Shown piece after piece: positions 1-64,000 of a stretch of 64,000 nucleotides of DNA. Location: the IMG/VR virus record IMGVR_UViG_3300022602_000033; one strand, given 5' to 3'. The position numbers and the translations under genes were made by a program. Below the pieces are notes generated by a model. That model was not told the DNA's origin. It made no database searches and was given only the letters and a program-made list of their open reading frames with translations. Position 1 is the first letter of the stretch, and the number at the start of each line of letters is the position of its first letter. Origin of the DNA: a virus.

Positions 1-222
1 CGTGAACCACACACGGCCTATGCGTTCTGGGCAGTGGTGGGCAAGATCATCACAGTGAAGACTCATCAATACTACAACAAGGGCAGCATGCACGGGCTGG
101 AAAAGCGCAAGATTGCCAATAAGTATGCAGAGATACCTGTGGATGATCTGCTGGTACGCTGGCCCCAGTTCTGGGAACAGCTGGAGCAGGCTATAATATT
201 CCACAAGCTCAGCGAGGGATGA
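1..222 (+). CDS. Hypothetical protein, 5'-truncated by window edge
   Basis: Frame 1 is open from base 1 to TGA at 220-222, which overlaps the ATG of the next gene (ATGA). Confidence 0.6.
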   Translation, partial: REPHTAYAFWAVVGKIITVKTHQYYNKGSMHGLEKRKIANKYAEIPVDDLLVRWPQFWEQLEQAIIFHKLSEG

Positions 223-581
223 ACATGAGAGCAGCTGTAACATTGACAGAATCAGCACAAGCGCATATTACCAACATACTGTCTGGTAATCCCGGCAAGC
301 ATCTGCGTGTGGCAGTGAACAACAAGGGCTGCAGTGGACACAAGTATGAGTATGACCTCAGGGACTGGGATGACCATGCCAAGTTTGATGAGGTAGTGGA
401 CTGGGATGGTGGCCGCTTGGTCATAGACGGAACCAGCCTCATGGCACTGCTGGGCAGTGAACTGGATCTACAGACCACGCAGTTTGAATCTCAGCTGGTG
501 TGGCACAATCCCATGGCAGTGAATGCCTGCGGCTGCGGTGAAAGCTTTCAACTGGTCACGGACATACATGCTCATTATTGA
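219..581 (+). CDS. iscA: HesB/IscA/SufA-family A-type Fe-S cluster carrier protein
   Basis: 120 aa with LTESA N-terminus, KGCSG and C-terminal NP..CGCGESF: the three conserved Cys of A-type carriers. Confidence 0.93.
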   Translation: MNMRAAVTLTESAQAHITNILSGNPGKHLRVAVNNKGCSGHKYEYDLRDWDDHAKFDEVVDWDGGRLVIDGTSLMALLGSELDLQTTQFESQLVWHNPMAVNACGCGESFQLVTDIHAHY

Positions 582-1161
582 TCGTCGCTGGACCACTCGG
601 CTATGGTACAAGCGGTTCACGCATGCCGTGGACATTGCGTGCGACCCACAGATGGACACAGATCCGGTAAAGTGGGCCCGCAAGCACCTCAAAGGCCGAG
701 CTAGGACCTACAGTGATTATCAGCGCACAGGCTCTTGGCCCAAGTGGGTGCGCACTCGCAAGAGCGTGCGCCTCTATGTGACTGGCAGCGACTACCAGAT
801 GGTGTTGGACAACTGGGGCCCTCGTGTGCGCATGGTCAGCATGCCTTTCAGTGCCACAGCTGAAGCAGAGCTGCTCAGCGGCATGATCATCAACCTGCGC
901 GACAAGCTCTATTGGAACCGCTATCGCTATGCCATCAACTTCTACTGCAAGAATGGTGTGAAGTCCGGGTTGGCAGAGTGGATCAGAGACTGCTTGTCCT
1001 CGGACAAGCGAGCAGTGCGATTGGGCAGAGGCACTCACTTTCCCATACTGTATCTCAGAGATGAGAGCGACATGGTCTTGGTCAAGATGGTGGAACCGGC
1101 ACGTATCATACAGATCACTCGTGCCTACACCCACAGTGAAATCGTCTCAGCCCTACTATAA
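568..1161 (+). CDS. Hypothetical phage protein (basic)
   Basis: Long ORF. ATG at 568 (MLIIDRRW) overlapping the iscA end is preferred over 523. Confidence 0.7.
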   Translation: MLIIDRRWTTRLWYKRFTHAVDIACDPQMDTDPVKWARKHLKGRARTYSDYQRTGSWPKWVRTRKSVRLYVTGSDYQMVLDNWGPRVRMVSMPFSATAEAELLSGMIINLRDKLYWNRYRYAINFYCKNGVKSGLAEWIRDCLSSDKRAVRLGRGTHFPILYLRDESDMVLVKMVEPARIIQITRAYTHSEIVSALL

Positions 1162-1164
1162 ATA
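1157..1164 (+). promoter_or_regulatory. T4-type late promoter TATAAATA
   Basis: Exact T4 late consensus immediately upstream of the structural gene at 1189. Confidence 0.75.
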
Positions 1165-1188
1165 TCCTGCATATTGCGCAGGAACACC

Positions 1189-3978
1189 ATGGCCACAGCT
1201 CCAAGTTGGATAACCACCCCTAACCTAGGCGTGTATTCAGAGACCTACAGCTTCAACATCAACCCCATCGTGGTGGAGTTTGTGGCTATCAACGGCAACA
1301 CTGTGGCACAGATCAACGGGGCACTGCCCTTGGGCCTCAGTTGGCAGGCAGTGGGCAGCAACGTGGAGGTCACTGGCGAGAGCACAGAGATATTCACTGA
1401 GACCTTTGGAGACATAACCTGGCGCATCACGGGCTCAGATGGTGCTGTGGCTGATCGCAGCTATCATATACAGATCAACCCTGCACTGTTGCCTCCCAGC
1501 TGGTTAGGTCAGCCACAGTTCCTAGGCTATGCGGCCAGTGGCGGTACCAGCACCTATAAGGTCACTGCTCATTCTGTGAGCAACCTGAACATTGCATACA
1601 GCATACCTCTGTTCACGCCGCCCACAGGCATCAGCATTGTGGGCAGTAACGGTTTAATAACCTACAGCGCACCGGTGACAACCACTGACCAGACCATCAG
1701 CTTTCCCGTGAGGGCCACAACAGGGGCTGTGAGCAGCGATCTCACGGTCAGCATCGACCTGCTCACTGTGCCTCATGCGCCTGTGTGGTACACCAACAGC
1801 GGGTTGCTGCAGATAGTCACCGAGGGAGAATTTGTTGAGATTGATCTGGTTGCCTATGACAGCAGCGGTGCAGTGATCACCTATGCCGTGGTGAACAGTG
1901 TTCCGGCATTGCCCTTCACGCTCACTGCCACAGGTCTGATATACGGTCATGCTCCCACGCTGTATAACACCACTGTGTATCAGTTCACGGTCAGCGCTAC
2001 CAGCGTGAACGGCACAGCCACACAGACCATGGACATCATAACCGAACCAGTGACCATAGGTGCGCTGCTGTATTGGAACAGCCCCAGCAACTGTGGCACC
2101 ATCAGCGACGGGGCATATGTCACGCTGGACGTGAGCGCTACCAGCAAGCGCAGCGTGATAAACTACAGCATCGTTGGTGGCATACTGCCTCGCGGATTGA
2201 TACTGAACAGGCAAGACGGTATACTATCAGGTTTCGCAGAATACCAGACCAGAGATCGCAGCTATCTCTTTGATGTCAGTGCCAGCGATGGCATACAGAC
2301 CATCGTTCGCACCTTCTCAGTGACCATACTGCGCAGCACTCAGTACCAGTACATGAGCATGACCATACCGGTTGAAGGCAGCCTCAAGGACATCTATTAT
2401 CAATACATCGGAGCTACCATCAACAGCACCTGGGTTCCTTACAGCAGCGTCACGCCTCAGAGCGTGCTGTATCCGACATCCATCCAGCTGATCAATGGCC
2501 TCAACTATGCCATAGACGATCCTGCAGCAGCCATATACTTTGCCAATCTATCGCTGAACACCACAGAGATAATGATAGGAGCCAGCACCAACGTCAACGT
2601 GTCGCCCAGCACCACGCTGTTTTATAGTCCCATACTGGATGCCAACGCAGGAGCAGCAGCACAGTATGCCCAGGCCAACAACGTAACGATCTCAGCCACT
2701 GCCACCCTGAGCGTGCACACTGGACCCAAGATAGTCATAGTGGTAGCTGATGCTGGCACTTGGTTAGACAGTGCCACGGTTGGTACCACGGTGAGGCTCA
2801 CAGCACAGGGTACCACAAACATATGGATGCAGGGTTCTGTGACAGCATATGTGAGCGGCAGCACAGTGATGAGCATTGCTGTGACCCAGACCAGCGGCAG
2901 CGGCACCTACAGCAACTGGCAGCTGAGCCTAGCTCCTAGCTATCCACCCAGCTTGACAAACATGCGCAATGAGCTCATAGCCGGGCTGGGCTGGGTCAGC
3001 GACGGTCAAGGATCAGCAGCACAGCTGTTGCCGCTTATAGATCCCACGACCACTGCCGTGATAGGCGCAGAGATAGTGGATCCTGGCAACGGTTATCTCT
3101 ATGGCCCCGGTCTGACAGTGATTGGCTCAGGCAACGGCGCGGTATTAGCAGCCAATCTCACAGTGATCAGCGCAAACATCACCGCAGCTGGCACCGGTTG
3201 GGCACTGGGAGATCAGATACTGCTGCCACAACCTGCGGTCACACCAGCACAGCTCGTGGTCAGTGCTGTGAACAACAGTGGTGGTATCACTGCTTTGACC
3301 CTGACCACAGGCGGCGAATATGCCAGCTTTCCCGCAGGCGAACAGCTGATAACCAACGACGCAGGACTGCCAGCACGCATCAGCATCAACCTGGGAGTGG
3401 GCAATGTCTGGGTAGCTGCTGGCGGCAGCAACTATGTGGCCAGTGGCAGCACCATCAGCACTTCAGGCAGCGAGCTGCTGCCCAGCTGGCAGCAGACTTG
3501 GACACCCTATCTGGCACTGGGCACGGTGTTCACAGAGTATGGTGGACAGGTCGTGGGCAAAGAAACTGCCACCGTGACTTCGCAGCTGTACTATCAGCGT
3601 TGGCCCCTGCAGCATGTGATACTGGAACTGCAGGGCATCAATTGGACTGGCGACACCACCTTTGATCAGCAATATACCAGCTTTGATGGCGGTGCCACTG
3701 CCTGGGGCGAGTGGCTGGAACCCCGAGACACCATACTGGACCAAGATCTGACCATATTCAACCAAACCAACACGCGCTTCGACGATGACTATGCAGCATG
3801 GCAGGATTATGCATATTATGCCTGGGGTAGCACGCAGTTTGATGACCAGTTCACCATATTTGACCTCTACAGCACTGTGTTTGATAACGGACCAACGCCA
3901 ACTGCCAGCATCACGCTGCTGCGCAGGCTGCTGCGCATAGTAACCCAAGAGATCAGCGGCCACAACGTGGTGGTATGA
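1189..3978 (+). CDS. Virion structural protein (probable baseplate wedge component) with tandem Ig/cadherin-like domains
   Basis: AGGA RBS then ATG at 1189. Repeated PxW...G.LP.GL.L...G.I.G beta-domains; C-terminal T-x-F-D repeats. Confidence 0.7.
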   Translation: MATAPSWITTPNLGVYSETYSFNINPIVVEFVAINGNTVAQINGALPLGLSWQAVGSNVEVTGESTEIFTETFGDITWRITGSDGAVADRSYHIQINPALLPPSWLGQPQFLGYAASGGTSTYKVTAHSVSNLNIAYSIPLFTPPTGISIVGSNGLITYSAPVTTTDQTISFPVRATTGAVSSDLTVSIDLLTVPHAPVWYTNSGLLQIVTEGEFVEIDLVAYDSSGAVITYAVVNSVPALPFTLTATGLIYGHAPTLYNTTVYQFTVSATSVNGTATQTMDIITEPVTIGALLYWNSPSNCGTISDGAYVTLDVSATSKRSVINYSIVGGILPRGLILNRQDGILSGFAEYQTRDRSYLFDVSASDGIQTIVRTFSVTILRSTQYQYMSMTIPVEGSLKDIYYQYIGATINSTWVPYSSVTPQSVLYPTSIQLINGLNYAIDDPAAAIYFANLSLNTTEIMIGASTNVNVSPSTTLFYSPILDANAGAAAQYAQANNVTISATATLSVHTGPKIVIVVADAGTWLDSATVGTTVRLTAQGTTNIWMQGSVTAYVSGSTVMSIAVTQTSGSGTYSNWQLSLAPSYPPSLTNMRNELIAGLGWVSDGQGSAAQLLPLIDPTTTAVIGAEIVDPGNGYLYGPGLTVIGSGNGAVLAANLTVISANITAAGTGWALGDQILLPQPAVTPAQLVVSAVNNSGGITALTLTTGGEYASFPAGEQLITNDAGLPARISINLGVGNVWVAAGGSNYVASGSTISTSGSELLPSWQQTWTPYLALGTVFTEYGGQVVGKETATVTSQLYYQRWPLQHVILELQGINWTGDTTFDQQYTSFDGGATAWGEWLEPRDTILDQDLTIFNQTNTRFDDDYAAWQDYAYYAWGSTQFDDQFTIFDLYSTVFDNGPTPTASITLLRRLLRIVTQEISGHNVVV

Positions 3979-3994
3979 GGCGCTAGGCCCGCGA

Positions 3995-4000
3995 TAAATA
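3995..4000 (+). promoter_or_regulatory. Late promoter core TAAATA
   Basis: GATAAATA in the intergenic gap before the collagen-like gene. Confidence 0.65.
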
Positions 4001-4027
4001 CCCTACAGCACGGAATCACGACCAGCC

Positions 4028-6211
4028 ATGACATCTAACATCAATGTAAGCGTTTCTGGGATCAACATAAACTTCCCTGTGCCAGGCATCAGCAATGACA
4101 GCGCCGGGTTTAGGAGCAATTTCGCCAACATCGTGGCAGCATTTGACACGGTTGCCAGCGAGATTGGCACGCTGTCAGCCAGCATCAATGCCACAGGTCC
4201 CACTGGTGCCACAGGCCCAGGTGGCGGTCCAACCGGTGCCACGGGTCCTGCCAGTGCTGTGACAGGTCCCACAGGCGCCAGTGGTGTTACCGGAGCCAGC
4301 GGCGCAACTGGTCCCACAGGTCCGGCCATCATGGCAGGCGCTGTGACCTATCGCCAATCGTCTCCAGCGGCAGTGTGGCCCATAGCTCACTATCTGGGAT
4401 ACCAGTTCGTGAACGTGGAAGTCAGCAACAGCGCCAATACCAGCATCGACGGTAGCCAATACGTGATCACCTTCGTGGACGCAGACAATCTCACCATACA
4501 GTTCGCATCAGCTCAGACAGGTTATGCGGCAGTGACCAGCGGCGGAGGTCTACAGGGACCCAGCGGTGTCACAGGACCCACTGGCAACAGGGGTGCCACA
4601 GGACCCGCAGGCGGTCCCACTGGGCCCACAGGCGCATCAGCCACAGGTCCCACAGGACCAGGAGTGGGAGCCACGGGGCCAACAGGCGACACAGGTGCTA
4701 GCGGCGCACAAGGCAACACTGGTGCCACAGGTCCGGCAGGTACAGCCACAAACACAGGAGCCACTGGCGCTCAGGGCAGCACGGGCGACACAGGCGCCAC
4801 AGGTCCGATCGGACCACAGGGCATACAAGGGCTCAGAGGCTACACAGGGCCATCGGGTGACACTGGTGCCAGTGGCGCGGACAGCATGGTCACAGGTCCC
4901 ACGGGTTACACAGGCCCCACAGGACCAAGTGGTTTTGGTGCTACTGGTGCCACAGGTGCAGCCAGCACAGTCACAGGTCCCACAGGATCAACTGGTGTGA
5001 CTGGCGCCACAGGCCCTCTGGGCACAGGCCCCACTGGTGCTACCAGCACAGTGACCGGTCCTACTGGCATCAGAGGTGCCACAGGTGCCACAGGCTCCAG
5101 CGGTCCCACTGGCGTGCGAGGTGCCACAGGTGTGACTGGTGCTGCCAGCACGGTCACTGGCCCACGCGGAACCACAGGGCCGGCAGGTCCACAAGGTGAT
5201 CAAGGTCCAACTGGTTCCACAGGTGCCACAGGGCACACAGGTGTCACAGGCCCCAGCGGTGGTCCACGCGGACCAACTGGTCCCACAGGTATTGGTGGTA
5301 CCACCGGTGCCACAGGTGCACCTGGTCTGGCTGGCCTCACAGGTGCCACAGGAGCAACAGGTGCCACGGGTGCCAGCTCAACTGGTCCCACGGGTCCCAG
5401 CGGTGGTCCCCCAGGACCCACAGGCGAAAGTGGTCCCACAGGTCCAACCGGACCTAGGATCACAGGCCCAACTGGTGCAGACAGCGTGATCACAGGCCCC
5501 ACAGGCACCACGGGCCCTGCCACCACTGGTCCCACAGGTGCCACAGGATTTGGCCAGCGCGGTCCCACAGGCTACACTGGACCAACTGGCGCTCCCGGAC
5601 AGAGCTACACTGGACCAACTGGTGCAACATCCACAGTCACTGGTCCCACTGGCAATGACAGCACCGTGACAGGTCCCACAGGCTACACTGGACCCACTGG
5701 CAACGACAGCACAGTCACAGGTCCCACTGGCGACACAGGACCAACTGGCCCCGACAGCACGGTCACAGGTCCCACTGGCGATTTTGGTCCCACGGGTCCC
5801 ACAGGTCCGGACAGCACAGTAACTGGCCCCATAGGCTACACTGGACCCACAGGCGTCACAGGTTACACAGGCTACACTGGTCCCACAGGTGCTACCAGCA
5901 CAGTGCAGGGACCCACAGGCTACACAGGTCCCACAGGCAACAGCGGTCCCACAGGTCCAACCAGCACCATGAGTGGTCCCACTGGCCACACGGGTGCCAC
6001 AGGTGACAGAGGTCTGACTGGTCCCACTGGCGCCACAGGTGCACCAGGTGTGCTTACCAGCTACACTGTGGCAGAGCTCACGGGTGGTAGCCCTGTGATC
6101 AGCCCAGTGCCAGCAGGACAGATGGTGTATGTGAGCAATGGGTTGGGCGGCAGGCCATTTGCGGTCAGCACTGGTGCAGTGTGGAAGTATGCCGACGGCA
6201 CCAACGTGTGA
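4028..6211 (+). CDS. Collagen-like (Gly-X-Thr) fibre protein
   Basis: N-terminal anchor FPVPG.NDS.GFRSNF shared with the next gene, long GPT/GAT/GYT triplet tracts, small globular domain near aa 105-170, short C-terminal cap. Confidence 0.85.
4545..6050 (+). repeat. Collagen-like 9-bp-period coding repeat (GGTCCCACA/GGTGCCACA)
   Basis: Visible tandem GPT/GAT codon repeats with interruptions such as DSTVT. Boundaries approximate. Confidence 0.85.
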
Positions 6212-6220
6212 TTGAGCCGA

Positions 6221-6226
6221 TAAATA
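6221..6226 (+). promoter_or_regulatory. Late promoter core TAAATA
   Basis: GCCGATAAATACTGGC upstream of the AGGA RBS and gene 6249. Confidence 0.65.
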
Positions 6227-6248
6227 CTGGCTAGCATAGGAAAACTCC

Positions 6249-7538
6249 ATGGCCGTAGGCAGCAACGTCAATCCCAACTATCCCATACCTGGCATAGACC
6301 AGAGCAGCAAGGGATTCCGTGACAACTTCAGCACCATCAAGACTGAGATCGAAAATCTGCAGGCCAAGAACATCGTGCTGCAGGGCGATGCCACAGGCAA
6401 TGCCATCATAGACAGTGGATCAGGCGCTGTGGTGATCAACACCGTGGTAGCTGTGGCCAATGCAGCTGCTGGTGGCATCAACTACAGCGTGCAGTACAAC
6501 GCACAGGGTGTGGTCAAGGGCGACAGCAATGTGCTCTATGACTATGACACCAACACGCTGATAGTGGACGTGGCTTTCCCAGACACTGGCTACAGCTTGG
6601 ATGCCAACAGCACCAAGATACACAACCTGCTGGCCATACAAGGCGACGATGCCCCAGCTGTGCTCAGCATCACCGGAGGCGATGCTACCTATCCCACAGT
6701 GAGCTTGAGCAGTGAAACCAACAGCGGAGTGGGTCAGGCCAATCTCAACATTGCCAACGCAGACACAGTCACGGCAGACACCCTGAACATACAGTTCAAT
6801 GGCATGAACGCAGCACAGTTCAACGCCAATGGCATGAGCGTGGGTGCTGTGTATCTTTCAACTGTGGGCAGCCCTGTGGGTTATCTGGAAGTGTATGCCG
6901 ACGGTCAACCAGACATAGCCAACTTCTACACCATCTATCCCAACAGCGACAACGGTGTGCGACTGGAGACAGCTGATCCCAACAGCTCAGTGGGCTTGGT
7001 GCTGCAACAGACCAATGCTGACGCAGTGGCTGGTATAAGGATAGGACAGACAGGAAATCTCACGCTGCACACTGGTCTAAACAATGGTGCCGATCTAGAT
7101 GACAGCAGCATAGTGGTGCTGGTAGACCAGAGTGGGCGCATGGGCGTGGGCATCAACGAACCGCAGTTCAGGTTGGACGTGGATGGTGGCATGCAGTGGA
7201 ACCTGCCAAAGAGCGCCAACGTGAATGCCACCAGCTCAGGTTTGGTGGGCGTGGCAGTGGACAGCTGGGATGTGCAGGTATATCGCAGCGCAGACTACAC
7301 CGTGCAGGTCACTGACACTGCAGGCTTGGTCGAGATAACCAAGCTGGTGGTGATGCATGACAACGGCATTGCCTATCAATACATCTACGCCAATCTCAAC
7401 AGCGGCGGAGGCGGCACTGGGCCAACCACGCTGGGAACCATAACTGCCAGCATCACTGGCAGCACCATGCAGCTGATCTATGCTGCCATCACCACTGACA
7501 CTGCAGTCAAGGTTGATGTGACCTACGTAACCCTATGA
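6249..7538 (+). CDS. Virion fibre/anchor structural protein
   Basis: N-terminus YPIPG.DQSSKGFRDNF paralogous to 4028. GRMGVGINEP fibre motif; C-terminal YRSADY..Q beta-domain. Confidence 0.7.
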   Translation: MAVGSNVNPNYPIPGIDQSSKGFRDNFSTIKTEIENLQAKNIVLQGDATGNAIIDSGSGAVVINTVVAVANAAAGGINYSVQYNAQGVVKGDSNVLYDYDTNTLIVDVAFPDTGYSLDANSTKIHNLLAIQGDDAPAVLSITGGDATYPTVSLSSETNSGVGQANLNIANADTVTADTLNIQFNGMNAAQFNANGMSVGAVYLSTVGSPVGYLEVYADGQPDIANFYTIYPNSDNGVRLETADPNSSVGLVLQQTNADAVAGIRIGQTGNLTLHTGLNNGADLDDSSIVVLVDQSGRMGVGINEPQFRLDVDGGMQWNLPKSANVNATSSGLVGVAVDSWDVQVYRSADYTVQVTDTAGLVEITKLVVMHDNGIAYQYIYANLNSGGGGTGPTTLGTITASITGSTMQLIYAAITTDTAVKVDVTYVTL

Positions 7539-7550
7539 TGAGGAACTGAC

Positions 7551-7880
7551 ATGACCACTACCACTCCACAGATATTTGGGCAGGCCAAGCCAATAGCGCT
7601 CATCGAAACCACGCTGCTCACGGTGAGTGGCACTGCACAGGCACAGATCAGTTTGTTCGTGTGCAACCAAGGCGCCACCGTGGACAACTTCAGCATAGAG
7701 CTGATACCCAGCGGTGACAGCCCAGATCCCAGCAGGTTCATAGCATACAACACTCCCATACTGGCCAACGGCGTGTTTGCTGTGGCTGGCGTGAGCCTCA
7801 ACAGCGGTGACAGCGTGTTGGTCAGCACGGTCAACGGCAACTGCAGCATCACTGCCACAGGCCTTGCCATCAACAACTGA
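7551..7880 (+). CDS. Small virion structural protein (beta-rich)
   Basis: GAGGA RBS; 109 aa all-beta pattern; same operon as 6249. Confidence 0.7.
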   Translation: MTTTTPQIFGQAKPIALIETTLLTVSGTAQAQISLFVCNQGATVDNFSIELIPSGDSPDPSRFIAYNTPILANGVFAVAGVSLNSGDSVLVSTVNGNCSITATGLAINN

Positions 7881-7921
7881 TAAAACCAGCCTTTATAAGG
7901 CATAATGCAGGGTCTCACTGG

Positions 7922-7927
7922 TAAATA
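7922..7927 (+). promoter_or_regulatory. Late promoter core TAAATA
   Basis: Upstream of the GGGAGG RBS of gene 7949. Confidence 0.6.
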
Positions 7928-7948
7928 TCACACTGGGAGGCGCCTGTT

Positions 7949-8230
7949 ATGGCCTCAAATATCATAAAGTTTCCGCGTGCCAAACCGCGCAGGAAGAAGA
8001 TCACGGACGTGTTGGTTGACAGGATCACACCAACTGATACCCATGTTAGCCTGGGCAGAGTGCCTTTCACCTGTGCGGAATGCGGCAGCACAGCACAGTT
8101 TGATTTCACCAACGTGATATTCAAGCATGTGACATTCTTCTGTGCAGCATGCGGACACGGTTACAAGGTTTCAAACCCCATGTTTGCTGAACCCACCGTG
8201 AAAGTGCGCATCGTGCAAGGCCGTGGTTGA
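7949..8230 (+). CDS. Small Zn-ribbon protein
   Basis: Strong GGAGG RBS; CAEC...CAAC pair of CxxC motifs. Confidence 0.75.
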   Translation: MASNIIKFPRAKPRRKKITDVLVDRITPTDTHVSLGRVPFTCAECGSTAQFDFTNVIFKHVTFFCAACGHGYKVSNPMFAEPTVKVRIVQGRG

Positions 8231-8255
8231 TCAACACTGAGATCAGCAGTAACAT
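8227..8255 (+). promoter_or_regulatory. Possible sigma70-type promoter (TTGATC-17-TAACAT)
   Basis: 17-bp spacing. ATG of gene 8262 lies 6 nt after the -10, which would make it leaderless. Confidence 0.4.
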
Positions 8256-8261
8256 AGCTGC

Positions 8262-8510
8262 ATGAATGAACATCCTTTAACAGACAATCTCATGGACCTC
8301 AGCTACGAGGATCTGGACAAACGCATAAACGAGCTGACCAAGCGCTGGCACACCGCACGCCGCATGAACATGAATCCTGACGTCATGCACCAATTGGACG
8401 TGATGCTGAACGGTCTGGAAGCAGAAAAGCACCGGCGAGCATTTGCTGTTGATGACAAGAGCGGTGTGGTCATAGACACAGATTGGAAGACCGATGCCAA
8501 GGAGAAGTGA
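8262..8510 (+). CDS. Hypothetical small helical protein
   Basis: 82-aa ORF with helical/coiled-coil pattern, tightly packed with neighbours. Confidence 0.75.
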   Translation: MNEHPLTDNLMDLSYEDLDKRINELTKRWHTARRMNMNPDVMHQLDVMLNGLEAEKHRRAFAVDDKSGVVIDTDWKTDAKEK

Positions 8511-9159
8511 GGGCGGCGTGGGAACCACGCTGGGCAGCAATCACAGATTCCTCAGGTTGACCAACGATCATTTGGTGATCACGGAATGCTATTTTGATTT
8601 CAATCTGGAAGTCATACCTGGTGCTCCCAAGGCCAAGCAAGCAGAGCTGATCAGCAGGCAGAAGTACTGGTTGGACAACTGCTTGGAAAACTGCATCATC
8701 ATGGCCATGGACAAGGCAGTGAATCCAGACTTCCTGGAAGGCATCGGCAATGCCATAATGTTTGCGCCCACAGATCCCACAGATTTCCTCATACAGGTCA
8801 TGGTGCATGCCAAGCTGCACGCCATAGGTGCAGGCATGGTAAACATTGACAGCAGCCACATGACCAGTGACATCAGCAATGGATTTGGCATATGGTTCTC
8901 AGGTGATCCTGACGAGCTGTTGCCAGCACAGAAGGATTGGATGGGCGAGCGTGCCTACTACGAGCTGCCTTGGTGGCACCGAGGCGATGCTGGCATGATA
9001 GACATACCCTGCGGTGATGAGGATGACGTTGCTGCCAAACCAGATATAATAGTGGATTGGCACAGCATCATGGAACCGCCAGTGGTGGGCACAGACACTG
9101 AATCAGCTGAGATCATAAGGCCCAACTTCAGACCAAGGATAGTGAGCACAGATGATTGA
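8494..9159 (+). CDS. Hypothetical phage protein (acidic)
   Basis: Long ORF overlapping both neighbours. Start uncertain; a GTG at 8518 follows GGAG/GAGG. Confidence 0.7.
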   Translation: MPRRSEGGVGTTLGSNHRFLRLTNDHLVITECYFDFNLEVIPGAPKAKQAELISRQKYWLDNCLENCIIMAMDKAVNPDFLEGIGNAIMFAPTDPTDFLIQVMVHAKLHAIGAGMVNIDSSHMTSDISNGFGIWFSGDPDELLPAQKDWMGERAYYELPWWHRGDAGMIDIPCGDEDDVAAKPDIIVDWHSIMEPPVVGTDTESAEIIRPNFRPRIVSTDD

Positions 9160-9670
9160 TCTGGGCAACAGATGGATAGCTGATGATGGCACTGTGATAC
9201 TCAGTGCTGATGGTGCTGTGGAAGCACTGTACGTGGGCAGCGATCTGGATGGTTGCATTATAGTGCCATCTGAAGACGTGGCTCTGTATCAGCAAAGCTC
9301 CAAGCTGTTGGACATGGATCTACACACGCTGTGCACTGACCCTCAGCAGCTCACACCACAGGCATGGTTCGATCATTGGCACACGCCCGAGGCTCACGCA
9401 CACACAGATGTGTTGGCATACTGCTTGGCCAAGTGTGACAATGACACGCAGCGCGAACGTGTGTGCGAAGAGATGCTGTTGTTTGAAGCACGCCTCATGA
9501 TGCCAGTGCTGCGTCACTTGATCTACATGGTCAATGACCTGCGCAAGCGCGGCATAGTCTGGGGCGTGGGCAGAGGCAGCTCTGTGAGCAGCTTGGTGCT
9601 GTTCCTCATAGGCATCAACAGGATAGATCCGCTGAAATTCAATCTTGATGTCAGTGAATTTCTCAAGTAA
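9152..9670 (+). CDS. dnaE: Short DNA polymerase III alpha (DnaE)-like fragment
   Basis: ER..EE..L....V..LR..GI.WGVGRGSSVSSLVLFLIGINRIDPLKF.L..F matches the DnaE palm GRGS motif. Only 172 aa. Confidence 0.8.
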   Translation: MIDLGNRWIADDGTVILSADGAVEALYVGSDLDGCIIVPSEDVALYQQSSKLLDMDLHTLCTDPQQLTPQAWFDHWHTPEAHAHTDVLAYCLAKCDNDTQRERVCEEMLLFEARLMMPVLRHLIYMVNDLRKRGIVWGVGRGSSVSSLVLFLIGINRIDPLKFNLDVSEFLK

Positions 9671-9673
9671 ATA
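9668..9673 (+). promoter_or_regulatory. Late promoter core TAAATA
   Basis: Overlaps the dnaE-fragment stop; upstream of the GAGGAG RBS of 9693. Confidence 0.6.
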
Positions 9674-9692
9674 TGTGTGAGGAGATATCACC

Positions 9693-10046
9693 ATGGCACC
9701 AAGACACGTAACAGCCCGAGGCAAACCCATAGACATGGACAGGCTGCGCAACATGCATGGCGACAAACCTGCAGTGGGCAATGCTTCAGTTAACGCACGC
9801 GGCGACAGGCTGGGCCAAGGCGGCGTGGTACTGAAGACGCAGGAACAGATCGAAGCAGAGTGGGCAGCAGCTCGCGCAAAGATGCAGCCCAAGCCCATGG
9901 ACATCAAGACTCCTGACAAGGTCGAAGCAGCGCTGGCACGATTGGCGCCTCAGGCCAAACCCAACATAGTCACAGACGAAGGTGTGTTTGATGCTGCGGC
10001 TCATGCTGCTGCCAATCCCCGCCGCAAAGTGATTGACAAAGACTGA
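9693..10046 (+). CDS. Hypothetical phage protein upstream of groES
   Basis: GAGGAG RBS; TARGK.IDM..L...AVGN..VNARGD.LG.GG pattern. Confidence 0.75.
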   Translation: MAPRHVTARGKPIDMDRLRNMHGDKPAVGNASVNARGDRLGQGGVVLKTQEQIEAEWAAARAKMQPKPMDIKTPDKVEAALARLAPQAKPNIVTDEGVFDAAAHAAANPRRKVIDKD

Positions 10047-10378
10047 TGGCAGCAGTGGAATTTCACACGCTGGCGCCAGTGCGGGGCACCGTGCTGGTAC
10101 ACAACATAGAACAGGGTGAGAAGCGCACTCGTGGCGGCATCATCGTGCTGGATGACAACGGCAAGGAGATAGGAATAAAAGCTAGATGGTCACAGGTTTG
10201 GATGAAACATCCAGACATAGACGAGATCGAAGTGGGCGACTGGGTGCTGATCAAGCACGGTCGCTGGACACGCGGCATCGACGTTGTTGGACCAGACGGA
10301 GTCAAAGTTACCATACGCAAAGTTGACTGGCCAGACGCGGTCATAGTGGGCTGCGCAGAATGCCCCATAGAGACTTGA
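10046..10378 (+). CDS. groES: Co-chaperonin GroES (Cpn10)
   Basis: L.P..G.VLV, mobile loop EKRTRGGIIV, IEVGDWVL motifs. Confidence 0.88.
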   Translation: MAAVEFHTLAPVRGTVLVHNIEQGEKRTRGGIIVLDDNGKEIGIKARWSQVWMKHPDIDEIEVGDWVLIKHGRWTRGIDVVGPDGVKVTIRKVDWPDAVIVGCAECPIET

Positions 10379-10382
10379 TGCC

Positions 10383-10411
10383 TTGACTGATCTCAGCTAT
10401 CATGTTACACT
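10383..10411 (+). promoter_or_regulatory. sigma70-type early/middle promoter (TTGACT-17-TACACT, extended TG)
   Basis: Near-consensus -35/-10 with 17-bp spacer upstream of the clamp loader. Confidence 0.65.
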
Positions 10412-10437
10412 AACTGGTAGAATGGAGAACAGTAGAT

Positions 10438-11853
10438 ATGGCAAGAGATACGCGTCTGTGGGTTGAGATTCATCGCCCAAGAGACCTCAGCGAGTATGTG
10501 TGGGTCAATGACGCACAGCGGTCACAGGTCGAGGGCTGGGTGCGCGACAAGACCATCCCGAGCATGATTTTGTCCGGGTCCCCCGGCACGGGCAAATGCC
10601 TTGGTGCGGATGAGAAGATCACGATCAGAGTTGATCGTTCCAGATTGATCGAGCCAAACAGTTCATACTTGGATGAAAGCCACACCACCACAGTGCAGTT
10701 GGAAATACGCATGTTGGATCTGTTTGCCATGCTGGGTTGTGAATCTGCTGCATACGAGCAAGCACAGGACATATCGCAAGCTGGGATCACAGTCAACACA
10801 CCAAACGGTTGGCAACCCATACAGGCGTTGGTGCGCAAGCACACGGCCGCAGCCAGATATTCGCTGGCCAATGATCTAGATGTGGTCTGTGCTACCAAGC
10901 ATCTGGTGTTTGAGAATGGACAGTGCAAGACCATAAACACCTGTGCATCAGTTGACACCATCACTGGGCCCGTGGATATCATAGGTAGCGAATATCTGGG
11001 CGACCAAGATCTCTATGACATCGCCATACCAGCTCCACATGTGTACATGACCACCAATGGTGTGCTACATCACAACACCAGCCTTGCCAAGTGCCTGTTC
11101 AATGAGCTGGGCGTGGACAGCAGTGACATCCGTTATGTGAATGCCAGCCATACCAACGGCGTGGATGACATGCGTGCGCTGGGCAGGTTTGCTGAGACCA
11201 TGCCCATGGGAGAGTTCAGATACGTGCTGCTGGACGAAGGTGACATGCTGAGCATTCCGGCGCAGACAGTGCTGAGAAACATGATGGAAGAATACAGCAA
11301 CATCTGCCGCTGGATCATCACCTGCAACTACCCACACAAGATAATCCCAGCGCTGCATTCAAGGACGCAGGGCTTCCATATCGAGCACCTAGACCGTGAG
11401 CTGTTCGTAGAGCGCATCGCCACGATCTTGATCGCAGAGGGCGTTGATCTCACTGCGGAAAATCTGGAGATCTTGGATGAATACAGCACAGCCACATACC
11501 CAGATCTGAGAAAGTGCATCAACCTCTTACAGCAGAACTGTGCAGATGGTCAGCTGAAACGTCCTGCCAAGGGCGGTGGCCAGGGCACCATGGATTACAT
11601 GATTGCTGCCATCAACCTGTTCAAGCAGGGCAAGATACATGATGCTCGCAAGATCGTGTGTGCCAATGCCAGGACAGAAGACTATGAAGAGATCTACAAG
11701 CTGCTGTATCGCAACTTGGATTGGTGGGGTGCCAGCGAGCAACAGCAACATGCTGCCATCGTGATCATAGCAAACAGGCTTCGCGACCATGGACTAGTAG
11801 CAGATAGTGAAATAAATTTGGCCGCAGCGCTCATAGAGTTGGCCAGCCTCTGA
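10438..11853 (+). CDS. Sliding-clamp loader AAA+ subunit (RFC small / T4 gp44-like), intein-containing
   Basis: LWVE.HRP box, Walker A GSPGTGK/T, NAS, Walker B LLDEGD, LR..MEE, ALHSR, DLRK.IN.LQ. Confidence 0.93.
   Translation: MARDTRLWVEIHRPRDLSEYVWVNDAQRSQVEGWVRDKTIPSMILSGSPGTGKCLGADEKITIRVDRSRLIEPNSSYLDESHTTTVQLEIRMLDLFAMLGCESAAYEQAQDISQAGITVNTPNGWQPIQALVRKHTAAARYSLANDLDVVCATKHLVFENGQCKTINTCASVDTITGPVDIIGSEYLGDQDLYDIAIPAPHVYMTTNGVLHHNTSLAKCLFNELGVDSSDIRYVNASHTNGVDDMRALGRFAETMPMGEFRYVLLDEGDMLSIPAQTVLRNMMEEYSNICRWIITCNYPHKIIPALHSRTQGFHIEHLDRELFVERIATILIAEGVDLTAENLEILDEYSTATYPDLRKCINLLQQNCADGQLKRPAKGGGQGTMDYMIAAINLFKQGKIHDARKIVCANARTEDYEEIYKLLYRNLDWWGASEQQQHAAIVIIANRLRDHGLVADSEINLAAALIELASL
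10597..11076 (+). mobile_element. Mini-intein (160 aa, no homing endonuclease) in Walker A of clamp loader
   Basis: Begins CL after GK; block B AT.H; block F LYDI; ends NGVLHHN followed by extein Thr. Removal restores GTGKTS. Confidence 0.93.
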
Positions 11854-11860
11854 TCAGTAA

Positions 11861-12973
11861 TTAAAGTTCAGCACTTGCTGTAAAGTAATTTGCAGCTGTG
11901 GTCCACCAAGCACAGCCTCCTGTGCCACCCGTGGATGTAGCTCCAAAACTAAACGCTGTTTGTCCCGTATACAGCACGCTAGGGGTGTTGTAATCTGAAG
12001 TTTTTTGTATAGTGCCTACTATAGATACCGTGGGTACTATACGTTTATACACCATCGGCACATTTACCACTGCTGCCCACCAGCCGGCAGCATTGGATCC
12101 TTGTATAGCATAGAAGCCGTGATCAGTGTTACCCAGTACTTCAAAGTAGCGCTGGCATAAGAACAGTTCTTGTCCATACTGCCTGCGCTCAAACGGTGTG
12201 GCCACAGAACCTACCTCGGCCTGTGCGTAGCTGATATCAACACTGACACCGGAAGCAATACCACTATTAAAGGCTATGCCAAATTCCTGGCCAAGATTGG
12301 CAGTGCTGTTCAGAGTAGCAGTGACTGTTATGATGTTCAATCCAGAATTCACAGTAACACCTGTGCTAAAGCTGGTGGTGGTGCTGGCATAGTTGTTGGT
12401 AGCAGTCGGGCTTAAAGCGTATAGGGATACTCCGGTTATAGCAGTGCTGGCGTAGATCAACACCCTGAATGTGACCTGTGTACTTGATAGATCATCAGTG
12501 TTGAGATTTTCCACACGCTGACCAAAGTTGCAGCCAGTGCTGCCAGTGTTTCCAGTTATGCGGAATGCATAGGGAGTACCAGTGTTGGTACCAGCTACCT
12601 GTTGGCCGGTGAGCGTTGCACCTGTGGGATAGATGAACCATCTGTCCACACCATAGTTAAGCTGACCAAGGCTAGCTGTGTAGCTGGCTCCGCTGCGACG
12701 CTGGTCAATTTCCATGGCACCATTTATCAACCTATTGCGCATGCCAAAGCTTTTGCTAGTCATGAACTGGCTGGCATCGCCCATGGTAACTACACCATTG
12801 ACCTGCAGCGCAGTGGTGGGTGTGCTGGTGCCTATGCCTATGCTGGTGCTGGCTGTGACTGTAGATGCTGACAGTGACTGAGCGGTTAACACCACGTTGT
12901 TGCCAGTGTTGTTCAACACTGCAGATCCAGCGCTTGCGCTCAGTCCCAGGGTTCCGTCAAGGTAAAGGCTCAT
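11861..12973 (-). CDS. Fibre/adhesin protein, CQRY-AEL family (class A N-terminus)
   Basis: RNRLINGAM.IDQR...ATPFERR.YG.EL.LCQRY...SAEL; carbohydrate-binding-like beta domain. Confidence 0.8.
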   Translation of the reverse strand: MSLYLDGTLGLSASAGSAVLNNTGNNVVLTAQSLSASTVTASTSIGIGTSTPTTALQVNGVVTMGDASQFMTSKSFGMRNRLINGAMEIDQRRSGASYTASLGQLNYGVDRWFIYPTGATLTGQQVAGTNTGTPYAFRITGNTGSTGCNFGQRVENLNTDDLSSTQVTFRVLIYASTAITGVSLYALSPTATNNYASTTTSFSTGVTVNSGLNIITVTATLNSTANLGQEFGIAFNSGIASGVSVDISYAQAEVGSVATPFERRQYGQELFLCQRYFEVLGNTDHGFYAIQGSNAAGWWAAVVNVPMVYKRIVPTVSIVGTIQKTSDYNTPSVLYTGQTAFSFGATSTGGTGGCAWWTTAANYFTASAEL

Positions 12974-12976
12974 GTG

Positions 12977-14077
12977 TTATAGCTCCGCTGAAAATTTGAC
13001 ACGTGCCGATGTGTTAGCAGCCTGCGCGAATGATGCGTTGCCTGCTACCAATCCCGATGCCACTGTGATCTGAAGCAGCGCAGTCTGCACATCAGCTGTG
13101 CTCATGGTGCTGGCCGTCCAAGTCAATGCACTGCCCACGCTGGCATTGACCATGTACCAGTCTGAGTTAGCTGACACTGAAAAATTGCTGCCGGAGGGTG
13201 CTGTTCTCAGTGTAACAGGGAACACTATGGGGATGTATGCTGTGGTACCAGATGCTGCCTGTCCGGTTGGCAGAGCTTGAGCAGCCACGCCACCTATCTG
13301 GAAATAGTAGCGCTGGCACAGTGACAATTCCTGTCCATAAAGCCTACGCTCGAACGGTGTCGCTATTGTGCCTGGTTCTACCTGTACGCCAGTTATGTAA
13401 CCAGCCACGCCAAAACTGCCGATGTAAACCAACACAGCAGGCTGTGAGCCAGTTGGCGTCCCGCTCACCGTGAACGTCAAGGACACTTTAGACCACGATG
13501 TTGTGAAGCTGAAAGTCTGCGCTGATCCCCAGTTGTTGAGAGATCCTGCTGCTACACCATCTGCCCAGCCGATGCTGGCTGTTGAGGTACCAGCTGATGC
13601 GCCCTGTACCCAGAAGCTCATGGTCCAAACAGAACCAATCACATATTCCCCCGGCAGTCCGGCACCAGGCAGTTCTATGCTTTGGCGGAGATCAGCATTG
13701 TTGAGATAGGCTGAATAGGTGAAGCCTTGTCCCGAGGGCACAGTGGTCGAACGTGCATAGTCTCCAGCAGCGGCACCTGCTTTATATGATGCGAATCTGT
13801 CAGCTCCAAATATCACGCTGTTAGGCTGGAAAGACGTGCCACGCTGCCATATCTGCATGGCACCATTGATGATGCGATTTCTCATGCCAAAGCTGTTCAC
13901 GGTCACGTACTGGCTGCCATCGCCCATGGTCACGGCCACGTTGCTTCCCATGGTCAGCACGTTGTTGGCCAGCGTGAGCTGCGTGCCGCCGTAGCCAGTG
14001 CTGAACTGCAGCTGACCGCTGGCATCAGGCTGCAGTGCTAGTCCAGTACCAGTGTTGCTGGTGATAACTGATGCCAT
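12977..14077 (-). CDS. Fibre/adhesin protein, CQRY-AEL family (class B N-terminus)
   Basis: Same motif set; N-terminus MASVI..TGL...DASGQLQF. Confidence 0.8.
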   Translation of the reverse strand: MASVITSNTGTGLALQPDASGQLQFSTGYGGTQLTLANNVLTMGSNVAVTMGDGSQYVTVNSFGMRNRIINGAMQIWQRGTSFQPNSVIFGADRFASYKAGAAAGDYARSTTVPSGQGFTYSAYLNNADLRQSIELPGAGLPGEYVIGSVWTMSFWVQGASAGTSTASIGWADGVAAGSLNNWGSAQTFSFTTSWSKVSLTFTVSGTPTGSQPAVLVYIGSFGVAGYITGVQVEPGTIATPFERRLYGQELSLCQRYYFQIGGVAAQALPTGQAASGTTAYIPIVFPVTLRTAPSGSNFSVSANSDWYMVNASVGSALTWTASTMSTADVQTALLQITVASGLVAGNASFAQAANTSARVKFSAEL

Positions 14078-14080
14078 GGT

Positions 14081-15193
14081 TTATAGCTCCGCCGTGAAAT
14101 CAAGATAATTTCCGCTGCTGCTGGCGATGATCATGGCTGCTCTGCCAGTGGTCAAGCTTCCGCCTGCGCTGTTGGTGCCCACGTTGAAGCTGGCAGCGAC
14201 CGTGCCAGATGATTGCGCACTGATGCTGGTAACACCATTGATCACGGAACCATCATACACGCTGACTCCGCTGTAGCCAACGGTTGGCGCTGCTCGCATG
14301 GTCACCGGATTCACTGCTGTGATCTGGGCCGCGCTAGTAGCGCCATTGACCGCACCCACTGCCATGGTCTGGCTGCCAGATGCTGCCACATATGTGTTAC
14401 GGTAATAGTACCTCTGGCACAGTGCTAGCTCTGTAGTAAACTGCCTGTACTCAAACGGCGTTGCTGTGCCAGCCCGCTCCAGCTGCACACCAGTGATGTA
14501 GAATGTGGCACCTGAGGTACCCACTACATTCACCGAACCTGTTGGAGCTATGTAGGTACTATTGGTCCAAGCATTGGCAGGTCCGGTAAAGCTGCTACCT
14601 GTACCTAGTGCCCAGCTTACCAATATGCCTGCAGTGTTATTGGTTGGATAACTTCCTGTGGTATCGCCAGGGATGATTACAGTAATATATGTCCAGGTAT
14701 TGGCTGCTGAGATTGTGTACAAGAAAGGATACCATCTGGCACCACTTCCCTGTGCAATACTAGCGCCAAATGATCCAGTCAGCGATGAGTACACATAGAA
14801 ACTCAGAGTCACTGTCTTGGCATTGGCAGTGCCCCATGCTAGATCGGCTGTGTTGTAGCCTTCAATGCTCTGCCGTATGAGAAAATAATCACTGGATAGA
14901 ACGCTGTAGGCGCTGGATGATGTGAGACCCTGGTAATTAGCAAAACCCACGGGCGGACTAACTGAACCAGCATTCTGTTGGGCGGTGAATTTGGATACCT
15001 GTGTTCCTTGAAACCAGAATCTGTCAACCATGTATTGGCCGCTGGTTGGGGTTATAACAGACCCGGCATTCCTCTGGTCTATGACCATGGCGCCGTTGAT
15101 GATGCGGTTCCTGAAACCAGTGTAGCCGCTGGTGGGCTGAGCTGACCCATCTGGGAAGGTTAGACCGTTGATGCCATCCACATACAAGCTCAT
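14081..15193 (-). CDS. Fibre/adhesin protein, CQRY-AEL family (class A N-terminus)
   Basis: Start at 15193 (MSLYVDGING) overlaps the upstream stop as ATGA; same motifs. Confidence 0.8.
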   Translation of the reverse strand: MSLYVDGINGLTFPDGSAQPTSGYTGFRNRIINGAMVIDQRNAGSVITPTSGQYMVDRFWFQGTQVSKFTAQQNAGSVSPPVGFANYQGLTSSSAYSVLSSDYFLIRQSIEGYNTADLAWGTANAKTVTLSFYVYSSLTGSFGASIAQGSGARWYPFLYTISAANTWTYITVIIPGDTTGSYPTNNTAGILVSWALGTGSSFTGPANAWTNSTYIAPTGSVNVVGTSGATFYITGVQLERAGTATPFEYRQFTTELALCQRYYYRNTYVAASGSQTMAVGAVNGATSAAQITAVNPVTMRAAPTVGYSGVSVYDGSVINGVTSISAQSSGTVAASFNVGTNSAGGSLTTGRAAMIIASSSGNYLDFTAEL

Positions 15194-15663
15194 ATGATCA
15201 CCCACCTAGTTCCTGGTTGCACTGTGACGTTGGCCCCTGGGTTCAGAGTGATGTTGCCCACGCTGAACGCATTCTGGTTTGTGGGTATGGTATAGGCTGC
15301 GCTGATGGTCTTGTTGGTGCTCTGTATCACCCCGCTGGGATCAGTGGTGAAGTTGTTGGCGTTCATGTTGCCACCAACCTGCAGCGCTGTGACAGGGCTG
15401 GCAGTGCCTATGCCCACGTTGCCACCATAGACGTTCAGCGCTGCGGTGGGGCTCACAGTGTTGATACCAACCTGACCAGCAGCATTGATCACCAGCACCT
15501 GCGCAGTGTTGGTCACCAAGCTCAGCGTGTTGGTGCTTGGACTGAACATGCCCACGGGTACCGTGGTACCAACCGCGACATTGACGTTGTTCACAGTGAG
15601 GCCGCCCGTGACGTTGAAGGCACTGCTCTGTGATATCAGCGTGGGTATTACCTGATCAACCAT
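15190..15663 (-). CDS. Short fibre adaptor with C-terminal 'WVII' domain (class D N-terminus)
   Basis: GNVGIGT repeats; C-terminal YTIP...NA.SVG.IT...VTV..G.RWVII. Confidence 0.75.
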   Translation of the reverse strand: MVDQVIPTLISQSSAFNVTGGLTVNNVNVAVGTTVPVGMFSPSTNTLSLVTNTAQVLVINAAGQVGINTVSPTAALNVYGGNVGIGTASPVTALQVGGNMNANNFTTDPSGVIQSTNKTISAAYTIPTNQNAFSVGNITLNPGANVTVQPGTRWVII

Positions 15664-15666
15664 GTG

Positions 15667-17169
15667 TCATAGCTCCGCATTGGCTGAAAGCGTTGGAGTT
15701 CCAGATCCACCGCTGACTGTGGCGTAAACTTGCCCAGTTGCCGTAGCTGTGACTCGTAGTGAGGCTCCGCTAGCTCCACTTAAACTCACTGTTGGCTGTC
15801 CATTGTTACCGCTAACGTTCCATGTGCCGTTCACAGCAACCACAGGAGATGCTCTCATGGTCACAGGCCATCTAACCATAGCGTCTAGATAGCTGCCACT
15901 GGTTAGATAGCCAGATGCTATCAGTGTTCCATCGCCTATAAGCAGGTAATACCTCTGGCAATCAACTAATACTTGATCATAGAGCTTGCGTTCAAATGGT
16001 GTGGCTACTGGACCTGGCTCTAGTTGGCAACCTGTGAAATCTATGTAATCCGCAGCACCTGCTGTGCCAGTGGTAACCCAGCTCCATCTCACGGCCATCT
16101 CGCCTATGCCAGCGCCTACTGGTATTGTAAATGAGAACCTGGTTCTTGTGGTAGTTGGTGTAAACGGGGCATTTAATATCTGAGTCTGGCCAGTCCACGT
16201 TGCACTGTTTAGAGATAATGTGCCTTGATCAGTGCCAGTTCCTGTCCATAGCTGTACTGATGCACTACCACCGCTATAGTTAGCACCAGCTGTGGCATAG
16301 AAGCTAAGTGTCACAGTCTGGCTTGATAGATCCACACAGTTATAGCTTTCTATGGTTTGCCCGGCATATAAAATCGGAGTACTAGCCTGGCCGTTACCAC
16401 GCTGTACACGCATAGCATAGGGGAAATCATATGCGCCGGTGGCTACTTGAAACACAGTGGCTACGCTGGTAATGCTGGCCAATGTCCACCATCTATCTGG
16501 ACCAAACACACCAGAACCAGAGCTAGTTATGGTTGCACCGCTACCAGTGGCCTGCCTCTGTGATATCTGCATGGCACCGTTTATCAAGCGATTGCGCAGG
16601 AAGCTGCTGCCCATGATCACGGTGTTCTGCACGTTCACGTTACCCTGCACGTCCAAGGTCTGTTGTGGGGCTGTGCTACCTATACCCACGTTGCCCGTGC
16701 TGGTTATGCGCATGCGCTCTGAAACACCAGAACCATTAGAAAGGTTAGTTCCAAAAAGTAAATTATCGCCAGAAGCGCCTAAACTAACACCGTAACCAGA
16801 GGTAGATGATTGTAAATTCAACCAAGATGTAACCGAAGTGCCTGCTGATGCAAATTGAGCCAGTAAATCTCCATATGCTGCGAATGTGTTATAGCCATTT
16901 ACGGTTAATTTCCCTCTAGATGACACAGTTCCAATATTGAGGTTGCCACCAGCATCAATGACCATCTGCTGTGCACCGCTGGTCCTGAACTGTATGGGCA
17001 GTGCGTTCTGCGTGCCTATGACCAGCGCACTGCCGTTGAAGCTGATGTTGCCACCACCAGTGCCGATGCCCACGTTGCCACCGAAGACTGTGTTGCCAAG
17101 GATGTCCGTGACCATGGCGATGTTGCCAGCGCTGGGATTGACTATGTTTACGACTTTGAGATAGCTCAT
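15667..17169 (-). CDS. Fibre/adhesin protein, CQRY-AEL family with ERMRI shaft repeats
   Basis: MSYLKV start, ERMRITS.GNVGIG, RNRLING...CQRY...NAEL. Confidence 0.8.
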   Translation of the reverse strand: MSYLKVVNIVNPSAGNIAMVTDILGNTVFGGNVGIGTGGGNISFNGSALVIGTQNALPIQFRTSGAQQMVIDAGGNLNIGTVSSRGKLTVNGYNTFAAYGDLLAQFASAGTSVTSWLNLQSSTSGYGVSLGASGDNLLFGTNLSNGSGVSERMRITSTGNVGIGSTAPQQTLDVQGNVNVQNTVIMGSSFLRNRLINGAMQISQRQATGSGATITSSGSGVFGPDRWWTLASITSVATVFQVATGAYDFPYAMRVQRGNGQASTPILYAGQTIESYNCVDLSSQTVTLSFYATAGANYSGGSASVQLWTGTGTDQGTLSLNSATWTGQTQILNAPFTPTTTRTRFSFTIPVGAGIGEMAVRWSWVTTGTAGAADYIDFTGCQLEPGPVATPFERKLYDQVLVDCQRYYLLIGDGTLIASGYLTSGSYLDAMVRWPVTMRASPVVAVNGTWNVSGNNGQPTVSLSGASGASLRVTATATGQVYATVSGGSGTPTLSANAEL

Positions 17170-17195
17170 TGCGCGGATCCGGCTAGTGTGCGGGA

Positions 17196-17201
17196 TATTT
17201 A
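17196..17201 (-). promoter_or_regulatory. Late promoter core TAAATA
   Basis: GCTAAATATC on - strand upstream of 17169. Confidence 0.65.
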
Positions 17202-17220
17202 GCTGGGCTAGCTTTGGCTA

Positions 17221-17316
17221 TTATCCATAGAGCACAGTGTTGTTGCTACTGTTGTTTAACACGGCAGATCCGCTGCTGGCGCTTATGCCAAGTGTTCCGT
17301 CGAGATAAAGGCTCAT
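17221..17316 (-). CDS. 31-aa mini-ORF: N-terminal plug only (paralog of the 11861 gene N-terminus); may be a remnant
   Basis: Reads MSLYLDGTLGISASSGSAVLNNSSNNTVLYG then TAA TAG; GGAG RBS at normal spacing. Below the ORF-track cutoff. Confidence 0.55.
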   Translation of the reverse strand: MSLYLDGTLGISASSGSAVLNNSSNNTVLYG

Positions 17317-17319
17317 GTG

Positions 17320-18894
17320 TTATAGCTCCGAGCTTACATACATGCCAACGCCAGTTAGTGCGCTGTTGAGATTGTTGCTGGAAAAGAACATGTAGCCCAT
17401 GCCAGTTGGTAAGGTCGAAGGAGCTACTAAGTCAAACAATATCACCTGAGAATTGATAACACTGCCCCCGTATTGCGTGATCGATGTTGGTCCGGTGTTT
17501 ATACCAGTGCCAACATAGCCATTTGACCCGCTGGCGAATGTAGAGGCCATGGTCTGCCAGTACCAAGTGGTGCCACTGATCAATCCAATTGACATTGTGC
17601 CGCGCTTGGGCACCAACATGTTTACCACGGCCTTGGCTGCGCTGCTGGTGGCATTGTACGTGGTTATACCACCGGCGATGTTTTCGTAATATCTCTGGCA
17701 AAGCTGCAATTCAGTTCCGTATAGCCTGCGCTCAAAAGGAGTGGCCACGCTGCCTATCTCCAGCTGCACCCCTGTGATATTAAAGGTAGAACCGTTGGTG
17801 TTCACCATGTTCACAGCACCAGTTGCCCCGTTATAGTTACCAGTGGCCCAGGCACCAGGTGTGGTAGAACCGGCCGTGCTTATCCCCAGTCCCCATTGTA
17901 TCAGCACGCCTATACCGTTGTTGGTGGTCCAAGCACCGCTGGTCTCTGGGGGTATGACAAGCGATATGAAGGTCCAAGTGTTGGCTGATGCAATGTTGTA
18001 CAGCGCAGGATAGGCTCTAGTGTTGGCACTGTTTTGGAGGCATATGCCAAAATTGCCAGTTAATGAACTGTATACCCAGAAACTCAATGTCGCATACTTG
18101 CCAGCAGCTGTGCCCCAGGCAAAGTCTGCTATGTTATAGCCCTCGATTGATTGGCTGATCCTGTAGAGATCACTACCAACCGTAGTAGCTGCTAGGCTAG
18201 TCACGCCGAGATAGTTGGTGAAACCGCTGGGCGGAGTCACAGAACCAGCGTTCTGCTGCACCGTGAACTTGCTGGCCTGCGAAGAATATGCCTGCCATCT
18301 ATCCAGCGTGTAAGTGCCTGCTCCTGCGGTCACGCTTGCGCCAGCATTGCGCTGATCGATCCTCATGTCACCGTTGATGATCCTGTTGCGAGGTCCAAGG
18401 CTCTGTGCAGTGTTAAACTGTGTAGCATCTGCAAAGCTAACTGTGCCATTAACTTGCAGTGCGCTGATCGGCGCCGTAGTTCCAACGCCAACGTTGCCAG
18501 AGCTGGTGATCCTCATGAGCTCTGTAGCACCACCTTGTGTGTTGAACGTGAGTGCACCGCCTGTGCCCACTGAGATGTTGGCAGTGCTGGTGGTGTAGAA
18601 GTAGAGACCGGTGCTGCTGCTGGCAGTGTTGGTATCACCTATGGCCAGCGCGGTATTGTTGCTGCCAAAGTGGCGCACTGTGAGCTTGCTGGCTGTGACG
18701 TTGGTAGTGGTGCCTATCAGCACGTTGCCCTGCTGGTCCACTCGCATGGCTTCTGCGCCGTTGACCGTGAATCCCATCACTGCGGTGTTGGGCCAGTAGA
18801 TGCCAGCGGTGTTGGTGCCGATGCCTATGGCTGGCGTCTGTGGCGTGCCTTGTGGGTTGACTATGCCAGCGCTGCCTGATAGTGTTAAGGTCAT
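17320..18894 (-). CDS. Fibre/adhesin protein, CQRY-SEL family
   Basis: E.MRI..GNVG repeats, RNRIINGDMRIDQR...CQRY...SSEL. Confidence 0.8.
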   Translation of the reverse strand: MTLTLSGSAGIVNPQGTPQTPAIGIGTNTAGIYWPNTAVMGFTVNGAEAMRVDQQGNVLIGTTTNVTASKLTVRHFGSNNTALAIGDTNTASSSTGLYFYTTSTANISVGTGGALTFNTQGGATELMRITSSGNVGVGTTAPISALQVNGTVSFADATQFNTAQSLGPRNRIINGDMRIDQRNAGASVTAGAGTYTLDRWQAYSSQASKFTVQQNAGSVTPPSGFTNYLGVTSLAATTVGSDLYRISQSIEGYNIADFAWGTAAGKYATLSFWVYSSLTGNFGICLQNSANTRAYPALYNIASANTWTFISLVIPPETSGAWTTNNGIGVLIQWGLGISTAGSTTPGAWATGNYNGATGAVNMVNTNGSTFNITGVQLEIGSVATPFERRLYGTELQLCQRYYENIAGGITTYNATSSAAKAVVNMLVPKRGTMSIGLISGTTWYWQTMASTFASGSNGYVGTGINTGPTSITQYGGSVINSQVILFDLVAPSTLPTGMGYMFFSSNNLNSALTGVGMYVSSEL

Positions 18895-18913
18895 GGGTTA
18901 CCTACTGCAAAAC

Positions 18914-20149
18914 TCATTGTATCCTCAATAAATTCCATGTTATGGTCTGTGTAGCCCCAGAACTCTGTGAGGCTGAGATAGTAAGGCTACTAATGGTAAC
19001 TGAGACGCCACTGGCAGATACCAGTGCTGTTACTGTATTGTAGGTATTATTTCCTGCTTGGCGCACGAAATATAAGGTATTATATACCTGCGCTTGGTCA
19101 GCGTTAGGGATGGTCACAGTAAGGAGATAGCTGCGAACCACAGTGGTTGGTAAAGTGATGATCGTATAGGATGTACCAGTCGCACATCCTGCCAGGGAAC
19201 CGTTCACTGAACTGAAGATACCACCTGTAACATATGCTGTGTTAGTTAAACTGCCTGCGCTGGTCGTCGTCCCCACCAGCAGATTGCCGCTGGAGTCGAT
19301 ACGCATGCGTTCTGTGACAGCTGTCCAAAACTGAAGTGTCCCCGCTTGAAAATTGACAATAGAAAAGTCTAAACCATTTTGACCCATCTGTGTGCCGTTG
19401 CCTGACGCAGTACCTGATGTCGGGGTTGTAAACCGAATGAGAGGGTTGGTGCCATTGATTTGAAGATTGGGGGTACCATATCCTGTTGGCGAACTTGTCC
19501 CAAAACCTACGTTGCCGGAGGAGTCGATGCGCATGCGTTCTGCATTGGTTCCGCTATTTGAAGTATAGAAGGCTTGATAAGTATTTCCGCCTGTGGAATA
19601 GGCATTTAATATTAACGCGCCACTTATCCCCGCATAATTTATATAACCATTGTTTGTAGAAGAAGCGCTACTATCGCCAAAAGAAATTTGATTGCCGCTT
19701 GATGCAATCACAGCTAATTTTCCATAACTGCTTGGCGAAGTTGTACCAATCCCGAAGTTACCGCTGGCATCAAGCGTCATTTGAGTGTTGTTGTTGGTGC
19801 CAAAATATAACACGGCGTTGGCCCTGTTATAAATGTAAGCATTGGCCGACCCTGTGCCACCAAGAAGGCCAAGATTGAAATTTCCGCTGGCAGGGTTTGA
19901 GAATCCAATGCCAGTTCCGGGATCATAGATGGCCAGTTTTGTACCCGGCGAAGTCGTACCAATCCCGAGATTGCCGTTGGCATCGATGACCATGGCCACC
20001 CCAGCATTGGTGCTGTAGAAAGTAGGTGAAGTCACGTTGGCCAATGTGTCGTTGACGTTGGGCAAGGTAAGCGTGTTGTTCTGTGCTGCAGTGTTGGCCA
20101 CCAGCTGCACGTATCCACTGCTGTCTCCCAGTAGCTTGAGAGTGCTCAT
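18914..20149 (-). CDS. Fibre protein with multiple ERMRIDSSGN shaft repeats (class C N-terminus)
   Basis: MSTLKL.G.SSG.V.L...TLTLP start; four GN.GIGT/ERMRI units; unique tip. Confidence 0.78.
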   Translation of the reverse strand: MSTLKLLGDSSGYVQLVANTAAQNNTLTLPNVNDTLANVTSPTFYSTNAGVAMVIDANGNLGIGTTSPGTKLAIYDPGTGIGFSNPASGNFNLGLLGGTGSANAYIYNRANAVLYFGTNNNTQMTLDASGNFGIGTTSPSSYGKLAVIASSGNQISFGDSSASSTNNGYINYAGISGALILNAYSTGGNTYQAFYTSNSGTNAERMRIDSSGNVGFGTSSPTGYGTPNLQINGTNPLIRFTTPTSGTASGNGTQMGQNGLDFSIVNFQAGTLQFWTAVTERMRIDSSGNLLVGTTTSAGSLTNTAYVTGGIFSSVNGSLAGCATGTSYTIITLPTTVVRSYLLTVTIPNADQAQVYNTLYFVRQAGNNTYNTVTALVSASGVSVTISSLTISASQSSGATQTITWNLLRIQ

Positions 20150-20150
20150 G

Positions 20151-20993
20151 CTATACTATGCTCCATGTGCTACCACTGCTGATGGTAACTGTTATGCCGT
20201 TGTTGATGGCCACTGGACCAAACGTGCCGGCATTGCTGCCCACGGGCACGGTGTAGTTGGTGGTCACAGTGTTGCCGTTCTGCCAGAATATCTGATCGCC
20301 ACCGCCGCCCTGCGCACCACCCAGCTGACCCCAGCTGGTGCCATTGTAGCCTTCAAACAGGCTGTAGCTGCTGTTGTAGCGCAGTACACCAGCTGTGGGT
20401 GAACCAGGTCGCTGTGCGGTGGTACCCACGGGAACCAGCATGGCATCCGTGCCGTTGATCACCAGCTTGAATGCTGCTGTAGAGGTGTTGATGCCCACGT
20501 TGCCATTGGCATCCCAGCTGGGTCCGCCAGTGCTCAGCTTGGTAGGCGTCACAGATCCATCGTTGGGTATGGCTATGCCGGTGGCATAGGTGTTGACCAT
20601 GATCTCAATGTTGCTGTTCAGCGGTGGTGCACCCTGCAGGAAGGTGATGTTGGTGCCGCTCCAAGTGTAGGTGTTCTTGCGCTGATACACACCTGATATG
20701 TACACGTTGGTGTCCAGGGTGCTGGTGGCATTGTAGTTGCCCGTGGCAAAGGTGGTGGTCACGCCGTTGCCAGTATAGTCGAAGATGCTGATAGCATTGG
20801 TCACCGAAGCCAGGCTGCTGCCATCAGCAAACACCAAGCTGCCAGCCAGCGTGACGTTGTTGACCGTGATGTTGCCAGCGTTCATGTACTGCACGGTTGA
20901 GACGTTGCCGCCAAACACCGCCACGTTGACGTTGCTGGTGCTGCCGCTGCTCAGTGCTAGGTTAGCGAGGTTATATGCGATTGAAGTTGCCAT
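20151..20993 (-). CDS. Fibre adaptor: class E N-terminus, GVYQRK beta-sandwich, C-terminal 'WSIV' domain
   Basis: AYNLANLA; YTGNG..ISGVYQRK..IEI; PVGTTAQRP; NYTVP..NA..GP...VTI..GSTWSIV. Confidence 0.78.
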   Translation of the reverse strand: MATSIAYNLANLALSSGSTSNVNVAVFGGNVSTVQYMNAGNITVNNVTLAGSLVFADGSSLASVTNAISIFDYTGNGVTTTFATGNYNATSTLDTNVYISGVYQRKNTYTWSGTNITFLQGAPPLNSNIEIMVNTYATGIAIPNDGSVTPTKLSTGGPSWDANGNVGINTSTAAFKLVINGTDAMLVPVGTTAQRPGSPTAGVLRYNSSYSLFEGYNGTSWGQLGGAQGGGGDQIFWQNGNTVTTNYTVPVGSNAGTFGPVAINNGITVTISSGSTWSIV

Positions 20994-20999
20994 GCAGCA

Positions 21000-21005
21000 T
21001 ATTTA
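21000..21005 (-). promoter_or_regulatory. Late promoter core TAAATA (near-leaderless transcript)
   Basis: 6 nt upstream of ATG 20993, no SD. Confidence 0.65.
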
Positions 21006-21013
21006 GCTGGTGG

Positions 21014-21337
21014 CTAGGGCTTGGGGAAACGAGACTTTACAGCGTCACAGGCTGTGAGATATGCATCCATCAGCCTGGTGTCACCGCGCTGAGCCCAGTA
21101 ATATGCATCAGCGAACACTGCAAGGCTGGGATATTCAGCCATGCGCTTGTCCTTGTATTCGGCAGCTACCTCTGCTGCTGCTAGCTCTGCTGCCCTTGCA
21201 CGTATCTGCTCGACAGTTGGCGGATTGGCGATGTCCCCGTACCAGACCAAAGTGTCTGGATCATCGTTCCACATGCCAAATTCCACGAAAGGAGCCAGAT
21301 CCTTGACTGCTCGGAAGTGATGGTTGGTCCTCTTCAT
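21014..21337 (-). CDS. Small fibre assembly chaperone (XkdW-like)
   Basis: PT.EQI...YK.KR.AEYPS...VK.RFPKP; directly follows an EIAA-tip fibre. Confidence 0.65.
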   Translation of the reverse strand: MKRTNHHFRAVKDLAPFVEFGMWNDDPDTLVWYGDIANPPTVEQIRARAAELAAAEVAAEYKDKRMAEYPSLAVFADAYYWAQRGDTRLMDAYLTACDAVKSRFPKP

Positions 21338-23121
21338 GCTGCTATCTCCATGCAGGTCCAGCTGCTGTAGAAATCACCAGAGCTGCCCACGAACACGGTG
21401 TTGCCGCAGCCAGTGGCGCAGGCCCAGAGGCTGTAGGTTATGGCGCTGGCCGTGGCTGGACTGTCAAGGTAAGTGAAGGTAAACGCAGGCATGTCGTTGG
21501 TATAGCTAGTCGTTGCAACATCTCGGTAGCTGTCCATGAGGCTGTTGGTTATCTGCGATCCATTCCTATAGATCCTCAGCTGGCCGTCGCATATGAACTG
21601 GCAACCTATGGTTATGATGTGCAGGACCTTGCTGTTGTTGTACTGTGGCGTAAAGCTGACATTAAATCCCGTGTTGGTCAGCGTGGCTGTGGTTGCGCTG
21701 TAAGAGCCATTGCCCAGGCTGGTCCAAGTGGTCTGTATGACAGATCCTGCTGGTACTGATGCTGCACTGATCTGCCTGTTGGCGTTGGTAGCGAAGGTAC
21801 CAGTGGTACCGTTGATGTTGAATCCAAAACCGCTGACGCCTGTGCCTGATTCGTCCAGCATCCTGAACGTGAGATTGTTGGCTGTTGTGCCATTGCCACC
21901 ATCAACCACCAAGTTCCATGTGCGCTTGCCCAACAGTCCTGCTGCCATGGTCCAGGACTGCTCAACTGACGTGGTTGGATACCAAAGAGACAGTGTTCGC
22001 AACGGGTTAGCTGTGCCAATGCCCACAGAGCCAGCGGTTTCCGCTAGAGTAATGTTTCTGTAAGCTGTGCCCTGTTCTATGGCCTGTATGCTCAGGCGGC
22101 GGTTGGTCGCAGTTGGATCAGTGATGAGGCTGATGTAACCCTGCAACTGGCTGGCTGATGGATCGTTGGATACGATCTGCAGGGTGCCTTGTCCACCACT
22201 AGGTGCCACATTCTTGGCCACAGTACCAATGGTGCTGGCATTGGTGCTGATGCTGGTCAAGTTGCTGCTACCCTGGGTATAGATCAGCAACCTGCTGGTG
22301 AAATTCGCAGTGCCTGCTACGTCTAATGTTGCAGCTGGCGCAGTGCTTCCGATGCCAACGCTGCCAGTAGGGGTTATGCGCATGCGTTCTGTCAGAGCAC
22401 TAGTTAGAGAACTGGTATCTCTGGTCATGAATATCAGCGCACCACCACCATTGGCAATGTTCTTGCTGGCTATCCTAGCTGTAGCAACAAGAGTGCTTTC
22501 ACCAAAATCCAGGGCAGGTTCTGAGTAAGATGAGCTGGCTAAACTCTGTATCCTAACCACAGTATTGCCTCCAGCAAACACAGCACTGGGTGCTGTGGCA
22601 CTACCGGCCACTGTCAGAGGAACCGTGGTACCGGTCGTGGCAATGCCAACGTTGCCGCCACTGTCGATGCGCATGCGTTCTGCGCTGTTGGTTAGGAATA
22701 CCAGCGGAGTATTGGTGTTGGTGCGCAGCTCTGATTGTGCACCGTTGGCAGTGAGTGCTGTAGTGGATTGAGAATTCTGTACCGTTACAGAAGTATATGA
22801 ATTATCAGTGCTGACCACTGACAGTGAAGTATTAGTACCAGACAGATTCTGTATCGCAGTGGTACCGCGCAGCGTGGTTGCGCCGTAAACATCCAATAGG
22901 CTGTAGGCCTGCGAGCCTCCAACAGCCACGCAGCCAACGTTGTTGATCAGCACTGCCTGCGCACTGTTGGTAGCTATGGCAAGATTGTTGCTGCTGGCTA
23001 GGAAGAGGCCATTGGTTGGTAGGCTGTTAGCTGTGACTGAGAGGTTCCCAAAGATGCCTGCCGCGGTGGTCTGCACCACTGCATTGCTCTGTATCATTGG
23101 TCCTTGGAGGAAGTCTGTCAT
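21334..23121 (-). CDS. Fibre protein, class D N-terminus, EIAA-family tip
   Basis: ERMRI repeats; tip GSVIQT...TP...SKVL...YLDSPAT.SA.TY...MEIAA. Confidence 0.8.
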   Translation of the reverse strand: MTDFLQGPMIQSNAVVQTTAAGIFGNLSVTANSLPTNGLFLASSNNLAIATNSAQAVLINNVGCVAVGGSQAYSLLDVYGATTLRGTTAIQNLSGTNTSLSVVSTDNSYTSVTVQNSQSTTALTANGAQSELRTNTNTPLVFLTNSAERMRIDSGGNVGIATTGTTVPLTVAGSATAPSAVFAGGNTVVRIQSLASSSYSEPALDFGESTLVATARIASKNIANGGGALIFMTRDTSSLTSALTERMRITPTGSVGIGSTAPAATLDVAGTANFTSRLLIYTQGSSNLTSISTNASTIGTVAKNVAPSGGQGTLQIVSNDPSASQLQGYISLITDPTATNRRLSIQAIEQGTAYRNITLAETAGSVGIGTANPLRTLSLWYPTTSVEQSWTMAAGLLGKRTWNLVVDGGNGTTANNLTFRMLDESGTGVSGFGFNINGTTGTFATNANRQISAASVPAGSVIQTTWTSLGNGSYSATTATLTNTGFNVSFTPQYNNSKVLHIITIGCQFICDGQLRIYRNGSQITNSLMDSYRDVATTSYTNDMPAFTFTYLDSPATASAITYSLWACATGCGNTVFVGSSGDFYSSWTCMEIAA

Positions 23122-23128
23122 GCTATGA

Positions 23129-23134
23129 TATTTA
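23129..23134 (-). promoter_or_regulatory. Late promoter core TAAATA (near-leaderless transcript)
   Basis: 7 nt upstream of ATG 23121. Confidence 0.65.
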
Positions 23135-23142
23135 CCGATCGG

Positions 23143-23541
23143 TCAGCGATTTGATGGCTGCGTGGGCCAGGTGATGCCCTGCAGCATGTTGAGCTCATCA
23201 AAGTATGGTTGCTGGCTACCCGTGGTAAGATCACGCAACGCTTGGCGATAATCATCCCAGGACTTGCACCAATCTGCACCTCGCACCGATCTCAGATCCT
23301 GCACCTGCGTCCAGTCGCTCTGCTGCAGATACCAATCGCGTATCTCTCTGACCACTCGCCAGGGTTCAGCTGCTTCGAGCTCTGCGATCTTGGCCACGAG
23401 CTCGTCCTTGGAGGGTTTGGTCTGGTCTGGGCTAGCCCAGTCTATCTGGTCATAGTCACCATCTCGCACAGCCCACTGAGCTCCTGGGCACATTGCAGCC
23501 AGTGCTTCTGGTATTCCGTAGTGTCGCCTCATGCCTGTCAT
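23143..23541 (-). CDS. Tail fibre assembly chaperone
   Basis: XkdW-like N-half (AL..PGAQW...W..P..KPS); C-half R.R...L..SDWTQ..D...W..YRQALRD...WP..P. Confidence 0.75.
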   Translation of the reverse strand: MTGMRRHYGIPEALAAMCPGAQWAVRDGDYDQIDWASPDQTKPSKDELVAKIAELEAAEPWRVVREIRDWYLQQSDWTQVQDLRSVRGADWCKSWDDYRQALRDLTTGSQQPYFDELNMLQGITWPTQPSNR

Positions 23542-23542
23542 G

Positions 23543-24010
23543 TCATGTTCCTATCTCGTATAGTCTCAGATAATGATTGGTGCTGCCGCTGTTGTAGTTG
23601 CCTATCCACACCGTGCCTTGGTAAGCCAGCACGCTGGCCGTGTAGGTCCAAGTGCCTGCGCTGCCTGGGGTGTCCAAGAAGCTGCGACCATAGTAACCTA
23701 TGTAGTTGATCTGATTGCCGTTGTAGCCGCTGTACATGACCTGCGTGCCATCGTTGCGCAGTATCCTGTGATAGATCAGGCTCCAAGTGCCGCTGCCCTG
23801 ATCGGACCTATCGTTCATGAAATACTCTATCAGTATCTTGTTAGTGGCGCTGTTGGTGGTGATGCTGGTGGAAAACACGTTTACCCAGGCACTGGTGGTG
23901 GCAGTGGTGCTGACTGTTGATTGGTTGTTGACCACCTGTATGATCTGCCCTGGTATGTTGACCCAGCTGCCAGCTGTGGCTATGCTGTTGTTAGGAAAAA
24001 CTATGCCCAT
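23543..24010 (-). CDS. Tip-only protein, EIAA family, paralog 3 of triplet
   Basis: True start MGIVFPNN at 24010 (TAATG coupling). FLDTPG, YLRLYEIGT. Confidence 0.78.
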   Translation of the reverse strand: MGIVFPNNSIATAGSWVNIPGQIIQVVNNQSTVSTTATTSAWVNVFSTSITTNSATNKILIEYFMNDRSDQGSGTWSLIYHRILRNDGTQVMYSGYNGNQINYIGYYGRSFLDTPGSAGTWTYTASVLAYQGTVWIGNYNSGSTNHYLRLYEIGT

Positions 24011-24495
24011 TATGCAGCTATCTCCGTGAGTCTTATGTATGCGATGCCATCGTTGCCCGTGTCGCTGGTGTTGAACCTTGCGTTCACGCTGCTGCTGTAG
24101 GCCCAGCCGCGCACCAAGTAGCTGTGCGGGCCCACGCTGCCAGGCTGGTGCAGATAGTTCTTGTGATAGCCGTTGATGCTGTTGGTGTAGGCGCCTCTGT
24201 ACCCTGTGTAGCTCAGCTGTGTGCTGGTGTTCACATACACCAGATCCATGTAGTAGAGATTCCAAGCTTGGTCTGCGTAGTCTTCGCGATTGTCACTGTG
24301 CCATTCCACCAGTATGTAGTTGTTGGCCGCGGCCAGCGTGATGCTGTTGCTGGTGAAGAAGTTCATGGGCGAGGTGCTGGTGGTGCTGAGCGTGCCGGTG
24401 GTGGTGGTGTTGACCACCTGCACCACGTGACCGCTGAGGTTCATCTTGGTGCCAATGTTCTGCATGATCAGACCGTTGCTGAAGTAGATGGCCAT
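24010..24495 (-). CDS. Tip-only protein, EIAA family, paralog 2 of triplet
   Basis: MAIYFSNG...VVQVV...YIRLTEIAA. Confidence 0.78.
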   Translation of the reverse strand: MAIYFSNGLIMQNIGTKMNLSGHVVQVVNTTTTGTLSTTSTSPMNFFTSNSITLAAANNYILVEWHSDNREDYADQAWNLYYMDLVYVNTSTQLSYTGYRGAYTNSINGYHKNYLHQPGSVGPHSYLVRGWAYSSSVNARFNTSDTGNDGIAYIRLTEIAA

Positions 24496-24986
24496 CAGGA
24501 CGTGATCTCCGTGAGCCTCAGATAGCTGTAACCATCGCTGGCATTGCTGTCTGCGCTGTTGTTACCATAGTATTCAGGGCCTGTGGGATAGTTACCCACC
24601 CTGAAGCTGTAGGTCTGGGTGGCCGTGCTGTTGGGGCTGTCAAGGTAACACTTTTCCATGCTCTGTATGGTCATCCTGGTGCTGCCGTTCCAGCCAGGGG
24701 CCATGATCAGATAGTTGCCGGTGATGTTGTAGATCCAGAAATAGCCAAGGCTCCAATTCACGGGGGCTGTGTCCTGCCTGAAAGCGCCGTACATGTATAC
24801 GATGATCTTGTTGGTGGCTTGCGTGGGAGTGATGCTGGCCTGGAACAGCTCGTTCTGAGTGCTCCAGTTGTTGACCGCCAGAGTGGCGCTGCTGCGCACC
24901 TCCACTATCTGCACTATGTTACCACCAGGTATGTTGATCTTGCCGTTGACCTCTTGCACGCTGCTGTTGGGAAAATAGATTGCCAT
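24495..24986 (-). CDS. Tip-only protein, EIAA family, paralog 1 of triplet
   Basis: MAIYFPNS...IVQIV...YLDSP...YLRLTEITS. Confidence 0.78.
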   Translation of the reverse strand: MAIYFPNSSVQEVNGKINIPGGNIVQIVEVRSSATLAVNNWSTQNELFQASITPTQATNKIIVYMYGAFRQDTAPVNWSLGYFWIYNITGNYLIMAPGWNGSTRMTIQSMEKCYLDSPNSTATQTYSFRVGNYPTGPEYYGNNSADSNASDGYSYLRLTEITS

Positions 24987-24989
24987 CTG

Positions 24990-26486
24990 TCAGCTCCTGG
25001 CCAAGAACGCGCTGTTGGTTACCATGTTAGCCGAGCTCGTTCGCATGCCATCCATGTGCAGCTTCCACCTAAATGCCACCATATCGCGATCTGTGTTGTA
25101 GAATTCTAGCTCGCGATCAGCGCTACACTTATTTACGTGACCCAATCCAGCCAGTACCCAGTTCCACAGCGGCACTCCTGCATAACCATGATAGCCCAGC
25201 ATGTCACCAGCGCTGAGTATCTTGCTGCGGCTCAGCGCCAGCGTATCTCTGACCACGTCTGTCTGTGTCTCGCCTGTGCGCATCCACCGCCAGAACTCGC
25301 TGTCGTCGCGCTGTGTCTGGTAATGTAGGTTGAGGAAGTCGCAGAAATCATCATACATCCGGCTCATCCTGCGGTTGTAGACGTTGCAGCTGCCAGGGTT
25401 TATGGTGTCAGCCGCAGTGTCGCGCAGGTAATCCCTGGTCCAGGTCTGGATCTGCATGATGGTGCTGTGTATGCTGGTGGCTTCAAGTGGTTCGGCAAAG
25501 GCTGCACACAGCCCCAGAGCCAAGCAGTTCTTGTGCCATAGCTGATCTAACCTACCTGTGTCAAAGCTCAGCACACGTATGGGATCTATTGGTCTCCCCA
25601 GCGCAGCTTCTATCTCGGCCTGTGCTTGATCATCTGAGATGAAATCGCCATCATACACATAGCCGCAGCCCCATCTGTCAGCAGTGGGTATGCGCCACAT
25701 CCAACCGCTGCTCTGTGCCCAGGCCAGGGTGGTGCTGTCTGGCTCTTCGCCATCTGCATAGGGCAGTATGAATGGCATGGCTCTGTTGACCGGTAGATAG
25801 TCTCTGTAGCTCTTCCAGGACACGCCCAGCGCATTCATCAGCTTGCGAGCAAAGCCCGTGCAGTCTATGTAGAAGTCAGCAGTGATGGTACGACCGTCTT
25901 GCATGACCAGACCGGTGATGCCATGTTCATCCACCGTGACGTGGGCTATGTCACCTATCACGTGCTTGACACCTTCGGGTTGCACCACCTTGCGGAAATA
26001 GCGACCCACTCCCACTGCATCAAAGTGATAGGCGTTGAGCTTGATCTCGCTGTTCAGACCAGCACCGTCACGGTGATAATTGGTTAAACCGTGCTCGATT
26101 AACCATCCGCATTCGCTGCTGGCATGCCAAGGCAGGTCATTGGCCAGCGCATGCAGGAACATGTAATCTGGTCCCACGCCATAGCTGTTGGTGTTGTCTA
26201 TGGGGCCAACGTATTCATGGCCAACACAGCGCCAATCCCTGTGGCGTATGCCCAGCTTGATGGTGGCCCTGGCTTCTGCTAGGAAATCGGCCTCATCGCA
26301 ACCATAATCCCAGCTCACGTTGTTGATTATGTCTGTGAGCTGACCTGTGCTGCCTTCTCCGGCGCCTATGATTCCTATGCGCTCGCTCTCTATCACGGTG
26401 ATTTCATGGCTGTTGCGCTGTATCTTGGCTATGATCAGAGCTGCCAGCCATCCAGCCGTGCCGCCCCCTGCTATCACTATTTTCAT
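24990..26486 (-). CDS. Flavin-dependent halogenase (tryptophan halogenase PrnA family)
   Basis: GGGTAG FAD motif, IG.GE.S, catalytic-Lys region TIKLGI, FYIDCTGF, WMWRIP, F.EPLEATSI. Confidence 0.9.
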   Translation of the reverse strand: MKIVIAGGGTAGWLAALIIAKIQRNSHEITVIESERIGIIGAGEGSTGQLTDIINNVSWDYGCDEADFLAEARATIKLGIRHRDWRCVGHEYVGPIDNTNSYGVGPDYMFLHALANDLPWHASSECGWLIEHGLTNYHRDGAGLNSEIKLNAYHFDAVGVGRYFRKVVQPEGVKHVIGDIAHVTVDEHGITGLVMQDGRTITADFYIDCTGFARKLMNALGVSWKSYRDYLPVNRAMPFILPYADGEEPDSTTLAWAQSSGWMWRIPTADRWGCGYVYDGDFISDDQAQAEIEAALGRPIDPIRVLSFDTGRLDQLWHKNCLALGLCAAFAEPLEATSIHSTIMQIQTWTRDYLRDTAADTINPGSCNVYNRRMSRMYDDFCDFLNLHYQTQRDDSEFWRWMRTGETQTDVVRDTLALSRSKILSAGDMLGYHGYAGVPLWNWVLAGLGHVNKCSADRELEFYNTDRDMVAFRWKLHMDGMRTSSANMVTNSAFLARS

Positions 26487-26492
26487 CGGTCG

Positions 26493-28655
26493 TCAGCTCC
26501 CTGTGGGCATGCGCGGAGGTACTTCGTCATCAGGTACCGGTATCAGAGCAAACTTGAAGCTCTTCTTGGTCTTGTTGTTGACGATGTAGAGGTCTTGCTC
26601 GCCTTCCACGATTGTATAGTCACCGATGTTGTTTGACAAATGCAAATCGCTGGTGTAGATGTTGCGCCAGCGATAGCTGGTGGTGCCTAGATCATAGGTA
26701 CCAGTGGCATAGGGATTGAGCATGCCGTTGACGTCTATGAACGCACGCCCAGTGTTACCCACAGTGAAAACGATGGTATTTGAACCTATGGTGCCAATGG
26801 TCAAGGCACCTCCAGTGCTTTCTGTCAGCAGATAGGTGTTGCTGCTATCAGTATACCAGTATGACCTCGCAACGCCACCAGTGCTGATGTTCATGATAGC
26901 TTGGCTGCTACCATTCACGGTGAAGCTGGTCCTGTTACCAAGCGCATAATTTATGGTGGTGGTACCGATGCTGAGGTTTCCATATTGGTCCATGAACATC
27001 TTTTGTGTGCCATTAGTATACCAATTATGGCTCTGGTTCTTATAGCTGAAGTTATACACCGTATTAACAAAGCTTCCGCCAGCTGTCCTCTGCTGGATGC
27101 TGAAACTAGTATCTGTAAGATCACTGGGACCAGTGTTAAAGCTTTGATTGAGAAATGTCTGGCTATAGTTGGTGCTGGCACCGGGTGTGGTCAGAGCTAT
27201 ATAAGCTCCACTGTACTGCAGAGTAGCAGGACTTACTGCGTTGAAATGTATGGCTCCGCTGCTGGTGTAACTGACAGCAGCTCCATAGTTGCTGGGTGTT
27301 ACTGTGCCAATGCCAATGAAACCATTGGGATCCATGACCATTCCAGCGTTGGTGATACCTGTGGCATAGTTGTTGCTGGTACCAAACGTCAGCACAGTTC
27401 CACCACTGGTGTACTGGCTGGCGATTCGCGCCGTGGGATAACCTTGGCCGCTTGTGGCAAAATCCAAAGACGTGTAGTTGTTTAGAGTCGTGGTGGGATC
27501 AACTAATGCCAGTGTGCCCAATGTGTTACCAGTGAATGTGCCGATGCTGTTGTTAGCTACTGTGAGCTTGGTGACAGCACTGGTAGTGTTTATGCCCACG
27601 TTACCACCGCTGGTGATGCGCATGACTTCTGGTACGCTGTTTGGACTTGCAGCACTAGCACCAGTACCAAAAGAGATACCAGCGTTGTTGGTAACGTTGC
27701 CACTGCCGTTATTGAACTGGATGTACCCCATCCATGTGGCGTCAATCTTCTGCTGCAATCGCATGCCAGCAGTGGGCCAGTAGTTGCCACCTGCAGGTAT
27801 GCGAGTGTCTGTAAGTTCGAGGGTGCTGCCATTACCATCATATGCATACCAATTCTGCAACAAAGCTTGGCTGTTACCAGTGGTTGATAGATTGCTGAGG
27901 TATACTGTGGTTAGAAAGTTGTTAGATACAGTGTTGATACCCACCAAGAGATTTCCTGCAGCCGTGAGCGTCATCTGTTGTGTGCTGTTTGTGGCAAATG
28001 CCAGCTGGTTGGCGCTGGGGCTGAACAGTCCCACTGGCGGAGCAGTGGTGGCGGTTGATAGGTTGAACAATCTGGCACTGACATTGCCGCTCACGGTGAG
28101 ATTGCCTGTGGTATCCCAGCTGGGACCACCGGTGCTCAGCGAGATTGGATACACTGATCCATTGTTGGGCGTGGCTATGGGTGCGTTCAGCGTGTTGACC
28201 ACTATCTCTATGTTGGTGGCAGCCGGTGGAGCCGTGTTGAATATGATGTTGGTACCAGTCCAGTTGTACTGGTTCTTGCGCTGATACACACCGCCTATGT
28301 ACACGCTGGTGTTGAGCGTGCTGGTAGCTGCATAGTTGCCTGTGCTGTAGGTGGTCTGAGATCCGTTGCCTGTGTAGTCGTAGACTGCTACTGCGCCCAC
28401 TGCGCTGTACAGCTGGCTGCCATCTGGGAAGATGATGACGTTGCCTATGGTCACATTGCTCACAAACACGTTGCTGGCAGCAATGTTGCCAGTGTTGACA
28501 TTACCTGCGCTCACGGTGGTGCTGATGACGTTGCTGCTCCAGATGCTGTTGATCACCTGGATGTTGCCGGTCTCGATGGTGCCGTTAGCACCGAGGATGC
28601 CTTGGTTGTTGGGCCCACCGCTGGGCAGCATAGCGCCGAATACATAATCTACCAT
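26493..28655 (-). CDS. Fibre protein: class D N-terminus, GVYQRK domain, C-terminal WRNIYT-DL adaptor domain
   Basis: MVDYV.G.ML; IGGVYQRK; ends DLG..SYRWRNIYTSDLHLSN..GDYTIVEGE.DLY..N.KT.K.FKF.L. Confidence 0.8.
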   Translation of the reverse strand: MVDYVFGAMLPSGGPNNQGILGANGTIETGNIQVINSIWSSNVISTTVSAGNVNTGNIAASNVFVSNVTIGNVIIFPDGSQLYSAVGAVAVYDYTGNGSQTTYSTGNYAATSTLNTSVYIGGVYQRKNQYNWTGTNIIFNTAPPAATNIEIVVNTLNAPIATPNNGSVYPISLSTGGPSWDTTGNLTVSGNVSARLFNLSTATTAPPVGLFSPSANQLAFATNSTQQMTLTAAGNLLVGINTVSNNFLTTVYLSNLSTTGNSQALLQNWYAYDGNGSTLELTDTRIPAGGNYWPTAGMRLQQKIDATWMGYIQFNNGSGNVTNNAGISFGTGASAASPNSVPEVMRITSGGNVGINTTSAVTKLTVANNSIGTFTGNTLGTLALVDPTTTLNNYTSLDFATSGQGYPTARIASQYTSGGTVLTFGTSNNYATGITNAGMVMDPNGFIGIGTVTPSNYGAAVSYTSSGAIHFNAVSPATLQYSGAYIALTTPGASTNYSQTFLNQSFNTGPSDLTDTSFSIQQRTAGGSFVNTVYNFSYKNQSHNWYTNGTQKMFMDQYGNLSIGTTTINYALGNRTSFTVNGSSQAIMNISTGGVARSYWYTDSSNTYLLTESTGGALTIGTIGSNTIVFTVGNTGRAFIDVNGMLNPYATGTYDLGTTSYRWRNIYTSDLHLSNNIGDYTIVEGEQDLYIVNNKTKKSFKFALIPVPDDEVPPRMPTGS

Positions 28656-28660
28656 GCCAA

Positions 28661-28666
28661 TATTTA
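28661..28666 (-). promoter_or_regulatory. Late promoter core TAAATA (near-leaderless transcript)
   Basis: 5 nt upstream of ATG 28655. Confidence 0.65.
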
Positions 28667-28699
28667 GCGGCGCTCTAGCAGTCTATCCGAAACCAATCG

Positions 28700-29881
28700 T
28701 CAGGCAGCAAAAGTGCCATTGCCGGTGAAGGTGTGATACCAATAGCCGCCGCTGTTGACCACGGTACCGCCAGTGGCACGCTGAGTGGCATTGGCGTAGC
28801 GTATGATCACGATGCCTGACCCGCCTGTGCCACCATAGGTAGCAGTGACGTTGCTGGTGTTGTTGCTGCCGCCACCGCCGCCACCGCCAGTGTTGGCCGT
28901 GCCGTTTACACCGTTAGCAGTGCCGGCGCCACCGGCACCTCCGCCGCCATAACCACCTGCGGAAGACGAACCTTGGCTGGCCCCGCCACCACCGCCTCCT
29001 GCATACCAAAAGTTGAAAAAAGTGAGGCTGTTGCTGCTGGTTACCACGTTCTGGCCAGTGCCCGTGGCAGCACCCCATGCACTGAACATGTTGGTGCCGC
29101 GCCCACCAGCGCCGCCGCTGCTGCTGGCCGTGCCGTTATTACCAGGAGCGCTGGCACCACCACCGCCTCCGCAGCTGGTGGTGTTGTTGCTCTGACCTGT
29201 ACCAGTGTGCTGACCGCCGTATGATCCTTGGCCCGGAACACCGCCTGCACCAAGCAGGGTAGTGCTTGCTCCTGCGCCACCAGCTCCGCCACCACTGCCT
29301 CCGCCATAACCCGTGAAATCTGTATAGCTGCCGCCACCGCCGCCACCTATGGCTACCACAGCAGGAAAGCTGTTGCTGATCAAGCTGCTGTTGTTGCCGT
29401 TCTGGCCATATGCACCCTGAGGACCAAGACCGCCGCCTGCGCCGCCTAGGCCAACTGTCACGGTGATCACTGTGTAGCCTGCTGTGACTGGCACGCTGAA
29501 ACCAGATTGGAGGCCGCCTGCACCGCCACCTCCGCCACAGGCTGATGCATTGAATCCATTCCCGCCACCGCCGCCACCAGCTATGACCATGTAGTCTATG
29601 CTGTAGGTAGCTGAGCTGTTCACCACTGTGAAGCTCTGCCAAGCGCCCGGTGAGCCGTTGTAGAACTCCATGCTGCCCGTGGTGGTGTTGTAGCGCAACA
29701 TGCCATTGGTTGGTGCAGCAGGTCGCTGTGCCAGGGTACCCACAGGCATGATCAGAGCATCAGTCTTCTGGCTGATGTCCAAGCTGACCACGGGAGTGCT
29801 GCTGCCTATGCCCAGATTGCTGGTGCCCGTGAATCCGCCAGTTGTGGTGATGCCCTGCGAACCGTCTACTATGGTTGTCAT
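28700..29881 (-). CDS. Glycine-rich (polyglycine) tip fibre protein, class A N-terminus
   Basis: PVGTLAQRP; IAGGGGGG...GGGGAGG...ANTGGGGGG...GGSGIVIIRY. Confidence 0.8.
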   Translation of the reverse strand: MTTIVDGSQGITTTGGFTGTSNLGIGSSTPVVSLDISQKTDALIMPVGTLAQRPAAPTNGMLRYNTTTGSMEFYNGSPGAWQSFTVVNSSATYSIDYMVIAGGGGGGNGFNASACGGGGGAGGLQSGFSVPVTAGYTVITVTVGLGGAGGGLGPQGAYGQNGNNSSLISNSFPAVVAIGGGGGGSYTDFTGYGGGSGGGAGGAGASTTLLGAGGVPGQGSYGGQHTGTGQSNNTTSCGGGGGASAPGNNGTASSSGGAGGRGTNMFSAWGAATGTGQNVVTSSNSLTFFNFWYAGGGGGGASQGSSSAGGYGGGGAGGAGTANGVNGTANTGGGGGGGSNNTSNVTATYGGTGGSGIVIIRYANATQRATGGTVVNSGGYWYHTFTGNGTFAA

Positions 29882-29884
29882 GTG

Positions 29885-31051
29885 TTATAGCTCCGCACTA
29901 AACTGTAGATTAAAAGCATTAGTGGACGAATTAGATAACATAGTTGCTCCATTTGCTATGAATGAAGTACCAGCTATATTGAGTTGTAGATCAGTACCAT
30001 ACACTACTCCAAATGTCACAGAGGTAACTGTGCCGCCATAAAACAGATACCAAGTTCCACTACCTGTGATATTGAAACTGGTCAAAGATGGTGCAGTGCG
30101 CAAGGGTACTGGAATTGCTAGTTTCGCATATCCATTAGTTGTGTTATATGTCACAGCAATGAAACTGGCGCCAAACTGAGGTACTGTATACTGATAATAA
30201 TATCTCTGGCAAAGCGCCAGCTCTGTACCATACAGCCTGCGCTCAAAAGGTGTGGCCACTGGACCAGGTTCAAGCTGCACTCCTGTGATGTACACGCTGT
30301 CATCAGCACCTGCGGTGCCCACAGGATTAAAGAACAACACCACATTCATTTCTAGAACCCCTGCACCAACTGTGCCTGTATATGTGTATTTGGTCCACGC
30401 GGTGTTGATGGTGTTGGCAGCATTGATTGGGTTACTTACTCCTGTCCAGTTGTAGTATGCGCTGCTTCCCTGATCGGCCACTGTGCCAGTGTTGACCTGC
30501 ACACCCAGATACGGCGCACTGAAATTGGCGCCAGCTTTGGCCCAGAACGACAGAGTTATAGTTTGCCCAGAAAGATCATAGCAATTCACGCTCTCTATGG
30601 TCTGTATGATACAAAAAGGTGTGGTTACCACTGAACCAGATGGTCTCTGCAGCTTGAGACTGTACTGGAAAGCCGCACCTGTGACTGCAGGCACGCTGGT
30701 ATTCTGTGATATCTGTTGAACACCTGTGAAAGGACCGCCAGCCCACCTGTCCGCAGAGTAAGCATAACCCAGATTGGTAAATGCTGTACCTCTTTGCCAT
30801 ACCTGCATGCCACCATTGATCAGCCTGTTGCGCAAGAAGCTGCTGCCCATGATCACTGTGTTCAGCACGTTGACGTTGCCCTGCACGTCCAGCGTGGTCA
30901 CAGGTGCCGTGCTGTTGATGCCCACGTTGCCATTGCTGCCTATGTAGATGCCATTATTGCCGCCACCCTGCAGCTGCAGATTGCCGCTGGCATCGCTGAC
31001 AAAGCTGAGCCCGCCACCCGCCGTGGTCTGCGCGTTGATGAATGATGTCAT
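29885..31051 (-). CDS. Fibre/adhesin protein, CQRY-AEL family (class B N-terminus)
   Basis: MTSFINA.T..GG....DASGNLQLQ; RNRLING...CQRY...SAEL. Confidence 0.8.
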   Translation of the reverse strand: MTSFINAQTTAGGGLSFVSDASGNLQLQGGGNNGIYIGSNGNVGINSTAPVTTLDVQGNVNVLNTVIMGSSFLRNRLINGGMQVWQRGTAFTNLGYAYSADRWAGGPFTGVQQISQNTSVPAVTGAAFQYSLKLQRPSGSVVTTPFCIIQTIESVNCYDLSGQTITLSFWAKAGANFSAPYLGVQVNTGTVADQGSSAYYNWTGVSNPINAANTINTAWTKYTYTGTVGAGVLEMNVVLFFNPVGTAGADDSVYITGVQLEPGPVATPFERRLYGTELALCQRYYYQYTVPQFGASFIAVTYNTTNGYAKLAIPVPLRTAPSLTSFNITGSGTWYLFYGGTVTSVTFGVVYGTDLQLNIAGTSFIANGATMLSNSSTNAFNLQFSAEL

Positions 31052-31061
31052 GGACCACGCC

Positions 31062-31781
31062 TCATATGTAGTGTTCCTCTATGATGATGATGCCGTTGGC
31101 TCCAGCTGTGCCTCCCCTGTAACCGCCACTGCCGCCGCTGCCACCACTGCCAACTGAATAGGCATAGCTGGCTGCCACAGGATACACGATGCACTCTATG
31201 TAACCACCTGAGGCACCCCCTGATCCAGCATCTGCTTGCACGCTGCTGTAATAACATGCACCACCAGCGCCGCCTGATCCATATCCCGTGGCTGCTGCTG
31301 TTGCGTCAACCGTGTTCGCAGGCGCACCACCGCCAAAGGGGCTGTTACCTCCAGCGCCGCCGTAGCCATAGCTGGGGCTGTTCTTGACCTCACCTGGAGC
31401 GCCATATGCACCAACCAACGCAATCCCAGATGCACCGGCACCTATTGTAGCACTGCCCCCTGCTGCCACTTGATCGCTGCCCCCAACTCCACCTGCACCA
31501 CCATTGCAGGTCAGGAAGCTGGAACCAAATGTGGTCGCACCACCAGGTGACCCACCAGTAGCTGCTCCACCATTGTTGGAACCCGAGCCACCACCTCCTC
31601 CACCTCCAACCATGCGCACGCGCAACCATGCCACACCGCCGGGCACAGTATAGGTACCGCTGCCTGAAGTCACTATGGTCTGTGTGGGTGCTGCCAGCGT
31701 GAAGGTGGTGTTGCTGGCCACGTTTGGTGCTGCCAGAGTGACCGTGCCTGACGTGTTGCCTGCGAGAACCAGATTACCCAT
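31062..31781 (-). CDS. Glycine-rich tip protein, class C N-terminus
   Basis: MGNLVLAG.TSG.VTL.AP start (GAGG RBS favours 31781 over 31787); TSGSGTYTVP.GV....V..VGGGGGG...G.IIIEE. Confidence 0.78.
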   Translation of the reverse strand: MGNLVLAGNTSGTVTLAAPNVASNTTFTLAAPTQTIVTSGSGTYTVPGGVAWLRVRMVGGGGGGGSGSNNGGAATGGSPGGATTFGSSFLTCNGGAGGVGGSDQVAAGGSATIGAGASGIALVGAYGAPGEVKNSPSYGYGGAGGNSPFGGGAPANTVDATAAATGYGSGGAGGACYYSSVQADAGSGGASGGYIECIVYPVAASYAYSVGSGGSGGSGGYRGGTAGANGIIIIEEHYI

Positions 31782-31790
31782 GTGCATACC

Positions 31791-32819
31791 TCATAGTATC
31801 ACCCATCTCTGTCCTGGTGCCACGGTCACGCTCACGCCAGGTGCCATGTACATGGGACCCACCGACAGCGCGTTGACACCGCTGGTCACGTTGGCACTGA
31901 GGTTGATGTTGGCGCTGTTGAAGAACAGGCCGTTGCCTGCCACGAAGCTGTTGGCTACCACGTTGCCAGTGTTGGTTACCCTGAGACGCTCCACGTTGTT
32001 GGTCATCAAGCTGAGGTTGCCAGCTGTGTTCTGCCCAGTGTTGGTGCTGTCTATCACAGCACCCTGCGTGGCAGTGGCATAGCCAGCTATCCTGATCAGA
32101 CCGCTGGCCCCGCTCGCTATGTAGCCGTAGGCATTGTCGTTGGCTAACACATTGATCTTAGCGCCATAATTTCCCGGAATCGCCGTGCCTACGCCCACTC
32201 TCTGGGCTGAGTCCAGCACCATGGCGTTGCTGCCACCCGTGGCCAGCATCAGCGTGTTTGAGTTGATCAGGAAGAGGCCGTTGCCCGTGACTGGACCGTT
32301 GGTGGTCAAGCGGTAGCTGGTGGCGAACACATTGCCTGTTGCTGTGAGGTTACCGGTGATGTCCCAGCTGGGTCCACCAGTGCTCAGCGTGTTGGGATAC
32401 ACGGACCCTGTGGCCGGCACGTTCAGCGTGTTGGGTAGGTTGCTGAGCTCTATCTCTATGTTGGCGCCGTTGGGCGGAGGTGTGTTGAAGGTGATGTTGG
32501 TGCCGGTCCAGGTGTATTGGTTCTTGCGCTGGTACACGCCACCTATGAATATCTGCGTGTTCAGAGTGGTGCTGGCATTGTAGTTGCCAGTGCTGAAGCT
32601 GGTGGTCACGCCATCGCCGGTGTAGTCGTAGATGCTCATGCTGTTCACAGCAGAGGTCAGCTGGCTACCGTCTGCGAACAGTATGGCGTTGGTTACCTGC
32701 ACGTTGGCAGCGTTGATGTACTGCCCCACGGCCACGTTGGCCGTGAAGCCGGTCACAGAGACGTTGCTGTTGCTGGTGTTGGGCGCTACGTTAGCTAGGT
32801 TAAATGCGTTGCTGACCAT
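31791..32819 (-). CDS. Fibre adaptor: class E N-terminus, GVYQRK domain, C-terminal 'WVIL' domain
   Basis: AFNLANVA; IGGVYQRK; LSTGGPSWD; NALSVGP...VTV.PGQRWVIL. Confidence 0.78.
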   Translation of the reverse strand: MVSNAFNLANVAPNTSNSNVSVTGFTANVAVGQYINAANVQVTNAILFADGSQLTSAVNSMSIYDYTGDGVTTSFSTGNYNASTTLNTQIFIGGVYQRKNQYTWTGTNITFNTPPPNGANIEIELSNLPNTLNVPATGSVYPNTLSTGGPSWDITGNLTATGNVFATSYRLTTNGPVTGNGLFLINSNTLMLATGGSNAMVLDSAQRVGVGTAIPGNYGAKINVLANDNAYGYIASGASGLIRIAGYATATQGAVIDSTNTGQNTAGNLSLMTNNVERLRVTNTGNVVANSFVAGNGLFFNSANINLSANVTSGVNALSVGPMYMAPGVSVTVAPGQRWVIL

Positions 32820-32827
32820 GTTGCCGA

Positions 32828-32833
32828 TATTTA
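32828..32833 (-). promoter_or_regulatory. Late promoter core TAAATA within perfect inverted repeat
   Basis: GCCGATAAATATCGGC on - strand, 8 nt upstream of ATG 32819. Confidence 0.65.
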
Positions 32834-32895
32834 TCGGCGCGCGAGCAGGGCAGCGATGTCAGTGGCTATGATGTCTATGAGATAGATTAGGTCAG

Positions 32896-33090
32896 TCATC
32901 TGTTATCAGCCTTTTCTTCGCCCTGTGGATCATCTGCAGCATTGCTCTGTGCTACCCACTTGAGATATGCCGCATAATCACTGTTCAGAGGATCTGGCGG
33001 TATTCCCATGCTGCTGTCCTTGGCGTCGTTCAACCAACGTGTGATGCTCACTATCTCGTTGGTATCAGGATCTCGATTAATCTGATACAT
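32896..33090 (-). CDS. Small fibre-associated chaperone-like protein
   Basis: IP.DP.N.DY.AYL.W motif; GGAG RBS inside the end of the upstream fibre gene. Confidence 0.7.
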   Translation of the reverse strand: MYQINRDPDTNEIVSITRWLNDAKDSSMGIPPDPLNSDYAAYLKWVAQSNAADDPQGEEKADNR

Positions 33091-33091
33091 G

Positions 33092-34933
33092 TTAGATCTC
33101 CGCTTGGAATGCTATGAGGTTGGTGGCGTTCTGGGTGAATATGTAAATCACCGCTGCACCGCCAAACACCTGCGGACTGCCGCTGCCGCTGCCATACATG
33201 GTGTTGGTAGCTGCGTTGAAGTTTATCATGGCGCCGTTGATGCCCAGATAAGCAGTGTTGGTGGTGCCAAATGTGCCACTGCCTGGTCCGGGCCAGTTGC
33301 CTCCTATAGCAGTGCCACTGGGATTGGTATAGAGGAAGGTCGGCGCAGCTCTCATGGTAACTGGGAACGTAACATGTAGCAACAGGACAGTACCTGACAC
33401 GCTGCTGATTATGTGTCCTCCCGTGGCGTAGTTGGCACCGCTGTTGTTGGGACCCGCCGTGCCATTTACTATGTTGTAATAGTAGCGCTGGCATAGAGCC
33501 AGCTCTGTTTGATCCAATCTGCGCTCAAATGGGGTAGCCACGGTGCCAATCTCAAACTGTACTCCCGTGATGTACCAGTTGGCGCCAAGGTTGCTGACCA
33601 ACTGTGTCTGACCTGTGACACCCGCATTCGCTACGCTGCCCCATGAGCCGGCTGCACCTAACAGAGAACTTCCGGTACCAAGGCTCCATCGCACTGCCAG
33701 CAGGCCAGTGTTGGCAGTGCCTGTGGTAAACCATGTGCCGGTGACATCACCAGGGATGGTCACGGTCACGAAAGTCCATGTGTTAGCTGATGTTAAAGTG
33801 TAACTGAAAACATAGACTCTGGTGCCATTGCCATTGTTAAGGCTGCCGCCAAAAGTACCGGCGATGCTGCAGTACACCCAGAAGCTCAACGTAACAGGTT
33901 TGGCAGAGGTTGTGCCCCAGGCAAGATCGTACATGTTGTACCCCTCTATCCAATGCACCATTTCGTAATTGTAGGTAGTGGTGCTGAGAGGATCAGCTGT
34001 GGCCACCGTCAATCCCATGTAGTAGGCAAATCCCGCGGGCGGTGTCACGGAATTCCTGTTTTGTTGTGCAGTGAACACACCAGATCCCCAGGTACCGTTA
34101 CCACTGCGTGAGTTGAAACGATCCACCGGATATATGGATGTGGTATTCATCGTCACTGCTGCGCCGCCGTTGCGCTGGTCCACGGCCATGGCTCCGTTGA
34201 TGACCTTGTTCCTTGGACCAAGGCTTTGAGCAGTGTTAAATTGTGTAGCATCAGCAAAGCTCTGCGTGCCATTGATCTGTAGCGTGCTTATGGGGGCTGT
34301 GGTGCCAATACCTAAATTCCCAGTACCTGTGATGCGCATCACTTCGGCTATGGCTGTGCTACCGTTTGGTGTGGTGGAAAACACAAGCCCACCTCCGCGA
34401 GTGGTAGCTGACCAATTCTCAGTGGCTATGCCAGTTATCCATGCATTGCGTTGATAGGCCGTGCCATCATATCCACCAACCTGATAATAACCCAGCGTGT
34501 CGCCACTCAGCACTGCTGTGGGCGCGGCCTGAGTACCGCGTGCTGCGAATGCTGAGAAAACTGGTGTTCCTACGCCTGCCACACCGGCAGATCGAATGAC
34601 TATGCGTTCAGTGTTGCTTTGGCCTTGTATCAATATCGCCGGGGAACCTGCAGCGATGACCGCAGAGCTCTGCACCGTCAATGGTGCAGTTGGTGTGCCA
34701 GTGGCTATGCCAACATTGCCATTGGCATCAACGATGACCTGTGCTGCACCATTGGTGGCCAGAGCCAAGCTGTTGGCAGCGTTGGCATAGATTCCCACTG
34801 GTGGTGGCAGGGTGCCCGTGACACTCACGTTGCCCGCAGCGATGTTGCCAGCGTTGATGTTGCCAGCATAGAGGCTGCTGCTGGTGAACAGCGTGGTCTG
34901 GTTGATCATGGTGCCTGCGACGTAATCGGTCAT
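33092..34933 (-). CDS. Fibre/adhesin protein, class D N-terminus, CQRY-AEI family
   Basis: MTDYVAGTMI; ARGT.AAPTAV..GD.LG shaft domain; RNKVING...CQRY...QAEI. Confidence 0.8.
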   Translation of the reverse strand: MTDYVAGTMINQTTLFTSSSLYAGNINAGNIAAGNVSVTGTLPPPVGIYANAANSLALATNGAAQVIVDANGNVGIATGTPTAPLTVQSSAVIAAGSPAILIQGQSNTERIVIRSAGVAGVGTPVFSAFAARGTQAAPTAVLSGDTLGYYQVGGYDGTAYQRNAWITGIATENWSATTRGGGLVFSTTPNGSTAIAEVMRITGTGNLGIGTTAPISTLQINGTQSFADATQFNTAQSLGPRNKVINGAMAVDQRNGGAAVTMNTTSIYPVDRFNSRSGNGTWGSGVFTAQQNRNSVTPPAGFAYYMGLTVATADPLSTTTYNYEMVHWIEGYNMYDLAWGTTSAKPVTLSFWVYCSIAGTFGGSLNNGNGTRVYVFSYTLTSANTWTFVTVTIPGDVTGTWFTTGTANTGLLAVRWSLGTGSSLLGAAGSWGSVANAGVTGQTQLVSNLGANWYITGVQFEIGTVATPFERRLDQTELALCQRYYYNIVNGTAGPNNSGANYATGGHIISSVSGTVLLLHVTFPVTMRAAPTFLYTNPSGTAIGGNWPGPGSGTFGTTNTAYLGINGAMINFNAATNTMYGSGSGSPQVFGGAAVIYIFTQNATNLIAFQAEI

Positions 34934-34936
34934 TGC

Positions 34937-35314
34937 TTAGGTCCTTGGTTTCCAGGTTCTGCTGTCTTCATCCCAGTCATATCGGTTGCCATCTGCGGGA
35001 TATGCAACTGGTGCTGTCCATAGCCAATTGGTGGCTGAGCTGATGGTCCATGATGCATATGGCCGCGGCGGGTAGAACACGTCATTGGCACGATCATAAA
35101 CATAGCCCAAGCCTGCATAATTGCCTCGCAATGGTGGATTGATGTCGCTGTCATCTGCTCCAGTGTGAGGATCGTAATGCCTGTTGCCGCGAGTGTTGTA
35201 GCTGGTCTGTATCCATTCACCTGGGCTAGTATCCACGAAGGTATCGAAGAAGCTGGCTTCAGCCACCAGCATGTCAACCACCCTGTCATCTCGCACTTTA
35301 GCCCAATGTCCCAT
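34937..35314 (-). CDS. Small protein accompanying Gly-rich fibre (putative chaperone)
   Basis: True start MGHWAKV at 35314; WIQTSYN...R.NYAG.G..YD...D.F..P.PY.SW...W.APV.YP...Y.WDE. Confidence 0.75.
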   Translation of the reverse strand: MGHWAKVRDDRVVDMLVAEASFFDTFVDTSPGEWIQTSYNTRGNRHYDPHTGADDSDINPPLRGNYAGLGYVYDRANDVFYPPRPYASWTISSATNWLWTAPVAYPADGNRYDWDEDSRTWKPRT

Positions 35315-35331
35315 TTCTCTTATCTTCCCTA

Positions 35332-36816
35332 TCAGCCACCGGTGGTATAGCGTATTATCACGATGCCACTGCCACCGTTGCCACCGTTGTTTGGAGTGGT
35401 TCCACCGCCACCGCCACCGCTGCCTGTGTTTGCTAACGCTGCAGTACCCGGTCCAGCTCCGGGGCTTGATCCTCGACCGCCACCACCTTTGCCACCTACT
35501 CCCCAATATAAACCAGTATCGCTGGTAGCCCCACCACCACCAGCTATCCAACGATTGCCGTCAACTTCTAAGTTACCAGTGCCAGTAGCACTGAGGAAGT
35601 TACCAACAGCGCTGTCAACTAAACCATTGCCTCCATAACCATATGTTGTTGAGCCAGCCGACCATCCACTGGCCACGCCGTTACCTCCCACAGCACCTGC
35701 TCCACCACCGCCGCTAGCCCCGCTGTAATCATTGCTGTTGCCAGTGTTGTTGGCCCCAGTCCCGCCATTGTTACCCTGTCCAGCCGTGCCAACAGCGGTG
35801 GTTCCAAGGTTGCTGGTTGTACCACCACCTGATCCACCAGAAGTCCCTGCTATACCAGTCCAACTGCCGCCTCCTCCGCCGCCTATGGCTGTGAGACCAA
35901 AGGCTGTGCTGTTAGTGCCACTTCCGCCAACGATATTAGCACCACTACCACCTGTCCCACCAGGCCCAACAGTTACAGTATAGCTAAGAACCGACACTGC
36001 AGCAGTAGTGAATATCAATCCACCAGCACCTCCACCTCCGCCCACGTCCCAGCCTCCACCGCCACCGCCTGCTACGATCAACACTGTAACTGTAGTGCTG
36101 CCTTTGGTAACTGTGAACGTACCAGAACCCGTGAACACATGATAGGTGAAACCTCCAGTAGTAACGATGCTGTTACCTCCTGTAGCTGCAAATGATGTCT
36201 TGATAGTAAACCATATAGATCCGTCGTATCCTTCCACGCTGGTGTTGGATGTGTTCCAGCGTATGGTGCCAGCAGGAGGGCTGGCCGGTCGTTGTGCTAG
36301 GGTGCCAGATGGCAAGGCCAGACCATCCGTGCGCTGGCTGATGTCAAGTGCTACCACAGGAGTGGTACTGGTTATGCCTAGATTGCCAGTGTTGCCCACG
36401 GTCATCAGCTGCACGAAGACGTTGCTGTACACGTGGAAAGGACTGCTGCCATCCCCGCCAATGTATCCGCCACCTACGGTATCGTTGCTTCTGAACAATC
36501 CCAGTTGCGCACTGCCCGTATTAATTGTGAAACGCGGATATCCATTCACATCGCTGCTGACGAAGCTAGCAAATCCGTCCACAACATTGAGCTTAGCAGT
36601 AGGCGAAGTTGAGTTGATACCAACCTTACCATTCGCATCAATCACCATCACCTGCGTGTTGTTGGTTGCGAATCCCAGCTGATTGGTGTTAGGACTAAAC
36701 AACCCCACGCTGGGCAAGCTGTTGGCAGTCACGCTCACGTTGGCTGCGATCACGGCTCCCGTGGTAACCACGTTGGCGTTGCCCTGCAGCATGTATCCTG
36801 GGACGAAGCTGGTCAT
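35332..36816 (-). CDS. Glycine-rich tip fibre protein, class D N-terminus
   Basis: MTSFVPGYML; PSGTLAQRP; ATGG...YHVFT.SGTF; poly-Gly runs; GGSGIVIIRY. Confidence 0.8.
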   Translation of the reverse strand: MTSFVPGYMLQGNANVVTTGAVIAANVSVTANSLPSVGLFSPNTNQLGFATNNTQVMVIDANGKVGINSTSPTAKLNVVDGFASFVSSDVNGYPRFTINTGSAQLGLFRSNDTVGGGYIGGDGSSPFHVYSNVFVQLMTVGNTGNLGITSTTPVVALDISQRTDGLALPSGTLAQRPASPPAGTIRWNTSNTSVEGYDGSIWFTIKTSFAATGGNSIVTTGGFTYHVFTGSGTFTVTKGSTTVTVLIVAGGGGGGWDVGGGGGAGGLIFTTAAVSVLSYTVTVGPGGTGGSGANIVGGSGTNSTAFGLTAIGGGGGGSWTGIAGTSGGSGGGTTSNLGTTAVGTAGQGNNGGTGANNTGNSNDYSGASGGGGAGAVGGNGVASGWSAGSTTYGYGGNGLVDSAVGNFLSATGTGNLEVDGNRWIAGGGGATSDTGLYWGVGGKGGGGRGSSPGAGPGTAALANTGSGGGGGGTTPNNGGNGGSGIVIIRYTTGG

Positions 36817-39125
36817 GGATGTGCCTCCACATAGGCTGCTAATCTTGCTTCTAGAGCGTTTACCTTAGCATCGAGTTCTTGCAAGGCGCCAGTCAATCTG
36901 GCTACAAGCTTGGCAGAATCAAGACCCTGTGGAACCAAGCCTTTATCTGGGTCTACAGCGTCTTTCTCGCCGTGCACAGCATATGGTGCTATCTCCTGCA
37001 CTTCGTGGGCTATGAAACCTTCGCTGTAAGTACCATCGGCTGTCCAATCAAACGTGACTGGGCGCAGCTTGCTGATCCATGCAAGGCTGCTGGTCATGGT
37101 TTGCACGTTGGTCTTGAGCCTGTAATCCGAAGTCACAGTGAATGCACTGGCATACAGCGGCACATATGTGCTGGGTCCAGCATTGAGGAAACGATAACCA
37201 GACACAGTGAAAGCACCTGTGCTGGCACGATAGTTTATGTATATGTCGCTGGTCTGCCCTAGATTCGCTGCAAAGTCAAATTCATTATTTGAATATATGA
37301 AACCATTGATGCCGTTGGTAGCTAGGCTGTAATTGGTGTTACCAGTGGCTATGCTCATCCTATATCCTGCTGAGGTAGAGGTGCTTGTGCCAACTAATAG
37401 GTTACCATAGGTGTCAATGCGCATGGCTTCGTTACCAGCGTTCCTGTACCAAGCATGATAAGGTGCTGCTGTGCCTGTGCCCTGTATCTGATAGAGGTTG
37501 TAACCAGTCTGTAGATCATAGATCAGATATTGATTGTTGGCGTTAAGCCCAACTCCTGTGAATATGTTGTTGGTGCTACCATCGCTGTTCAGAGCTCTGT
37601 AGCGTGTGCCTACCTGTGCACCATTGCTGTTACCGTAGAGCTGGAGCTGGCTATATCCACTGCTCCATATGTCCAGCTGATAGCTTGGGCTGTTGGTACC
37701 TATACCAACTAACCCACTGCTGCTAATGCGCATGCGTTCGATTGCGCCAGTGGCAAATGCAATTGGGGTACCACCATTTGTCCAGACTAAAGCATTTGAC
37801 ACATTTTGAAATAAAAGATACCCAAGGCCGGCATTGGATAACCCAGCAGTTGTTCCAGTGGCAGAGTTTCCATTTTGCCCTAAAAAAGTCCCGGTGTATG
37901 TTGGGGTAGAAAGGTAATCACTAGCAACAATGCCCATTCTTGGCGTGTCAGTTGAAGATGTGCCGCTAACGGTTAATTTGCCAATTGATTCGGGATTAGG
38001 CGTCCCCATACCCATATTACCAGCATCAGTGAAGGTAAACAGGTCGGTTGTGGTTGACGAGATCCTAGAAGATAGATTGTATTTCCAACCAGTGCCATCA
38101 CCTATCAGCACACGACCGCTCACAGGACTTCCCCAACCTCCTGTATAATAGGCGCTACCACCTGCGCGAGCAGGGATGTCAGCATTACCCGTGCTGCGAA
38201 TGCTGTTGTTTACCTCTAGTTGCACGCTAGGAGAAGTGGTGTTTACACCCAAGAAGCCAGCTGCGGTCCAGTAAGGTCCACCAGTGCTGAGGCTGGTTGG
38301 CACCACGCTGCCCTGGGCAGGCGTGCTGACCATGCTGTTCACGCTGTTGATGATGATCTCTATGCTGGCACCCGCGGGCGGTGCCGTGGCGAAGGTGATG
38401 TTGGTGCCAGTCCAGGTGTACTGGCTCTTGCTCTGGTAGATGCTGCCCACGTACACCGTGGTGTTAAGCACGCTGGTGGCAGAGTAGTTGCCAGTGGCAA
38501 ACACGGTCTGTGAGCCTGTTCCTGTGTAGTTGAACAGGCTGGGATTGGCCAGCGCAGTGCTGAGATAGCTGCCATCACTGAACACCAGATTGCGCTGCAC
38601 CGTGAGATTGCTGCTGATCGTGACGTTGCCTAGGTTGTCCCAGCTGGGACCACCTGTGCTGAGCGTGCTGGGTGTGACAGATCCTGCAGCAGGCACGGTG
38701 ATCACGGTGTTGATGGTCTGTATGTTGATCTCTATGGCCGTGCCCGCAGGTGGTGGCTGCGTGAAGGTTATGGTAGTACCTGTCCATGTGTATTGGTTCT
38801 TGCGCTGATACACGCCTGATATGAACACGTTGGTGTTGAGCGTGCTGGTGGCTGAGTAGTTGCCAGTGCTGAACGCAGTGGTCACGCCATCGCCCGTGTA
38901 GTCAAACACTGAGCTGGCGCCGCTGGCCGTGCTCAGCACTGATCCGTCGGCAAACACCAAGCTGCGACCCACTATGGTGTTGCTGGTGCTGCTGATGTTG
39001 CCCTGGCCGTCGATGGTGAATTCCGTGCTGCCCGTGATGGTGTTGCTGAACACCGTGCTGTTGGCAGTGCTGTTCTGCACCGTGAGTGCGTAGTTGCTGA
39101 GCCCGTATGCGGGTGAGTTGGCCAT
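36813..39125 (-). CDS. Fibre protein: class E N-terminus, two GVYQ-type domains, C-terminal intramolecular chaperone (peptidase S74)
   Basis: Two YTG.G...YQ.K.QYTWTGT domains; TSDYRLK...LRPV.F.W...GFIAHEVQ then coiled coil. Confidence 0.85.
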   Translation of the reverse strand: MANSPAYGLSNYALTVQNSTANSTVFSNTITGSTEFTIDGQGNISSTSNTIVGRSLVFADGSVLSTASGASSVFDYTGDGVTTAFSTGNYSATSTLNTNVFISGVYQRKNQYTWTGTTITFTQPPPAGTAIEINIQTINTVITVPAAGSVTPSTLSTGGPSWDNLGNVTISSNLTVQRNLVFSDGSYLSTALANPSLFNYTGTGSQTVFATGNYSATSVLNTTVYVGSIYQSKSQYTWTGTNITFATAPPAGASIEIIINSVNSMVSTPAQGSVVPTSLSTGGPYWTAAGFLGVNTTSPSVQLEVNNSIRSTGNADIPARAGGSAYYTGGWGSPVSGRVLIGDGTGWKYNLSSRISSTTTDLFTFTDAGNMGMGTPNPESIGKLTVSGTSSTDTPRMGIVASDYLSTPTYTGTFLGQNGNSATGTTAGLSNAGLGYLLFQNVSNALVWTNGGTPIAFATGAIERMRISSSGLVGIGTNSPSYQLDIWSSGYSQLQLYGNSNGAQVGTRYRALNSDGSTNNIFTGVGLNANNQYLIYDLQTGYNLYQIQGTGTAAPYHAWYRNAGNEAMRIDTYGNLLVGTSTSTSAGYRMSIATGNTNYSLATNGINGFIYSNNEFDFAANLGQTSDIYINYRASTGAFTVSGYRFLNAGPSTYVPLYASAFTVTSDYRLKTNVQTMTSSLAWISKLRPVTFDWTADGTYSEGFIAHEVQEIAPYAVHGEKDAVDPDKGLVPQGLDSAKLVARLTGALQELDAKVNALEARLAAYVEAHP

Positions 39126-39148
39126 GTGGTTTCCTGATCAGTGGCAGA

Positions 39149-39154
39149 TATTTA
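39149..39154 (-). promoter_or_regulatory. Late promoter core TAAATA within inverted repeat
   Basis: CAGATAAATATCTG on - strand upstream of the AGGA RBS of 39125. Confidence 0.65.
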
Positions 39155-39162
39155 TCTGGAGA

Positions 39163-40329
39163 TCAATAGTAGATAACACAGTAGGCACCACCACCGCCCG
39201 TGCTGGTATACTGGCTGGTGCTGATCACTATGTCACCGCCCCAGGCATACTTGCTCCAACCGTTGTAGGTGTCTATGGTCTTGGCCAGATCTGGGTCTTC
39301 ATACATGGCTGGGATCTGCTGCTCACCCGTGAAGGTAGCACCCTGTATCACGGTTGGTCCTATGAAACCGCTGCCTCCGCCGCCTCCAGCCATGGTGTTG
39401 GATTCGTAATAGCCACCGCCACCGCCGCCCCAGTAGCCGCCGCCACCTCCGCCACCATAGGCGTTGCTGGACCCGTATCCGCCTGCCAGCGCCCCGCTGC
39501 CGCCCCCTGCGTTACCTTGCGTGACACCTGTTGCTCCTGCAGAAGTCTGCGTGCCCGGACCTCCGCCGCTGCTGGCGCGACCGTCATAGGGGCTGTTACC
39601 AGTCTGGCCGCTAGCTCCCCCTCCTGCACCTCCCCAGTTGCCATCAAGGAAGCGGCTGCTGCCTCCGCCACCACCACCACCGGCTATGAGCAGCGCACCT
39701 GCTTGGCTGACACTGCCTCTGAATATGCCGCTGTAGCCGCCTCCAGATCCCGCATATCGATTATCTGAGTTGTTGTACATGCCGCCTCCGCCGCCGTAGC
39801 TATTCACAGTTGCTCCCGGATAGTTACATTGGCCTGCCACGCCAACCACCAGCGTCAGCGTCTCGCCTGGTACCACAGGTATGATGCCTCTGCTGTGACC
39901 ACCACCGCCGCCTCTGCTGCCTGTGTTCCAGCCACCGCTGCTGCCGCCGCCACCACCAGCTCCCCACAGCTTGGCATAGATGTACTGCACGCCAGCTGGG
40001 ACCACCAAGCTTTGGTTAGCACCTGTGGGTATGTAGACCACACGAGTCCTACCCGCAGGCGTCACGGTCTGGCTCTGGCTGATGAAGGTGAATCCCGCGT
40101 AGCTTGTGAGCACGTTGCCGGTGTTGTCCAGCGCAAGGTACACGTTGCCGCTGTTGCCTAGTCCCAGCGTGCTGGTGCCAGTGATCACTGACAGGTTGCC
40201 TATCTGCGCCTGGCCTATGCTGTTGGGCACGATGTTTGAACCTGCGATCAGAGTGGTGGTGCTGTTGCTGACCAAACCGCTGCCACCTGCGGCCGATATG
40301 CCGTTCTGTCCATCTATGATGATGCTCAT
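39163..40329 (-). CDS. Glycine-rich tip protein, class A N-terminus (tandem paralog of 40642)
   Basis: TGA.QS.VVPAG...AKLWGAGG...IAGGGGGGG...YGGGGGGGYWGGGGG. Confidence 0.8.
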   Translation of the reverse strand: MSIIIDGQNGISAAGGSGLVSNSTTTLIAGSNIVPNSIGQAQIGNLSVITGTSTLGLGNSGNVYLALDNTGNVLTSYAGFTFISQSQTVTPAGRTRVVYIPTGANQSLVVPAGVQYIYAKLWGAGGGGGSSGGWNTGSRGGGGGHSRGIIPVVPGETLTLVVGVAGQCNYPGATVNSYGGGGGMYNNSDNRYAGSGGGYSGIFRGSVSQAGALLIAGGGGGGGSSRFLDGNWGGAGGGASGQTGNSPYDGRASSGGGPGTQTSAGATGVTQGNAGGGSGALAGGYGSSNAYGGGGGGGYWGGGGGGYYESNTMAGGGGGSGFIGPTVIQGATFTGEQQIPAMYEDPDLAKTIDTYNGWSKYAWGGDIVISTSQYTSTGGGGAYCVIYY

Positions 40330-40631
40330 GGCTTGGGATACCTCGCCTTGACAGCAGCTATCTGATCTGCCATGTCTTGTGGGAATGCACCAGCGCGATA
40401 CAGTGCATCCAGCTGTTCGCCTATGCTTGGATAGTCCATGGCCCTCTGCCGCTGATAGTGCGTGATGTCCCAGGCTGCCTGCAGCTGATCGCGCTGTGCT
40501 GCTACCTCGGCTTCAGTGGGAGCAGAGTTTTCGCTGTCAAACCACTGCATTGTCTCCCAGAGATCATCCTTGATGGTGAAAGCCGAGCCCGGTCTCAGCG
40601 CAAGCATGGCATCTGTGTAGGTGTATCTCAT
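40326..40631 (-). CDS. Small fibre assembly chaperone (XkdW-like)
   Basis: A..LRPG...W....PTEAE....YQRQR..YPSI.EQLD.L...VKA.YPK. Confidence 0.72.
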   Translation of the reverse strand: MRYTYTDAMLALRPGSAFTIKDDLWETMQWFDSENSAPTEAEVAAQRDQLQAAWDITHYQRQRAMDYPSIGEQLDALYRAGAFPQDMADQIAAVKARYPKP

Positions 40632-40641
40632 GTCATCGCTC

Positions 40642-41820
40642 CTAGTAGTAGATCACGCAGTAGCCGCCGCCGCCACCAGTGCTGGTGTATTGTGCGCCGC
40701 CGCTGATGTTGGCATCGCCGCCCCAGCCGTATTTGTTCCATCCGTTGTATGTATCCACAGTCTTGGCCAGATCTTGGTCTTCGTACAAAGCTGGCCAGTT
40801 CTGCTGTCCAGTGAAGGTAGCCCCGAATCGCACGCTGGCAGATATGAAGCCGCTGCCACCACCTCCTCCAGCCATGGTGTTGGGTTCTATGTAACCGCCA
40901 CCGCCACCGCCCCAGTAGCCTCCGCCGCCACCGCCACCATAGGGATTGGTGCTGACAGGTCCGCCAGCGCCTCCTGTGAGCGCCGTGCCAGCTGCTGCGC
41001 CCGTACCAGCAGCTCCACCGCCTGTCTGACTGCCAGGACCGCCGCCGTAGGCGCTATAGCTATCATAGGGTGCGTTACCAGTCTGGCCAGTGGGGCCACC
41101 GCCAGCTCCGCCCCAGTTGCCATCACGGAACCTGCTGCTGCCACCACCACCACCGCCACCAGATATGAGCAGCGCATTGGCTTGGCTGTTGCTGGCGCCT
41201 CTGAATATGCCTGTGAGCCCGCCTCCACTGCCACAGAAATAGTTGTTGGTGTTGGTGGCCAATCCGCCCCCGCCGCCGTATCTGGGTGTGGTGCTGCCTG
41301 CATAGTTGGTCTGGCCTGCTAAACCAACCATTATGGTCAGCGTCTCGGTTGGTACCACGGGTATCAGCCCACGAGCATGCCCACCGCCACCGCCTCTGCT
41401 GCCAGTGACCCAGCCACCCTGGCTGCCAGCTGCGCCGCCTGCACCCCACAGTTTCGCGTATATCCACGTGATGCCTGCAGGTACCACAAAGCTCTGATCA
41501 GCACCAGTTGGTATGAAAACCACCCTGGTCTTGTTGGTGGGCAGCACCTGCACCTGCTGGCTCACGAATGTGAACTGTGCGAAGTTGGTCAGCAAGTTTC
41601 CCGTGCTGTCCAAGGTCACGGTGGCATTGCCGGCTGTGGTCAGCGTGAGGCTGTTGGTCCCGCTGATGAGGGTGTTCACGGTACCAATCTGTCCGCTGGT
41701 TATAGTGTTCAACGCCAGCGTGCTGGCCTGCACAGATGCCGGGGGTGCTGAGCTGGCATTCACTACTGTGCTAACGCCAGTGCCACTGATGCCATTGGTT
41801 CCATCAATGATGATGGTCAT
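40642..41820 (-). CDS. Glycine-rich tip protein, class A N-terminus
   Basis: Co-linear and highly similar to 39163..40329. Confidence 0.8.
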   Translation of the reverse strand: MTIIIDGTNGISGTGVSTVVNASSAPPASVQASTLALNTITSGQIGTVNTLISGTNSLTLTTAGNATVTLDSTGNLLTNFAQFTFVSQQVQVLPTNKTRVVFIPTGADQSFVVPAGITWIYAKLWGAGGAAGSQGGWVTGSRGGGGGHARGLIPVVPTETLTIMVGLAGQTNYAGSTTPRYGGGGGLATNTNNYFCGSGGGLTGIFRGASNSQANALLISGGGGGGGSSRFRDGNWGGAGGGPTGQTGNAPYDSYSAYGGGPGSQTGGGAAGTGAAAGTALTGGAGGPVSTNPYGGGGGGGYWGGGGGGYIEPNTMAGGGGGSGFISASVRFGATFTGQQNWPALYEDQDLAKTVDTYNGWNKYGWGGDANISGGAQYTSTGGGGGYCVIYY

Positions 41821-41823
41821 GGG

Positions 41824-42942
41824 TTAGAGCTCCGCAAACAGAGCGTAGTCAAAATCATAGCCGGCTCCTAATACCAAAGGGGTATTCGATAGTGCTATGT
41901 AACCATAGCCCTGAGCACCCCAGTTTGGATAACCGCCTATGTTCAATGCAGCAGTTGCTCCGCTAACCGTGGTGCGCACTTGATTGGCAGTGCTGTTGTT
42001 GTAAATCTGCACCGTGCTGGGAGCAGCACGCATGGGCACAGAGCTGGATAACCTCGTGGTGATGCCACTGGTAGCATAGGCAATGCCGCTGGCTGTTCCC
42101 ACAGCCAGAGCGCTGGTTATTGGACTATATGTGGTGAAATAATACCGTTGGCACATGCTCAGCTCAACACCGTAGTTTCTGCGCTCAAATGTTGTGGCTA
42201 CACCACCTGGCTCCAGCTGCACACCGGTAATGTATAACACAGCTCCCGATGTAGCCACAGTGTTCACCGCACCAACAGCCGACCAGTACGAACCGCTAGC
42301 CCAGGCTCCTGCTGTCCCTTGATAGGTCGAACCAGTACCTAGATTCAAGTTCACATATAAACCAACACCATTGGTGGTCAGCCAAGTTCCTGCTCCGCCT
42401 GTGTCGCCGGGTATCACTATTGTGAAATACTGCCAAGTGTTAGCTGCAGATATGGTATATAGGAAAGGATAGCTCCTCGAACCTGCATAATTCACTATAG
42501 CACCACCATAATTGCCTTGGAGGTTGCTGTAGGCCCAGAAGCTGATCGTCACAGTCTTGGCCAAACCAGTACCCCAGGCTAGGTCGCTGATGTTGTATCC
42601 CTCTATTGGTTGCTGTAGCAATATGAGATCACTGCTTACCGGTGAATAAGCACTGAGCGATGTCATTCCCAGATAATTGGTGTAACCAGATGGCGTTGTG
42701 ACTGAGCCGGCATTCTGTTGAGCAGATAGCTTGCTAGCTTGGCTGGAGTAGATGCCCCATCTGTCAGTGATATATGTCCTTACGCCTGTTGCGGTTACAG
42801 TGACACTGGCTCCAGCATTCCTCTGATCTATGACCATTGCGCCGTTGATTATGCGGTTGCGGAAACCTGTGTAGCCAGCCGTGCCCTGTGTGCTTGCGTC
42901 GTTGAAGGTGATGCCTGCCTGTCCGTCTACTATGGTGGTCAT
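41824..42942 (-). CDS. Fibre/adhesin protein, CQRY-AEL family (class A N-terminus)
   Basis: MTTIVDG..GITF; GFRNRIINGAMVIDQR...CQRY...FAEL. Confidence 0.8.
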   Translation of the reverse strand: MTTIVDGQAGITFNDASTQGTAGYTGFRNRIINGAMVIDQRNAGASVTVTATGVRTYITDRWGIYSSQASKLSAQQNAGSVTTPSGYTNYLGMTSLSAYSPVSSDLILLQQPIEGYNISDLAWGTGLAKTVTISFWAYSNLQGNYGGAIVNYAGSRSYPFLYTISAANTWQYFTIVIPGDTGGAGTWLTTNGVGLYVNLNLGTGSTYQGTAGAWASGSYWSAVGAVNTVATSGAVLYITGVQLEPGGVATTFERRNYGVELSMCQRYYFTTYSPITSALAVGTASGIAYATSGITTRLSSSVPMRAAPSTVQIYNNSTANQVRTTVSGATAALNIGGYPNWGAQGYGYIALSNTPLVLGAGYDFDYALFAEL

Positions 42943-43274
42943 TGCGTATCACCCTTGGGATATTGAGCCTTGACAGTGGCCAAAGTGGTATAGAAGTCAC
43001 TGGTCTTGTCCAGCTTGCCCTGATCAAGGGCATGCCACAGCATGTCCAGCTGATCATTGATGCTGGGATAAGCTCTGTATCGATCCGTCCTGTATGATTT
43101 GGAATCATAGTCTGCTTGCAGCCTTGCGATCTCCGCCGCAATCTCATCGCGCGTTGGCATAACTTGCGTGTCATCAAGCCACTGCAGTTGATCATAGTCT
43201 TCAGACAACATGCTCCAAGCAGCGCCTGGTCGCAGGCTGAGCAGTGCATCAGTGGTAGTAGCCTGTTTATTCAT
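42939..43274 (-). CDS. Small fibre assembly chaperone (XkdW-like)
   Basis: AL.SLRPGA.W...W.D...PT..EI...Y...R..AYPSI.DQLD.L...VKA.YPK. Confidence 0.72.
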   Translation of the reverse strand: MNKQATTTDALLSLRPGAAWSMLSEDYDQLQWLDDTQVMPTRDEIAAEIARLQADYDSKSYRTDRYRAYPSINDQLDMLWHALDQGKLDKTSDFYTTLATVKAQYPKGDTQ

Positions 43275-43987
43275 TGTGCTATCTCCATGACCGTTATGGT
43301 GCTCAAGGGCATACCATCATAGTCAGTGCCGCCGTTCTGGTATGTGGTCTGACGATTCACATACACTGTAGGACTACCGCTGTAACCACGCAGCTGCACG
43401 CCATAGGTCAGGGCGCTGGTTGTGGCTGGTGTGTCTATGTGCTGTCCGCCAAGCATTCCCATCCTGTACTGTAGGTCACCAGTGGCCTGTCCGCTGTACA
43501 TGTTTATGCGACCAGTCACGCCAGCACGACCGCCTTCAGCTGAACCTATCACACCGCTTGGCACTGATCCGTTGCGCAGGATCTGATATTGCTGCTGGTA
43601 ACCATCTGCGGTAGGATCAACACCCACATACATGTTAACCATCACAAGGATCTTGCTGGTATTGCTGGTTGGTGTTATGGTCACGGACAGACCTGTGACG
43701 GTGACCCAGTAGCCGCTTCCTGATGCACCCAAGGCCGTGAATGAGGTTCCCAAGCTGCCCTGCAGGACCTGCAGTATAGTTCCAGCTGGCATGCTAGCGC
43801 TGCTGATGCCACGCGCTGCTACGTTGAGAGTGTTAACAGAAATGCCACCCATCGTGACATTGCTGTTGCTGTTGATGGTCATGGCCACGTTACCAGTGCC
43901 TAGACCAGTGCTGAAGGTCATGTTGCCTGAGTTGTCAGGTGTGATGATCAATCCCGTGCCGGGCACTGCCTGAAGGTTAACGGCCAT
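43271..43987 (-). CDS. Fibre tip protein, EIAA family, class B N-terminus
   Basis: GTILQV...VTITPTS.TSKILV...DTPATTSA.TY..Q...STITVMEIAQ. Confidence 0.8.
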   Translation of the reverse strand: MAVNLQAVPGTGLIITPDNSGNMTFSTGLGTGNVAMTINSNSNVTMGGISVNTLNVAARGISSASMPAGTILQVLQGSLGTSFTALGASGSGYWVTVTGLSVTITPTSNTSKILVMVNMYVGVDPTADGYQQQYQILRNGSVPSGVIGSAEGGRAGVTGRINMYSGQATGDLQYRMGMLGGQHIDTPATTSALTYGVQLRGYSGSPTVYVNRQTTYQNGGTDYDGMPLSTITVMEIAQ

Positions 43988-43999
43988 GTGTGCTCTCCA

Positions 44000-44392
44000 T
44001 CATACTATGACCCATCTGCTGCCGCTCTGTACTGTGACGTTGGCACCGGTGGCTATGGTGAGGTTGCCCACGCTGAGCGCATTCTTGCCCACAGGCACCA
44101 CGTATGGCGCGTTCACGCTCTGGCCAAAGGTCTGCACAGCGCCACCTGGGCTGCTGCTGTAGTTGGTGCTGTTGAGATTGCCAGTGATGTCCAGCACATA
44201 CTGTGGTACTGCGCTGCCTATGCCCACGTTGCCCCAGAACACTGCTGCGGCCTGGGTGGCTGTGCCAGCCACTGTGAGCGCACCATAGATGCTGCTGGTA
44301 CCCATGCCCACGCCGCCGCCAGTGGTGATCAGCTGCGTGCCACCCACATGCAGGCCATCCGTGTCTAGCCAAAGCGTCTGGTTGGTGGTCAT
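44000..44392 (-). CDS. Short fibre adaptor with C-terminal 'WVIV' domain
   Basis: GNVGIG motif; Y.VP.GKNALSVG.LTI..G..VTV.SGSRWVIV. Confidence 0.72.
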   Translation of the reverse strand: MTTNQTLWLDTDGLHVGGTQLITTGGGVGMGTSSIYGALTVAGTATQAAAVFWGNVGIGSAVPQYVLDITGNLNSTNYSSSPGGAVQTFGQSVNAPYVVPVGKNALSVGNLTIATGANVTVQSGSRWVIV

Positions 44393-46518
44393 GGGTCAAG
44401 CTCCAACGTGCTAATTCGTGCTTCCAGTTTCTCTATCTGACCCTGCTGTGCTTTCACAGCTTCGATCAGCAGCGCTGTGAGCTTTTCATACTGAACTGTG
44501 AGGTAGTGCTCCCCGCTCTTGCTTGTACCATCATCTGCACGATCAAAAGGTGCTAATTTTACTGCTTCTGGCAGCACAGATTTCACTTCCTGCGCTATCA
44601 CACCCACATCGCGGCTAGCTGTGTTAACCACTTGGTTATCAATTGCCAGCTGGTTCCAATCAAAGGTTATGCCTCGCAGTGACAGCAACTTATGCAAGGG
44701 ATCTTCTATCAGTTCCACGTTGGTCTTGAGGCGCTTGTCGCTGCTATATGCCGTGACCTCACCTGTAGCACTGAATCCACCTGTAACTGTCTGTCCGCTT
44801 GTCACTGTGTCTATGAGATAGCGCCATGCTTGCCAAGAGCCAGCACCACCAACATTACTAGGATTGCCACCGCGTGTCAGCAGCCTACCTGAGCCATAGT
44901 CGCCGACTATCTGCGTGATTGTGTCGGCATAGCCATGCATCACCAATACTTGACCATAATTGACACTGGGACCGTTTGCGGTTGGAATATCAAACCTATA
45001 TATACCAGACGAAGTGATGGTATTGAAATCCTGATTAGCCACATACCCATTGACAGGTATTGGGTATCCGCCTGCGGTGGTCACATTGCCGTTAGTTATA
45101 GTGATTGCGTTGGGGAACGTCACCGCAGAGCCGCTCACTTGCATGAATGCTGTGCTGTTGGTAGCAAAGCTGGCAGTGCCAGCAGTGCCGCCGCCTATGG
45201 CTTCGTTGTTGAAATAGAAATAGTTGCTGCCAGCATTCCAGATGAGGTTGCCGCCGCTATCAGCTCGCATGTAGCTCTTCTGAGTGCCGGCAAATGCAAA
45301 GTTGATGTTGGTCTGTCCGGGGCTGCTGCCATTCTGGAACTGCAGGTGATAGTTGGCATTCTGCGTGTTGTTGTTGCGAGTCACGTCCAGCTGTGCGCCA
45401 GGCGTGAACGTGCCTATGCCAACCTGTCCCTGTATGCTGGCACCGTTGGTGTTGGTCATGGGTGCGAAACCAGCGTAGTTGTTGCCTATGGCCACGGCAC
45501 CGTTGATGTCCATGGCGTTCTGCGGCTGCGTGATGGCGTTCACGCCCACCCTGTAGTTGCTGCTGGTGTAGCTCCATGCCAGTGCTGGAGATGTTGCTGC
45601 GCTGGGACCTAACCTCAGATAGCCCACAGCAGTGGCAATGCTGGGATCATAGCCCACGATGGTGCCAAATGCAGCAGTGTTGCCCACTGCCACTTCTTGG
45701 CGTGCTGCGTTGCCAGGGCGAGTGTTGAACAGTATCCAGTCAGTGCCATACACGCTGACTATGTTGGGCGGTGTGGCTGTGCCTATGCCCAGCCTCTTGT
45801 TGCTGTTGTCCCAGAAAAAGTTTGTGCTGTCGCCCAAGAACGTGTTGCCGGTGCCCGCAAACTGCACCGTGCCGGGTAGACCGTAGCTGGGGGTGCTTTG
45901 CGCAGCTGTGGTCTGCTTGGTGCCGTCAGTGAATATCACGCCGCTGGTGGTAGTGGCTGTGTTGGCCAAAACCACGTTGCCGTATATCCAGAGGTTGGCA
46001 CTGTTTGGTGTGGTGGTGATGCCCACTCCGTTGGCAGTGCCTATGCCCACTGCACCTGTGAAAGTGCTCACAGTGCCGCCCACGTTGAGGTTACCACCAA
46101 TGCCCGCACCGCCTGCGTTTATGAATGCACCTGTGGTGCTGTTGATGCTGGCATTTGACCCAGTGATCTGTAGGTTCTGGCCAAAGCGACCATAGATGTT
46201 GGCTATGAGCACGTTGGTCTGTTCTGTGCCCAGCGTGTTCACATTGCCAAACGTGGCAGTGCCGTTGCTGATCAAGCTGCTGAACACAGCCACGTTCTGC
46301 GTGGTAAAGCCCTGCCTAAAGCTTGCACTAACGTTGACGTCAAAAGGACCCAGCGGAGCAGTGGTTCCCACGCCAATCTGGTTGGTGCTGGGCACAGCAA
46401 CCATGCTGCCGCTGGCAGTCACAGTGCCACCGTTGCCGGTGATCATGATCTGGTTGGCAGGATACTGTGTGTTGTTGTCCGTGCTGGCCATGCCAGGAAA
46501 CGGGACGAAATCTACCAA
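44389..46518 (-). CDS. Tail fibre with knob domain and C-terminal intramolecular chaperone (peptidase S74); class D-like N-terminus
   Basis: TTG start after GAGGAG; DFN....G.Y...Q...R...W.AW knob; YSSDKRLK...VGVIAQEV..VLPEAV...V.YEKL..LLIEA.K. Confidence 0.85.
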   Translation of the reverse strand: MVDFVPFPGMASTDNNTQYPANQIMITGNGGTVTASGSMVAVPSTNQIGVGTTAPLGPFDVNVSASFRQGFTTQNVAVFSSLISNGTATFGNVNTLGTEQTNVLIANIYGRFGQNLQITGSNASINSTTGAFINAGGAGIGGNLNVGGTVSTFTGAVGIGTANGVGITTTPNSANLWIYGNVVLANTATTTSGVIFTDGTKQTTAAQSTPSYGLPGTVQFAGTGNTFLGDSTNFFWDNSNKRLGIGTATPPNIVSVYGTDWILFNTRPGNAARQEVAVGNTAAFGTIVGYDPSIATAVGYLRLGPSAATSPALAWSYTSSNYRVGVNAITQPQNAMDINGAVAIGNNYAGFAPMTNTNGASIQGQVGIGTFTPGAQLDVTRNNNTQNANYHLQFQNGSSPGQTNINFAFAGTQKSYMRADSGGNLIWNAGSNYFYFNNEAIGGGTAGTASFATNSTAFMQVSGSAVTFPNAITITNGNVTTAGGYPIPVNGYVANQDFNTITSSGIYRFDIPTANGPSVNYGQVLVMHGYADTITQIVGDYGSGRLLTRGGNPSNVGGAGSWQAWRYLIDTVTSGQTVTGGFSATGEVTAYSSDKRLKTNVELIEDPLHKLLSLRGITFDWNQLAIDNQVVNTASRDVGVIAQEVKSVLPEAVKLAPFDRADDGTSKSGEHYLTVQYEKLTALLIEAVKAQQGQIEKLEARISTLELDP

Positions 46519-46535
46519 AGTGCGGCTCCTCGAGG

Positions 46536-46564
46536 TTGCTGGATATTTATCCGTGGTATATACT
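46536..46564 (+). promoter_or_regulatory. sigma70-type promoter (TTGCTG-17-TATACT)
   Basis: 17-bp spacer; upstream of the AAGGAG RBS of 46584. Confidence 0.55.
46544..46549 (-). promoter_or_regulatory. Late promoter core TAAATA within inverted repeat
   Basis: GGATAAATATCC on - strand upstream of 46518. Confidence 0.65.
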
Positions 46565-46583
46565 AGTTACAAGGAGACTTATC

Positions 46584-47042
46584 ATGCACATACACCAAGT
46601 GATGACAGCAGCCAGTTACAGGATGGTTGAGGGGCGCGATTGGATCTGGGATTGGCTGGGCAAGAACTGTCGCGAGATACTGTTTGAAAGCTGGGGGCAA
46701 CATGACAATGACGAGCATTTCCCTGTGAGCGCCACCTTCAGCGCAGCCGATGGCTCAGTCAAGCAGCTCACGGTAGAGACCGGCGCAGGTTTCTATAGAT
46801 GGATAGCGCCCGATTGTCACCCAGGTTACATCTTGGCCTGTGCCGATCTGGGTGAGAAACCCTGGGCAGAACCAGACCTTACCTGGGTCCATGACGCTGA
46901 TGCCATGGTGGCCATGATAGCACCTGCGCTGCATCCTGAGCGTCGACCCAGTGACACCGATGAAAGCTATCGCTGGGACAGCGGTGATATCGACATGGAT
47001 GTTGAGCACGAAGAAACCGGCGACATCGCAGTAAATCCCTGA
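46584..47042 (+). CDS. Hypothetical acidic protein, opposite strand to the fibre locus
   Basis: AAGGAG RBS then ATG at 46584; 152 aa; charged, non-fibre composition. Confidence 0.75.
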   Translation: MHIHQVMTAASYRMVEGRDWIWDWLGKNCREILFESWGQHDNDEHFPVSATFSAADGSVKQLTVETGAGFYRWIAPDCHPGYILACADLGEKPWAEPDLTWVHDADAMVAMIAPALHPERRPSDTDESYRWDSGDIDMDVEHEETGDIAVNP

Positions 47043-47044
47043 TC

Positions 47045-50000
47045 TTAGGCCTGGGCTTCCTGCCAGCTCAAGCGAGCCTGGATGTTCTTGGAACCAGTGT
47101 CGATGTTCTGGCACACCACTGACAGCACGTCTGGTCCGTCTGGGTAAACCTGCTGACCAGCCGTGTTGTTGGTACCACCGCCCAGGATTGAGTTACCCAG
47201 ATCTCGCACGATGGTGAGATCCTGCTGTGTCACTGCGTATGCGCTACCGCCTGCTGTGGCTGCGAAGAACGCGAACACTGGTTCACCGCCTGTGATGGTG
47301 GTTCCCACTGGATGATAGGCCACCTGTGCCAGGCTTGATCCGCCTACTGGTGCAAAGTTGGTGGTGGTTGGTGCTGCGACCACACCGTTCAGTACCAGAG
47401 TCATGAGGAACAGTCCGTTGGAAGCAATGTCCATCTCGTAGGGCACCAGCTGCATGTGATTGATCAGCTCTTGCCTACCCAGCGTGCTGGTCTGACCACC
47501 CTGCACGCTCGGTCCGATGCGCAGGCTCATCAGCGCTGATCTTTGGTTCTGTCCCACTGAAATAGCACCAACCATACCCGCGATGAACACGTAGGATTTG
47601 TCGTTGTCAAACCTGCCATCCATGATAGCAGAAGTTCCCCAGTGTGCTATCTGCGGTGTGAAGAACGGTGCATGCTGCTGTATGCCAATGGGCTGCGTGG
47701 CACTATAGGTGTGAGTGGCATTGGCATTGGCCATGGCCAGCGTGCTCATGGTTATGGTACCAGTGGCAGTTGGTGCTTGGTTCAGTGTCATGGTGTTGGG
47801 TGCACCATAGACCACCTTCTGTATGTAGGTATTGCTGGGTATGCCAGTGCCTGTGACATACATGCCAGCCTGCACGTTGGTCACGCTGGTGCTGGTGGTC
47901 ACGTTGCAGTTACCACTGGTTGTGTTCACAGCAGCCACGCTGGTAGCAGTCTGACCACGTGTAGTAACGTTGAAGCTGGTAGCTGTTACTGTGTCATAGC
48001 TGACATATTCTTGGTTGTTGTAATCCTTGATCAGCAGTATGCCACCAGTTGACGGGAAGGCTGCAGTGTTGGCCACGTTCAGCGTGGTAGCACTTGCTGC
48101 AAAGGTCTGCGTGAGCTGAGTCTCAGGCACTTCGTTGTTGACCTCATAGTGGCCCGGCAAGTTGCCTGAGCGCATGTAAGACAGATACTGTATGTTGTTG
48201 TGCTGCAGCTTGTGAGCATAGTAGATCTGTCCGTCCACGGTGCGCACGCCCCAGCGCACGAAACCTGCACCGTACCAGCTGTAGTCCACATACCACATCT
48301 GTATCTTGGTCAGGTCAATGGCATAACCGCTGGGTCCTGTACCATCTAGCCTGTCTATGTTGAAGCTGCTCTGTATGATCCTGTTGTCCTGCACCTTGCT
48401 GACCTGTGCCTGGCTGATGGTCGCGCCGCGATAGGGCGGTGTTATGGTCATTGAAGTGTTGCTGAGTATCTGCAGCACACGATAGGTCTGCCCACGTATC
48501 ACTATGTAGTCGCTGGGCAGTACCTGAGTGCTGAACACCGGAGTGGTACCATCTGGACCTGTGATGCCAGTTACAACACTGGATCCCTGCGTCACTGACA
48601 CGTAGCCGCTCAGCTGTTGAGTGGCACTGCGACGCACTGCGTAGAGGTTCTGACCGTCGTATTCCCAGAACAGGCCGTTCTGCTGTTCAAACAGTCCCAT
48701 GCGTACCTTGCTGCCATACCAGCTGTTTGGACCCAGATTTGGTATGCCCGTGAGCGTGGTTGAACCCAGCGTCTGCTGAGCGTAAACGTTGATGGTGTAA
48801 GCATCGGGTGTCTGCTGCACAGTATAGGCTGCAGCATAACCACTGGTGATACCGTTGATGTTGGTAGCACCCACACCGCCAGTTACTGTTGCCGTATTGC
48901 CCACGTAGATGTTGGCACCAGCTGATAGATAATGAGGTGTCTTGGTCTTGATGGTTATCAGTGCACCGGGTGCAGTGGTGTTGGCAGTGACTGTATCAAC
49001 TGGTATCTGTGGCTTTACGATCGTGCCCGTGCTGACCTGGATGCCCTTGCCTGACTGATAGCGGAACCACCTGCGCGTCTGACGTATCACAGCCACGTTG
49101 TGCGCAACTGGATTGCCTGTGGTGAAGAACACACCGCCATCAAAAGCCCTGTGGCTGATCACCAAGTCCGTGCGTGGTATCACGTTGGCCACGTTAGATC
49201 CGCTGGCAGGTGTGGCATTGAGGTTCACCGTGACGTTGCTGTCATTGGTAAATCCTGTCACTGTCCATGATCCGTTGAATGTGGCCACGTTGCTGTTGCT
49301 TACCATGATGCCATTGCCAACCTGCATGCCGTGCGGTTGTGCGAATGCAAAGGTTGCCTGAGTGCCTGAGAAGGTTATGTTGCTCACGCTTGGATTGAGC
49401 GCATAAGCAGTCCCAGTATACAGCGCACCTTGGTACACTGTCGTAGCACTGGGATTGAGTATGCTGCCCGTGGTTCCAGTGAAAGCATATCTGGTAGTGG
49501 CTACCAAACCGTTGCCGTATTGGTTGGTGTTTTCTATCATGAAGCTGCCATTAGCACCAGCAAAGTTGGTGTCGCTGACGAACATGGGCTGACCTGCGAC
49601 TGGCAGTGATTGATTGGTGTAGCTGAATGCTGCACCACCACCTGCGTTGAGTGCGTTTGCTACCAATGTCACGCTGGTATCGCTGTTGATGACTGCCACA
49701 GAGCCGATTGGCAGTAGGCTGCTGTTAAACATGTAGAAACCAGTGTTCAGCTGCTGAGTGAACAGCGTGTTAGTACCTGTGACTGCGTTACCGCTGGTGC
49801 TTATGGTGCCTGTTCCTGCAGTGAAGCCCACGTTCACGGTGAACGTGGTGCTGCCGTTGGTGGCATTGATGTCATTGATAGGCAGAGGAGTCTGGAAGTT
49901 TACGTAGTAGCTGGGCTTGTTGTTGGTGAGGCCTATGGTCTCCCACTTGGTTGGCTGCAGGCCGTATTCAAAGTCAGTGTCGATCAGCGCCTGTGGTTCT

Positions 50001-50338
50001 GAAACACGCTGCTTGCCCACTGGATCCAGCTGCGTTTCAAACGGTGTCACATAGTCCTGCTGCTCATCAACCAGGATCTGCAGCTGGTCAGTGCTCTTGA
50101 AGCCGCTGCCCGTGGTGTTGTAGGCCACGGTGATGTTGGTGATCACGCTGCCAGGATTGGTGTTATAATCATAGGCAAATGTGGCCAGCAGGTTGGGATC
50201 GCTGAAGTTGTATATCACCGTGTTGTTGGTCACGTCCGTGATCAGCAGCAAGCGCTGCTGCGCTATGTATCCAGGTATGCTGACCAGCTTCAGAGCCGGT
50301 GTGAAGGTGTAGTATACCTGTGGTGTTACGCGACGCAT
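47045..50338 (-). CDS. Large virion structural protein (fibre/baseplate-associated)
   Basis: CAGGAG RBS; YTF.P...LLLIT.VT...IYNF.DP, RVS.PQALIDTDFEYG.Q.TKWE, RQTRR.FRYQSGKG; beta-rich. Confidence 0.75.
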   Translation of the reverse strand: MRRVTPQVYYTFTPALKLVSIPGYIAQQRLLLITDVTNNTVIYNFSDPNLLATFAYDYNTNPGSVITNITVAYNTTGSGFKSTDQLQILVDEQQDYVTPFETQLDPVGKQRVSEPQALIDTDFEYGLQPTKWETIGLTNNKPSYYVNFQTPLPINDINATNGSTTFTVNVGFTAGTGTISTSGNAVTGTNTLFTQQLNTGFYMFNSSLLPIGSVAVINSDTSVTLVANALNAGGGAAFSYTNQSLPVAGQPMFVSDTNFAGANGSFMIENTNQYGNGLVATTRYAFTGTTGSILNPSATTVYQGALYTGTAYALNPSVSNITFSGTQATFAFAQPHGMQVGNGIMVSNSNVATFNGSWTVTGFTNDSNVTVNLNATPASGSNVANVIPRTDLVISHRAFDGGVFFTTGNPVAHNVAVIRQTRRWFRYQSGKGIQVSTGTIVKPQIPVDTVTANTTAPGALITIKTKTPHYLSAGANIYVGNTATVTGGVGATNINGITSGYAAAYTVQQTPDAYTINVYAQQTLGSTTLTGIPNLGPNSWYGSKVRMGLFEQQNGLFWEYDGQNLYAVRRSATQQLSGYVSVTQGSSVVTGITGPDGTTPVFSTQVLPSDYIVIRGQTYRVLQILSNTSMTITPPYRGATISQAQVSKVQDNRIIQSSFNIDRLDGTGPSGYAIDLTKIQMWYVDYSWYGAGFVRWGVRTVDGQIYYAHKLQHNNIQYLSYMRSGNLPGHYEVNNEVPETQLTQTFAASATTLNVANTAAFPSTGGILLIKDYNNQEYVSYDTVTATSFNVTTRGQTATSVAAVNTTSGNCNVTTSTSVTNVQAGMYVTGTGIPSNTYIQKVVYGAPNTMTLNQAPTATGTITMSTLAMANANATHTYSATQPIGIQQHAPFFTPQIAHWGTSAIMDGRFDNDKSYVFIAGMVGAISVGQNQRSALMSLRIGPSVQGGQTSTLGRQELINHMQLVPYEMDIASNGLFLMTLVLNGVVAAPTTTNFAPVGGSSLAQVAYHPVGTTITGGEPVFAFFAATAGGSAYAVTQQDLTIVRDLGNSILGGGTNNTAGQQVYPDGPDVLSVVCQNIDTGSKNIQARLSWQEAQA

Positions 50339-50360
50339 TGCCTGCTCCTGTTGATTGTGA

Positions 50361-53300
50361 TCATCCGTCTGCCAGCGCTATGTTCAGCGGCTTGAACGGA
50401 TAGGTAACTGTGTTGTTGACTGGTGCGGTGTTGCTGAGCACGCGACCACTGAAATCCTGCTGCCAGCGCGGAGCGTTGGCAAACACTATGGTATGACCAT
50501 TGTTCAGTTTGTAGCCGCGTGTGAATAGTGTAACCTCGCTCAAGTCAATGTAGTCTGGGTTGGTGATGAATGGTGCCAACACAGCACCACCCACAGAGAC
50601 CAACAGCTGCTGTGGAGTAGCGATATTTATGTTGCTCGTTCCTATGTACAGATTGAAAGTTGTGGTCTGGCCATCGAACGCAGTGCTGATATCATTGAGA
50701 ACCTGCAGCTGATTCTGGCTGCTGGTGTTCTGCGTGCTGCCATCTGGGAACGTGAGTGTACCACCTATGGTGAGGTTGCTGCTGATGCTGGCTGTGCCTG
50801 TGATGGCCAAGTTACCGCCCAGCGCCAGTCCGCCGCTGGTGGTCAAGCTGCCAGTGGTGTTGATGTTGCCGTAGAAGTAGCTGGGCCCGTAATACTGGCT
50901 GGTGCCTACCACCACGAACGCATTGCTGTTGGCACTGGTGCCTATGCCCACGTTGCCGGTGAATATGTCACCAGTCCTGCGGATCACGTCGCCTATGGCA
51001 AAGGTCATGCTGCTGACCACTTCCACGTTGGTGCCTGCTAGCACACCGCTGGCCAACACCACTGTGGAACCGTCGGTGGCAGTGTAATCAGTGCCATATA
51101 TCAGCTTGATACCGTTGAGATACACGTCAACATAGGGGCTCACATAGGGGCCTTGGCTGGCAAAGGTTGTCTGTCCTGCGCTGGCCACATACAGCGCCTT
51201 GCGCTGAGTAGCCAGCTGTCCCAGCGTGCTGCCCTGTGTCCAGCCTTCGAACGTGACCAAGCTGTTCTTGAGCGGAGCGTTGGTGAACTGCACAGATGTG
51301 CCAGTGGTAGCTGTGTAATCATAACCGCTGGCCAGCTTGACACCGTTCACATAAACGTCAAGATAGCCAACCGTGTAGGTGAAGCCTGTGTTCCACACCG
51401 TGATACCTGACGTTTGCACGTTGAACACGTTGTTGCCCTGTATCTGCTGCACACCGTTGGTGTTCCAACCAGTGAGCTGAACTATGCTGTTCACAGGTGG
51501 CGCAGCGCTGAAGGTCACCGACGTACCGTTGGTTGCTGTGTAATCAATGCCGTTGGTCAGCTTGATGCCGTTGAGGTACAGATCCAGATAACCCACTGTG
51601 TAGACAAATCCAGTGTTCCACACCGTGATGCCTGATGTCTGCACGTTGAACACGTTGCTGCCTGCGATCTTGCTGCCCACGTTGGTTAGGCTGGTAGCAG
51701 GCACCGTGATGCGTATCTCAACTCGAGCATACTGCACCGCACCCACTGTGAGCACTATGTTGGTTCCAACCCAGGCATAGGTGCTGGTGCGCTGATACAC
51801 GCCGTTCACGAACACCTGCGTGAGGTTCACGCCCTGTGGACCCGGGTTGTATGGATACACTGAGAAGGTGTTCTGGCCAGCAGTGGCCGTGAACGTGAAG
51901 GTCTGCACAGCAGCATTAGGTGCGCTGGTCTGTATGGTACCATCAGCAAACACTATGCCGTTGCTGCCGCCAGTGGCGCTGTTGCCTATGTGTATGTTAC
52001 CCCAAACGTCTAGGTTATAGGCCGGAGCACTGGTGCCTATGCCCACGCTGTTGGTGTTGCCAAAGAACACCAATCCATTGCTGCCACCTAGCGCACCATT
52101 GAAGTTGTACTGTATGCTGGTGTTGGAACCACCAGGCGTGCTGCCACCGCCACCGCCGCCCATGCTGGCTGTGTACTGGTAGGTACCGTCTGGGAAGTAG
52201 ATACCCACGTTGCTGCTTGTGCCTGTGCCGCGCAGCACGATATTTCCGTACTGGTTGGTGGCACCATACACGGTCATCACGTTGCTGGTAGCACCAAGGC
52301 TGCTGGCAGTGCCTATGCCCACGTTACCAGCAAAGGTGCTGGTGGTAGCAGAGCCCACATTTAGGTTACCGCCAATGCCAGCGCCGCCAAACATCTGTAG
52401 CGCACCTGACGTGCTTGATGTGCTGGCTGTGGCATTGGTTATGGTGAGGTTGCCTATGCTGACGTTGCCGCTGAGATAGCTGGCCACGTTGACATTGCTG
52501 TAGCTGCCACCACCGCCTGCGGTTATCAAGTATGATCCGTCGGCGAAGTAGATGCCTGCTGTGCTGCCCACACCCTTCTGGATCACCAAGTTGCCGTATA
52601 GAGTTTCCGTGCCATACACAGCAAACACGTTGCTGCCCACGCCTGTGGCAGTGCTGGTGCCAATGCCCACGTTGTTGGCAAACAGGTTATAGGTACCACC
52701 AACGTTGAGATTGCCACCTATGCCCACACCACCTGTGATGACCAGAGCACCAGTGGCGGTAGAGATGCTGGTGTTGCTGCTGAGCACTGTGACATTTTGA
52801 CCAAACGCACCATACACGTTGCTGACCACGGCGTTGACAGTGGCTGTGCCTGCGGCGGTGATCAAGCTGTTGCTGATCACGCTGCTGGCCACCAAGCTGT
52901 TGCTGGCAACCACGAAGCTGAACTGTGCTGCGTTGCTGACTGTGAGATTACCGCCAACGTTTAGGTTACCACCTATGCCCGCACCGTTGGTTATCACCAA
53001 CGCACCAGTGCTGCTGCTGGTGCTGGCATTGGCACCTGCAACGATCATGTTACCGCTGAAGTTGTTCTGCTGGCCGCCTATGTTGATGTTGCCCTGTATG
53101 CCAGCACCGCCTCCCATGAGCAGCGCACCAGTGGTGGTAGACGTGCTCACTGTGGTGTTGTTGATGGTGAGGTTGCCAATCTGCACTGGTCCGCTGAGAT
53201 AGCTGGTCACGTTGGCATTGCTGTAGCTGCCACCACCGCCTGCCGTGATCAGATAGCTGCCGTCTGCAAAGTAGATACCAGCCTGTCCTGCAGTGTTCTG

Positions 53301-56300
53301 CAGCACCAAGTTACCATACAGCGTCTCTGTGCCATACACAGCAAAAACGTTGCTGTTGACGCCTGTGCTGCTGCTGGTGCCTATGCCCACTGAGTTGATG
53401 AACAGGCTGCGAGACCCGCCCACGTTTAGGTTACCGCCCATGCCCACGCCGTTGGTTACCACCAACGCGCCAGTGCTGCTGGTGGTGCTGGCATTGGTGC
53501 CATTTACCAATAGGTTGCCACCAAAGGTGTTCTGCTGACCTTGGCTGCTGATGTTGCTGGTGACGACCACGTTGCCTGCAACATAGAGGTTGCCTCCTAT
53601 GCCCGCACCATTGGTTACTATGAGGGCACCAGTGGTTGGGCTGATGCTGACGTTTGCACCATTGACCAGGAGGTTACCAGTGAAGTTGTTCTGCTGTCCA
53701 GCTGCGTTGACGTTACCACCGATACCAGCGCCACCCAACACAACCAGAGCGCCATTGTTGCTGGCAGTGCTGGCATTGGTGCTGTTGATGGTCACATTCT
53801 GACCAAACAAACCGTACACGTTGCTGGTCAAGCTGTTGACCAGCGCATAGGTACCTGCTTGTATGTAGGTGTTAGAAGTGATGCTGCTGGCTATCACAGC
53901 GCTGGTGATGTTTAGGTTAGCAGCCTGTATGTAGGTGTTGCTGACCAAGGCGTTGACAGTGGCTAATCCGCTGGTCTGCAGCGTGCCACCGTAGACATTG
54001 TTGTTGCCTATGAGTGCATTCACAGTCACAGTGCCGGCTGCTTGTATGAATCCGTTGCTGTATAGATTGCCTGCGAAAGCAGTGCCTGTGATGTTGAGGT
54101 TGGCACCCTGTATGTTGGCGTTGGCAATGAGGCTGTTGACCTGTGCCAGTCCAGTGCTGTTCAGCGTGCTGGTAGTGATATTGTTGTTGCTGATGATGCT
54201 GTTAAGCTGTGCCAGTCCACTGGTGTTCAGCGTGGCACCAAACACGTTGTTGTTGCTGATCAGAGCATTCACAGTGGCAGTGCCGATGGCCTGTATGGTA
54301 GTGTTGCTGATGAGGCTTAGAACTTGCGCAGCGCCTGTGCTATTCAGGGTAGCTGTGGTAATATTATTATTAGATATCAAGCTGTTAAGCTGCGCCAATC
54401 CCGAAGTGTTGAGCGTGGCGCCAAACACGTTATTGTTGGCTATCAACGCATTAACAGTGGCTGTTCCCGCGCTCTGTACCGTGGTATTGCTGATAATGCT
54501 GTTGAACAGGCCCGCACCACTGGTGGTGATGCTGGCCCCTGTTATGTAACCATTGCTGACCAGATTGGCTACCTGAGCCAGTCCTGATGTGTTGAGAGTA
54601 GCTCCAAACACGTTGTTATTAGCTATCAGTGCGCTAACGCTGGCTGTACCACCAGTGCTGAGTGCCGTGCTAAAGCTGCCAACTCCGCGCACATCCAGCG
54701 TGCTCAGAGGCGTGTATGTGCCCACACCCACAGATCCCTGCACAGCCAGTCCGTTGCTGGGCGGGTTGACGAAGCTGTTGTTGCCTACCCAGCTGCTGCC
54801 TATCACTGTGGTGCCATTGACTTCCAAAGGATTCTGAGGTATGGTAACCCCGCTGATGCCAACGCCAGTCTTGTTGAAGCTGATCATGCTGCTGGCAGCA
54901 CCAGTGTATTTGAGGTAACCGTAGGCAGTGCCTGCTCCGCTGGCAAAGCCCAGGGTAGCACCATCTGTGGTACCGTTGCCCACTTCTATCTGCTGATCAG
55001 CGCCATTGGTGGTGTTGAATATGGCAGGCGTGCTGCCATATACCATGAAGCTGTTGGTGAGGCCTGCAACCGTGGTGCCCACACCCAGTCTGGTGTTGAC
55101 CTTGTCGAACAGGAAGTTGGCTGTGCCACCCAGCTTGCCATTGTCGTTGAACTGCACGCTTTCATTGACACCGGCCACTGTTGCTGCGGTCTGCAAGAAC
55201 GTGCCGTCTGGGAAGTAGATGCCTGATCCGCCAGCAGCAGTGTTGCTGATAACCAAGTTACCATAGAGATTTTCAGTACCATAGATGCTGGCTGTGTTTG
55301 CCAGTCCCAGGCTTGCGGTGGTTCCTATACCTATCTTTGTGGCAAACAGGGTGTTTACCCCGCTGATATTGCCGCTGACACCTGTGGTGGTTATGCTGCC
55401 ATTGCTGGTTAGATTGCCAACTGTGACGTTACCCACTGCCTGTATGGTAGTGTTGCTGTAGATGTTGTTGCCAACTATGGTACCATTGCTGTTTAAGCTG
55501 GCAGCTGTGAACGCACCGCCTTGCACGAAGCTGTTGCTGTAGATACCTGTGCCTACTATGACACCATTGCTGTTGATCGCAGCAGCAGTCACTGTGCCCG
55601 CTGCTGTTATCAGACCATTGCTGACCATGCTGCTGGCCACCACTGCACCGTTGCTGTTTAAGCTAGCAGCAGTGAAAGCACCGCCCTGCACGAATCCGTT
55701 GGAATAGATGTTGGCACCAACTATGGTGCCATTGCTGTTTACAGCTGCAGCTACAACTGTGCCTACAGTCTGTATGATGCCGTTGCCATACAGCTGATTT
55801 AGGTACACGTTGCCGGCTGCTTGTATGGTGCTGTTAGAAGTGATCTGGCTGGCTACTATGCTGCCGTTGCTGTTGACTCCGCCCACAGTGATGTTGCCAG
55901 CTGCTTGTATGGTGCTGTTGCTCCATATCTGGCTGCCCACTATGGTACCGTTGGCATTGAGGCCGCCTGCCGTGACGTTACCGCTGGCCTGCACGGCACC
56001 GTTGCTGAAGAAGTTGCTGCCTACTATGGTGCCATTGCTGTCAATGCTGGCTGCTACCAATGCACTAGCAGTCTGTATGATGCCATTGCTGAAGATGCTG
56101 GCCGCTGTGATGGCGTTTGATGCTACCACGTAGCTGAACTGTGCACCGTTGTTGGCCACTAGGTTTCCGCCCACATAGAGATTGCCCAGTATGCCAGCGC
56201 CTGCTGCCACAGTTAGCGCACCTGTGGTAGCGCTGGTGGCAGTGTTAGAGCCACTGATGTTGACATTGCCAGTGAAGTTGCTGACCTGTCCACCAACGTT

Positions 56301-59300
56301 GATGTTACCACCCACGCCTATGCCACCTATGGTTACCACACCACCGGAAGTTGTGTTAGTGCTGATGCTCTGTGCGTTGCTGAGCCAGATGTTGCCAAAC
56401 ACAGCTCCGCCGTATATCACACCTGGATAGCTGTCAGCATTCTGGTCCGTGACATTGAGTAGACCCGGTGCCACGTTGGTGAGGAAGATCAGCCTATCTG
56501 TGCTGTCCTGCCAGCCAAGGAACGCATGGTTGAATCCCGCAAGCTCGCCATTGAACGGCGGATCCTTGTAGTAGTCCATGAACAGGCCACGGTCAAATCC
56601 ATCGTCAACTACCAGAGGTGTGCCGCCAGTGCCAATGCCCAGCTGCACGGTTGGATTGGTGATGCTCAAGCTCTGGACCGTGATGGTGGTGCTGTTACCG
56701 CCAAGGGTTAGGTTTCCAGTAACCTGCAGGTTACCTGTGATCTTGCTGTTGCCAAACGCTTGCAAGCCACCGCTGGTGATGCTGATAGTGGTATTGCTGG
56801 TCAGACCATTGACCACTGCAGCACCGGCGCTCTGTATGGTGCTGTTGCTGCTGAGGCTGCCTACCAGTGCTTGTCCGCTGCTCTGCAGCGTGGCGCCAAA
56901 CACGTTGGTGTTGCTGATGAGATTATTAACCGTGGCTGTGCCGCCAACCTGTATGGCACCGTTGCTGTTCATGCTGGCGAATATTGCAGCGCCGCTGCTG
57001 GTTATAGTGCCAGTGCTGATGCTGCTGTTAACGGTGAGATTGGCTATCTGTGCATTGCCAGTGACGTTGAGATTAGCAGTGGTGGTATAACCATTGCTGG
57101 TGACGTTGCCAAACTGTGCAGTGCCATTGCTCACGATGGTGGCACCAAACACATTGTTGTTTGATATCAGTGCGTTGACTGTGGCAGTGCCTGCGGCCTG
57201 TATGGTGCTGTTGCTCCAGATCTGCGTGCCAACTATGGTACCATTTGAGTTAACACCGCCGACAGTGAGATTGCCGTTGGCCTGTATGAAGGTGTTGCTG
57301 TACAGAGCATTTACAGTGGCAGTGCCTAGGCCCTGTATGGTTGTATTTGCTATTAGACTATTGACTTCAGCAGCGCCAGTGGCATTGAAGGTAGCAGTTG
57401 TGGTGTTGGTGTTGCTGATCAGGCTGCCAACTATGGCACCACCTGCGCCCACGTTCAGAGATGCTGTGCTGGTAGCTGTGTTGACATTGAGGCTGTTGAC
57501 CTGTGCCAGACCTGCGATGTTGAGGTTGGCGCCGTAGACATTGGCATTGGCTATCAGTTGATTAACCGTGGCCAGCCCAGTGCTCTGTATGGTGCCATTG
57601 CTGTACACGTTGCCTGCCCAAGCAGTGCCTGAGATGTTGAGATTGGCACCAGTGATGTTGGCATTGGCCAGCAGGCTGTTTACCGTGGCAGCGCCCGCAG
57701 CCTGTATGGTGGTGTTGCTGTTGATGCTAGCGACAACCGCAGCACCGGTGCTGTTCAAAGTGTTTGTCGTGGTGTTGTTGTTTGATATCAGGCTGCTGAC
57801 CTGCGCTAACCCAGTGCTGTTTAAGGTAGCACCGGTGATGTTGTTGTTGCTGATCAGGCTGTTGACCTGAGTCAATCCGCTGGTGTTCAGTGTTGCACCG
57901 TAGATATTGGTGTTAGCAATCAGAGCATTGACCGTGGCTGTGCCACCAACTTGTGCAGTGGTATTGCTGATCAAGCTGTTGACCTGCTCCAATCCACTGT
58001 TATTGAGCGAAGCAGTGGTGATGTTGGTATTGGACACCAAAGCATTGACCGTGGCAGTACCACCTATCTGAGCAGTGGTGTTACTGATCAAGCTACCAAC
58101 CTGGGCCAACCCAGCTATGTTGATGTTAGCACCGTAGATGTTTGCGTTGCTGATCAATTGGTTGGTGGTGGTCAATCCAGCTGTCTGGGTAAAGCCGTTG
58201 CTGTAGACATTGCCCGCGCTCAGTGTGCCAGTGATGCCAATCGAGCCAGTGGTTATGCTGGTGTTGACCACCAAGCTGTTCACAGTGCTCTGACCGCTGC
58301 TCTGCACTGTGGCGCCAAACACGTTGTTGTTGCTGATCAAGCTGTTGACGTATGCCACACCTGCAATGTTGATGTTGGCGCCATAGATGTTGGCATTGCT
58401 GATCAAGCTGTTTACCTGTGCCAATCCAGACGTATTAACAGTAGCACCATAGATGCTGGTGTTGGCAATCAGGGCATTTACCGTGGCTGAACCAGCAGCC
58501 TGTATGGTGGTATTGCTGCTGAGGCTGTTGACCGTTGCCTGTCCGCTGCTCTGCACAGTCGCACCAAACACGTTGGTGTTGGCCACCAGTGCGTTTACCA
58601 GGGCCAAACCTGTGGTGTTCAAGGTAGCAGTGGTGGTGTTGGTGTTGCTGATCAGTGCATTGACAGTAGCAGTGCCCAGTGCCTGTATGGTGGTATTGCT
58701 GACCAAGCTGTTGAGCTGTGCTAGCCCACTGGTGTTCAGCGTGGCGCCCGAGATGTTGTTGTTGCTGATCAGCGCAAACACCTGTGCCAAGGTCTTGACG
58801 TTCACGAAGGTGCTGGTGATGTTGGTGTTGCTGATGAGATCGTTTACTGTGGCCAGACCACGAGCATTCAGCGTGTTGGTGGTGGTGTTGGTGTTGGCCA
58901 CTATCTCGTTTAGCGTGGCCACACCGATGCTCTGTATGGTGGTGTTGCTGATCAAGCTGTTCACATAAGCAGCACCGTCCACCTGTATGGTGGTGTTGCT
59001 GATCATGCTGCCTGCCTGCAGCAGTCCGCTGATGTTGAGGCTGGCAGTGGCTATGCTGGTGTTTACAACCAATCCGCCCAGATCGCTTTCGCCTGCCACG
59101 CTGAACCTTCCGCGTATGCTGGCATTGGTCATCACATCCAGTGCGCTGCCAGGTGCAAACGTGCCTATGCCAACCCTGCCAACTGTGATCAAACCATCGC
59201 TGGGAGCAGTCTGCACACCTGCATAGGCCGATCCTATGGCTGTGCCGCCGCCAATGTCCAGAGTGTTGACCGGCACGGTTATGCCACCCACACCTGTGCC

Positions 59301-61802
59301 GGTCTTGGTAAATGCGATATTAGTCAGCACAGATCCTGCGTATTGAAGATAACCGTAAGCAGTAGTTGCCCCGCTGTTGAATCCAACTACTGCGCCGTCA
59401 CTGGCAGCGTTACCCACGATTATCTGTTGATCAGCACCGTTGGTGGTATTAAACAGTGCAGGACTGCCACCATAAACGCCCAAACTGTTGTTGAGCACGC
59501 TGGTACCAATGCCCAATCGAGCATTGACCTTGTCAAAGGCAAAGTTGCTCTGTCCAGCGAACGACCCAGCATCGTTGAACTGCACGCTGCGATCTGGACC
59601 AGCAGCCGATGTGCCTGCCGAAGTCTTCTGGAAGCTGCCGTCAGGGAAGTATATGCCTGTGCCAAACGTAGCAACATTGATGTTACCACCATAGACTAAT
59701 AGGTTATCACCTATCTTGATGTTGCTGCTGCCTATGCCCACACGGCCATATATCTGATGCACGTTGCCATAGGTAAGCAAGAGGTTACCGCTGACAGTAA
59801 GCGGTTGTGCAGGCATGTTTGTGCCTATGCCTAGGCGAACATTGCCGTTGTCCCAGAAGAATGCGCTGGTATTGCCGCTAAACACGTTGGCATTGCCAGC
59901 AAACTGTATGGTACCTGGCGCACCATAGCTGGGTGTGTAGAATGCAGCAGTGTTTTGGAATGTGCCATCACTGAAAGTGATGCCACTGGTAGTAGCAGTG
60001 TTGGCAATGTAGATGTTGCCCATGTAATTGGCAGTGCCAAGCACGCTGAGCACGTTGCTGCCTGTGACTGTGAGAGTGCCTATGGCCGCATTGGCATTGG
60101 CCACTATCCTGCCAAATCTGCCAACTCCTGCTGCCTGCACAAAGGTGTTGCTGGTCAAGCTGTTGACTGTTATGTCCTGTGCTACACCAACGTTTCCAAA
60201 CTGGAAATTGCCAGCAACGGTGAGATTACCGCCAATGACCAGATTGTTGCCAATGCTTTGGCTGTGGATCACATTGACGTTGCCGGCTGAGATGTTGCCA
60301 GTGACAGAGAACGATGGTGTGCTGATGCTGTTAGCCACCGTGAGCACACCAGTGCCATCCAGCGTCATCACCGGAGTGATGCCACCATACCATGCGAAGC
60401 TATATGTGCTGTTGTTCTGTGGCACGCCAGTCCACAGCACTGCGTTATCTATGCCTATGGCATAGTCCGTGTTAGAACCATCAACCTGATCAAACAACAC
60501 CAGCTTGCTGCCCGTGCTGCGGGTGACAAAGCTAGGTGGTGCATATCCGGTGATGCCAAAGTCTATGTAGTTGCCAAAATAGTTGTTGAGCGAGATCGTA
60601 CCACCGCTGATGGTCACGCAACCACTGATCTGCGCAGTACCCGTGTTGTTCCAGTTGCCCACGCTGTCCAGCTGTGCTATAACGCATCCACCGCCGTAGT
60701 AATTGTAGAAAGCACCACTGGGTATGGTGAAGCTCATGGCAGGGGTGGGATCTATGCCAAGGCTGTAGGGTATGTCCACACCATCGTTGTAGAGATTGAT
60801 CTTGGTGCCTGCACTGCCTGGACCGTAGCTGGGATAGTCCACGCCGTTGATGCCAAAGTCTATGAGATTGGCCGTGGCATTGTTGAGACTGACGAGGCCC
60901 CCGTTGACCTGCAGGGTGGTATTGCCGGCATACCAGGCAAAGTTGCTGGCATCGCCGCTGAATGTGTTGTCGTTGCCAGCGAACTGTATGGTGCCTGGTG
61001 GGCCATAGCTGGGCGTGTAGAAAGCAGCTGTGTTTTGGAACGTGCCATCTGGGAAGAGGATACCGCTGCTGGTGCTAGCGGTGTTGCCTATGTGTATGTT
61101 GCCGTAGATGTCCAGAGGATACTGCACTGTAGCAGTGCCTATGCCCACGTTAACGTTGGCAATGATCTGGTTGGCCTGCACATAGCTGGCAGCAGTTACG
61201 CTGCTGTCGCTTTGGATCAGTGCTCCGCTCAACAGTGATCCTGCACGCACAAAGGTATTGCTGGTTAGGCTGTTGACTGTGAGATCTTGGATGCCGCTGA
61301 TGTTGGCAACGTTGATGTTGCCGCTGATGTTGATAGCACCAGACACATAAAGGTTACCACCTATGCTAGCGCCTCCAACCACCTGCAGCGCCCCACTACC
61401 CGGAGTGGTGGTAGCTGTGTTGCTGAATATAGTGAGGTTGTTGGTGTTTAGCCTCGTACCACCAGCATCCCAATAGAGATTGCTGCTGTCACCCCTGAAG
61501 GTGTTGCCTGTGCCTGCAAACTGCAGGGTGTACTGTGGTCCGTAGCTCTGCGCAGCTTCATACTGGAAGCTACCATCTGGGAACACCAATCCGTAGCCCA
61601 CAGTGTTGATGGTGATGTTGCCACCAGCCACGTCCAGCCTGCTGCCCTGAGGTACTGTGCTGGTGCCGATGCCCACATTGCCACTGATAATAGCACCGTT
61701 GGCTATCTGAGGCGTGGCGGTGCTAGTGTATGTCCCGACTACTAGGTTGCTAGTGACCTGTAGTCCGTTCTTGACTACAAAGTCTTGATTGCGTGCGGCC
61801 AC
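50361..61802 (-). CDS. Giant (3813 aa) repetitive fibre protein, putative trunk of the fibre system
   Basis: GTG start; N/T/S/G/A-rich 17- and 22-aa repeats, FPDG..Q and GNVGIGT motifs, four C-proximal beta-sandwich domains plus terminal L.DIS..FDG domain. Confidence 0.85.
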   Translation of the reverse strand: MAARNQDFVVKNGLQVTSNLVVGTYTSTATPQIANGAIISGNVGIGTSTVPQGSRLDVAGGNITINTVGYGLVFPDGSFQYEAAQSYGPQYTLQFAGTGNTFRGDSSNLYWDAGGTRLNTNNLTIFSNTATTTPGSGALQVVGGASIGGNLYVSGAINISGNINVANISGIQDLTVNSLTSNTFVRAGSLLSGALIQSDSSVTAASYVQANQIIANVNVGIGTATVQYPLDIYGNIHIGNTASTSSGILFPDGTFQNTAAFYTPSYGPPGTIQFAGNDNTFSGDASNFAWYAGNTTLQVNGGLVSLNNATANLIDFGINGVDYPSYGPGSAGTKINLYNDGVDIPYSLGIDPTPAMSFTIPSGAFYNYYGGGCVIAQLDSVGNWNNTGTAQISGCVTISGGTISLNNYFGNYIDFGITGYAPPSFVTRSTGSKLVLFDQVDGSNTDYAIGIDNAVLWTGVPQNNSTYSFAWYGGITPVMTLDGTGVLTVANSISTPSFSVTGNISAGNVNVIHSQSIGNNLVIGGNLTVAGNFQFGNVGVAQDITVNSLTSNTFVQAAGVGRFGRIVANANAAIGTLTVTGSNVLSVLGTANYMGNIYIANTATTSGITFSDGTFQNTAAFYTPSYGAPGTIQFAGNANVFSGNTSAFFWDNGNVRLGIGTNMPAQPLTVSGNLLLTYGNVHQIYGRVGIGSSNIKIGDNLLVYGGNINVATFGTGIYFPDGSFQKTSAGTSAAGPDRSVQFNDAGSFAGQSNFAFDKVNARLGIGTSVLNNSLGVYGGSPALFNTTNGADQQIIVGNAASDGAVVGFNSGATTAYGYLQYAGSVLTNIAFTKTGTGVGGITVPVNTLDIGGGTAIGSAYAGVQTAPSDGLITVGRVGIGTFAPGSALDVMTNASIRGRFSVAGESDLGGLVVNTSIATASLNISGLLQAGSMISNTTIQVDGAAYVNSLISNTTIQSIGVATLNEIVANTNTTTNTLNARGLATVNDLISNTNITSTFVNVKTLAQVFALISNNNISGATLNTSGLAQLNSLVSNTTIQALGTATVNALISNTNTTTATLNTTGLALVNALVANTNVFGATVQSSGQATVNSLSSNTTIQAAGSATVNALIANTSIYGATVNTSGLAQVNSLISNANIYGANINIAGVAYVNSLISNNNVFGATVQSSGQSTVNSLVVNTSITTGSIGITGTLSAGNVYSNGFTQTAGLTTTNQLISNANIYGANINIAGLAQVGSLISNTTAQIGGTATVNALVSNTNITTASLNNSGLEQVNSLISNTTAQVGGTATVNALIANTNIYGATLNTSGLTQVNSLISNNNITGATLNSTGLAQVSSLISNNNTTTNTLNSTGAAVVASINSNTTIQAAGAATVNSLLANANITGANLNISGTAWAGNVYSNGTIQSTGLATVNQLIANANVYGANLNIAGLAQVNSLNVNTATSTASLNVGAGGAIVGSLISNTNTTTATFNATGAAEVNSLIANTTIQGLGTATVNALYSNTFIQANGNLTVGGVNSNGTIVGTQIWSNSTIQAAGTATVNALISNNNVFGATIVSNGTAQFGNVTSNGYTTTANLNVTGNAQIANLTVNSSISTGTITSSGAAIFASMNSNGAIQVGGTATVNNLISNTNVFGATLQSSGQALVGSLSSNSTIQSAGAAVVNGLTSNTTISITSGGLQAFGNSKITGNLQVTGNLTLGGNSTTITVQSLSITNPTVQLGIGTGGTPLVVDDGFDRGLFMDYYKDPPFNGELAGFNHAFLGWQDSTDRLIFLTNVAPGLLNVTDQNADSYPGVIYGGAVFGNIWLSNAQSISTNTTSGGVVTIGGIGVGGNINVGGQVSNFTGNVNISGSNTATSATTGALTVAAGAGILGNLYVGGNLVANNGAQFSYVVASNAITAASIFSNGIIQTASALVAASIDSNGTIVGSNFFSNGAVQASGNVTAGGLNANGTIVGSQIWSNSTIQAAGNITVGGVNSNGSIVASQITSNSTIQAAGNVYLNQLYGNGIIQTVGTVVAAAVNSNGTIVGANIYSNGFVQGGAFTAASLNSNGAVVASSMVSNGLITAAGTVTAAAINSNGVIVGTGIYSNSFVQGGAFTAASLNSNGTIVGNNIYSNTTIQAVGNVTVGNLTSNGSITTTGVSGNISGVNTLFATKIGIGTTASLGLANTASIYGTENLYGNLVISNTAAGGSGIYFPDGTFLQTAATVAGVNESVQFNDNGKLGGTANFLFDKVNTRLGVGTTVAGLTNSFMVYGSTPAIFNTTNGADQQIEVGNGTTDGATLGFASGAGTAYGYLKYTGAASSMISFNKTGVGISGVTIPQNPLEVNGTTVIGSSWVGNNSFVNPPSNGLAVQGSVGVGTYTPLSTLDVRGVGSFSTALSTGGTASVSALIANNNVFGATLNTSGLAQVANLVSNGYITGASITTSGAGLFNSIISNTTVQSAGTATVNALIANNNVFGATLNTSGLAQLNSLISNNNITTATLNSTGAAQVLSLISNTTIQAIGTATVNALISNNNVFGATLNTSGLAQLNSIISNNNITTSTLNSTGLAQVNSLIANANIQGANLNITGTAFAGNLYSNGFIQAAGTVTVNALIGNNNVYGGTLQTSGLATVNALVSNTYIQAANLNITSAVIASSITSNTYIQAGTYALVNSLTSNVYGLFGQNVTINSTNASTASNNGALVVLGGAGIGGNVNAAGQQNNFTGNLLVNGANVSISPTTGALIVTNGAGIGGNLYVAGNVVVTSNISSQGQQNTFGGNLLVNGTNASTTSSTGALVVTNGVGMGGNLNVGGSRSLFINSVGIGTSSSTGVNSNVFAVYGTETLYGNLVLQNTAGQAGIYFADGSYLITAGGGGSYSNANVTSYLSGPVQIGNLTINNTTVSTSTTTGALLMGGGAGIQGNINIGGQQNNFSGNMIVAGANASTSSSTGALVITNGAGIGGNLNVGGNLTVSNAAQFSFVVASNSLVASSVISNSLITAAGTATVNAVVSNVYGAFGQNVTVLSSNTSISTATGALVITGGVGIGGNLNVGGTYNLFANNVGIGTSTATGVGSNVFAVYGTETLYGNLVIQKGVGSTAGIYFADGSYLITAGGGGSYSNVNVASYLSGNVSIGNLTITNATASTSSTSGALQMFGGAGIGGNLNVGSATTSTFAGNVGIGTASSLGATSNVMTVYGATNQYGNIVLRGTGTSSNVGIYFPDGTYQYTASMGGGGGGSTPGGSNTSIQYNFNGALGGSNGLVFFGNTNSVGIGTSAPAYNLDVWGNIHIGNSATGGSNGIVFADGTIQTSAPNAAVQTFTFTATAGQNTFSVYPYNPGPQGVNLTQVFVNGVYQRTSTYAWVGTNIVLTVGAVQYARVEIRITVPATSLTNVGSKIAGSNVFNVQTSGITVWNTGFVYTVGYLDLYLNGIKLTNGIDYTATNGTSVTFSAAPPVNSIVQLTGWNTNGVQQIQGNNVFNVQTSGITVWNTGFTYTVGYLDVYVNGVKLASGYDYTATTGTSVQFTNAPLKNSLVTFEGWTQGSTLGQLATQRKALYVASAGQTTFASQGPYVSPYVDVYLNGIKLIYGTDYTATDGSTVVLASGVLAGTNVEVVSSMTFAIGDVIRRTGDIFTGNVGIGTSANSNAFVVVGTSQYYGPSYFYGNINTTGSLTTSGGLALGGNLAITGTASISSNLTIGGTLTFPDGSTQNTSSQNQLQVLNDISTAFDGQTTTFNLYIGTSNINIATPQQLLVSVGGAVLAPFITNPDYIDLSEVTLFTRGYKLNNGHTIVFANAPRWQQDFSGRVLSNTAPVNNTVTYPFKPLNIALADG
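53800..59050 (-). repeat. Degenerate 17/22-codon coding repeats (G.A.VN.LI.N..I...) in giant fibre
   Basis: Dozens of units such as GLAQVNSLISNNNITGATLNST and GTATVNALISN, interrupted by non-repeat domains. Boundaries approximate. Confidence 0.8.
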
Positions 61803-61838
61803 CAGTTTCCCTTTCCACCAATGCCGTAATATGTCTGA

Positions 61839-61844
61839 TATTTA
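61839..61844 (-). promoter_or_regulatory. Late promoter core TAAATA
   Basis: CTGCTAAATATCAG on - strand upstream of the giant fibre gene. Confidence 0.65.
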
Positions 61845-61852
61845 GCAGGGTG

Positions 61853-64000
<2,148 letters not shown>

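Follow-up and report, generated by a model that had tools for sequence, protein, structure and literature searches.

How are the products of about 34 fibre genes, encoded side by side on one strand of a viral genome, assembled? The window, the whole stretch of 64,000 nucleotides analysed here (IMG/VR record IMGVR_UViG_3300022602_000033), carries such a series of consecutive minus-strand genes from position 61802 down to 11861, and nearly all of them encode parts of fibres. The products probably join into a many-tipped branched fibre. On balance, they are likely to form a receptor-binding complex with several levels of branching that rests on gp10-like branching domains and N-terminal anchor peptides. 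The part types of the array comprise Peptidase_S74 chaperone ends, glycine-rich tips, small chaperone-like proteins and an eight-member 'AEL' jelly-roll tip family. One gene of the tryptophan-halogenase family lies inside the array. All fibre-gene counts refer to the 64-kb window, which stops 2.2 kb upstream of the first gene of the series.

The phage behind the window is tailed, uncultured and from freshwater. A megablast search with 8 kb of the locus against 50,697 phage records yielded no match, thus no cultured close relative was present. Partial IMG/VR relatives of 29-103 kb were rated 6-20 % complete, which corresponds to genomes of roughly 500 kb and suggests a very large tailed phage of about that genome size. 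On the plus strand, at 9-12 kb, the encoded products are a fragment of DNA polymerase III alpha and a clamp loader, the latter with 49.5 % identity to its counterpart in PA5oct-type jumbo phages. The clamp-loader gene marks the end of the array, and the same end point was found in a related array on contig Ga0209189_1000032 (L038 and L033, hereafter array R), which is complete from trunk to clamp loader.

Jellyrolls of the trunk and of the branch proteins

The array begins with a giant fibre protein, the trunk, and a conserved structural protein:

50361..61802, minus strand: trunk, 3813-aa fibre protein with a GTG start and four tandem XD-like jellyrolls near the C-terminus
51687..52019, minus strand: D-type jellyroll of the trunk, aa 3262-3372, proposed dock of the g44389 fibre
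51000..51686, minus strand: three tandem E-type jellyrolls of the trunk, aa 3373-3447, 3448-3525 and 3526-3601, proposed docks of three E-class proteins
47045..50338, minus strand: 1097-aa conserved virion structural protein (phrog_5838, E 9e-244), with 37-39 % identity to cyanomyophage virion proteins
44389..46518, minus strand: g44389, D-class fibre with a TTG start, N-terminus MVDFVPFPGMAS and a Peptidase_S74 C-terminal chaperone, the putative partner of the trunk D-type jellyroll

The earlier note on this DNA had counted six copies of one beta-sandwich, here the D-type jellyroll, at named genes, and three copies of a second, here the E-type, in the giant protein; both counts were reproduced. 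In the window there are exactly six occurrences of the motif G.YQ.[KT]..Y.W.GT, its looser variant Y.W.G[TS] included, and a general family HMM, run with filters off against all six-frame ORFs of at least 60 aa of the window, returned six copies and no seventh. The copies are located in the trunk, in g36813 (two copies), g31791, g26493 and g20151. Their homology to one another was confirmed by BLAST; the domain measures about 75-115 aa, and the alignment of all six spans about 115 residues. Relative to the first D-type copy, the identity is 55-58 % for the non-trunk copies and 35 % for the trunk copy. The three E-type copies stand in tandem at trunk aa 3373-3601. E1 and E2 are 68 % identical, E3 reaches 32 %, and the E-type unit is weakly related to the D-type unit (hhalign, E 3.4e-4). 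Together, the trunk jellyrolls span aa 3262-3601 of 3813, and this block presumably lies distal, away from any N-terminal baseplate anchor; a last domain follows at aa 3690-3813. Unlike those of the trunk, the jellyrolls of g36813, g31791, g26493 and g20151 are N-terminal (aa 25-275), in each case directly behind the N-terminal motif.

Protein g20151 was modelled with AF2 on a 150-row alignment and gave a core at aa 68-134 with a pLDDT of 87-98. The best PDB match of its jellyroll was the XD2 domain of CBA120 TSP4 (7rfv 187-250; Z 9.8, rmsd 1.5 Å over 64 aa, 22 % identity), and further matches were obtained to T7 gp17-type N-terminal domains (Z about 8-9), T4 gp10 XD2 (5iv5_AC 157-251, Z 7.0) and F-ENA (Z 6.7). 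The model of the trunk C-terminus had a mean pLDDT of 49.8 and was usable in the jellyrolls only (pLDDT 65-82). In this low-confidence model, E1 matched CBA120 TSP4 XD2 (7rfv) with Z 9.8 and rmsd 1.3 Å and T4 gp10 (5iv5_AC 159-251) with Z 8.3, E3 matched T7 gp17-N-type domains with Z 8.8-10.4, and the D-type copy had, among the matches listed, only phage neck or portal-complex proteins (Z 6.4-7.8). Both jellyroll types are therefore predicted to have the fold of the T4 gp10 XD2/XD3 'branching domain'; the copies with a usable model share a gp10-like beta-jellyroll, the trunk D-type copy being the exception. By these predictions the sockets are a docking module of known kind; the earlier note had named T4 gp10-like docking domains as the basis of other branched complexes. 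The jellyroll fold is also that of the particle-binding 'plug' in T7 gp17-type fibres (Z 8-10), an observation that counts against reading it as a socket.

Sequence comparison did not reach that far. The 150-row profile aligned to T4 gp10 with a probability of 1 % in hhalign, hence without a sequence-level link, and PDB sequence searches with both jellyroll profiles gave matches at chance level only. Known XD domains share only about 10 % identity with gp10 (PMC8825819), so the miss against gp10 is to be expected. Two Pfam families scored below their gathering cut-offs in g36813: PF03906 (Phage_T7_tail, the T7 gp17 N-terminal domain) at aa 71-135 with 21.4 bits (cut-off 25.2, E 2e-4), and PF13799 (DUF4183/F-ENA) with 23.7 bits (cut-off 25.1, E 4e-5), the latter also with 18 bits in g20151. 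Searched with the profile, 1.84 billion cluster representatives yielded 3447 members of the jellyroll family at E <= 1e-3, mostly fibre-like proteins of aquatic phages. Three tandem copies were present in 58 of the best 150 of these 3447 representatives, which is the commonest form in single fibres; thus, part of the copies may not serve as occupied sockets, and many may be structural.

N-terminal classes and gene order

Two classes of N-terminal peptides accompany the two jellyroll types. The genes concerned, besides g44389, are in transcription order:

36813..39125, minus strand: g36813, E-class branch protein, N-terminus MANSPAYGLSNYAL, two D-type jellyrolls (38676-39023, aa 35-150, and 38301-38648, aa 160-275), S74 tip
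35332..36816, minus strand: g35332, D-class, start MTSFVPGYM, glycine-rich tip
33092..34933, minus strand: g33092, D-class, start MTDYVAGTM, AEL/AEI-type jelly-roll tip
31791..32819, minus strand: g31791, E-class branch protein, N-terminus MVSNAFNLANVA, one D-type jellyroll (32400-32747, aa 25-140), C-terminal 'RWVIL' hub
29885..31051, minus strand: g29885, tip protein, start MTSFINA, partial match to the D motif
26493..28655, minus strand: g26493, D-class, start MVDYVFGAM, one D-type jellyroll of its own (28152-28499, aa 53-168)
21334..23121, minus strand: g21334, D-class, start MTDFLQGPM, tip domain
20151..20993, minus strand: g20151, E-class branch protein, N-terminus MATSIAYNLANLAL, one D-type jellyroll (20553-20900, aa 32-147), 'TWSIV' hub
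15190..15663, minus strand: g15190, D-class adaptor, N-terminus MVDQVIPTLISQ, 'RWVII' hub

Six long ORFs of the window start with the D-class motif M[VT][DS][FYQ][VLI], as previously counted, g44389 being included only with a TTG start; g29885, judged by its partial motif, is a possible seventh plug. Precisely three genes begin with the E-class motif A[YF][GN]L[SA]N[YVL]A, again as previously counted. Two of the E peptides are alike and the third is an outlier, a pattern that parallels E1 and E2 versus E3 in the trunk. The motif regions carry many synonymous codon differences and the DNA upstream of them is unrelated, hence the motifs have been conserved as peptides and not as DNA.

The gene order is as the earlier note had described it: in transcription order, each protein with D-type jellyrolls is followed by as many D-class genes as it has copies, i.e., the trunk by g44389, g36813 by g35332 and g33092, g31791 by g26493, g26493 by g21334 and g20151 by g15190. 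With the counts unchanged, 26 % of random orders are ballot-valid. The strict pattern observed, with every socket filled before the next socket gene opens, appeared in 1.0 % of random orders, a figure that is not a true probability because tandem module duplication makes the genes non-independent. Two modules of an E-class gene with jellyroll and hub, three tips and a D-class gene, at 31791-26493 and 20151-15190, indeed resemble duplicates. Module duplication alone would tend to keep the counts balanced.

Related arrays

Trunk homologues of 2671-3830 aa were identified on the contigs L016 (= L053), L018, L025, L054, L055, L056 and L038 and, cut short, in L019/L057, and all of them end in the same set of one D-type and three E-type jellyrolls. 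Where the contigs reach far enough downstream, the 1097-aa protein is the next gene after the trunk; it is syntenic in L016, L018, L025 and L038. An MVDFVPF fibre gene comes next on the contigs of sufficient length (six contigs): in L016, L018, L025, L038 and L054 the 1097-aa protein was followed by a fibre gene starting MVDFVPFPGMAS. In L006/L007, a trunk-like protein of 47 % identity precedes a variant fibre gene starting MVDFVPFTGLIAS. The trunk set proposed from the window thus stood the comparison as far as the jellyrolls are concerned, one D-type and three E-type copies recurring in eight further relatives. L025 had no E gene in the 6 kb after the trunk module. The E/D array of L058 is not adjacent to a trunk, so E and D genes can lie elsewhere. 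Whole-record searches of four IMG/VR relatives found the trunk jellyroll only, an absence that means little at a completeness of 6-20 %.

Three E-class genes each are found in the window, L058, array R and two partial contigs close to R; L041, cut at both ends, has three so far. They fall into three orthologous anchor types (MANSPA.., M.SNAFN.ANVA and M..[ST][IQ]A[YF]NLANLAL), for which reason the triplets are not independent replicates. The anchors have been kept across lineages and the remainder of each protein has been swapped: beyond the E anchor, zero to two jellyrolls are followed by a hub, S74, glycine-rich, AEL or 'TYQLAL' end.

Pairs of a jellyroll protein and a nearby D- or E-anchored partner recur in L016, L018, L025, L028, L029, L038, L041 and L058. 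In L029, the g20151-type and MVDQVIPTL-type N-termini are still neighbours, with C-termini that both differ from those in the window, and in L044 the g21334 orthologue immediately precedes that of g20151. A numerical relation is found among the orthologues of g36813. Their jellyroll numbers of 2, 1, 1 and 0 in the window, L028, L058 and L041 coincide with 2, 1, 1 and 0 following D genes. The single D gene behind the one-jellyroll orthologues of L028 and L058 has the same MTDYVAG start as g33092, and in L041 no D gene is located between the jellyroll-less orthologue and the next E gene.

Agreement of socket and plug counts, which the earlier note wanted checked in related genomes, held locally in this series. 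Array R has 12 D-type jellyrolls (trunk 1, E430 1, C829 1, E334 1, E310 1, D1390 7) versus three D-class genes, seven of the jellyrolls being near-identical copies in one 1390-aa protein. L058 has two jellyrolls versus three D genes, one of which resembles a recombination remnant, and L028 contains an extra remnant E gene. From the ratios in R and L058 it follows that numerical equality is not a general grammar; one gene per socket is probably a feature of the lineage and not a law. Two readings would account for this: a single adaptor occupies many equivalent copies, or a share of them has a structural role.

Array R in particular suits a different explanation of the locus, which we consider rather unlikely: the jellyrolls are shaft beads with a structural or glycan-binding role, the D- and E-class N-termini anchor elsewhere (baseplate, repetitive trunk shaft or C-terminal hubs), and the equal counts arose by module duplication and coincidence. 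The frequency of tandem triplets in single fibres and the duplicated appearance of the two modules fit such beads as well. However, the best structural match of the jellyroll is a proven docking domain, jellyroll number and following D genes co-vary among the close g36813 orthologues, and the trunk jellyrolls and the anchor types are conserved together across lineages.

Proposed assembly, its alternatives and known branched systems

In the branched complex that we favour, the trunk would end in four tandem jellyrolls with the XD2/XD3 'branching domain' fold. By analogy with CBA120 TSP4, RaK2 gp528 and KP32 RBP1, trimers of each jellyroll would receive another trimeric fibre by its N-terminus. 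The divergent D-type copy of the trunk would hold the S74 fibre g44389, and its three E-type copies the E-class proteins g36813, g31791 and g20151. These three and g26493, which would be a second-level branch point, could then hold the remaining D-class proteins on their one or two further D-type jellyrolls each. C-terminal hubs might add groups of about three tips, resulting in roughly 20 distinct tips on three to four levels.

The analysis established the counts in the window, the predicted fold and the conserved co-occurrence and co-variation in close relatives; we infer the binding of peptides to jellyrolls, the assignment of each peptide to its copy and the occupancy of all copies. A complex prediction for one pair, three chains of g20151 aa 40-150 with three of g15190 aa 1-70, run without controls, gave 0.31 and 0.23 versus a mark of 0.32, values that favour neither binding nor its absence. 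In a mirror-tree comparison of socket and plug similarity, the proposed pairing ranked 13-99 among 720 pairings; with the outlying pair of trunk and g44389 fixed, it reached at best rank 13-19 of 120, which is not discriminating and would suit shaft beads as well.

A docking of jellyroll on jellyroll, with g36813, g31791, g26493 and g20151 bound to the four jellyrolls of the trunk and the D-only proteins placed elsewhere, appears improbable. The trunk has four jellyrolls and there are four other jellyroll-bearing proteins, whose domain directly follows the N-terminal motif, and a precedent exists in CBA120, in which XD2 of TSP2 is proposed to dock on XD2 of TSP4 (PMC8825819). Such a homotypic contact is at odds with the E peptides that were kept after the loss of every jellyroll (L041 E672, L058 E139, L028 E127) and with proteins that carry more than one copy, i.e., two in g36813 and seven in P0001. 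Still less credit is given to the absence of any tree, with independent fibres or alternative tips that bind the virion directly or belong to different particles and share their N-termini by ancestry only: PHROG tail-fibre families matched most array proteins only in the shaft or the tip and did not match g31791 and g26493 at all, but g15190 (157 aa), g44000 (130 aa) and a 91-aa D protein of the relatives are tipless and too short to be fibres alone, and the baseplate would have to offer a separate site for each of at least five distinct anchor classes.

A more far-reaching form of the branched complex is put forward tentatively, as a possibility that we doubt more than we trust. A recursive docking code of two jellyroll and two peptide classes would let a dendritic fibre of three to four levels grow at the distal end of the giant trunk in this ~500-kb lineage. 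The number of jellyroll copies would set the number of sub-branches, copies would be gained and lost together with plug genes, as in the series of g36813 orthologues, and multi-copy proteins, the seven-jellyroll one among them, would be bottle-brushes of a reused adaptor. If the docking code holds, the branching design, with about 34 genes and about 20 tips, goes far beyond that of KP32 with two proteins, CBA120 with four and RaK2 with nine. One small module would then function even at the distal end of a very long fibre and permit nesting over several levels. The code would also provide a rule for reading host-range hardware directly from the genomes of uncultured aquatic phages, and the conserved anchors and jellyrolls would be natural orthogonal connectors for multi-specific phage fibres. 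The negative result on the counts is of consequence as well: the tree is not inferable from gene counts alone.

The claim of the earlier note that a multi-class recursive grammar is without prior description was too strong. For CBA120 TSP4 and T4 gp10, experiments have mapped XD2 and XD3 as the platforms for docking (PMC8825819), in KP32 and K11 a conserved N-terminal peptide of 35 aa docks RBP2 on a T4gp10-like domain (PMC13579863), and for RaK2 a model with a tree of two levels has previously set the number of XD domains against that of fibre proteins (PMC10253068). Both the docking of N-terminal peptides on gp10-like domains and the counting of sockets versus fibres are thus established. 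In the reading favoured here, the locus is unusual in the proposed depth, the ~20 tips, the two classes of domains and peptides and the primary branch point near the C-terminus of a 3813-aa trunk; it does not represent a new principle.

With TSP1-4 of CBA120 (Kuttervirus) and with T4 gp10, the locus shares a small jellyroll of the same predicted fold (Z 9.8, rmsd 1.3-1.5 Å) arranged in tandem. As in CBA120, one organiser protein would receive the others, and a docked protein can carry further XD domains. Unlike CBA120 and gp10, the trunk has its domains near the C-terminus and not beside an N-terminal baseplate anchor, and two sequence classes of jellyrolls come with two classes of N-terminal peptides. 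D1/D2 head domains and beta-helix depolymerases, as in CBA120, were not detected, nor was sequence similarity to T4 gp10. The dual receptor-binding proteins of KP32 and K11, podophages of Klebsiella, resemble the proposed design in that the short N-terminal peptide of the next gene is the plug for a gp10-like domain (PMC13579863), and that the anchor is conserved and the receptor-binding domains are exchanged. They form one branch of two proteins, whereas up to about 20 tips on several levels are proposed here, and the two sets of peptide motifs show no relation. Likewise, RaK2/phiK64-1 (Alcyoneusvirus) and phiKp24 are jumbo phages with many fibre proteins (PMC10253068, PMC9700779). Their branches are depolymerase tailspikes that have CBA120-like head domains and sit on an N-terminal XD array; the window has glycine-rich, jelly-roll and S74-type tips instead, the proposed tree is deeper with three to four levels, and C-terminal hubs would add about three tips each. 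The N-terminal domain of T7 gp17-type fibres (PF03906) has the same jellyroll fold (Z 7.9-10.4) and is the particle-binding part instead of a socket. The spore-fibre subunit F-ENA (PF13799) shares the fold as well (Z 6.7), but belongs to a bacterial spore appendage.

Hub proteins, tips and possible joints

A C-terminal hub, the segment proposed to hold groups of terminal fibre (tip) proteins, closes with the motif G.RWVI[IVL] four proteins of the window (44000-44392, 31791-32819, 20151-20993 and 15190-15663), with three or four tip genes after each of them. The same order of hub and tips was repeated in the related loci L016, L037 and L041, and many aquatic phage fibres end alike (..GWVIIGQ) after tandem jellyrolls. 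Short adaptor-like proteins of the relatives carry the C-terminal tails ..VLTY[QN]LAL or ..LLYNLAF (L038 15217, 16236 and 18024; L031 10001), and the trunk (window 50361) ends with ..PLNIALADG. These tails look like the motif A[YF]NLAN[LV]A of the E-class N-termini and may form a strand-pairing joint.

Possible transcription units and exchange of branch modules

The motif TAAATAT, resembling the T4 late promoter, was located 8-12 nt upstream of 39125, 32819, 28655, 23121 and 20993 in the window. These sites lie directly before the ATG of all three E genes and of two D genes; the branch modules may therefore be transcribed late as separate units, each with almost no leader. Two small anchor-fusion genes were present in related contigs:

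L028 2455-2838, E or D anchor peptide joined straight onto a foreign C-terminus
L058 7525-7968, likewise

Both resemble leftovers of recombination, and they show anchors and tips being shuffled as modules.

Further features of the array and its relatives

The following features concern the relatives (first two lines) and the window (last two lines):

L038 19566 / L033 6809-10979, D-class protein with seven tandem XD-like jellyrolls
L002 5508-9584 (P0001), the same protein type
24990-26486, minus strand, intact gene for a tryptophan-halogenase-family flavoenzyme (PF04820, E 7.7e-97)
34930-35289, minus strand, 119-aa ORF overlapping g35332 at its end and g33092 at its start

The seven jellyrolls are almost identical to one another, and the protein, 1358-1390 aa long across these relatives, could be a bottle-brush scaffold; the plug genes downstream of it in the relatives did not match the jellyroll number. 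The halogenase-family gene lies within the fibre array, flanked by g26493 and three tip paralogues of ~160 aa, and a halogenase-like gene is present on the related contig L044 too. The 119-aa ORF, of unusual composition and rich in Trp, His and Met, probably does not represent a gene. Contigs of 29-103 kb (IMG/VR records behind L016, L018, L019 and L006) were rated 6-20 % complete by CheckV, which suggests genomes of ~500 kb in the trunk-bearing lineage.

A miniature counterpart in a cultured cyanomyophage

L001 5251-13463, fibre locus of Synechococcus phage S-RIM2 (KX349240.1)

After a 1321-aa tail fibre with a terminal jellyroll, this locus encodes a 138-aa hub protein and then has four tip genes with N-termini related to one another. 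The cultured cyanomyophage S-RIM2 presents the same design as the window at miniature scale.

What the first reader, a model, noticed from the sequence alone, without database searches (positions are those of the whole stretch)
11861..44392. 'WVIV' C-terminal adaptor domain is always followed by a group of about three fibres with A/B/C-class N-termini
Seen: four proteins (15190, 20151, 31791, 44000) have no tip and end in the same ~40-aa domain (Y.VP...NA.S.G.I....VTV..G..W.I[VIL]). Downstream genes: 15190 gives A,B,A; 31791 gives C,B,A; 20151 gives C,A,mini-A (plus C-like 15667 in the next operon); 44000 gives B,A,A,A, where the last two are a tandem duplicate. Class A = M.(I/L).(V/I/L)DG..G(I/L); class B = ..D.SG.(L/M).F/L; class C = L.L.G..SG.V.L. 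These classes occur only after such adaptors. Inference: the domain is a three-way splitter at branch ends, or a socket with interchangeable plugs giving heterogeneous virions.
Basis: partly seen in the sequence, partly recalled or inferred. Interest (0 to 1): 0.85.

Follow-up and report, generated by a model that had tools for sequence, protein, structure and literature searches.

The report
Three-slot socket on phage fibre ends
Four tip-less fibre proteins of this cyanophage-like virus end in a small unnamed domain whose gene is followed, here and in many other phages including the model cyanophage P-SSP7, by about three short sugar-binding-type proteins carrying three kinds of N-terminal tag, which most likely plug into that domain to give each fibre several host-recognition heads; binding itself has not been shown.

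Summary
Exactly four proteins in the window end in the ~48-aa 'W' domain, always at the last residue, and each is followed by 3-4 short fibre genes with class A, B or C starts. Gene 15667 belongs to a fourth class, S.

The rule holds elsewhere. The domain occurs in 7,431 protein clusters and has no Pfam, NCBIfam or PDB match. In IMG/VR, 34 of 54 dereplicated W ends are followed within 60 nt by a tagged gene, against 6 of 369 control ORF ends. Among fibres sharing one body fold, 23 of 23 with an A, C or S start have a W gene within 5 kb upstream. Fibres with other starts are mixed: 13 have one, 20 do not. The modal set is three, one each of A, C and S or B.

W subtype tracks the third tag. Arg at position -5 goes with B, other residues with S. 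All four window adaptors obey this.

P-SSP7 has the same layout, and published host-range mutations map to its tagged genes 37 and 38 (PMC5520035).

The most likely reading is a distal docking socket with three non-equivalent slots. Docking and stoichiometry are untested; the complex prediction never ran. This scan found the system before on other DNA (e1-5632193, e1-5632203).

The parts
44000..44392 (-). Adaptor 4, 130 aa. The W domain is the last ~48 aa (about 44003-44146) and ends SGSRWVIV (Arg at -5).
   Evidence: W HMM E=6.7e-27, ends at the last residue. It is identical to representative P0004. No Pfam or NCBIfam match.
43271..43987 (-). Class B short fibre, 238 aa, ends MEIAQ.
   Evidence: N-terminus MAVNLQAVPGTGLIITPDNSGNMTF. 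Matches the C-terminal part of phrog_6942 tail fibre, E=1.9e-15.
42939..43274 (-). Small chaperone-like protein, 111 aa.
   Evidence: phrog_9114 E=2e-19. Same family as MEP402 gp58 and gp56 and the P-SSP7 96-aa gene.
41824..42942 (-). Class A fibre, 372 aa, with an RNRIING...AEL body (CBM-like jelly roll).
   Evidence: phrog_4492 tail fibre E=1.6e-46.
40642..41820 (-). Class A fibre, 392 aa, with a glycine-rich body. Tandem paralog of 39163.
   Evidence: Pfam ALK_LTK_GRD, 44.9 bits against a cutoff of 24.5. N-terminus MTIIIDGTNGIS.
40326..40631 (-). Small chaperone-like protein, 101 aa.
   Evidence: Its C-terminus ends KARYPKP, as in the other small proteins. It was used in the chaperone HMM.
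39163..40329 (-). Class A fibre, 388 aa, with a glycine-rich body.
   Evidence: N-terminus MSIIIDGQNGIS.
31791..32819 (-). Adaptor 3, 342 aa. The W domain (about 31794-31937) ends PGQRWVIL (Arg at -5). The N-terminus is class E.
   Evidence: W HMM E=3.5e-24. In an AF2 model of the last 80 aa, the final 40 residues have pLDDT 87-93.
31062..31787 (-). Class C fibre, 241 aa (239 aa from the likelier start at 31781), with a glycine-rich body.
   Evidence: N-terminus MGNLVLAGNTSGTVTLAAPNVASNTTFTLAAP.
29885..31051 (-). Class B fibre, 388 aa, ends SAEL.
   Evidence: N-terminus MTSFINAQTTAGGGLSFVSDASGNLQLQ.
28700..29881 (-). Class A fibre, 393 aa, with a glycine-rich body.
   Evidence: Pfam Gly_rich_2, 53.6 bits against a cutoff of 24.3. 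N-terminus MTTIVDGSQGIT.
20151..20993 (-). Adaptor 2, 280 aa. The W domain (about 20154-20297) ends SGSTWSIV (Thr at -5, the S-type socket). The N-terminus is class E.
   Evidence: W HMM E=1.3e-25. Matches the C-termini of phrog_36881 and phrog_34255.
18914..20149 (-). Class C fibre, 411 aa.
   Evidence: N-terminus MSTLKLLGDSSGYVQLVANTAAQNNTLTLP.
17320..18894 (-). Class A fibre, 524 aa, with an N-terminal extension and an RNRIING...SEL body.
17221..17316 (-). 31-aa 'mini-A'. It is a copy of the 5' end of 11861 with its upstream junction, and is probably a recombination scar.
   Evidence: DNA alignment. ORF listing.
15667..17169 (-). Class S fibre, 500 aa, with an RNRIING-type body ending NAEL. 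A late-promoter-like motif lies just upstream.
   Evidence: N-terminus MSYLKVVNIVNPSAG. Class HMM assignment. Body alignment. Motif GCTAAATATC upstream.
15190..15663 (-). Adaptor 1, 157 aa. The W domain (about 15193-15336) ends PGTRWVII (Arg at -5). The N-terminus is class D.
   Evidence: W HMM E=2.2e-28. Matches the C-terminus of phrog_5342 tail fibre, E=4.3e-10.
14081..15193 (-). Class A fibre, 370 aa, with a CBM-like body ending TAEL. Its start overlaps the adaptor's stop codon (ATGA).
   Evidence: In the AF2 model, residues 40-240 have pLDDT 80-96. Foldseek matches CBM4/11/16/22 at E about 1e-5.
12977..14077 (-). Class B fibre, 366 aa, with a CBM-like body ending SAEL.
   Evidence: Weak Pfam CBM_4_9 match, 21.4 bits against a cutoff of 25.9.
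11861..12973 (-). Class A fibre, 370 aa, with a CBM-like body ending SAEL.

Best explanation
The ~48-aa C-terminal 'W' domain (..NAMS.GP.TI..G.TVTV.SG..W.[IV][VLI]*) is a docking socket at the distal end of a fibre or a short adaptor. Short receptor-binding proteins dock to it through an N-terminal tag. Many of these proteins are lectin-like jelly rolls or glycine-rich heads.

There are three non-equivalent slots. One takes class A (M.I.I[DN]G..GI). One takes class C (M..I.L.G..SG..TI.AP......LTLP). The third takes class S (MSTLKVN.I) or class B (MAS.INA....GL....D.SG.L.LQ), depending on the W subtype. A typical fibre end therefore carries three different heads.

Proteins that have both a tag and a W domain nest the system into a tree. 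In this window four such sockets would hold 13 heads.

Shown here: the domain, its strictly C-terminal position, the gene-order association in both directions, the set composition and the link between W subtype and third tag. Inferred: physical docking, which end is distal (from the T7-type N-terminus in P-SSP7), the stoichiometry, and whether the heads are monomers or trimers.
For: 1. The window holds exactly four W copies, all at the extreme C-terminus. In 1.84 billion representatives, 7,431 proteins match at E<=1e-3. In roughly 145 of the top 150 the domain ends at the last residue, on very diverse N-termini.

2. Forward test. Of 54 dereplicated IMG/VR W ends, 34 are followed within 60 nt by a start scoring as a tag class, against 6 of 369 control ORF ends (odds ratio 103, p=5e-30).

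3. Reverse test. Loci were found through the fibre body alone (RNRIING motif). With tag HMMs trained on the independent forward set, 23 of 23 A/C/S fibres with known context have a W gene within 5 kb upstream. Fibres with unclassified starts are mixed, 13 with W and 20 without (Fisher p=1.5e-6).

4. A tblastn search with a C tag alone found 7 phage records. W lies directly upstream of the C-tagged gene in the three I opened: ICBM1, MEP301 and MW202796. The other four are further Lentibacter ICBM records, and the W search hit five Lentibacter records.

5. Set size is modal at three. At 90% dereplication 21 of 29 triples are one each of A, C and S/B, against an expected fraction of 0.21 (p=3e-9). 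At 65% dereplication it is 8 of 10.

6. Sets with a B tag have Arg at W position -5 in 13 of 13 cases. Sets with an S tag have it in 5 of 33 (p=8e-8). In the window the three Arg-type W adaptors have B fibres, and the Thr-type W adaptor has the S fibre and no B.

7. Cultured phages show the same layout: P-SSP7, Syn19, Lentibacter ICBM1, MEP402, MEP301 and Sf-FR1. The W-ending fibre of P-SSP7 carries the Pfam Phage_T7_tail N-terminal domain (55.6 bits), which puts W at the distal end.

8. Published genetics (PMC5520035). P-SSP7 genes 37-39 lie directly after tail-fibre gene 36. Mutations that overcome host resistance map to genes 37 and 38. gp37 and gp38 are virion proteins whose location is unknown.

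9. Nested forms exist: 60-aa proteins made of an A tag plus W (L057, L064, L067, L068) and C-tagged W proteins (P0005, P0006).

10. The body of fibre 14081 models as a compact CBM4-like jelly roll. This fits independent glycan-binding heads.
Against: No interaction was measured or predicted, because the one complex job never returned a result.

Residue-level covariation between W and the tags was not significant.

Of 76 dereplicated W sites, 12 have no recognisable tagged gene downstream. Some genomes have a second, orphan W protein.

A C3-symmetric adaptor trimer does not obviously offer three different slots.

Two of the four window groups are not canonical: A,B,A and B,A,A,A.

The link between W subtype and third tag may partly reflect shared descent of whole cassettes. 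There are 5 exceptions among S sets, and the myovirus MW202796 is another.

The statistics rest on loci chosen by best match. Dereplication is only partial. The tag HMM cutoff also missed 4 of the window's 13 tagged genes.
Confidence: 0.62

Rival explanations
1. There is one socket and the plugs are interchangeable. Each W trimer binds a single fibre coaxially, and the downstream genes compete for it. Individual fibres and virions would then carry different heads at random.
For: All four tag classes begin with a similar short beta-strand-like M-x-hydrophobic-x-hydrophobic-(D/N)-G pattern. The window has groups with two or three A fibres, one pair being a tandem duplicate. There are lineages whose sets are S,S,S. 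A symmetric trimer naturally offers one axial site.
Against: One-of-each composition is about three times more frequent than random draws would give. Four tag classes remain distinct across podoviruses and myoviruses while the bodies shuffle freely. B and S exclude each other and track the W subtype, which implies slot-specific recognition.
Confidence: 0.17
2. There is no direct docking. W is a generic C-terminal cap or folding nucleus of the fibre shaft. The tagged genes merely travel with it as a cassette, their conserved starts serving assembly on another virion site or recombination between cassettes.
For: W models as a couple of beta-helix-like turns with no partner needed. The mini-A scar shows recombination exactly at a tag boundary. 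In MEP301 a homing endonuclease is inserted at a tag boundary. There is no residue-level covariation. Orphan W proteins exist.
Against: The order of A, C and S/B after W varies (ACS, CSA, CAS, BCA, CBA), so no fixed DNA junction is conserved. Conservation is at the protein level across very distant phages. Fibres with the same body but other N-termini are often found without a W gene upstream: 20 of the 33 with known context. W subtype tracks the third tag even within this one genome. W sits where T7-type fibres carry their tip.
Confidence: 0.13
3. W is itself a minimal receptor-binding tip. The downstream proteins are separate fibres attached elsewhere on the tail or baseplate.
For: W is terminal and strongly conserved, and it replaces the tip domain in the P-SSP7 T7-type fibre.
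Against: Receptor-binding tips are normally the most variable part of a fibre. W is one of the most conserved parts, at 40-75% identity across phages of cyanobacteria, Rhodobacterales and Methylophilales. This reading does not explain the tag association or the subtype rule.
Confidence: 0.05

Closest known systems
P-SSP7 tail fibre (gene 36) with genes 37, 38, 39 and 41 (Schwartz and Lindell 2017, PMC5520035)
   Same: It has the same W domain at the fibre's C-terminus, followed by A-, C- and S-tagged ~190-aa proteins, a small chaperone and a second S protein. Genes 37 and 38 are virion proteins and determine adsorption and host range in the published work.
   Different: The paper describes three paralogs of unknown virion location. 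[quoted passage not shown] It does not describe the W domain, the tag classes or any docking. P-SSP7 has one socket on a T7-type fibre. The window has four sockets on short adaptors of a T4-like phage, with unrelated head folds.
Branched receptor-binding complexes with T4 gp10-like domains (CBA120 TSP1-4, G7C gp66/gp63.1, Klebsiella KP32-type anchor and branch). This comparison rests on my own knowledge of the field plus the closest-known lines of earlier scan notes.
   Same: One virion-anchored protein carries docking modules for further receptor-binding proteins, which attach through their N-terminal parts. This gives multivalent host recognition.
   Different: In those systems the docking modules lie in the N-terminal part of the anchor protein and are gp10-like. 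Here the socket is a ~48-aa C-terminal domain with no Pfam match and no clear structural relative. The partners use three short peptide classes.
Lactococcus phage TP901-1 / Tuc2009 baseplate tripod (BppU C-terminal domain holding BppL trimers). This comparison rests on my own knowledge.
   Same: It is a three-way junction. The C-terminal domains of one trimer hold three receptor-binding units by their N-terminal ends.
   Different: The three BppL units are identical homotrimers and the holder is a baseplate protein. Here the three partners carry three different tags and different bodies. No sequence or fold relation was detected.
T4 long tail fibre joints (gp34-gp35-gp36-gp37). This comparison rests on my own knowledge.
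   Same: Separate fibre proteins are encoded consecutively and joined end to end through conserved terminal segments.
   Different: The T4 joints are serial, one to one. Here one end is followed by about three partners in parallel.

Membership tests
Unnamed W-socket / N-terminal tag system (type example: P-SSP7 gene 36 with genes 37-39) | A ~48-aa W domain at the extreme C-terminus of a fibre or adaptor protein. | tested here: met
   There are four copies at E between 2e-28 and 4e-24, each ending at the last residue. The same profile hits 7,431 representatives and the P-SSP7 fibre.
Unnamed W-socket / N-terminal tag system (type example: P-SSP7 gene 36 with genes 37-39) | Genes directly downstream start with class A, C and S or B tags, typically three in number. 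| tested here: met
   The window sets are B,A,A,A; C,B,A; C,A,S; and A,B,A. Elsewhere the modal set size is 3, with one of each class in 21 of 29 triples.
Unnamed W-socket / N-terminal tag system (type example: P-SSP7 gene 36 with genes 37-39) | The tagged proteins physically dock on W. | not testable with these tools
   The single complex-prediction job never returned a ticket or a result. No experiment is on record.
Unnamed W-socket / N-terminal tag system (type example: P-SSP7 gene 36 with genes 37-39) | The tagged proteins are virion components that determine adsorption or host range. | not testable with these tools
   This is published for P-SSP7 gp37 and gp38 only (PMC5520035). For the window it is inferred from tail-fibre PHROG matches and the CBM-like fold.
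T4 gp10-like branching adaptors (CBA120 TSP2/TSP4, G7C gp66, KP32-type) | A T4 gp9/gp10-like domain in the anchor protein. | tested here: inconclusive
   None of the four adaptors has a Pfam match to any gp9/gp10 family at E<=0.01. Fold searches with the W model found nothing clear: Foldseek gave no hit at E<=1e-3, and the best VIA Z-score was 2.2. The parts upstream of W were not modelled.
TP901-1 / Tuc2009 BppU-BppL tripod | BppU-type holder and BppL-type receptor-binding protein folds. | tested here: inconclusive
   No Pfam or PHROG match to these proteins. Fold searches of the W model gave no such row. Absence from those lists does not exclude a relation.
Carbohydrate-binding module fold (CBM4/9/11/16/22-like) for the RNRIING...AEL bodies | A beta-jelly-roll of CBM type. 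| tested here: met
   The AF2 model of 14081 has pLDDT 80-96 over residues 40-240. Foldseek matches CBM4, CBM11, CBM16 and CBM22 at E 8e-6 to 2e-4, with TM-score up to 0.68 on the target. At the sequence level Pfam CBM_4_9 scores only 21.4 bits against a cutoff of 25.9 in 12977. This is fold similarity, not family membership.
Phage tail assembly chaperone (Pfam PF16778 Phage_tail_APC) | A match above the gathering score. | tested here: met
   Gene 23143-23541 scores 43.3 bits against a cutoff of 26.6. The three other small proteins (42939, 40326, 21014) match only PHROGs or each other.

The most novel reading that the evidence does not exclude
W is a true heteromeric three-way junction. A single kind of ~48-aa beta-helix-like end recognises three different N-terminal tags at three non-equivalent positions. 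Either each tag extends a different face of the domain, or one A, one C and one S/B chain form a heterotrimeric collar on the adaptor trimer. Each fibre end would then carry a fixed trio of different, possibly monomeric, lectin-like heads. The W subtype (Arg or non-Arg at -5) would select B or S for the third position. This would be a compact, portable assembly code found in many aquatic phages and nestable into trees.
Probability: 0.3. Interest if true: 0.85.

Novelty: new variant of a known kind. Interest (0 to 1): 0.7.

Why it matters
Branched receptor-binding complexes are known from a few enterobacterial and lactococcal phages. This socket is a different and very common one: 7,431 clusters at 50% identity and 180 cultured phage records, most of them marine cyanophages. 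It has no name, no solved structure and no description in the papers I could search.

It would place the long-unlocated host-range proteins gp37-39 of the model cyanophage P-SSP7 at the fibre tip.

It would help explain why the region downstream of the tail-fibre gene is poorly recruited in metagenomes for P-SSP7 and most other T7-like cyanophages tested (PMC5520035).

It would give a simple rule for reading multi-head fibre arrays in uncultured phages.

The tag and socket rules, including the link between W subtype and third tag, can be tested directly in cultured non-pathogen systems such as P-SSP7, Syn19, ICBM1 and MEP402.

Tried and rejected
1. Complex prediction. The design was the W end of 31791 in three copies plus one C, one B and one A tag, each supplied as an alignment (A6, A9, A8, A7). 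I sent it 17 times. The machine was unreachable or gave no usable answer each time. The session then reported the cap as used without ever issuing a ticket. No docking result exists, for or against.

2. Residue-level mutual information between W positions and tag positions (68 A, 42 C, 77 S and 18 B pairs). Nothing stood out beyond shuffles, with z<=3.5 over many tests.

3. An Arg(-5) to Asp salt bridge with the B tag. I dropped this because S tags often carry a similar D-A-S-G motif (for example L092, L112 and L113), so the Asp is not specific to B.

4. Sequence search of PDB with the W profile gave only chance-level rows. Foldseek gave no hit at E<=1e-3. The VIA wide search gave a best Z of 2.2, to beta-helix proteins such as the IcsA autochaperone (rmsd 2.0 A over 41 residues). 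That is a lead only.

5. Pfam, NCBIfam and the ESM Atlas gave no name for W.

6. Natural single-chain fusions of W followed by a tag, which could have been folded as one chain, were sought and none was found.

7. Near-identical DNA was sought in cultured phages and in IMG/VR. There was no match, and no whole genome is held.

8. The first related-loci run with the six-sequence W alignment failed because no stretch was conserved enough. A closer alignment (A4) worked.

9. The canonical T4 late promoter TATAAATA is absent from the array. A related motif is present.

Full report
**What the window is**

The window carries a minus-strand array of about 30 fibre-type genes (11861-61802). These lie next to a 3813-aa protein and a 1097-aa virion protein. 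The 1097-aa protein is 37-39% identical to structural proteins of T4-like cyanophages such as S-PM2, S-RSM4 and Syn1. There is no near-identical DNA in cultured phages or in IMG/VR, and no whole genome is held. The closest contig found, L083, has one fibre gene at 82% identity.

**Checking the observation**

All end in ..G..V.V..G..W.I[VIL]. An HMM of the last 60 residues finds exactly these four in a six-frame scan, each ending at the final residue, and nothing else scores better than E=0.2.

Start-anchored patterns for class A and class B hit no other called gene start in the window.

Three details change:
- Gene 15667 is not C-like. It belongs to a fourth class, S (MSTLKVN.I), which turns out to be the commonest class elsewhere.
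- Gene 14081 starts at the ATG at 15193, which overlaps the adaptor's stop codon.
- The 31-aa mini-A is an ~85% DNA copy of the 5' end of 11861, including the preceding junction. It is most simply a recombination scar at a tag boundary.

A motif [GC][AT]TAAATAT lies 5-12 nt upstream of several starts, including 31791, 20151 and 15667.

**How widespread the domain is**

I call the domain W. A profile of the four window copies, searched against 1.84 billion representative proteins, gave 7,431 hits at E<=1e-3 and 1,912 at E<=1e-10. In roughly 145 of the best 150, the match ends at the last residue of the protein.

The N-termini of these proteins are very diverse. A few carry class C tags themselves.

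W has no Pfam or NCBIfam family and no named ESM Atlas cluster. It has no sequence match in PDB. In PHROGs it appears only as the tail end of three families.

An AF2 model of the last 80 residues of 31791 is confident over the final 40 residues (pLDDT 87-93), with six short strands. Fold searches gave nothing significant. The weak rows are beta-helix proteins.

**Forward test: what follows W**

Eighty IMG/VR loci fetched through W hold 104 domains, 102 of them C-terminal. Among candidate starts within 60 nt after the W stop codon, 62 of 126 match a tag pattern. On the opposite strand 8 of 4,754 do.

After dereplication, and using HMMs whose best negative-control score was 6.4 bits against a cutoff of 8, 34 of 54 W ends are followed directly by a tagged gene. 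The figure for control ORF ends is 6 of 369 (odds ratio 103).

**Reverse test: what precedes tagged fibres**

Six window fibres share one body (RNRIING...ATPFERR...AEL) behind A, B or S tags. I fetched 80 further loci through that body alone. I then classified the N-termini with HMMs trained only on the forward set.
- All 23 fibres scoring as A, C or S with known context have a W-ending gene within 5 kb upstream.
- Of fibres with unclassified starts, 13 have one and 20 do not.
- By eye, most of the 13 are clear A or S variants below the cutoff.
- The 20 carry other short starts, such as MTLAVNIAQGGSNN directly before RNRIING, or long anchor domains.

A tblastn search with a C tag alone found seven phage records. 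W lies directly upstream of the C-tagged gene in the three I opened: ICBM1, MEP301 and MW202796. The other four are further Lentibacter ICBM records, and the W search had hit five Lentibacter records.

**The rule of three**

Seventy-six dereplicated W sites have at least 3 kb of downstream sequence. Their set sizes are 0 (12 sites), 1 (11), 2 (19), 3 (33) and 4 (1). These are counted with a conservative cutoff that misses some real tags, including 4 of the window's 13.

The commonest compositions are {A,C,S} (16), {A,B,C} (6) and {S,S,S} (6). At 90% dereplication, one each of A, C and S-or-B accounts for 21 of 29 triples, against an expected fraction of 0.21. At 65% dereplication it is 8 of 10. 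Gene order varies: ACS, CSA, CAS, BCA, CBA.

B and S almost never occur together, so they behave as alternatives for one position.

**W subtype and the third tag**

Sets containing B have Arg at W position -5 in 13 of 13 cases, typically ..RWVVL. Sets containing S have Arg in 5 of 33, typically ..WTVV.

The window contains both subtypes and obeys the rule four times out of four:
- 44000 (SRWVIV), 31791 (QRWVIL) and 15190 (TRWVII) are followed by B fibres.
- 20151 (STWSIV) is followed by C, A and then the S fibre 15667, with no B.

This may partly reflect cassettes inherited whole. Finding it within one genome still argues for cognate pairing.

**Cultured phages and published experiments**

W occurs in 180 cultured phage records. 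The layouts I read:

| Phage | W-ending protein | Genes that follow |
|---|---|---|
| P-SSP7 | 715-aa fibre with Pfam Phage_T7_tail N-terminal domain, ends ENWTIV | A, C, S, chaperone, S |
| Syn19 | 138-aa adaptor | S, S, S |
| Sf-FR1 | giant structural protein (about 3,490 aa by its annotated coordinates) | three paralogous ~250-aa heads with S-like starts |
| Lentibacter ICBM1 | 599-aa tail protein | A, chaperone, C, chaperone, then two unclassified genes |
| MEP402 | 147-aa gp60 | B, chaperone, C, chaperone, A |
| MEP301 | 583-aa tail fibre | B, endonuclease, C, chaperone, A |

Schwartz and Lindell (PMC5520035) describe P-SSP7 genes 37-39 as three paralogs directly after tail-fibre gene 36. 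They report that mutations overcoming host resistance map to genes 37 and 38. They also note that gp37 and gp38 are virion proteins whose location is unknown. I found no paper describing the W domain, the tags or their pairing.

**What the heads are**

The body of 14081 models as a compact jelly roll (residues 40-240, pLDDT 80-96). It resembles carbohydrate-binding modules CBM4, CBM11, CBM16 and CBM22 (Foldseek E about 1e-5, TM-score up to 0.68 on the target). Other heads are glycine-rich domains (Pfam Gly_rich_2, ALK_LTK_GRD). Small chaperone-like genes are interspersed, and one of them meets Pfam Phage_tail_APC. A well-folded monomer model fits heads that need not be intertwined trimers, but it does not prove that.

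**Most likely mechanism**

W is a distal docking socket, and the short N-terminal tags are its plugs. There are three non-equivalent positions: A, C, and S or B.

Proteins carrying both a tag and W would nest the system. Examples are 60-aa A-tag-plus-W proteins in L057, L064, L067 and L068, and C-tagged W proteins such as P0005.

How a symmetric trimer would offer three different positions is open. The two options I can see are three faces of a beta-helix-like end, or a heterotrimeric collar of one A, one C and one S/B chain.

The rivals are interchangeable plugs on one site, mere co-inheritance without binding, and W as the tip itself. They are set out in their own section, with the evidence for and against each.

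**Limits**

No binding was measured or predicted, because the complex job never ran. Loci were chosen by best match and are only partly independent. Contexts reach 10 kb at most. Tag calling is conservative. Twelve W sites have no recognisable partner gene.

**Relation to earlier notes of this scan**

Follow-up reports on other genomes (e1-5632193, e1-5632203, e1-5742033, e1-2904169) describe the same three-slot hub and its presence in P-SSP7. I re-derived the P-SSP7 layout and the rule of three independently. This report adds the reverse test through the body fold, the equivalence of B and S, and the link between W subtype and third tag.

Noticed in passing
window 17221-17316 (-): A 31-aa ORF copies the first ~30 codons of gene 11861, plus the junction GAGCTATAACAC upstream of it, at about 85% DNA identity. 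It looks like a recombination scar exactly at a tag boundary. An expressed plug-only peptide cannot be excluded.
   Followed up: partly
window, upstream of 50361, 44389, 36813, 31791, 26493, 21334, 20151 and 15667 (-): The motif [GC][AT]TAAATAT lies 5-12 nt before these start codons. The canonical TATAAATA is absent from the array. It looks like a variant late promoter with almost no leader.
   Followed up: partly
window 44389, 35332, 33092, 26493, 21334, 15190 (class D) and 36813, 31791, 20151 (class E), all (-): Two further conserved N-terminal classes mark the long fibres and three of the four adaptors: D (M[TV]D[FY]V.G.M) and E (MA.S.AY.L.N). What they attach to is unknown. It could be the baseplate, the 1097-aa protein or the 3813-aa protein.
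   Followed up: no
window 24990-26486 (-): A tryptophan-halogenase-like gene (phrog_2928, E=8.8e-100) sits inside the fibre array. Sf-FR1 has one in the same position, after its three heads.
   Followed up: no
window 11861-18894 and 41824-42942 (-); alignment A10: All CBM-like RNRIING bodies end in AEL or SEL at the very C-terminus. Glu369 is invariant and Leu370 near-invariant in 48 sequences. This may be a conserved terminal motif with a function of its own.
   Followed up: no
L166 (Methylophilales phage MEP301) 3420-4001: A 193-aa gene annotated 'putative endonuclease' lies between the B and C fibres. It begins with nearly the same 10-11 residues (MASIKLQGD.S) as the C tag of the next gene, which suggests a mobile-element insertion at the tag boundary.
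   Followed up: no
L067 2131-2313 and L068 948-1130 (also L057, L064): These 60-aa proteins consist only of a class A tag fused to a W domain. Each is encoded right after a larger W protein and before several S-tagged heads, so they would be minimal nested adaptors.
   Followed up: partly
L013, L015, L018, L078, L081: Each of these loci has a second, long W-ending protein followed by small membrane- or lysis-like genes rather than tagged heads, while another W protein in the same locus has an S,S,S set. These may be orphan sockets that share heads.
   Followed up: no

Follow-up and report, generated by a model that had tools for sequence, protein, structure and literature searches.

Branched receptor-binding systems, in which secondary proteins dock via a short 'conserved peptide', were described by Latka et al. 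in 2019 (PMC6872550). The docking peptides comprise the first 29 aa in the RBP2 proteins of phages KP32, K11 and KP34, and 7 and 11 residues in the tailspikes of K1-5, K1E and SP6 (PMC13352976; PMC6872550). Deletion of the first 29 residues showed that the second protein depends on this peptide for its incorporation (Latka et al. 2026; PMC13352976). In phage KpV767 the second receptor-binding protein is cut to 69 aa, including the 29-aa conserved peptide; its counterpart in KP-Rio/2015 has 61 aa. Both truncations were read as retrograde evolution, with the remnant as a possible acceptor for a new body (PMC6872550).

The 64,000-nt stretch of DNA analysed here (the window) comes from a large uncultured freshwater phage whose tail-fibre genes form an extensive mosaic array, which runs from about 11.8 kb to beyond 61 kb of the window (roughly 50 kb). 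Within the array lies a reading frame of 31 codons, hereafter the stub. It resembles the secondary genes of KpV767 and KP-Rio/2015, both Klebsiella podophages, in that a fibre or spike gene appears reduced to little beyond its conserved N-terminal peptide and directly follows the preceding receptor-binding gene. All relatives that we found (contigs with L numbers below) are lake metagenome contigs; a distant blastn search of isolate phages (INPHARED) gave only matches covering 3-5% of the query.

Five genes in this part of the window match the PHROG tail-fibre family phrog_4492: 11861..12973 (370 aa), 12977..14077 (366 aa), 14081..15193 (370 aa counted from its ATG), 15667..17169 (500 aa) and 17320..18894 (524 aa). 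AlphaFold2 predicts a beta-sandwich for the distal domain of the 370-aa protein, matched by Foldseek to carbohydrate-binding modules of the CBM4/CBM22 type (E 1e-6 to 1e-4; TM up to 0.68, normalized by the target). The CBM4/22-like distal domain, with the conserved motifs NRIING and CQRYY, is encoded in the 370, 366, 374, 500 and 524-aa genes and is not encoded in the stub. An intact gene of the tryptophan-halogenase family (Pfam PF04820, E 8e-97) is located within the fibre operons as well, at 24990-26486 on the minus strand.

The stub and its gene junction

The stub occupies 17221..17316 on the minus strand. It starts with ATG at 17314-17316 and ends with TAA at 17221-17223, followed in frame by a second stop, TAG (17218..17220, minus strand). 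Its ATG is located 3 nt past the stop codon of the 524-aa tail-fibre gene (17320..18894, minus strand). A distance of 51 nt separates its end from the ATG of the 500-aa 'type-B' tail-fibre gene (15667..17169, minus strand), which is in the same frame. The first 29 codons (17230..17316, minus strand) make up a 'type-A' N-terminal module, the sole part of the stub homologous to full-length fibre genes. The module is followed by two codons and two stops, and then by the 37-nt leader of another gene; thus, the stub has neither a shaft nor a receptor-binding or enzymatic body.

The conserved gene junction in front of the stub (17317..17330, minus strand) consists of the last codons of the 524-aa fibre, its stop TAA (17320-17322) and a 3-nt spacer; a GGAG (17326-17329) is situated inside these last codons. 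Start codon, spacer and Shine-Dalgarno sequence are all intact and identical to those of the 370-aa paralogue (11861..12973, minus strand), the last gene of the array. In the two copies a 24-nt junction is identical, from the Glu-Leu-stop codons through the spacer to the ATG and three further codons. The C-terminus of the upstream gene constrains all of the start signals of the stub but the spacer and the ATG.

This 'AEL-stop-ATG' junction occurs at six places in the window. Nearly all phrog_4492-type fibres, both those at 11861-18894 on the minus strand of the window and the 240 listed metagenomic homologues, end in Ala/Ser-Glu-Leu. At the six window junctions, where the next gene starts 3 nt past the stop, the Glu-Leu codons (together with the preceding G) provide the GGAG ribosome-binding site. 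The Ala/Ser-Glu-Leu stretch serves three roles, as protein C-terminus, coupling signal and recombination joint.

A repeat search within the window detected a direct repeat of 92 nt, 84% identical (12896-12987 versus 17239-17330; family D10), made of the gene junction and the first 29 codons of 11861..12973, where the module is located at 12887-12973. The N-terminus of the 370-aa protein is identical to the stub at 24 of 29 positions (tblastn within the window, E 1e-12), and the likeness ends past codon 29. Over these 29 codons the Nei-Gojobori method gave Sd 11.3 and Nd 8.7 (pS 0.55, pN 0.13). The preliminary description, made from the same DNA, is borne out in these respects: it had reported a 31-codon frame closed by a double stop, a close copy of the first ~30 aa of 11861..12973 behind a common upstream junction, many synonymous differences between the copies, and an intact ribosome-binding site.

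The two copies are not the product of a recent duplication of the 5′ end of the 370-aa gene within this genome. Their identity is only 84%, and the stub is nearer to the module class of the Gly-rich fibres, with 26 of 29 residues identical to the fibres of L005 and L006. Its pS to the L005 and L008 modules (0.34-0.47) matches the pS of orthologous genes between the window and L005 or L008 (0.27-0.49), determined from the 157-aa gene, the clamp loader and the type-B N-terminus; therefore the stub is an old lineage copy.

Other kinds of signal were searched for in the region. An opposite-strand ORF (17214..17369) received no support, an Rfam scan gave no match, and scans for sigma-70 promoters and intrinsic terminators found nothing.

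A portable 29-residue module

The type-A module heads at least seven different fibre bodies in the window and its metagenomic relatives. Sequences carrying it were collected from a metagenome scan with the peptides of both copies (three loci), from homology searches with the neighbouring fibres and from an exhaustive HMMER search with the stub. Behind the module stand the body of the 370-aa fibre of the window, those of P0001, P0012 and P0131 (other phrog_4492-type distal domains), that of P0242 (with the distal domain of the 294-aa genes of L008 and L012), that of P0243, and those of glycine-rich proteins of 254-256 aa (L005, L006, L008 and P0244). The distal domain of P0012 is that of the 500-aa gene of the window, and the distal domain of P0131 is that of the 524-aa gene.

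When these natural chimeras are listed side by side, the switch of body always falls directly after residue 29. Since two unrelated continuations begin there, the module boundary that the stub seems to mark is a real one, established without recourse to the stub. The 29-residue module is a discrete portable unit. The earlier proposal that the stub delimits the minimal docking peptide has thereby gained independent support, as the chimeras change body at exactly this residue.

Full-length type-A genes also have a fixed place. They are last in the array in the window and in L005, L006, L007, L008 and L009, where this can be read. In the window, L005, L008 and L009, where the array end is visible, the type-A gene adjoins the convergent clamp-loader gene; in L006 and L007 it directly follows the position-2 fibre. 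In the window, L005, L007 and L008 two other fibres stand between it and a protein or domain that ends in a WVII-type motif, which makes it the third; these two fibres keep position-specific N-termini while their distal domains vary. Fixed N-termini with varying distal domains are the pattern expected of N-terminal docking modules. Plausibly, then, the type-A module is a docking peptide, as we infer from its portability and its fixed array position. The stub is an ectopic second copy of the module in the window, away from the end of the array. In the AlphaFold2 model of the 370-aa protein, residues 1-80 have pLDDT 43-52 and appear unstructured in the monomer; the model thus says nothing on the structure of the module.

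A T4gp10-like branching domain was searched for by sequence in the candidate adaptors. None was found in the 280-aa protein (20151..20993), compared with PDB sequences and Pfam, or in the 157-aa protein, compared with PDB sequences. The 280-aa protein had no PDB sequence match and no Pfam family. The 157-aa protein (15190-15663, minus strand) had fibre-shaft matches only, its shaft region being similar in sequence to the solved Bdellovibrio fibre proteins 8ond (Bd2133, E 2e-5) and 8ojn.

The order of parts differs among the arrays. L007 encodes a single 969-aa fibre (212-3121) that combines the N-terminus of the 411-aa gene of the window with the C-terminal WVII-type domain of the 157-aa gene. 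The window counterparts are separate (18914-20149 and 15190-15663) and flank the 524-aa gene, the stub and the 500-aa gene. In L012 (3162-4367), L013 (1866-3071) and L017 (2010-2972), the N-terminus of the 157-aa 'adaptor' is fused to Gly_rich_2 and not to the WVII-type domain. These three arrays have no more fibres after the fusion; therefore, the WVII-type domain goes with the three downstream fibres.

Two features were observed at the array end and next to it. The clamp-loader gene of the window (RFC/gp44-like AAA; 10438-11853, plus strand) has an insertion of 160 residues (54-213) exactly inside the P-loop. The insertion has Cys at its start and His-Asn at its end, followed by Thr; it looks like a mini-intein. 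The clamp loader of L008 (311 aa) lacks the insertion and is 87% identical outside it. The glycine-rich type-A fibre gene of L008 (6071-6841) is open over 256 codons; the public gene call is a 39-aa fragment, probably a low-complexity miscall.

Joints on both sides of the stub

The 524-aa gene that precedes the stub is chimeric. Its N-terminal ~135 aa are as in the 294-aa gene of L008 and L012, and its C-terminal domain is 90% identical to P0121 of L014/L015. The left recombination joint of the stub is located at the end of this gene. The last ~130 nt of the gene match L014/L015 at ~93% identity as far as the conserved junction; with the ATG the window passes into the type-A module, whereas L014/L015 have a full-length fibre of another N-class. 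As to a full-length gene at the position of the stub, the module genes of the relatives are situated at the array end, and what follows the common C-terminal domain in L014/L015 is the fibre of the other N-class.

The right joint is formed with the conserved type-B leader (17170..17206, minus strand). Directly upstream of the ATG of the 500-aa gene, 37 nt share homology with the leaders of the orthologous genes in L008, L012, L013, L010, L011 and L017. In this leader the TAAATATC box is followed by a GCCGGA core. Across seven genomes, the window included, the leader has four different upstream neighbours, which in the relatives are a 133-aa gene, an RCC1-like gene or a 109-aa gene. Because its upstream neighbours differ among relatives, the leader belongs to the type-B cassette.

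The leader contains a late-promoter-like TAAATA box (17196-17201). On both strands of the window, 12 of 15 TAAATA boxes sit 5-36 nt before the start of a long ORF on the same strand, a placement expected for 1.5%. Examples on the minus strand are 17196-17201, 21000-21005, 23129-23134, 28661-28666, 32828-32833, 39149-39154, 46544-46549 and 61839-61844; some boxes are merely 5-8 nt from the ATG. The boxes probably mark late transcription units, and we take their placement to fit a T4-late-type promoter. The 500-aa gene is the first gene of such a unit. Since the TAAATA box of the leader starts the next unit, the stub closes, as its last reading frame, the preceding unit, whose own box stands in front of 20993.

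A read-through fusion of the stub with the 500-aa gene was considered and rejected. The stub and this gene share a frame and are 16 sense codons apart, but two consecutive stops intervene. TAA is a genuine stop in the neighbouring genes, and the 500-aa gene and its homologues can be aligned from the first Met. Among the listed homologues of the 500-aa gene and of the stub, none has a type-A module before a type-B N-terminus.

Between codon 29 and the type-B leader there are about 25 nt whose origin is not assigned by any match. This join (17203..17229, minus strand) contains the two extra codons, TAA, TAG and ~15 nt. The ~15 nt resemble the 3′ end of the 133-aa gene of L012 at 13 of 15 positions, a score reached by 56 of 1000 shuffles and therefore not significant.

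The sequence of the join, taken as 17203-17235, occurs once in the window and nowhere in the fetched loci. This bears on the idea that a contig was mis-joined at a conserved junction of co-occurring strains, so that the stub would exist in no single genome. The window appears to be an assembly of an uncultured phage, like its metagenomic relatives, and an exact repeat of 24 nt is indeed present at the left boundary. Yet beyond the 24-mer the two copies are merely 84% identical, and at the right join no repeat is seen that could mislead an assembler. We consider an assembly artefact very unlikely.

The two joints suggest the following order of events. Fibre genes would be built from exchangeable pieces (a short position-specific N-module, a distal binding domain and, optionally, a shaft between them) that are reshuffled at a small number of conserved joints. 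A distal-domain cassette may have entered the 524-aa gene, carrying along the junction plus the 29 initial codons of the type-A gene next in line in the donor. Its right end would have been joined illegitimately, without visible homology, to the promoter-bearing leader of the 500-aa gene. Such a join would have removed the type-A body and whatever preceded the leader (the 133-aa gene in L008 and L012). Start signals, 29 codons of an attachment module, two odd codons and two stops would be the remnant.

Hence our main reading, to which we assign a probability of about 0.65, is that the stub is a scar of recombination which may still be translated: a tail-fibre gene lost its body when cassettes recombined and left its 5′ end orphaned. 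Several points speak against it. The start signals are intact, non-synonymous differences are few (see below), and none of the relatives recovered is near enough to reveal this site before truncation. In addition, the truncation lies at most two codons from the natural module boundary, and a random breakpoint in a gene of 250-400 codons would have only a few percent chance of falling so close.

A rival reading has the stub as a landing pad for recombination, devoid of protein function, that persists because junction and N-module offer homology for capturing a new type-A body by horizontal exchange. The idea corresponds to the 'temporal docking site' that Latka et al. 2019 proposed for truncated receptor-binding proteins (PMC6872550), and the same junction and module are the exchange joints observed in relatives. 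Second-order selection of this sort is weak, however; the right-hand homology arm needed for capture is absent; and the low count of non-synonymous differences (see below) is left unexplained. We regard a landing pad as very unlikely.

Uniqueness, constraint and known counterparts

The stub is unique to the window among all sets searched. An exhaustive HMMER search of 1.84 billion representative proteins found no second stub; its five matches are either 204-401 aa long or a 77-aa fragment that breaks off in unrelated residues. In JGI metagenomes, three loci carry the module, all full length or cut by the contig end. No other genome with the stub peptide was found in IMG/VR and GTDB. In IMG/VR there was also no relative of the 500-aa gene, and the 524-aa gene had distant relatives only. 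Exact look-ups of the stub peptide and of the 524-aa protein gave no record. Between fibre genes, small conserved genes (52-57 aa) do occur in L010 (7485-7658), L011 (2771-2944) and L014 (2763-2921); they are unrelated to the stub and may encode small assembly factors.

The peptide is probably still made, to judge from its start signals: the ribosome-binding site and the 3-nt coupling spacer sit in the constrained end of the upstream gene, and translation would persist for that reason. Its amino acid sequence has been kept as well as in the full-length genes. Pairwise pN/pS values are 0.22-0.34 for the stub and 0.21-0.32 for the full-length genes. The dN/dS comparison suggested in the preliminary description could thus be carried out, with equal ratios as the outcome; the ratio does not separate recent truncation from constraint.

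The codon listing has four synonymous and two non-synonymous changes private to the stub. Against L005 and L008 the stub shows Nd of 7-8, as few as between functional genes, where neutral drift since the split from L005 and L008 would give 14-19 (Poisson P 0.003-0.06, from crude uncorrected counts). So few non-synonymous differences imply either a fairly late truncation or a peptide under constraint. The substitutions are explained equally well if the gene was truncated in the later part of the branch; as a rough bound, the stub state may span up to about 80% of the branch.

Another rival reading is that the stub is a functional cap or decoy. In such a case a late peptide, translationally coupled to the 524-aa fibre, would fill a type-A socket on a WVII/WSIV-type adaptor; it could cap an empty site, or compete with the 370-aa fibre and so tune the number of its copies per virion. 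The start signals, intact and identical to those of the paralogue, agree with this, as do the preserved amino acid sequence and the truncation exactly at the boundary set by natural chimeras. Moreover, the 29-aa N-terminal conserved peptide of KP32 is an experimentally validated docking element of a second receptor-binding protein (PMC13352976). Several observations point the other way. No other genome in the sets searched has such a stub. Upstream of the type-B gene, L008 and L012 have a pair of fibres and one non-fibre gene of 133 aa, and L007 has one fibre after its homologue of 20151; none of the three has a third plug at the position of the stub. The genome has a full-length 370-aa fibre with the same module, so that the socket is not unused and a free peptide would have to compete. 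A monomeric 31-mer would do so without the trimer avidity of the fibre, and the AlphaFold2 model, with its low pLDDT at residues 1-80, gives no defined structure for the module alone.

On balance, a functional cap or decoy of either kind is unlikely. That the 31-residue peptide is in fact made and binds a type-A socket on a WVII/WSIV-type adaptor, be it as a blank cap or as a competitor, is an improbable outcome. If true, the phage genome would encode a 'dummy plug' for a branched fibre system, and the minimal docking peptide could be read from it directly.

The preliminary description had left the choice between a deletion scar of a lost branch and a blank cap filling an unused socket of the 20151 product. 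An origin as a scar has been strengthened by the two joints, the uniqueness of the stub and the ectopic location of its module. The proposed cap for 20151 has been weakened by the relatives without a third plug and by the 370-aa fibre with the same module. Under the preferred reading of a recombination scar, the peptide, which has no shaft, trimerising body or binding domain, most likely does nothing of consequence.

By itself, the stub would be an ordinary by-product of the shuffling of tail-fibre genes, and its value is that of a marker. Combined with the metagenomic chimeras, the stub fixes where a portable 29-residue N-terminal module ends. Two exchange joints for host-recognition domains, the stop/start junction and the module end, are thereby identified in an uncultured freshwater phage lineage. 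The module is a concrete candidate docking peptide for a fibre system without solved parts. If the peptide were incorporated into virions, it would provide the first natural example of a 'blank plug' in a branched fibre apparatus.

The type-A module has a parallel in the RBP2 proteins of KP32, K11 and KP34 and in the tailspikes of K1-5, K1E and SP6: in all of them a short N-terminal peptide is common to receptor-binding proteins with unrelated distal domains and is the unit of modular exchange and, for the type-A module plausibly, of attachment. Unlike that of the KP32-type peptides, the docking role of the type-A module is deduced only from portability and fixed array position.

The truncated receptor-binding proteins of KpV767 and KP-Rio/2015 are the closest precedent for the stub, and remnants of the kind proposed here are thus known from Klebsiella phages. 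The peptide of KpV767 has 29 aa, as does the module in the stub. Compared with the two Klebsiella proteins, the stub is shorter (the module and two residues), belongs to a large uncultured freshwater phage and has no sequence similarity to the Klebsiella peptides. In contrast to the two-protein Klebsiella systems (PMC6872550), the window also encodes a full-length gene with the same module.
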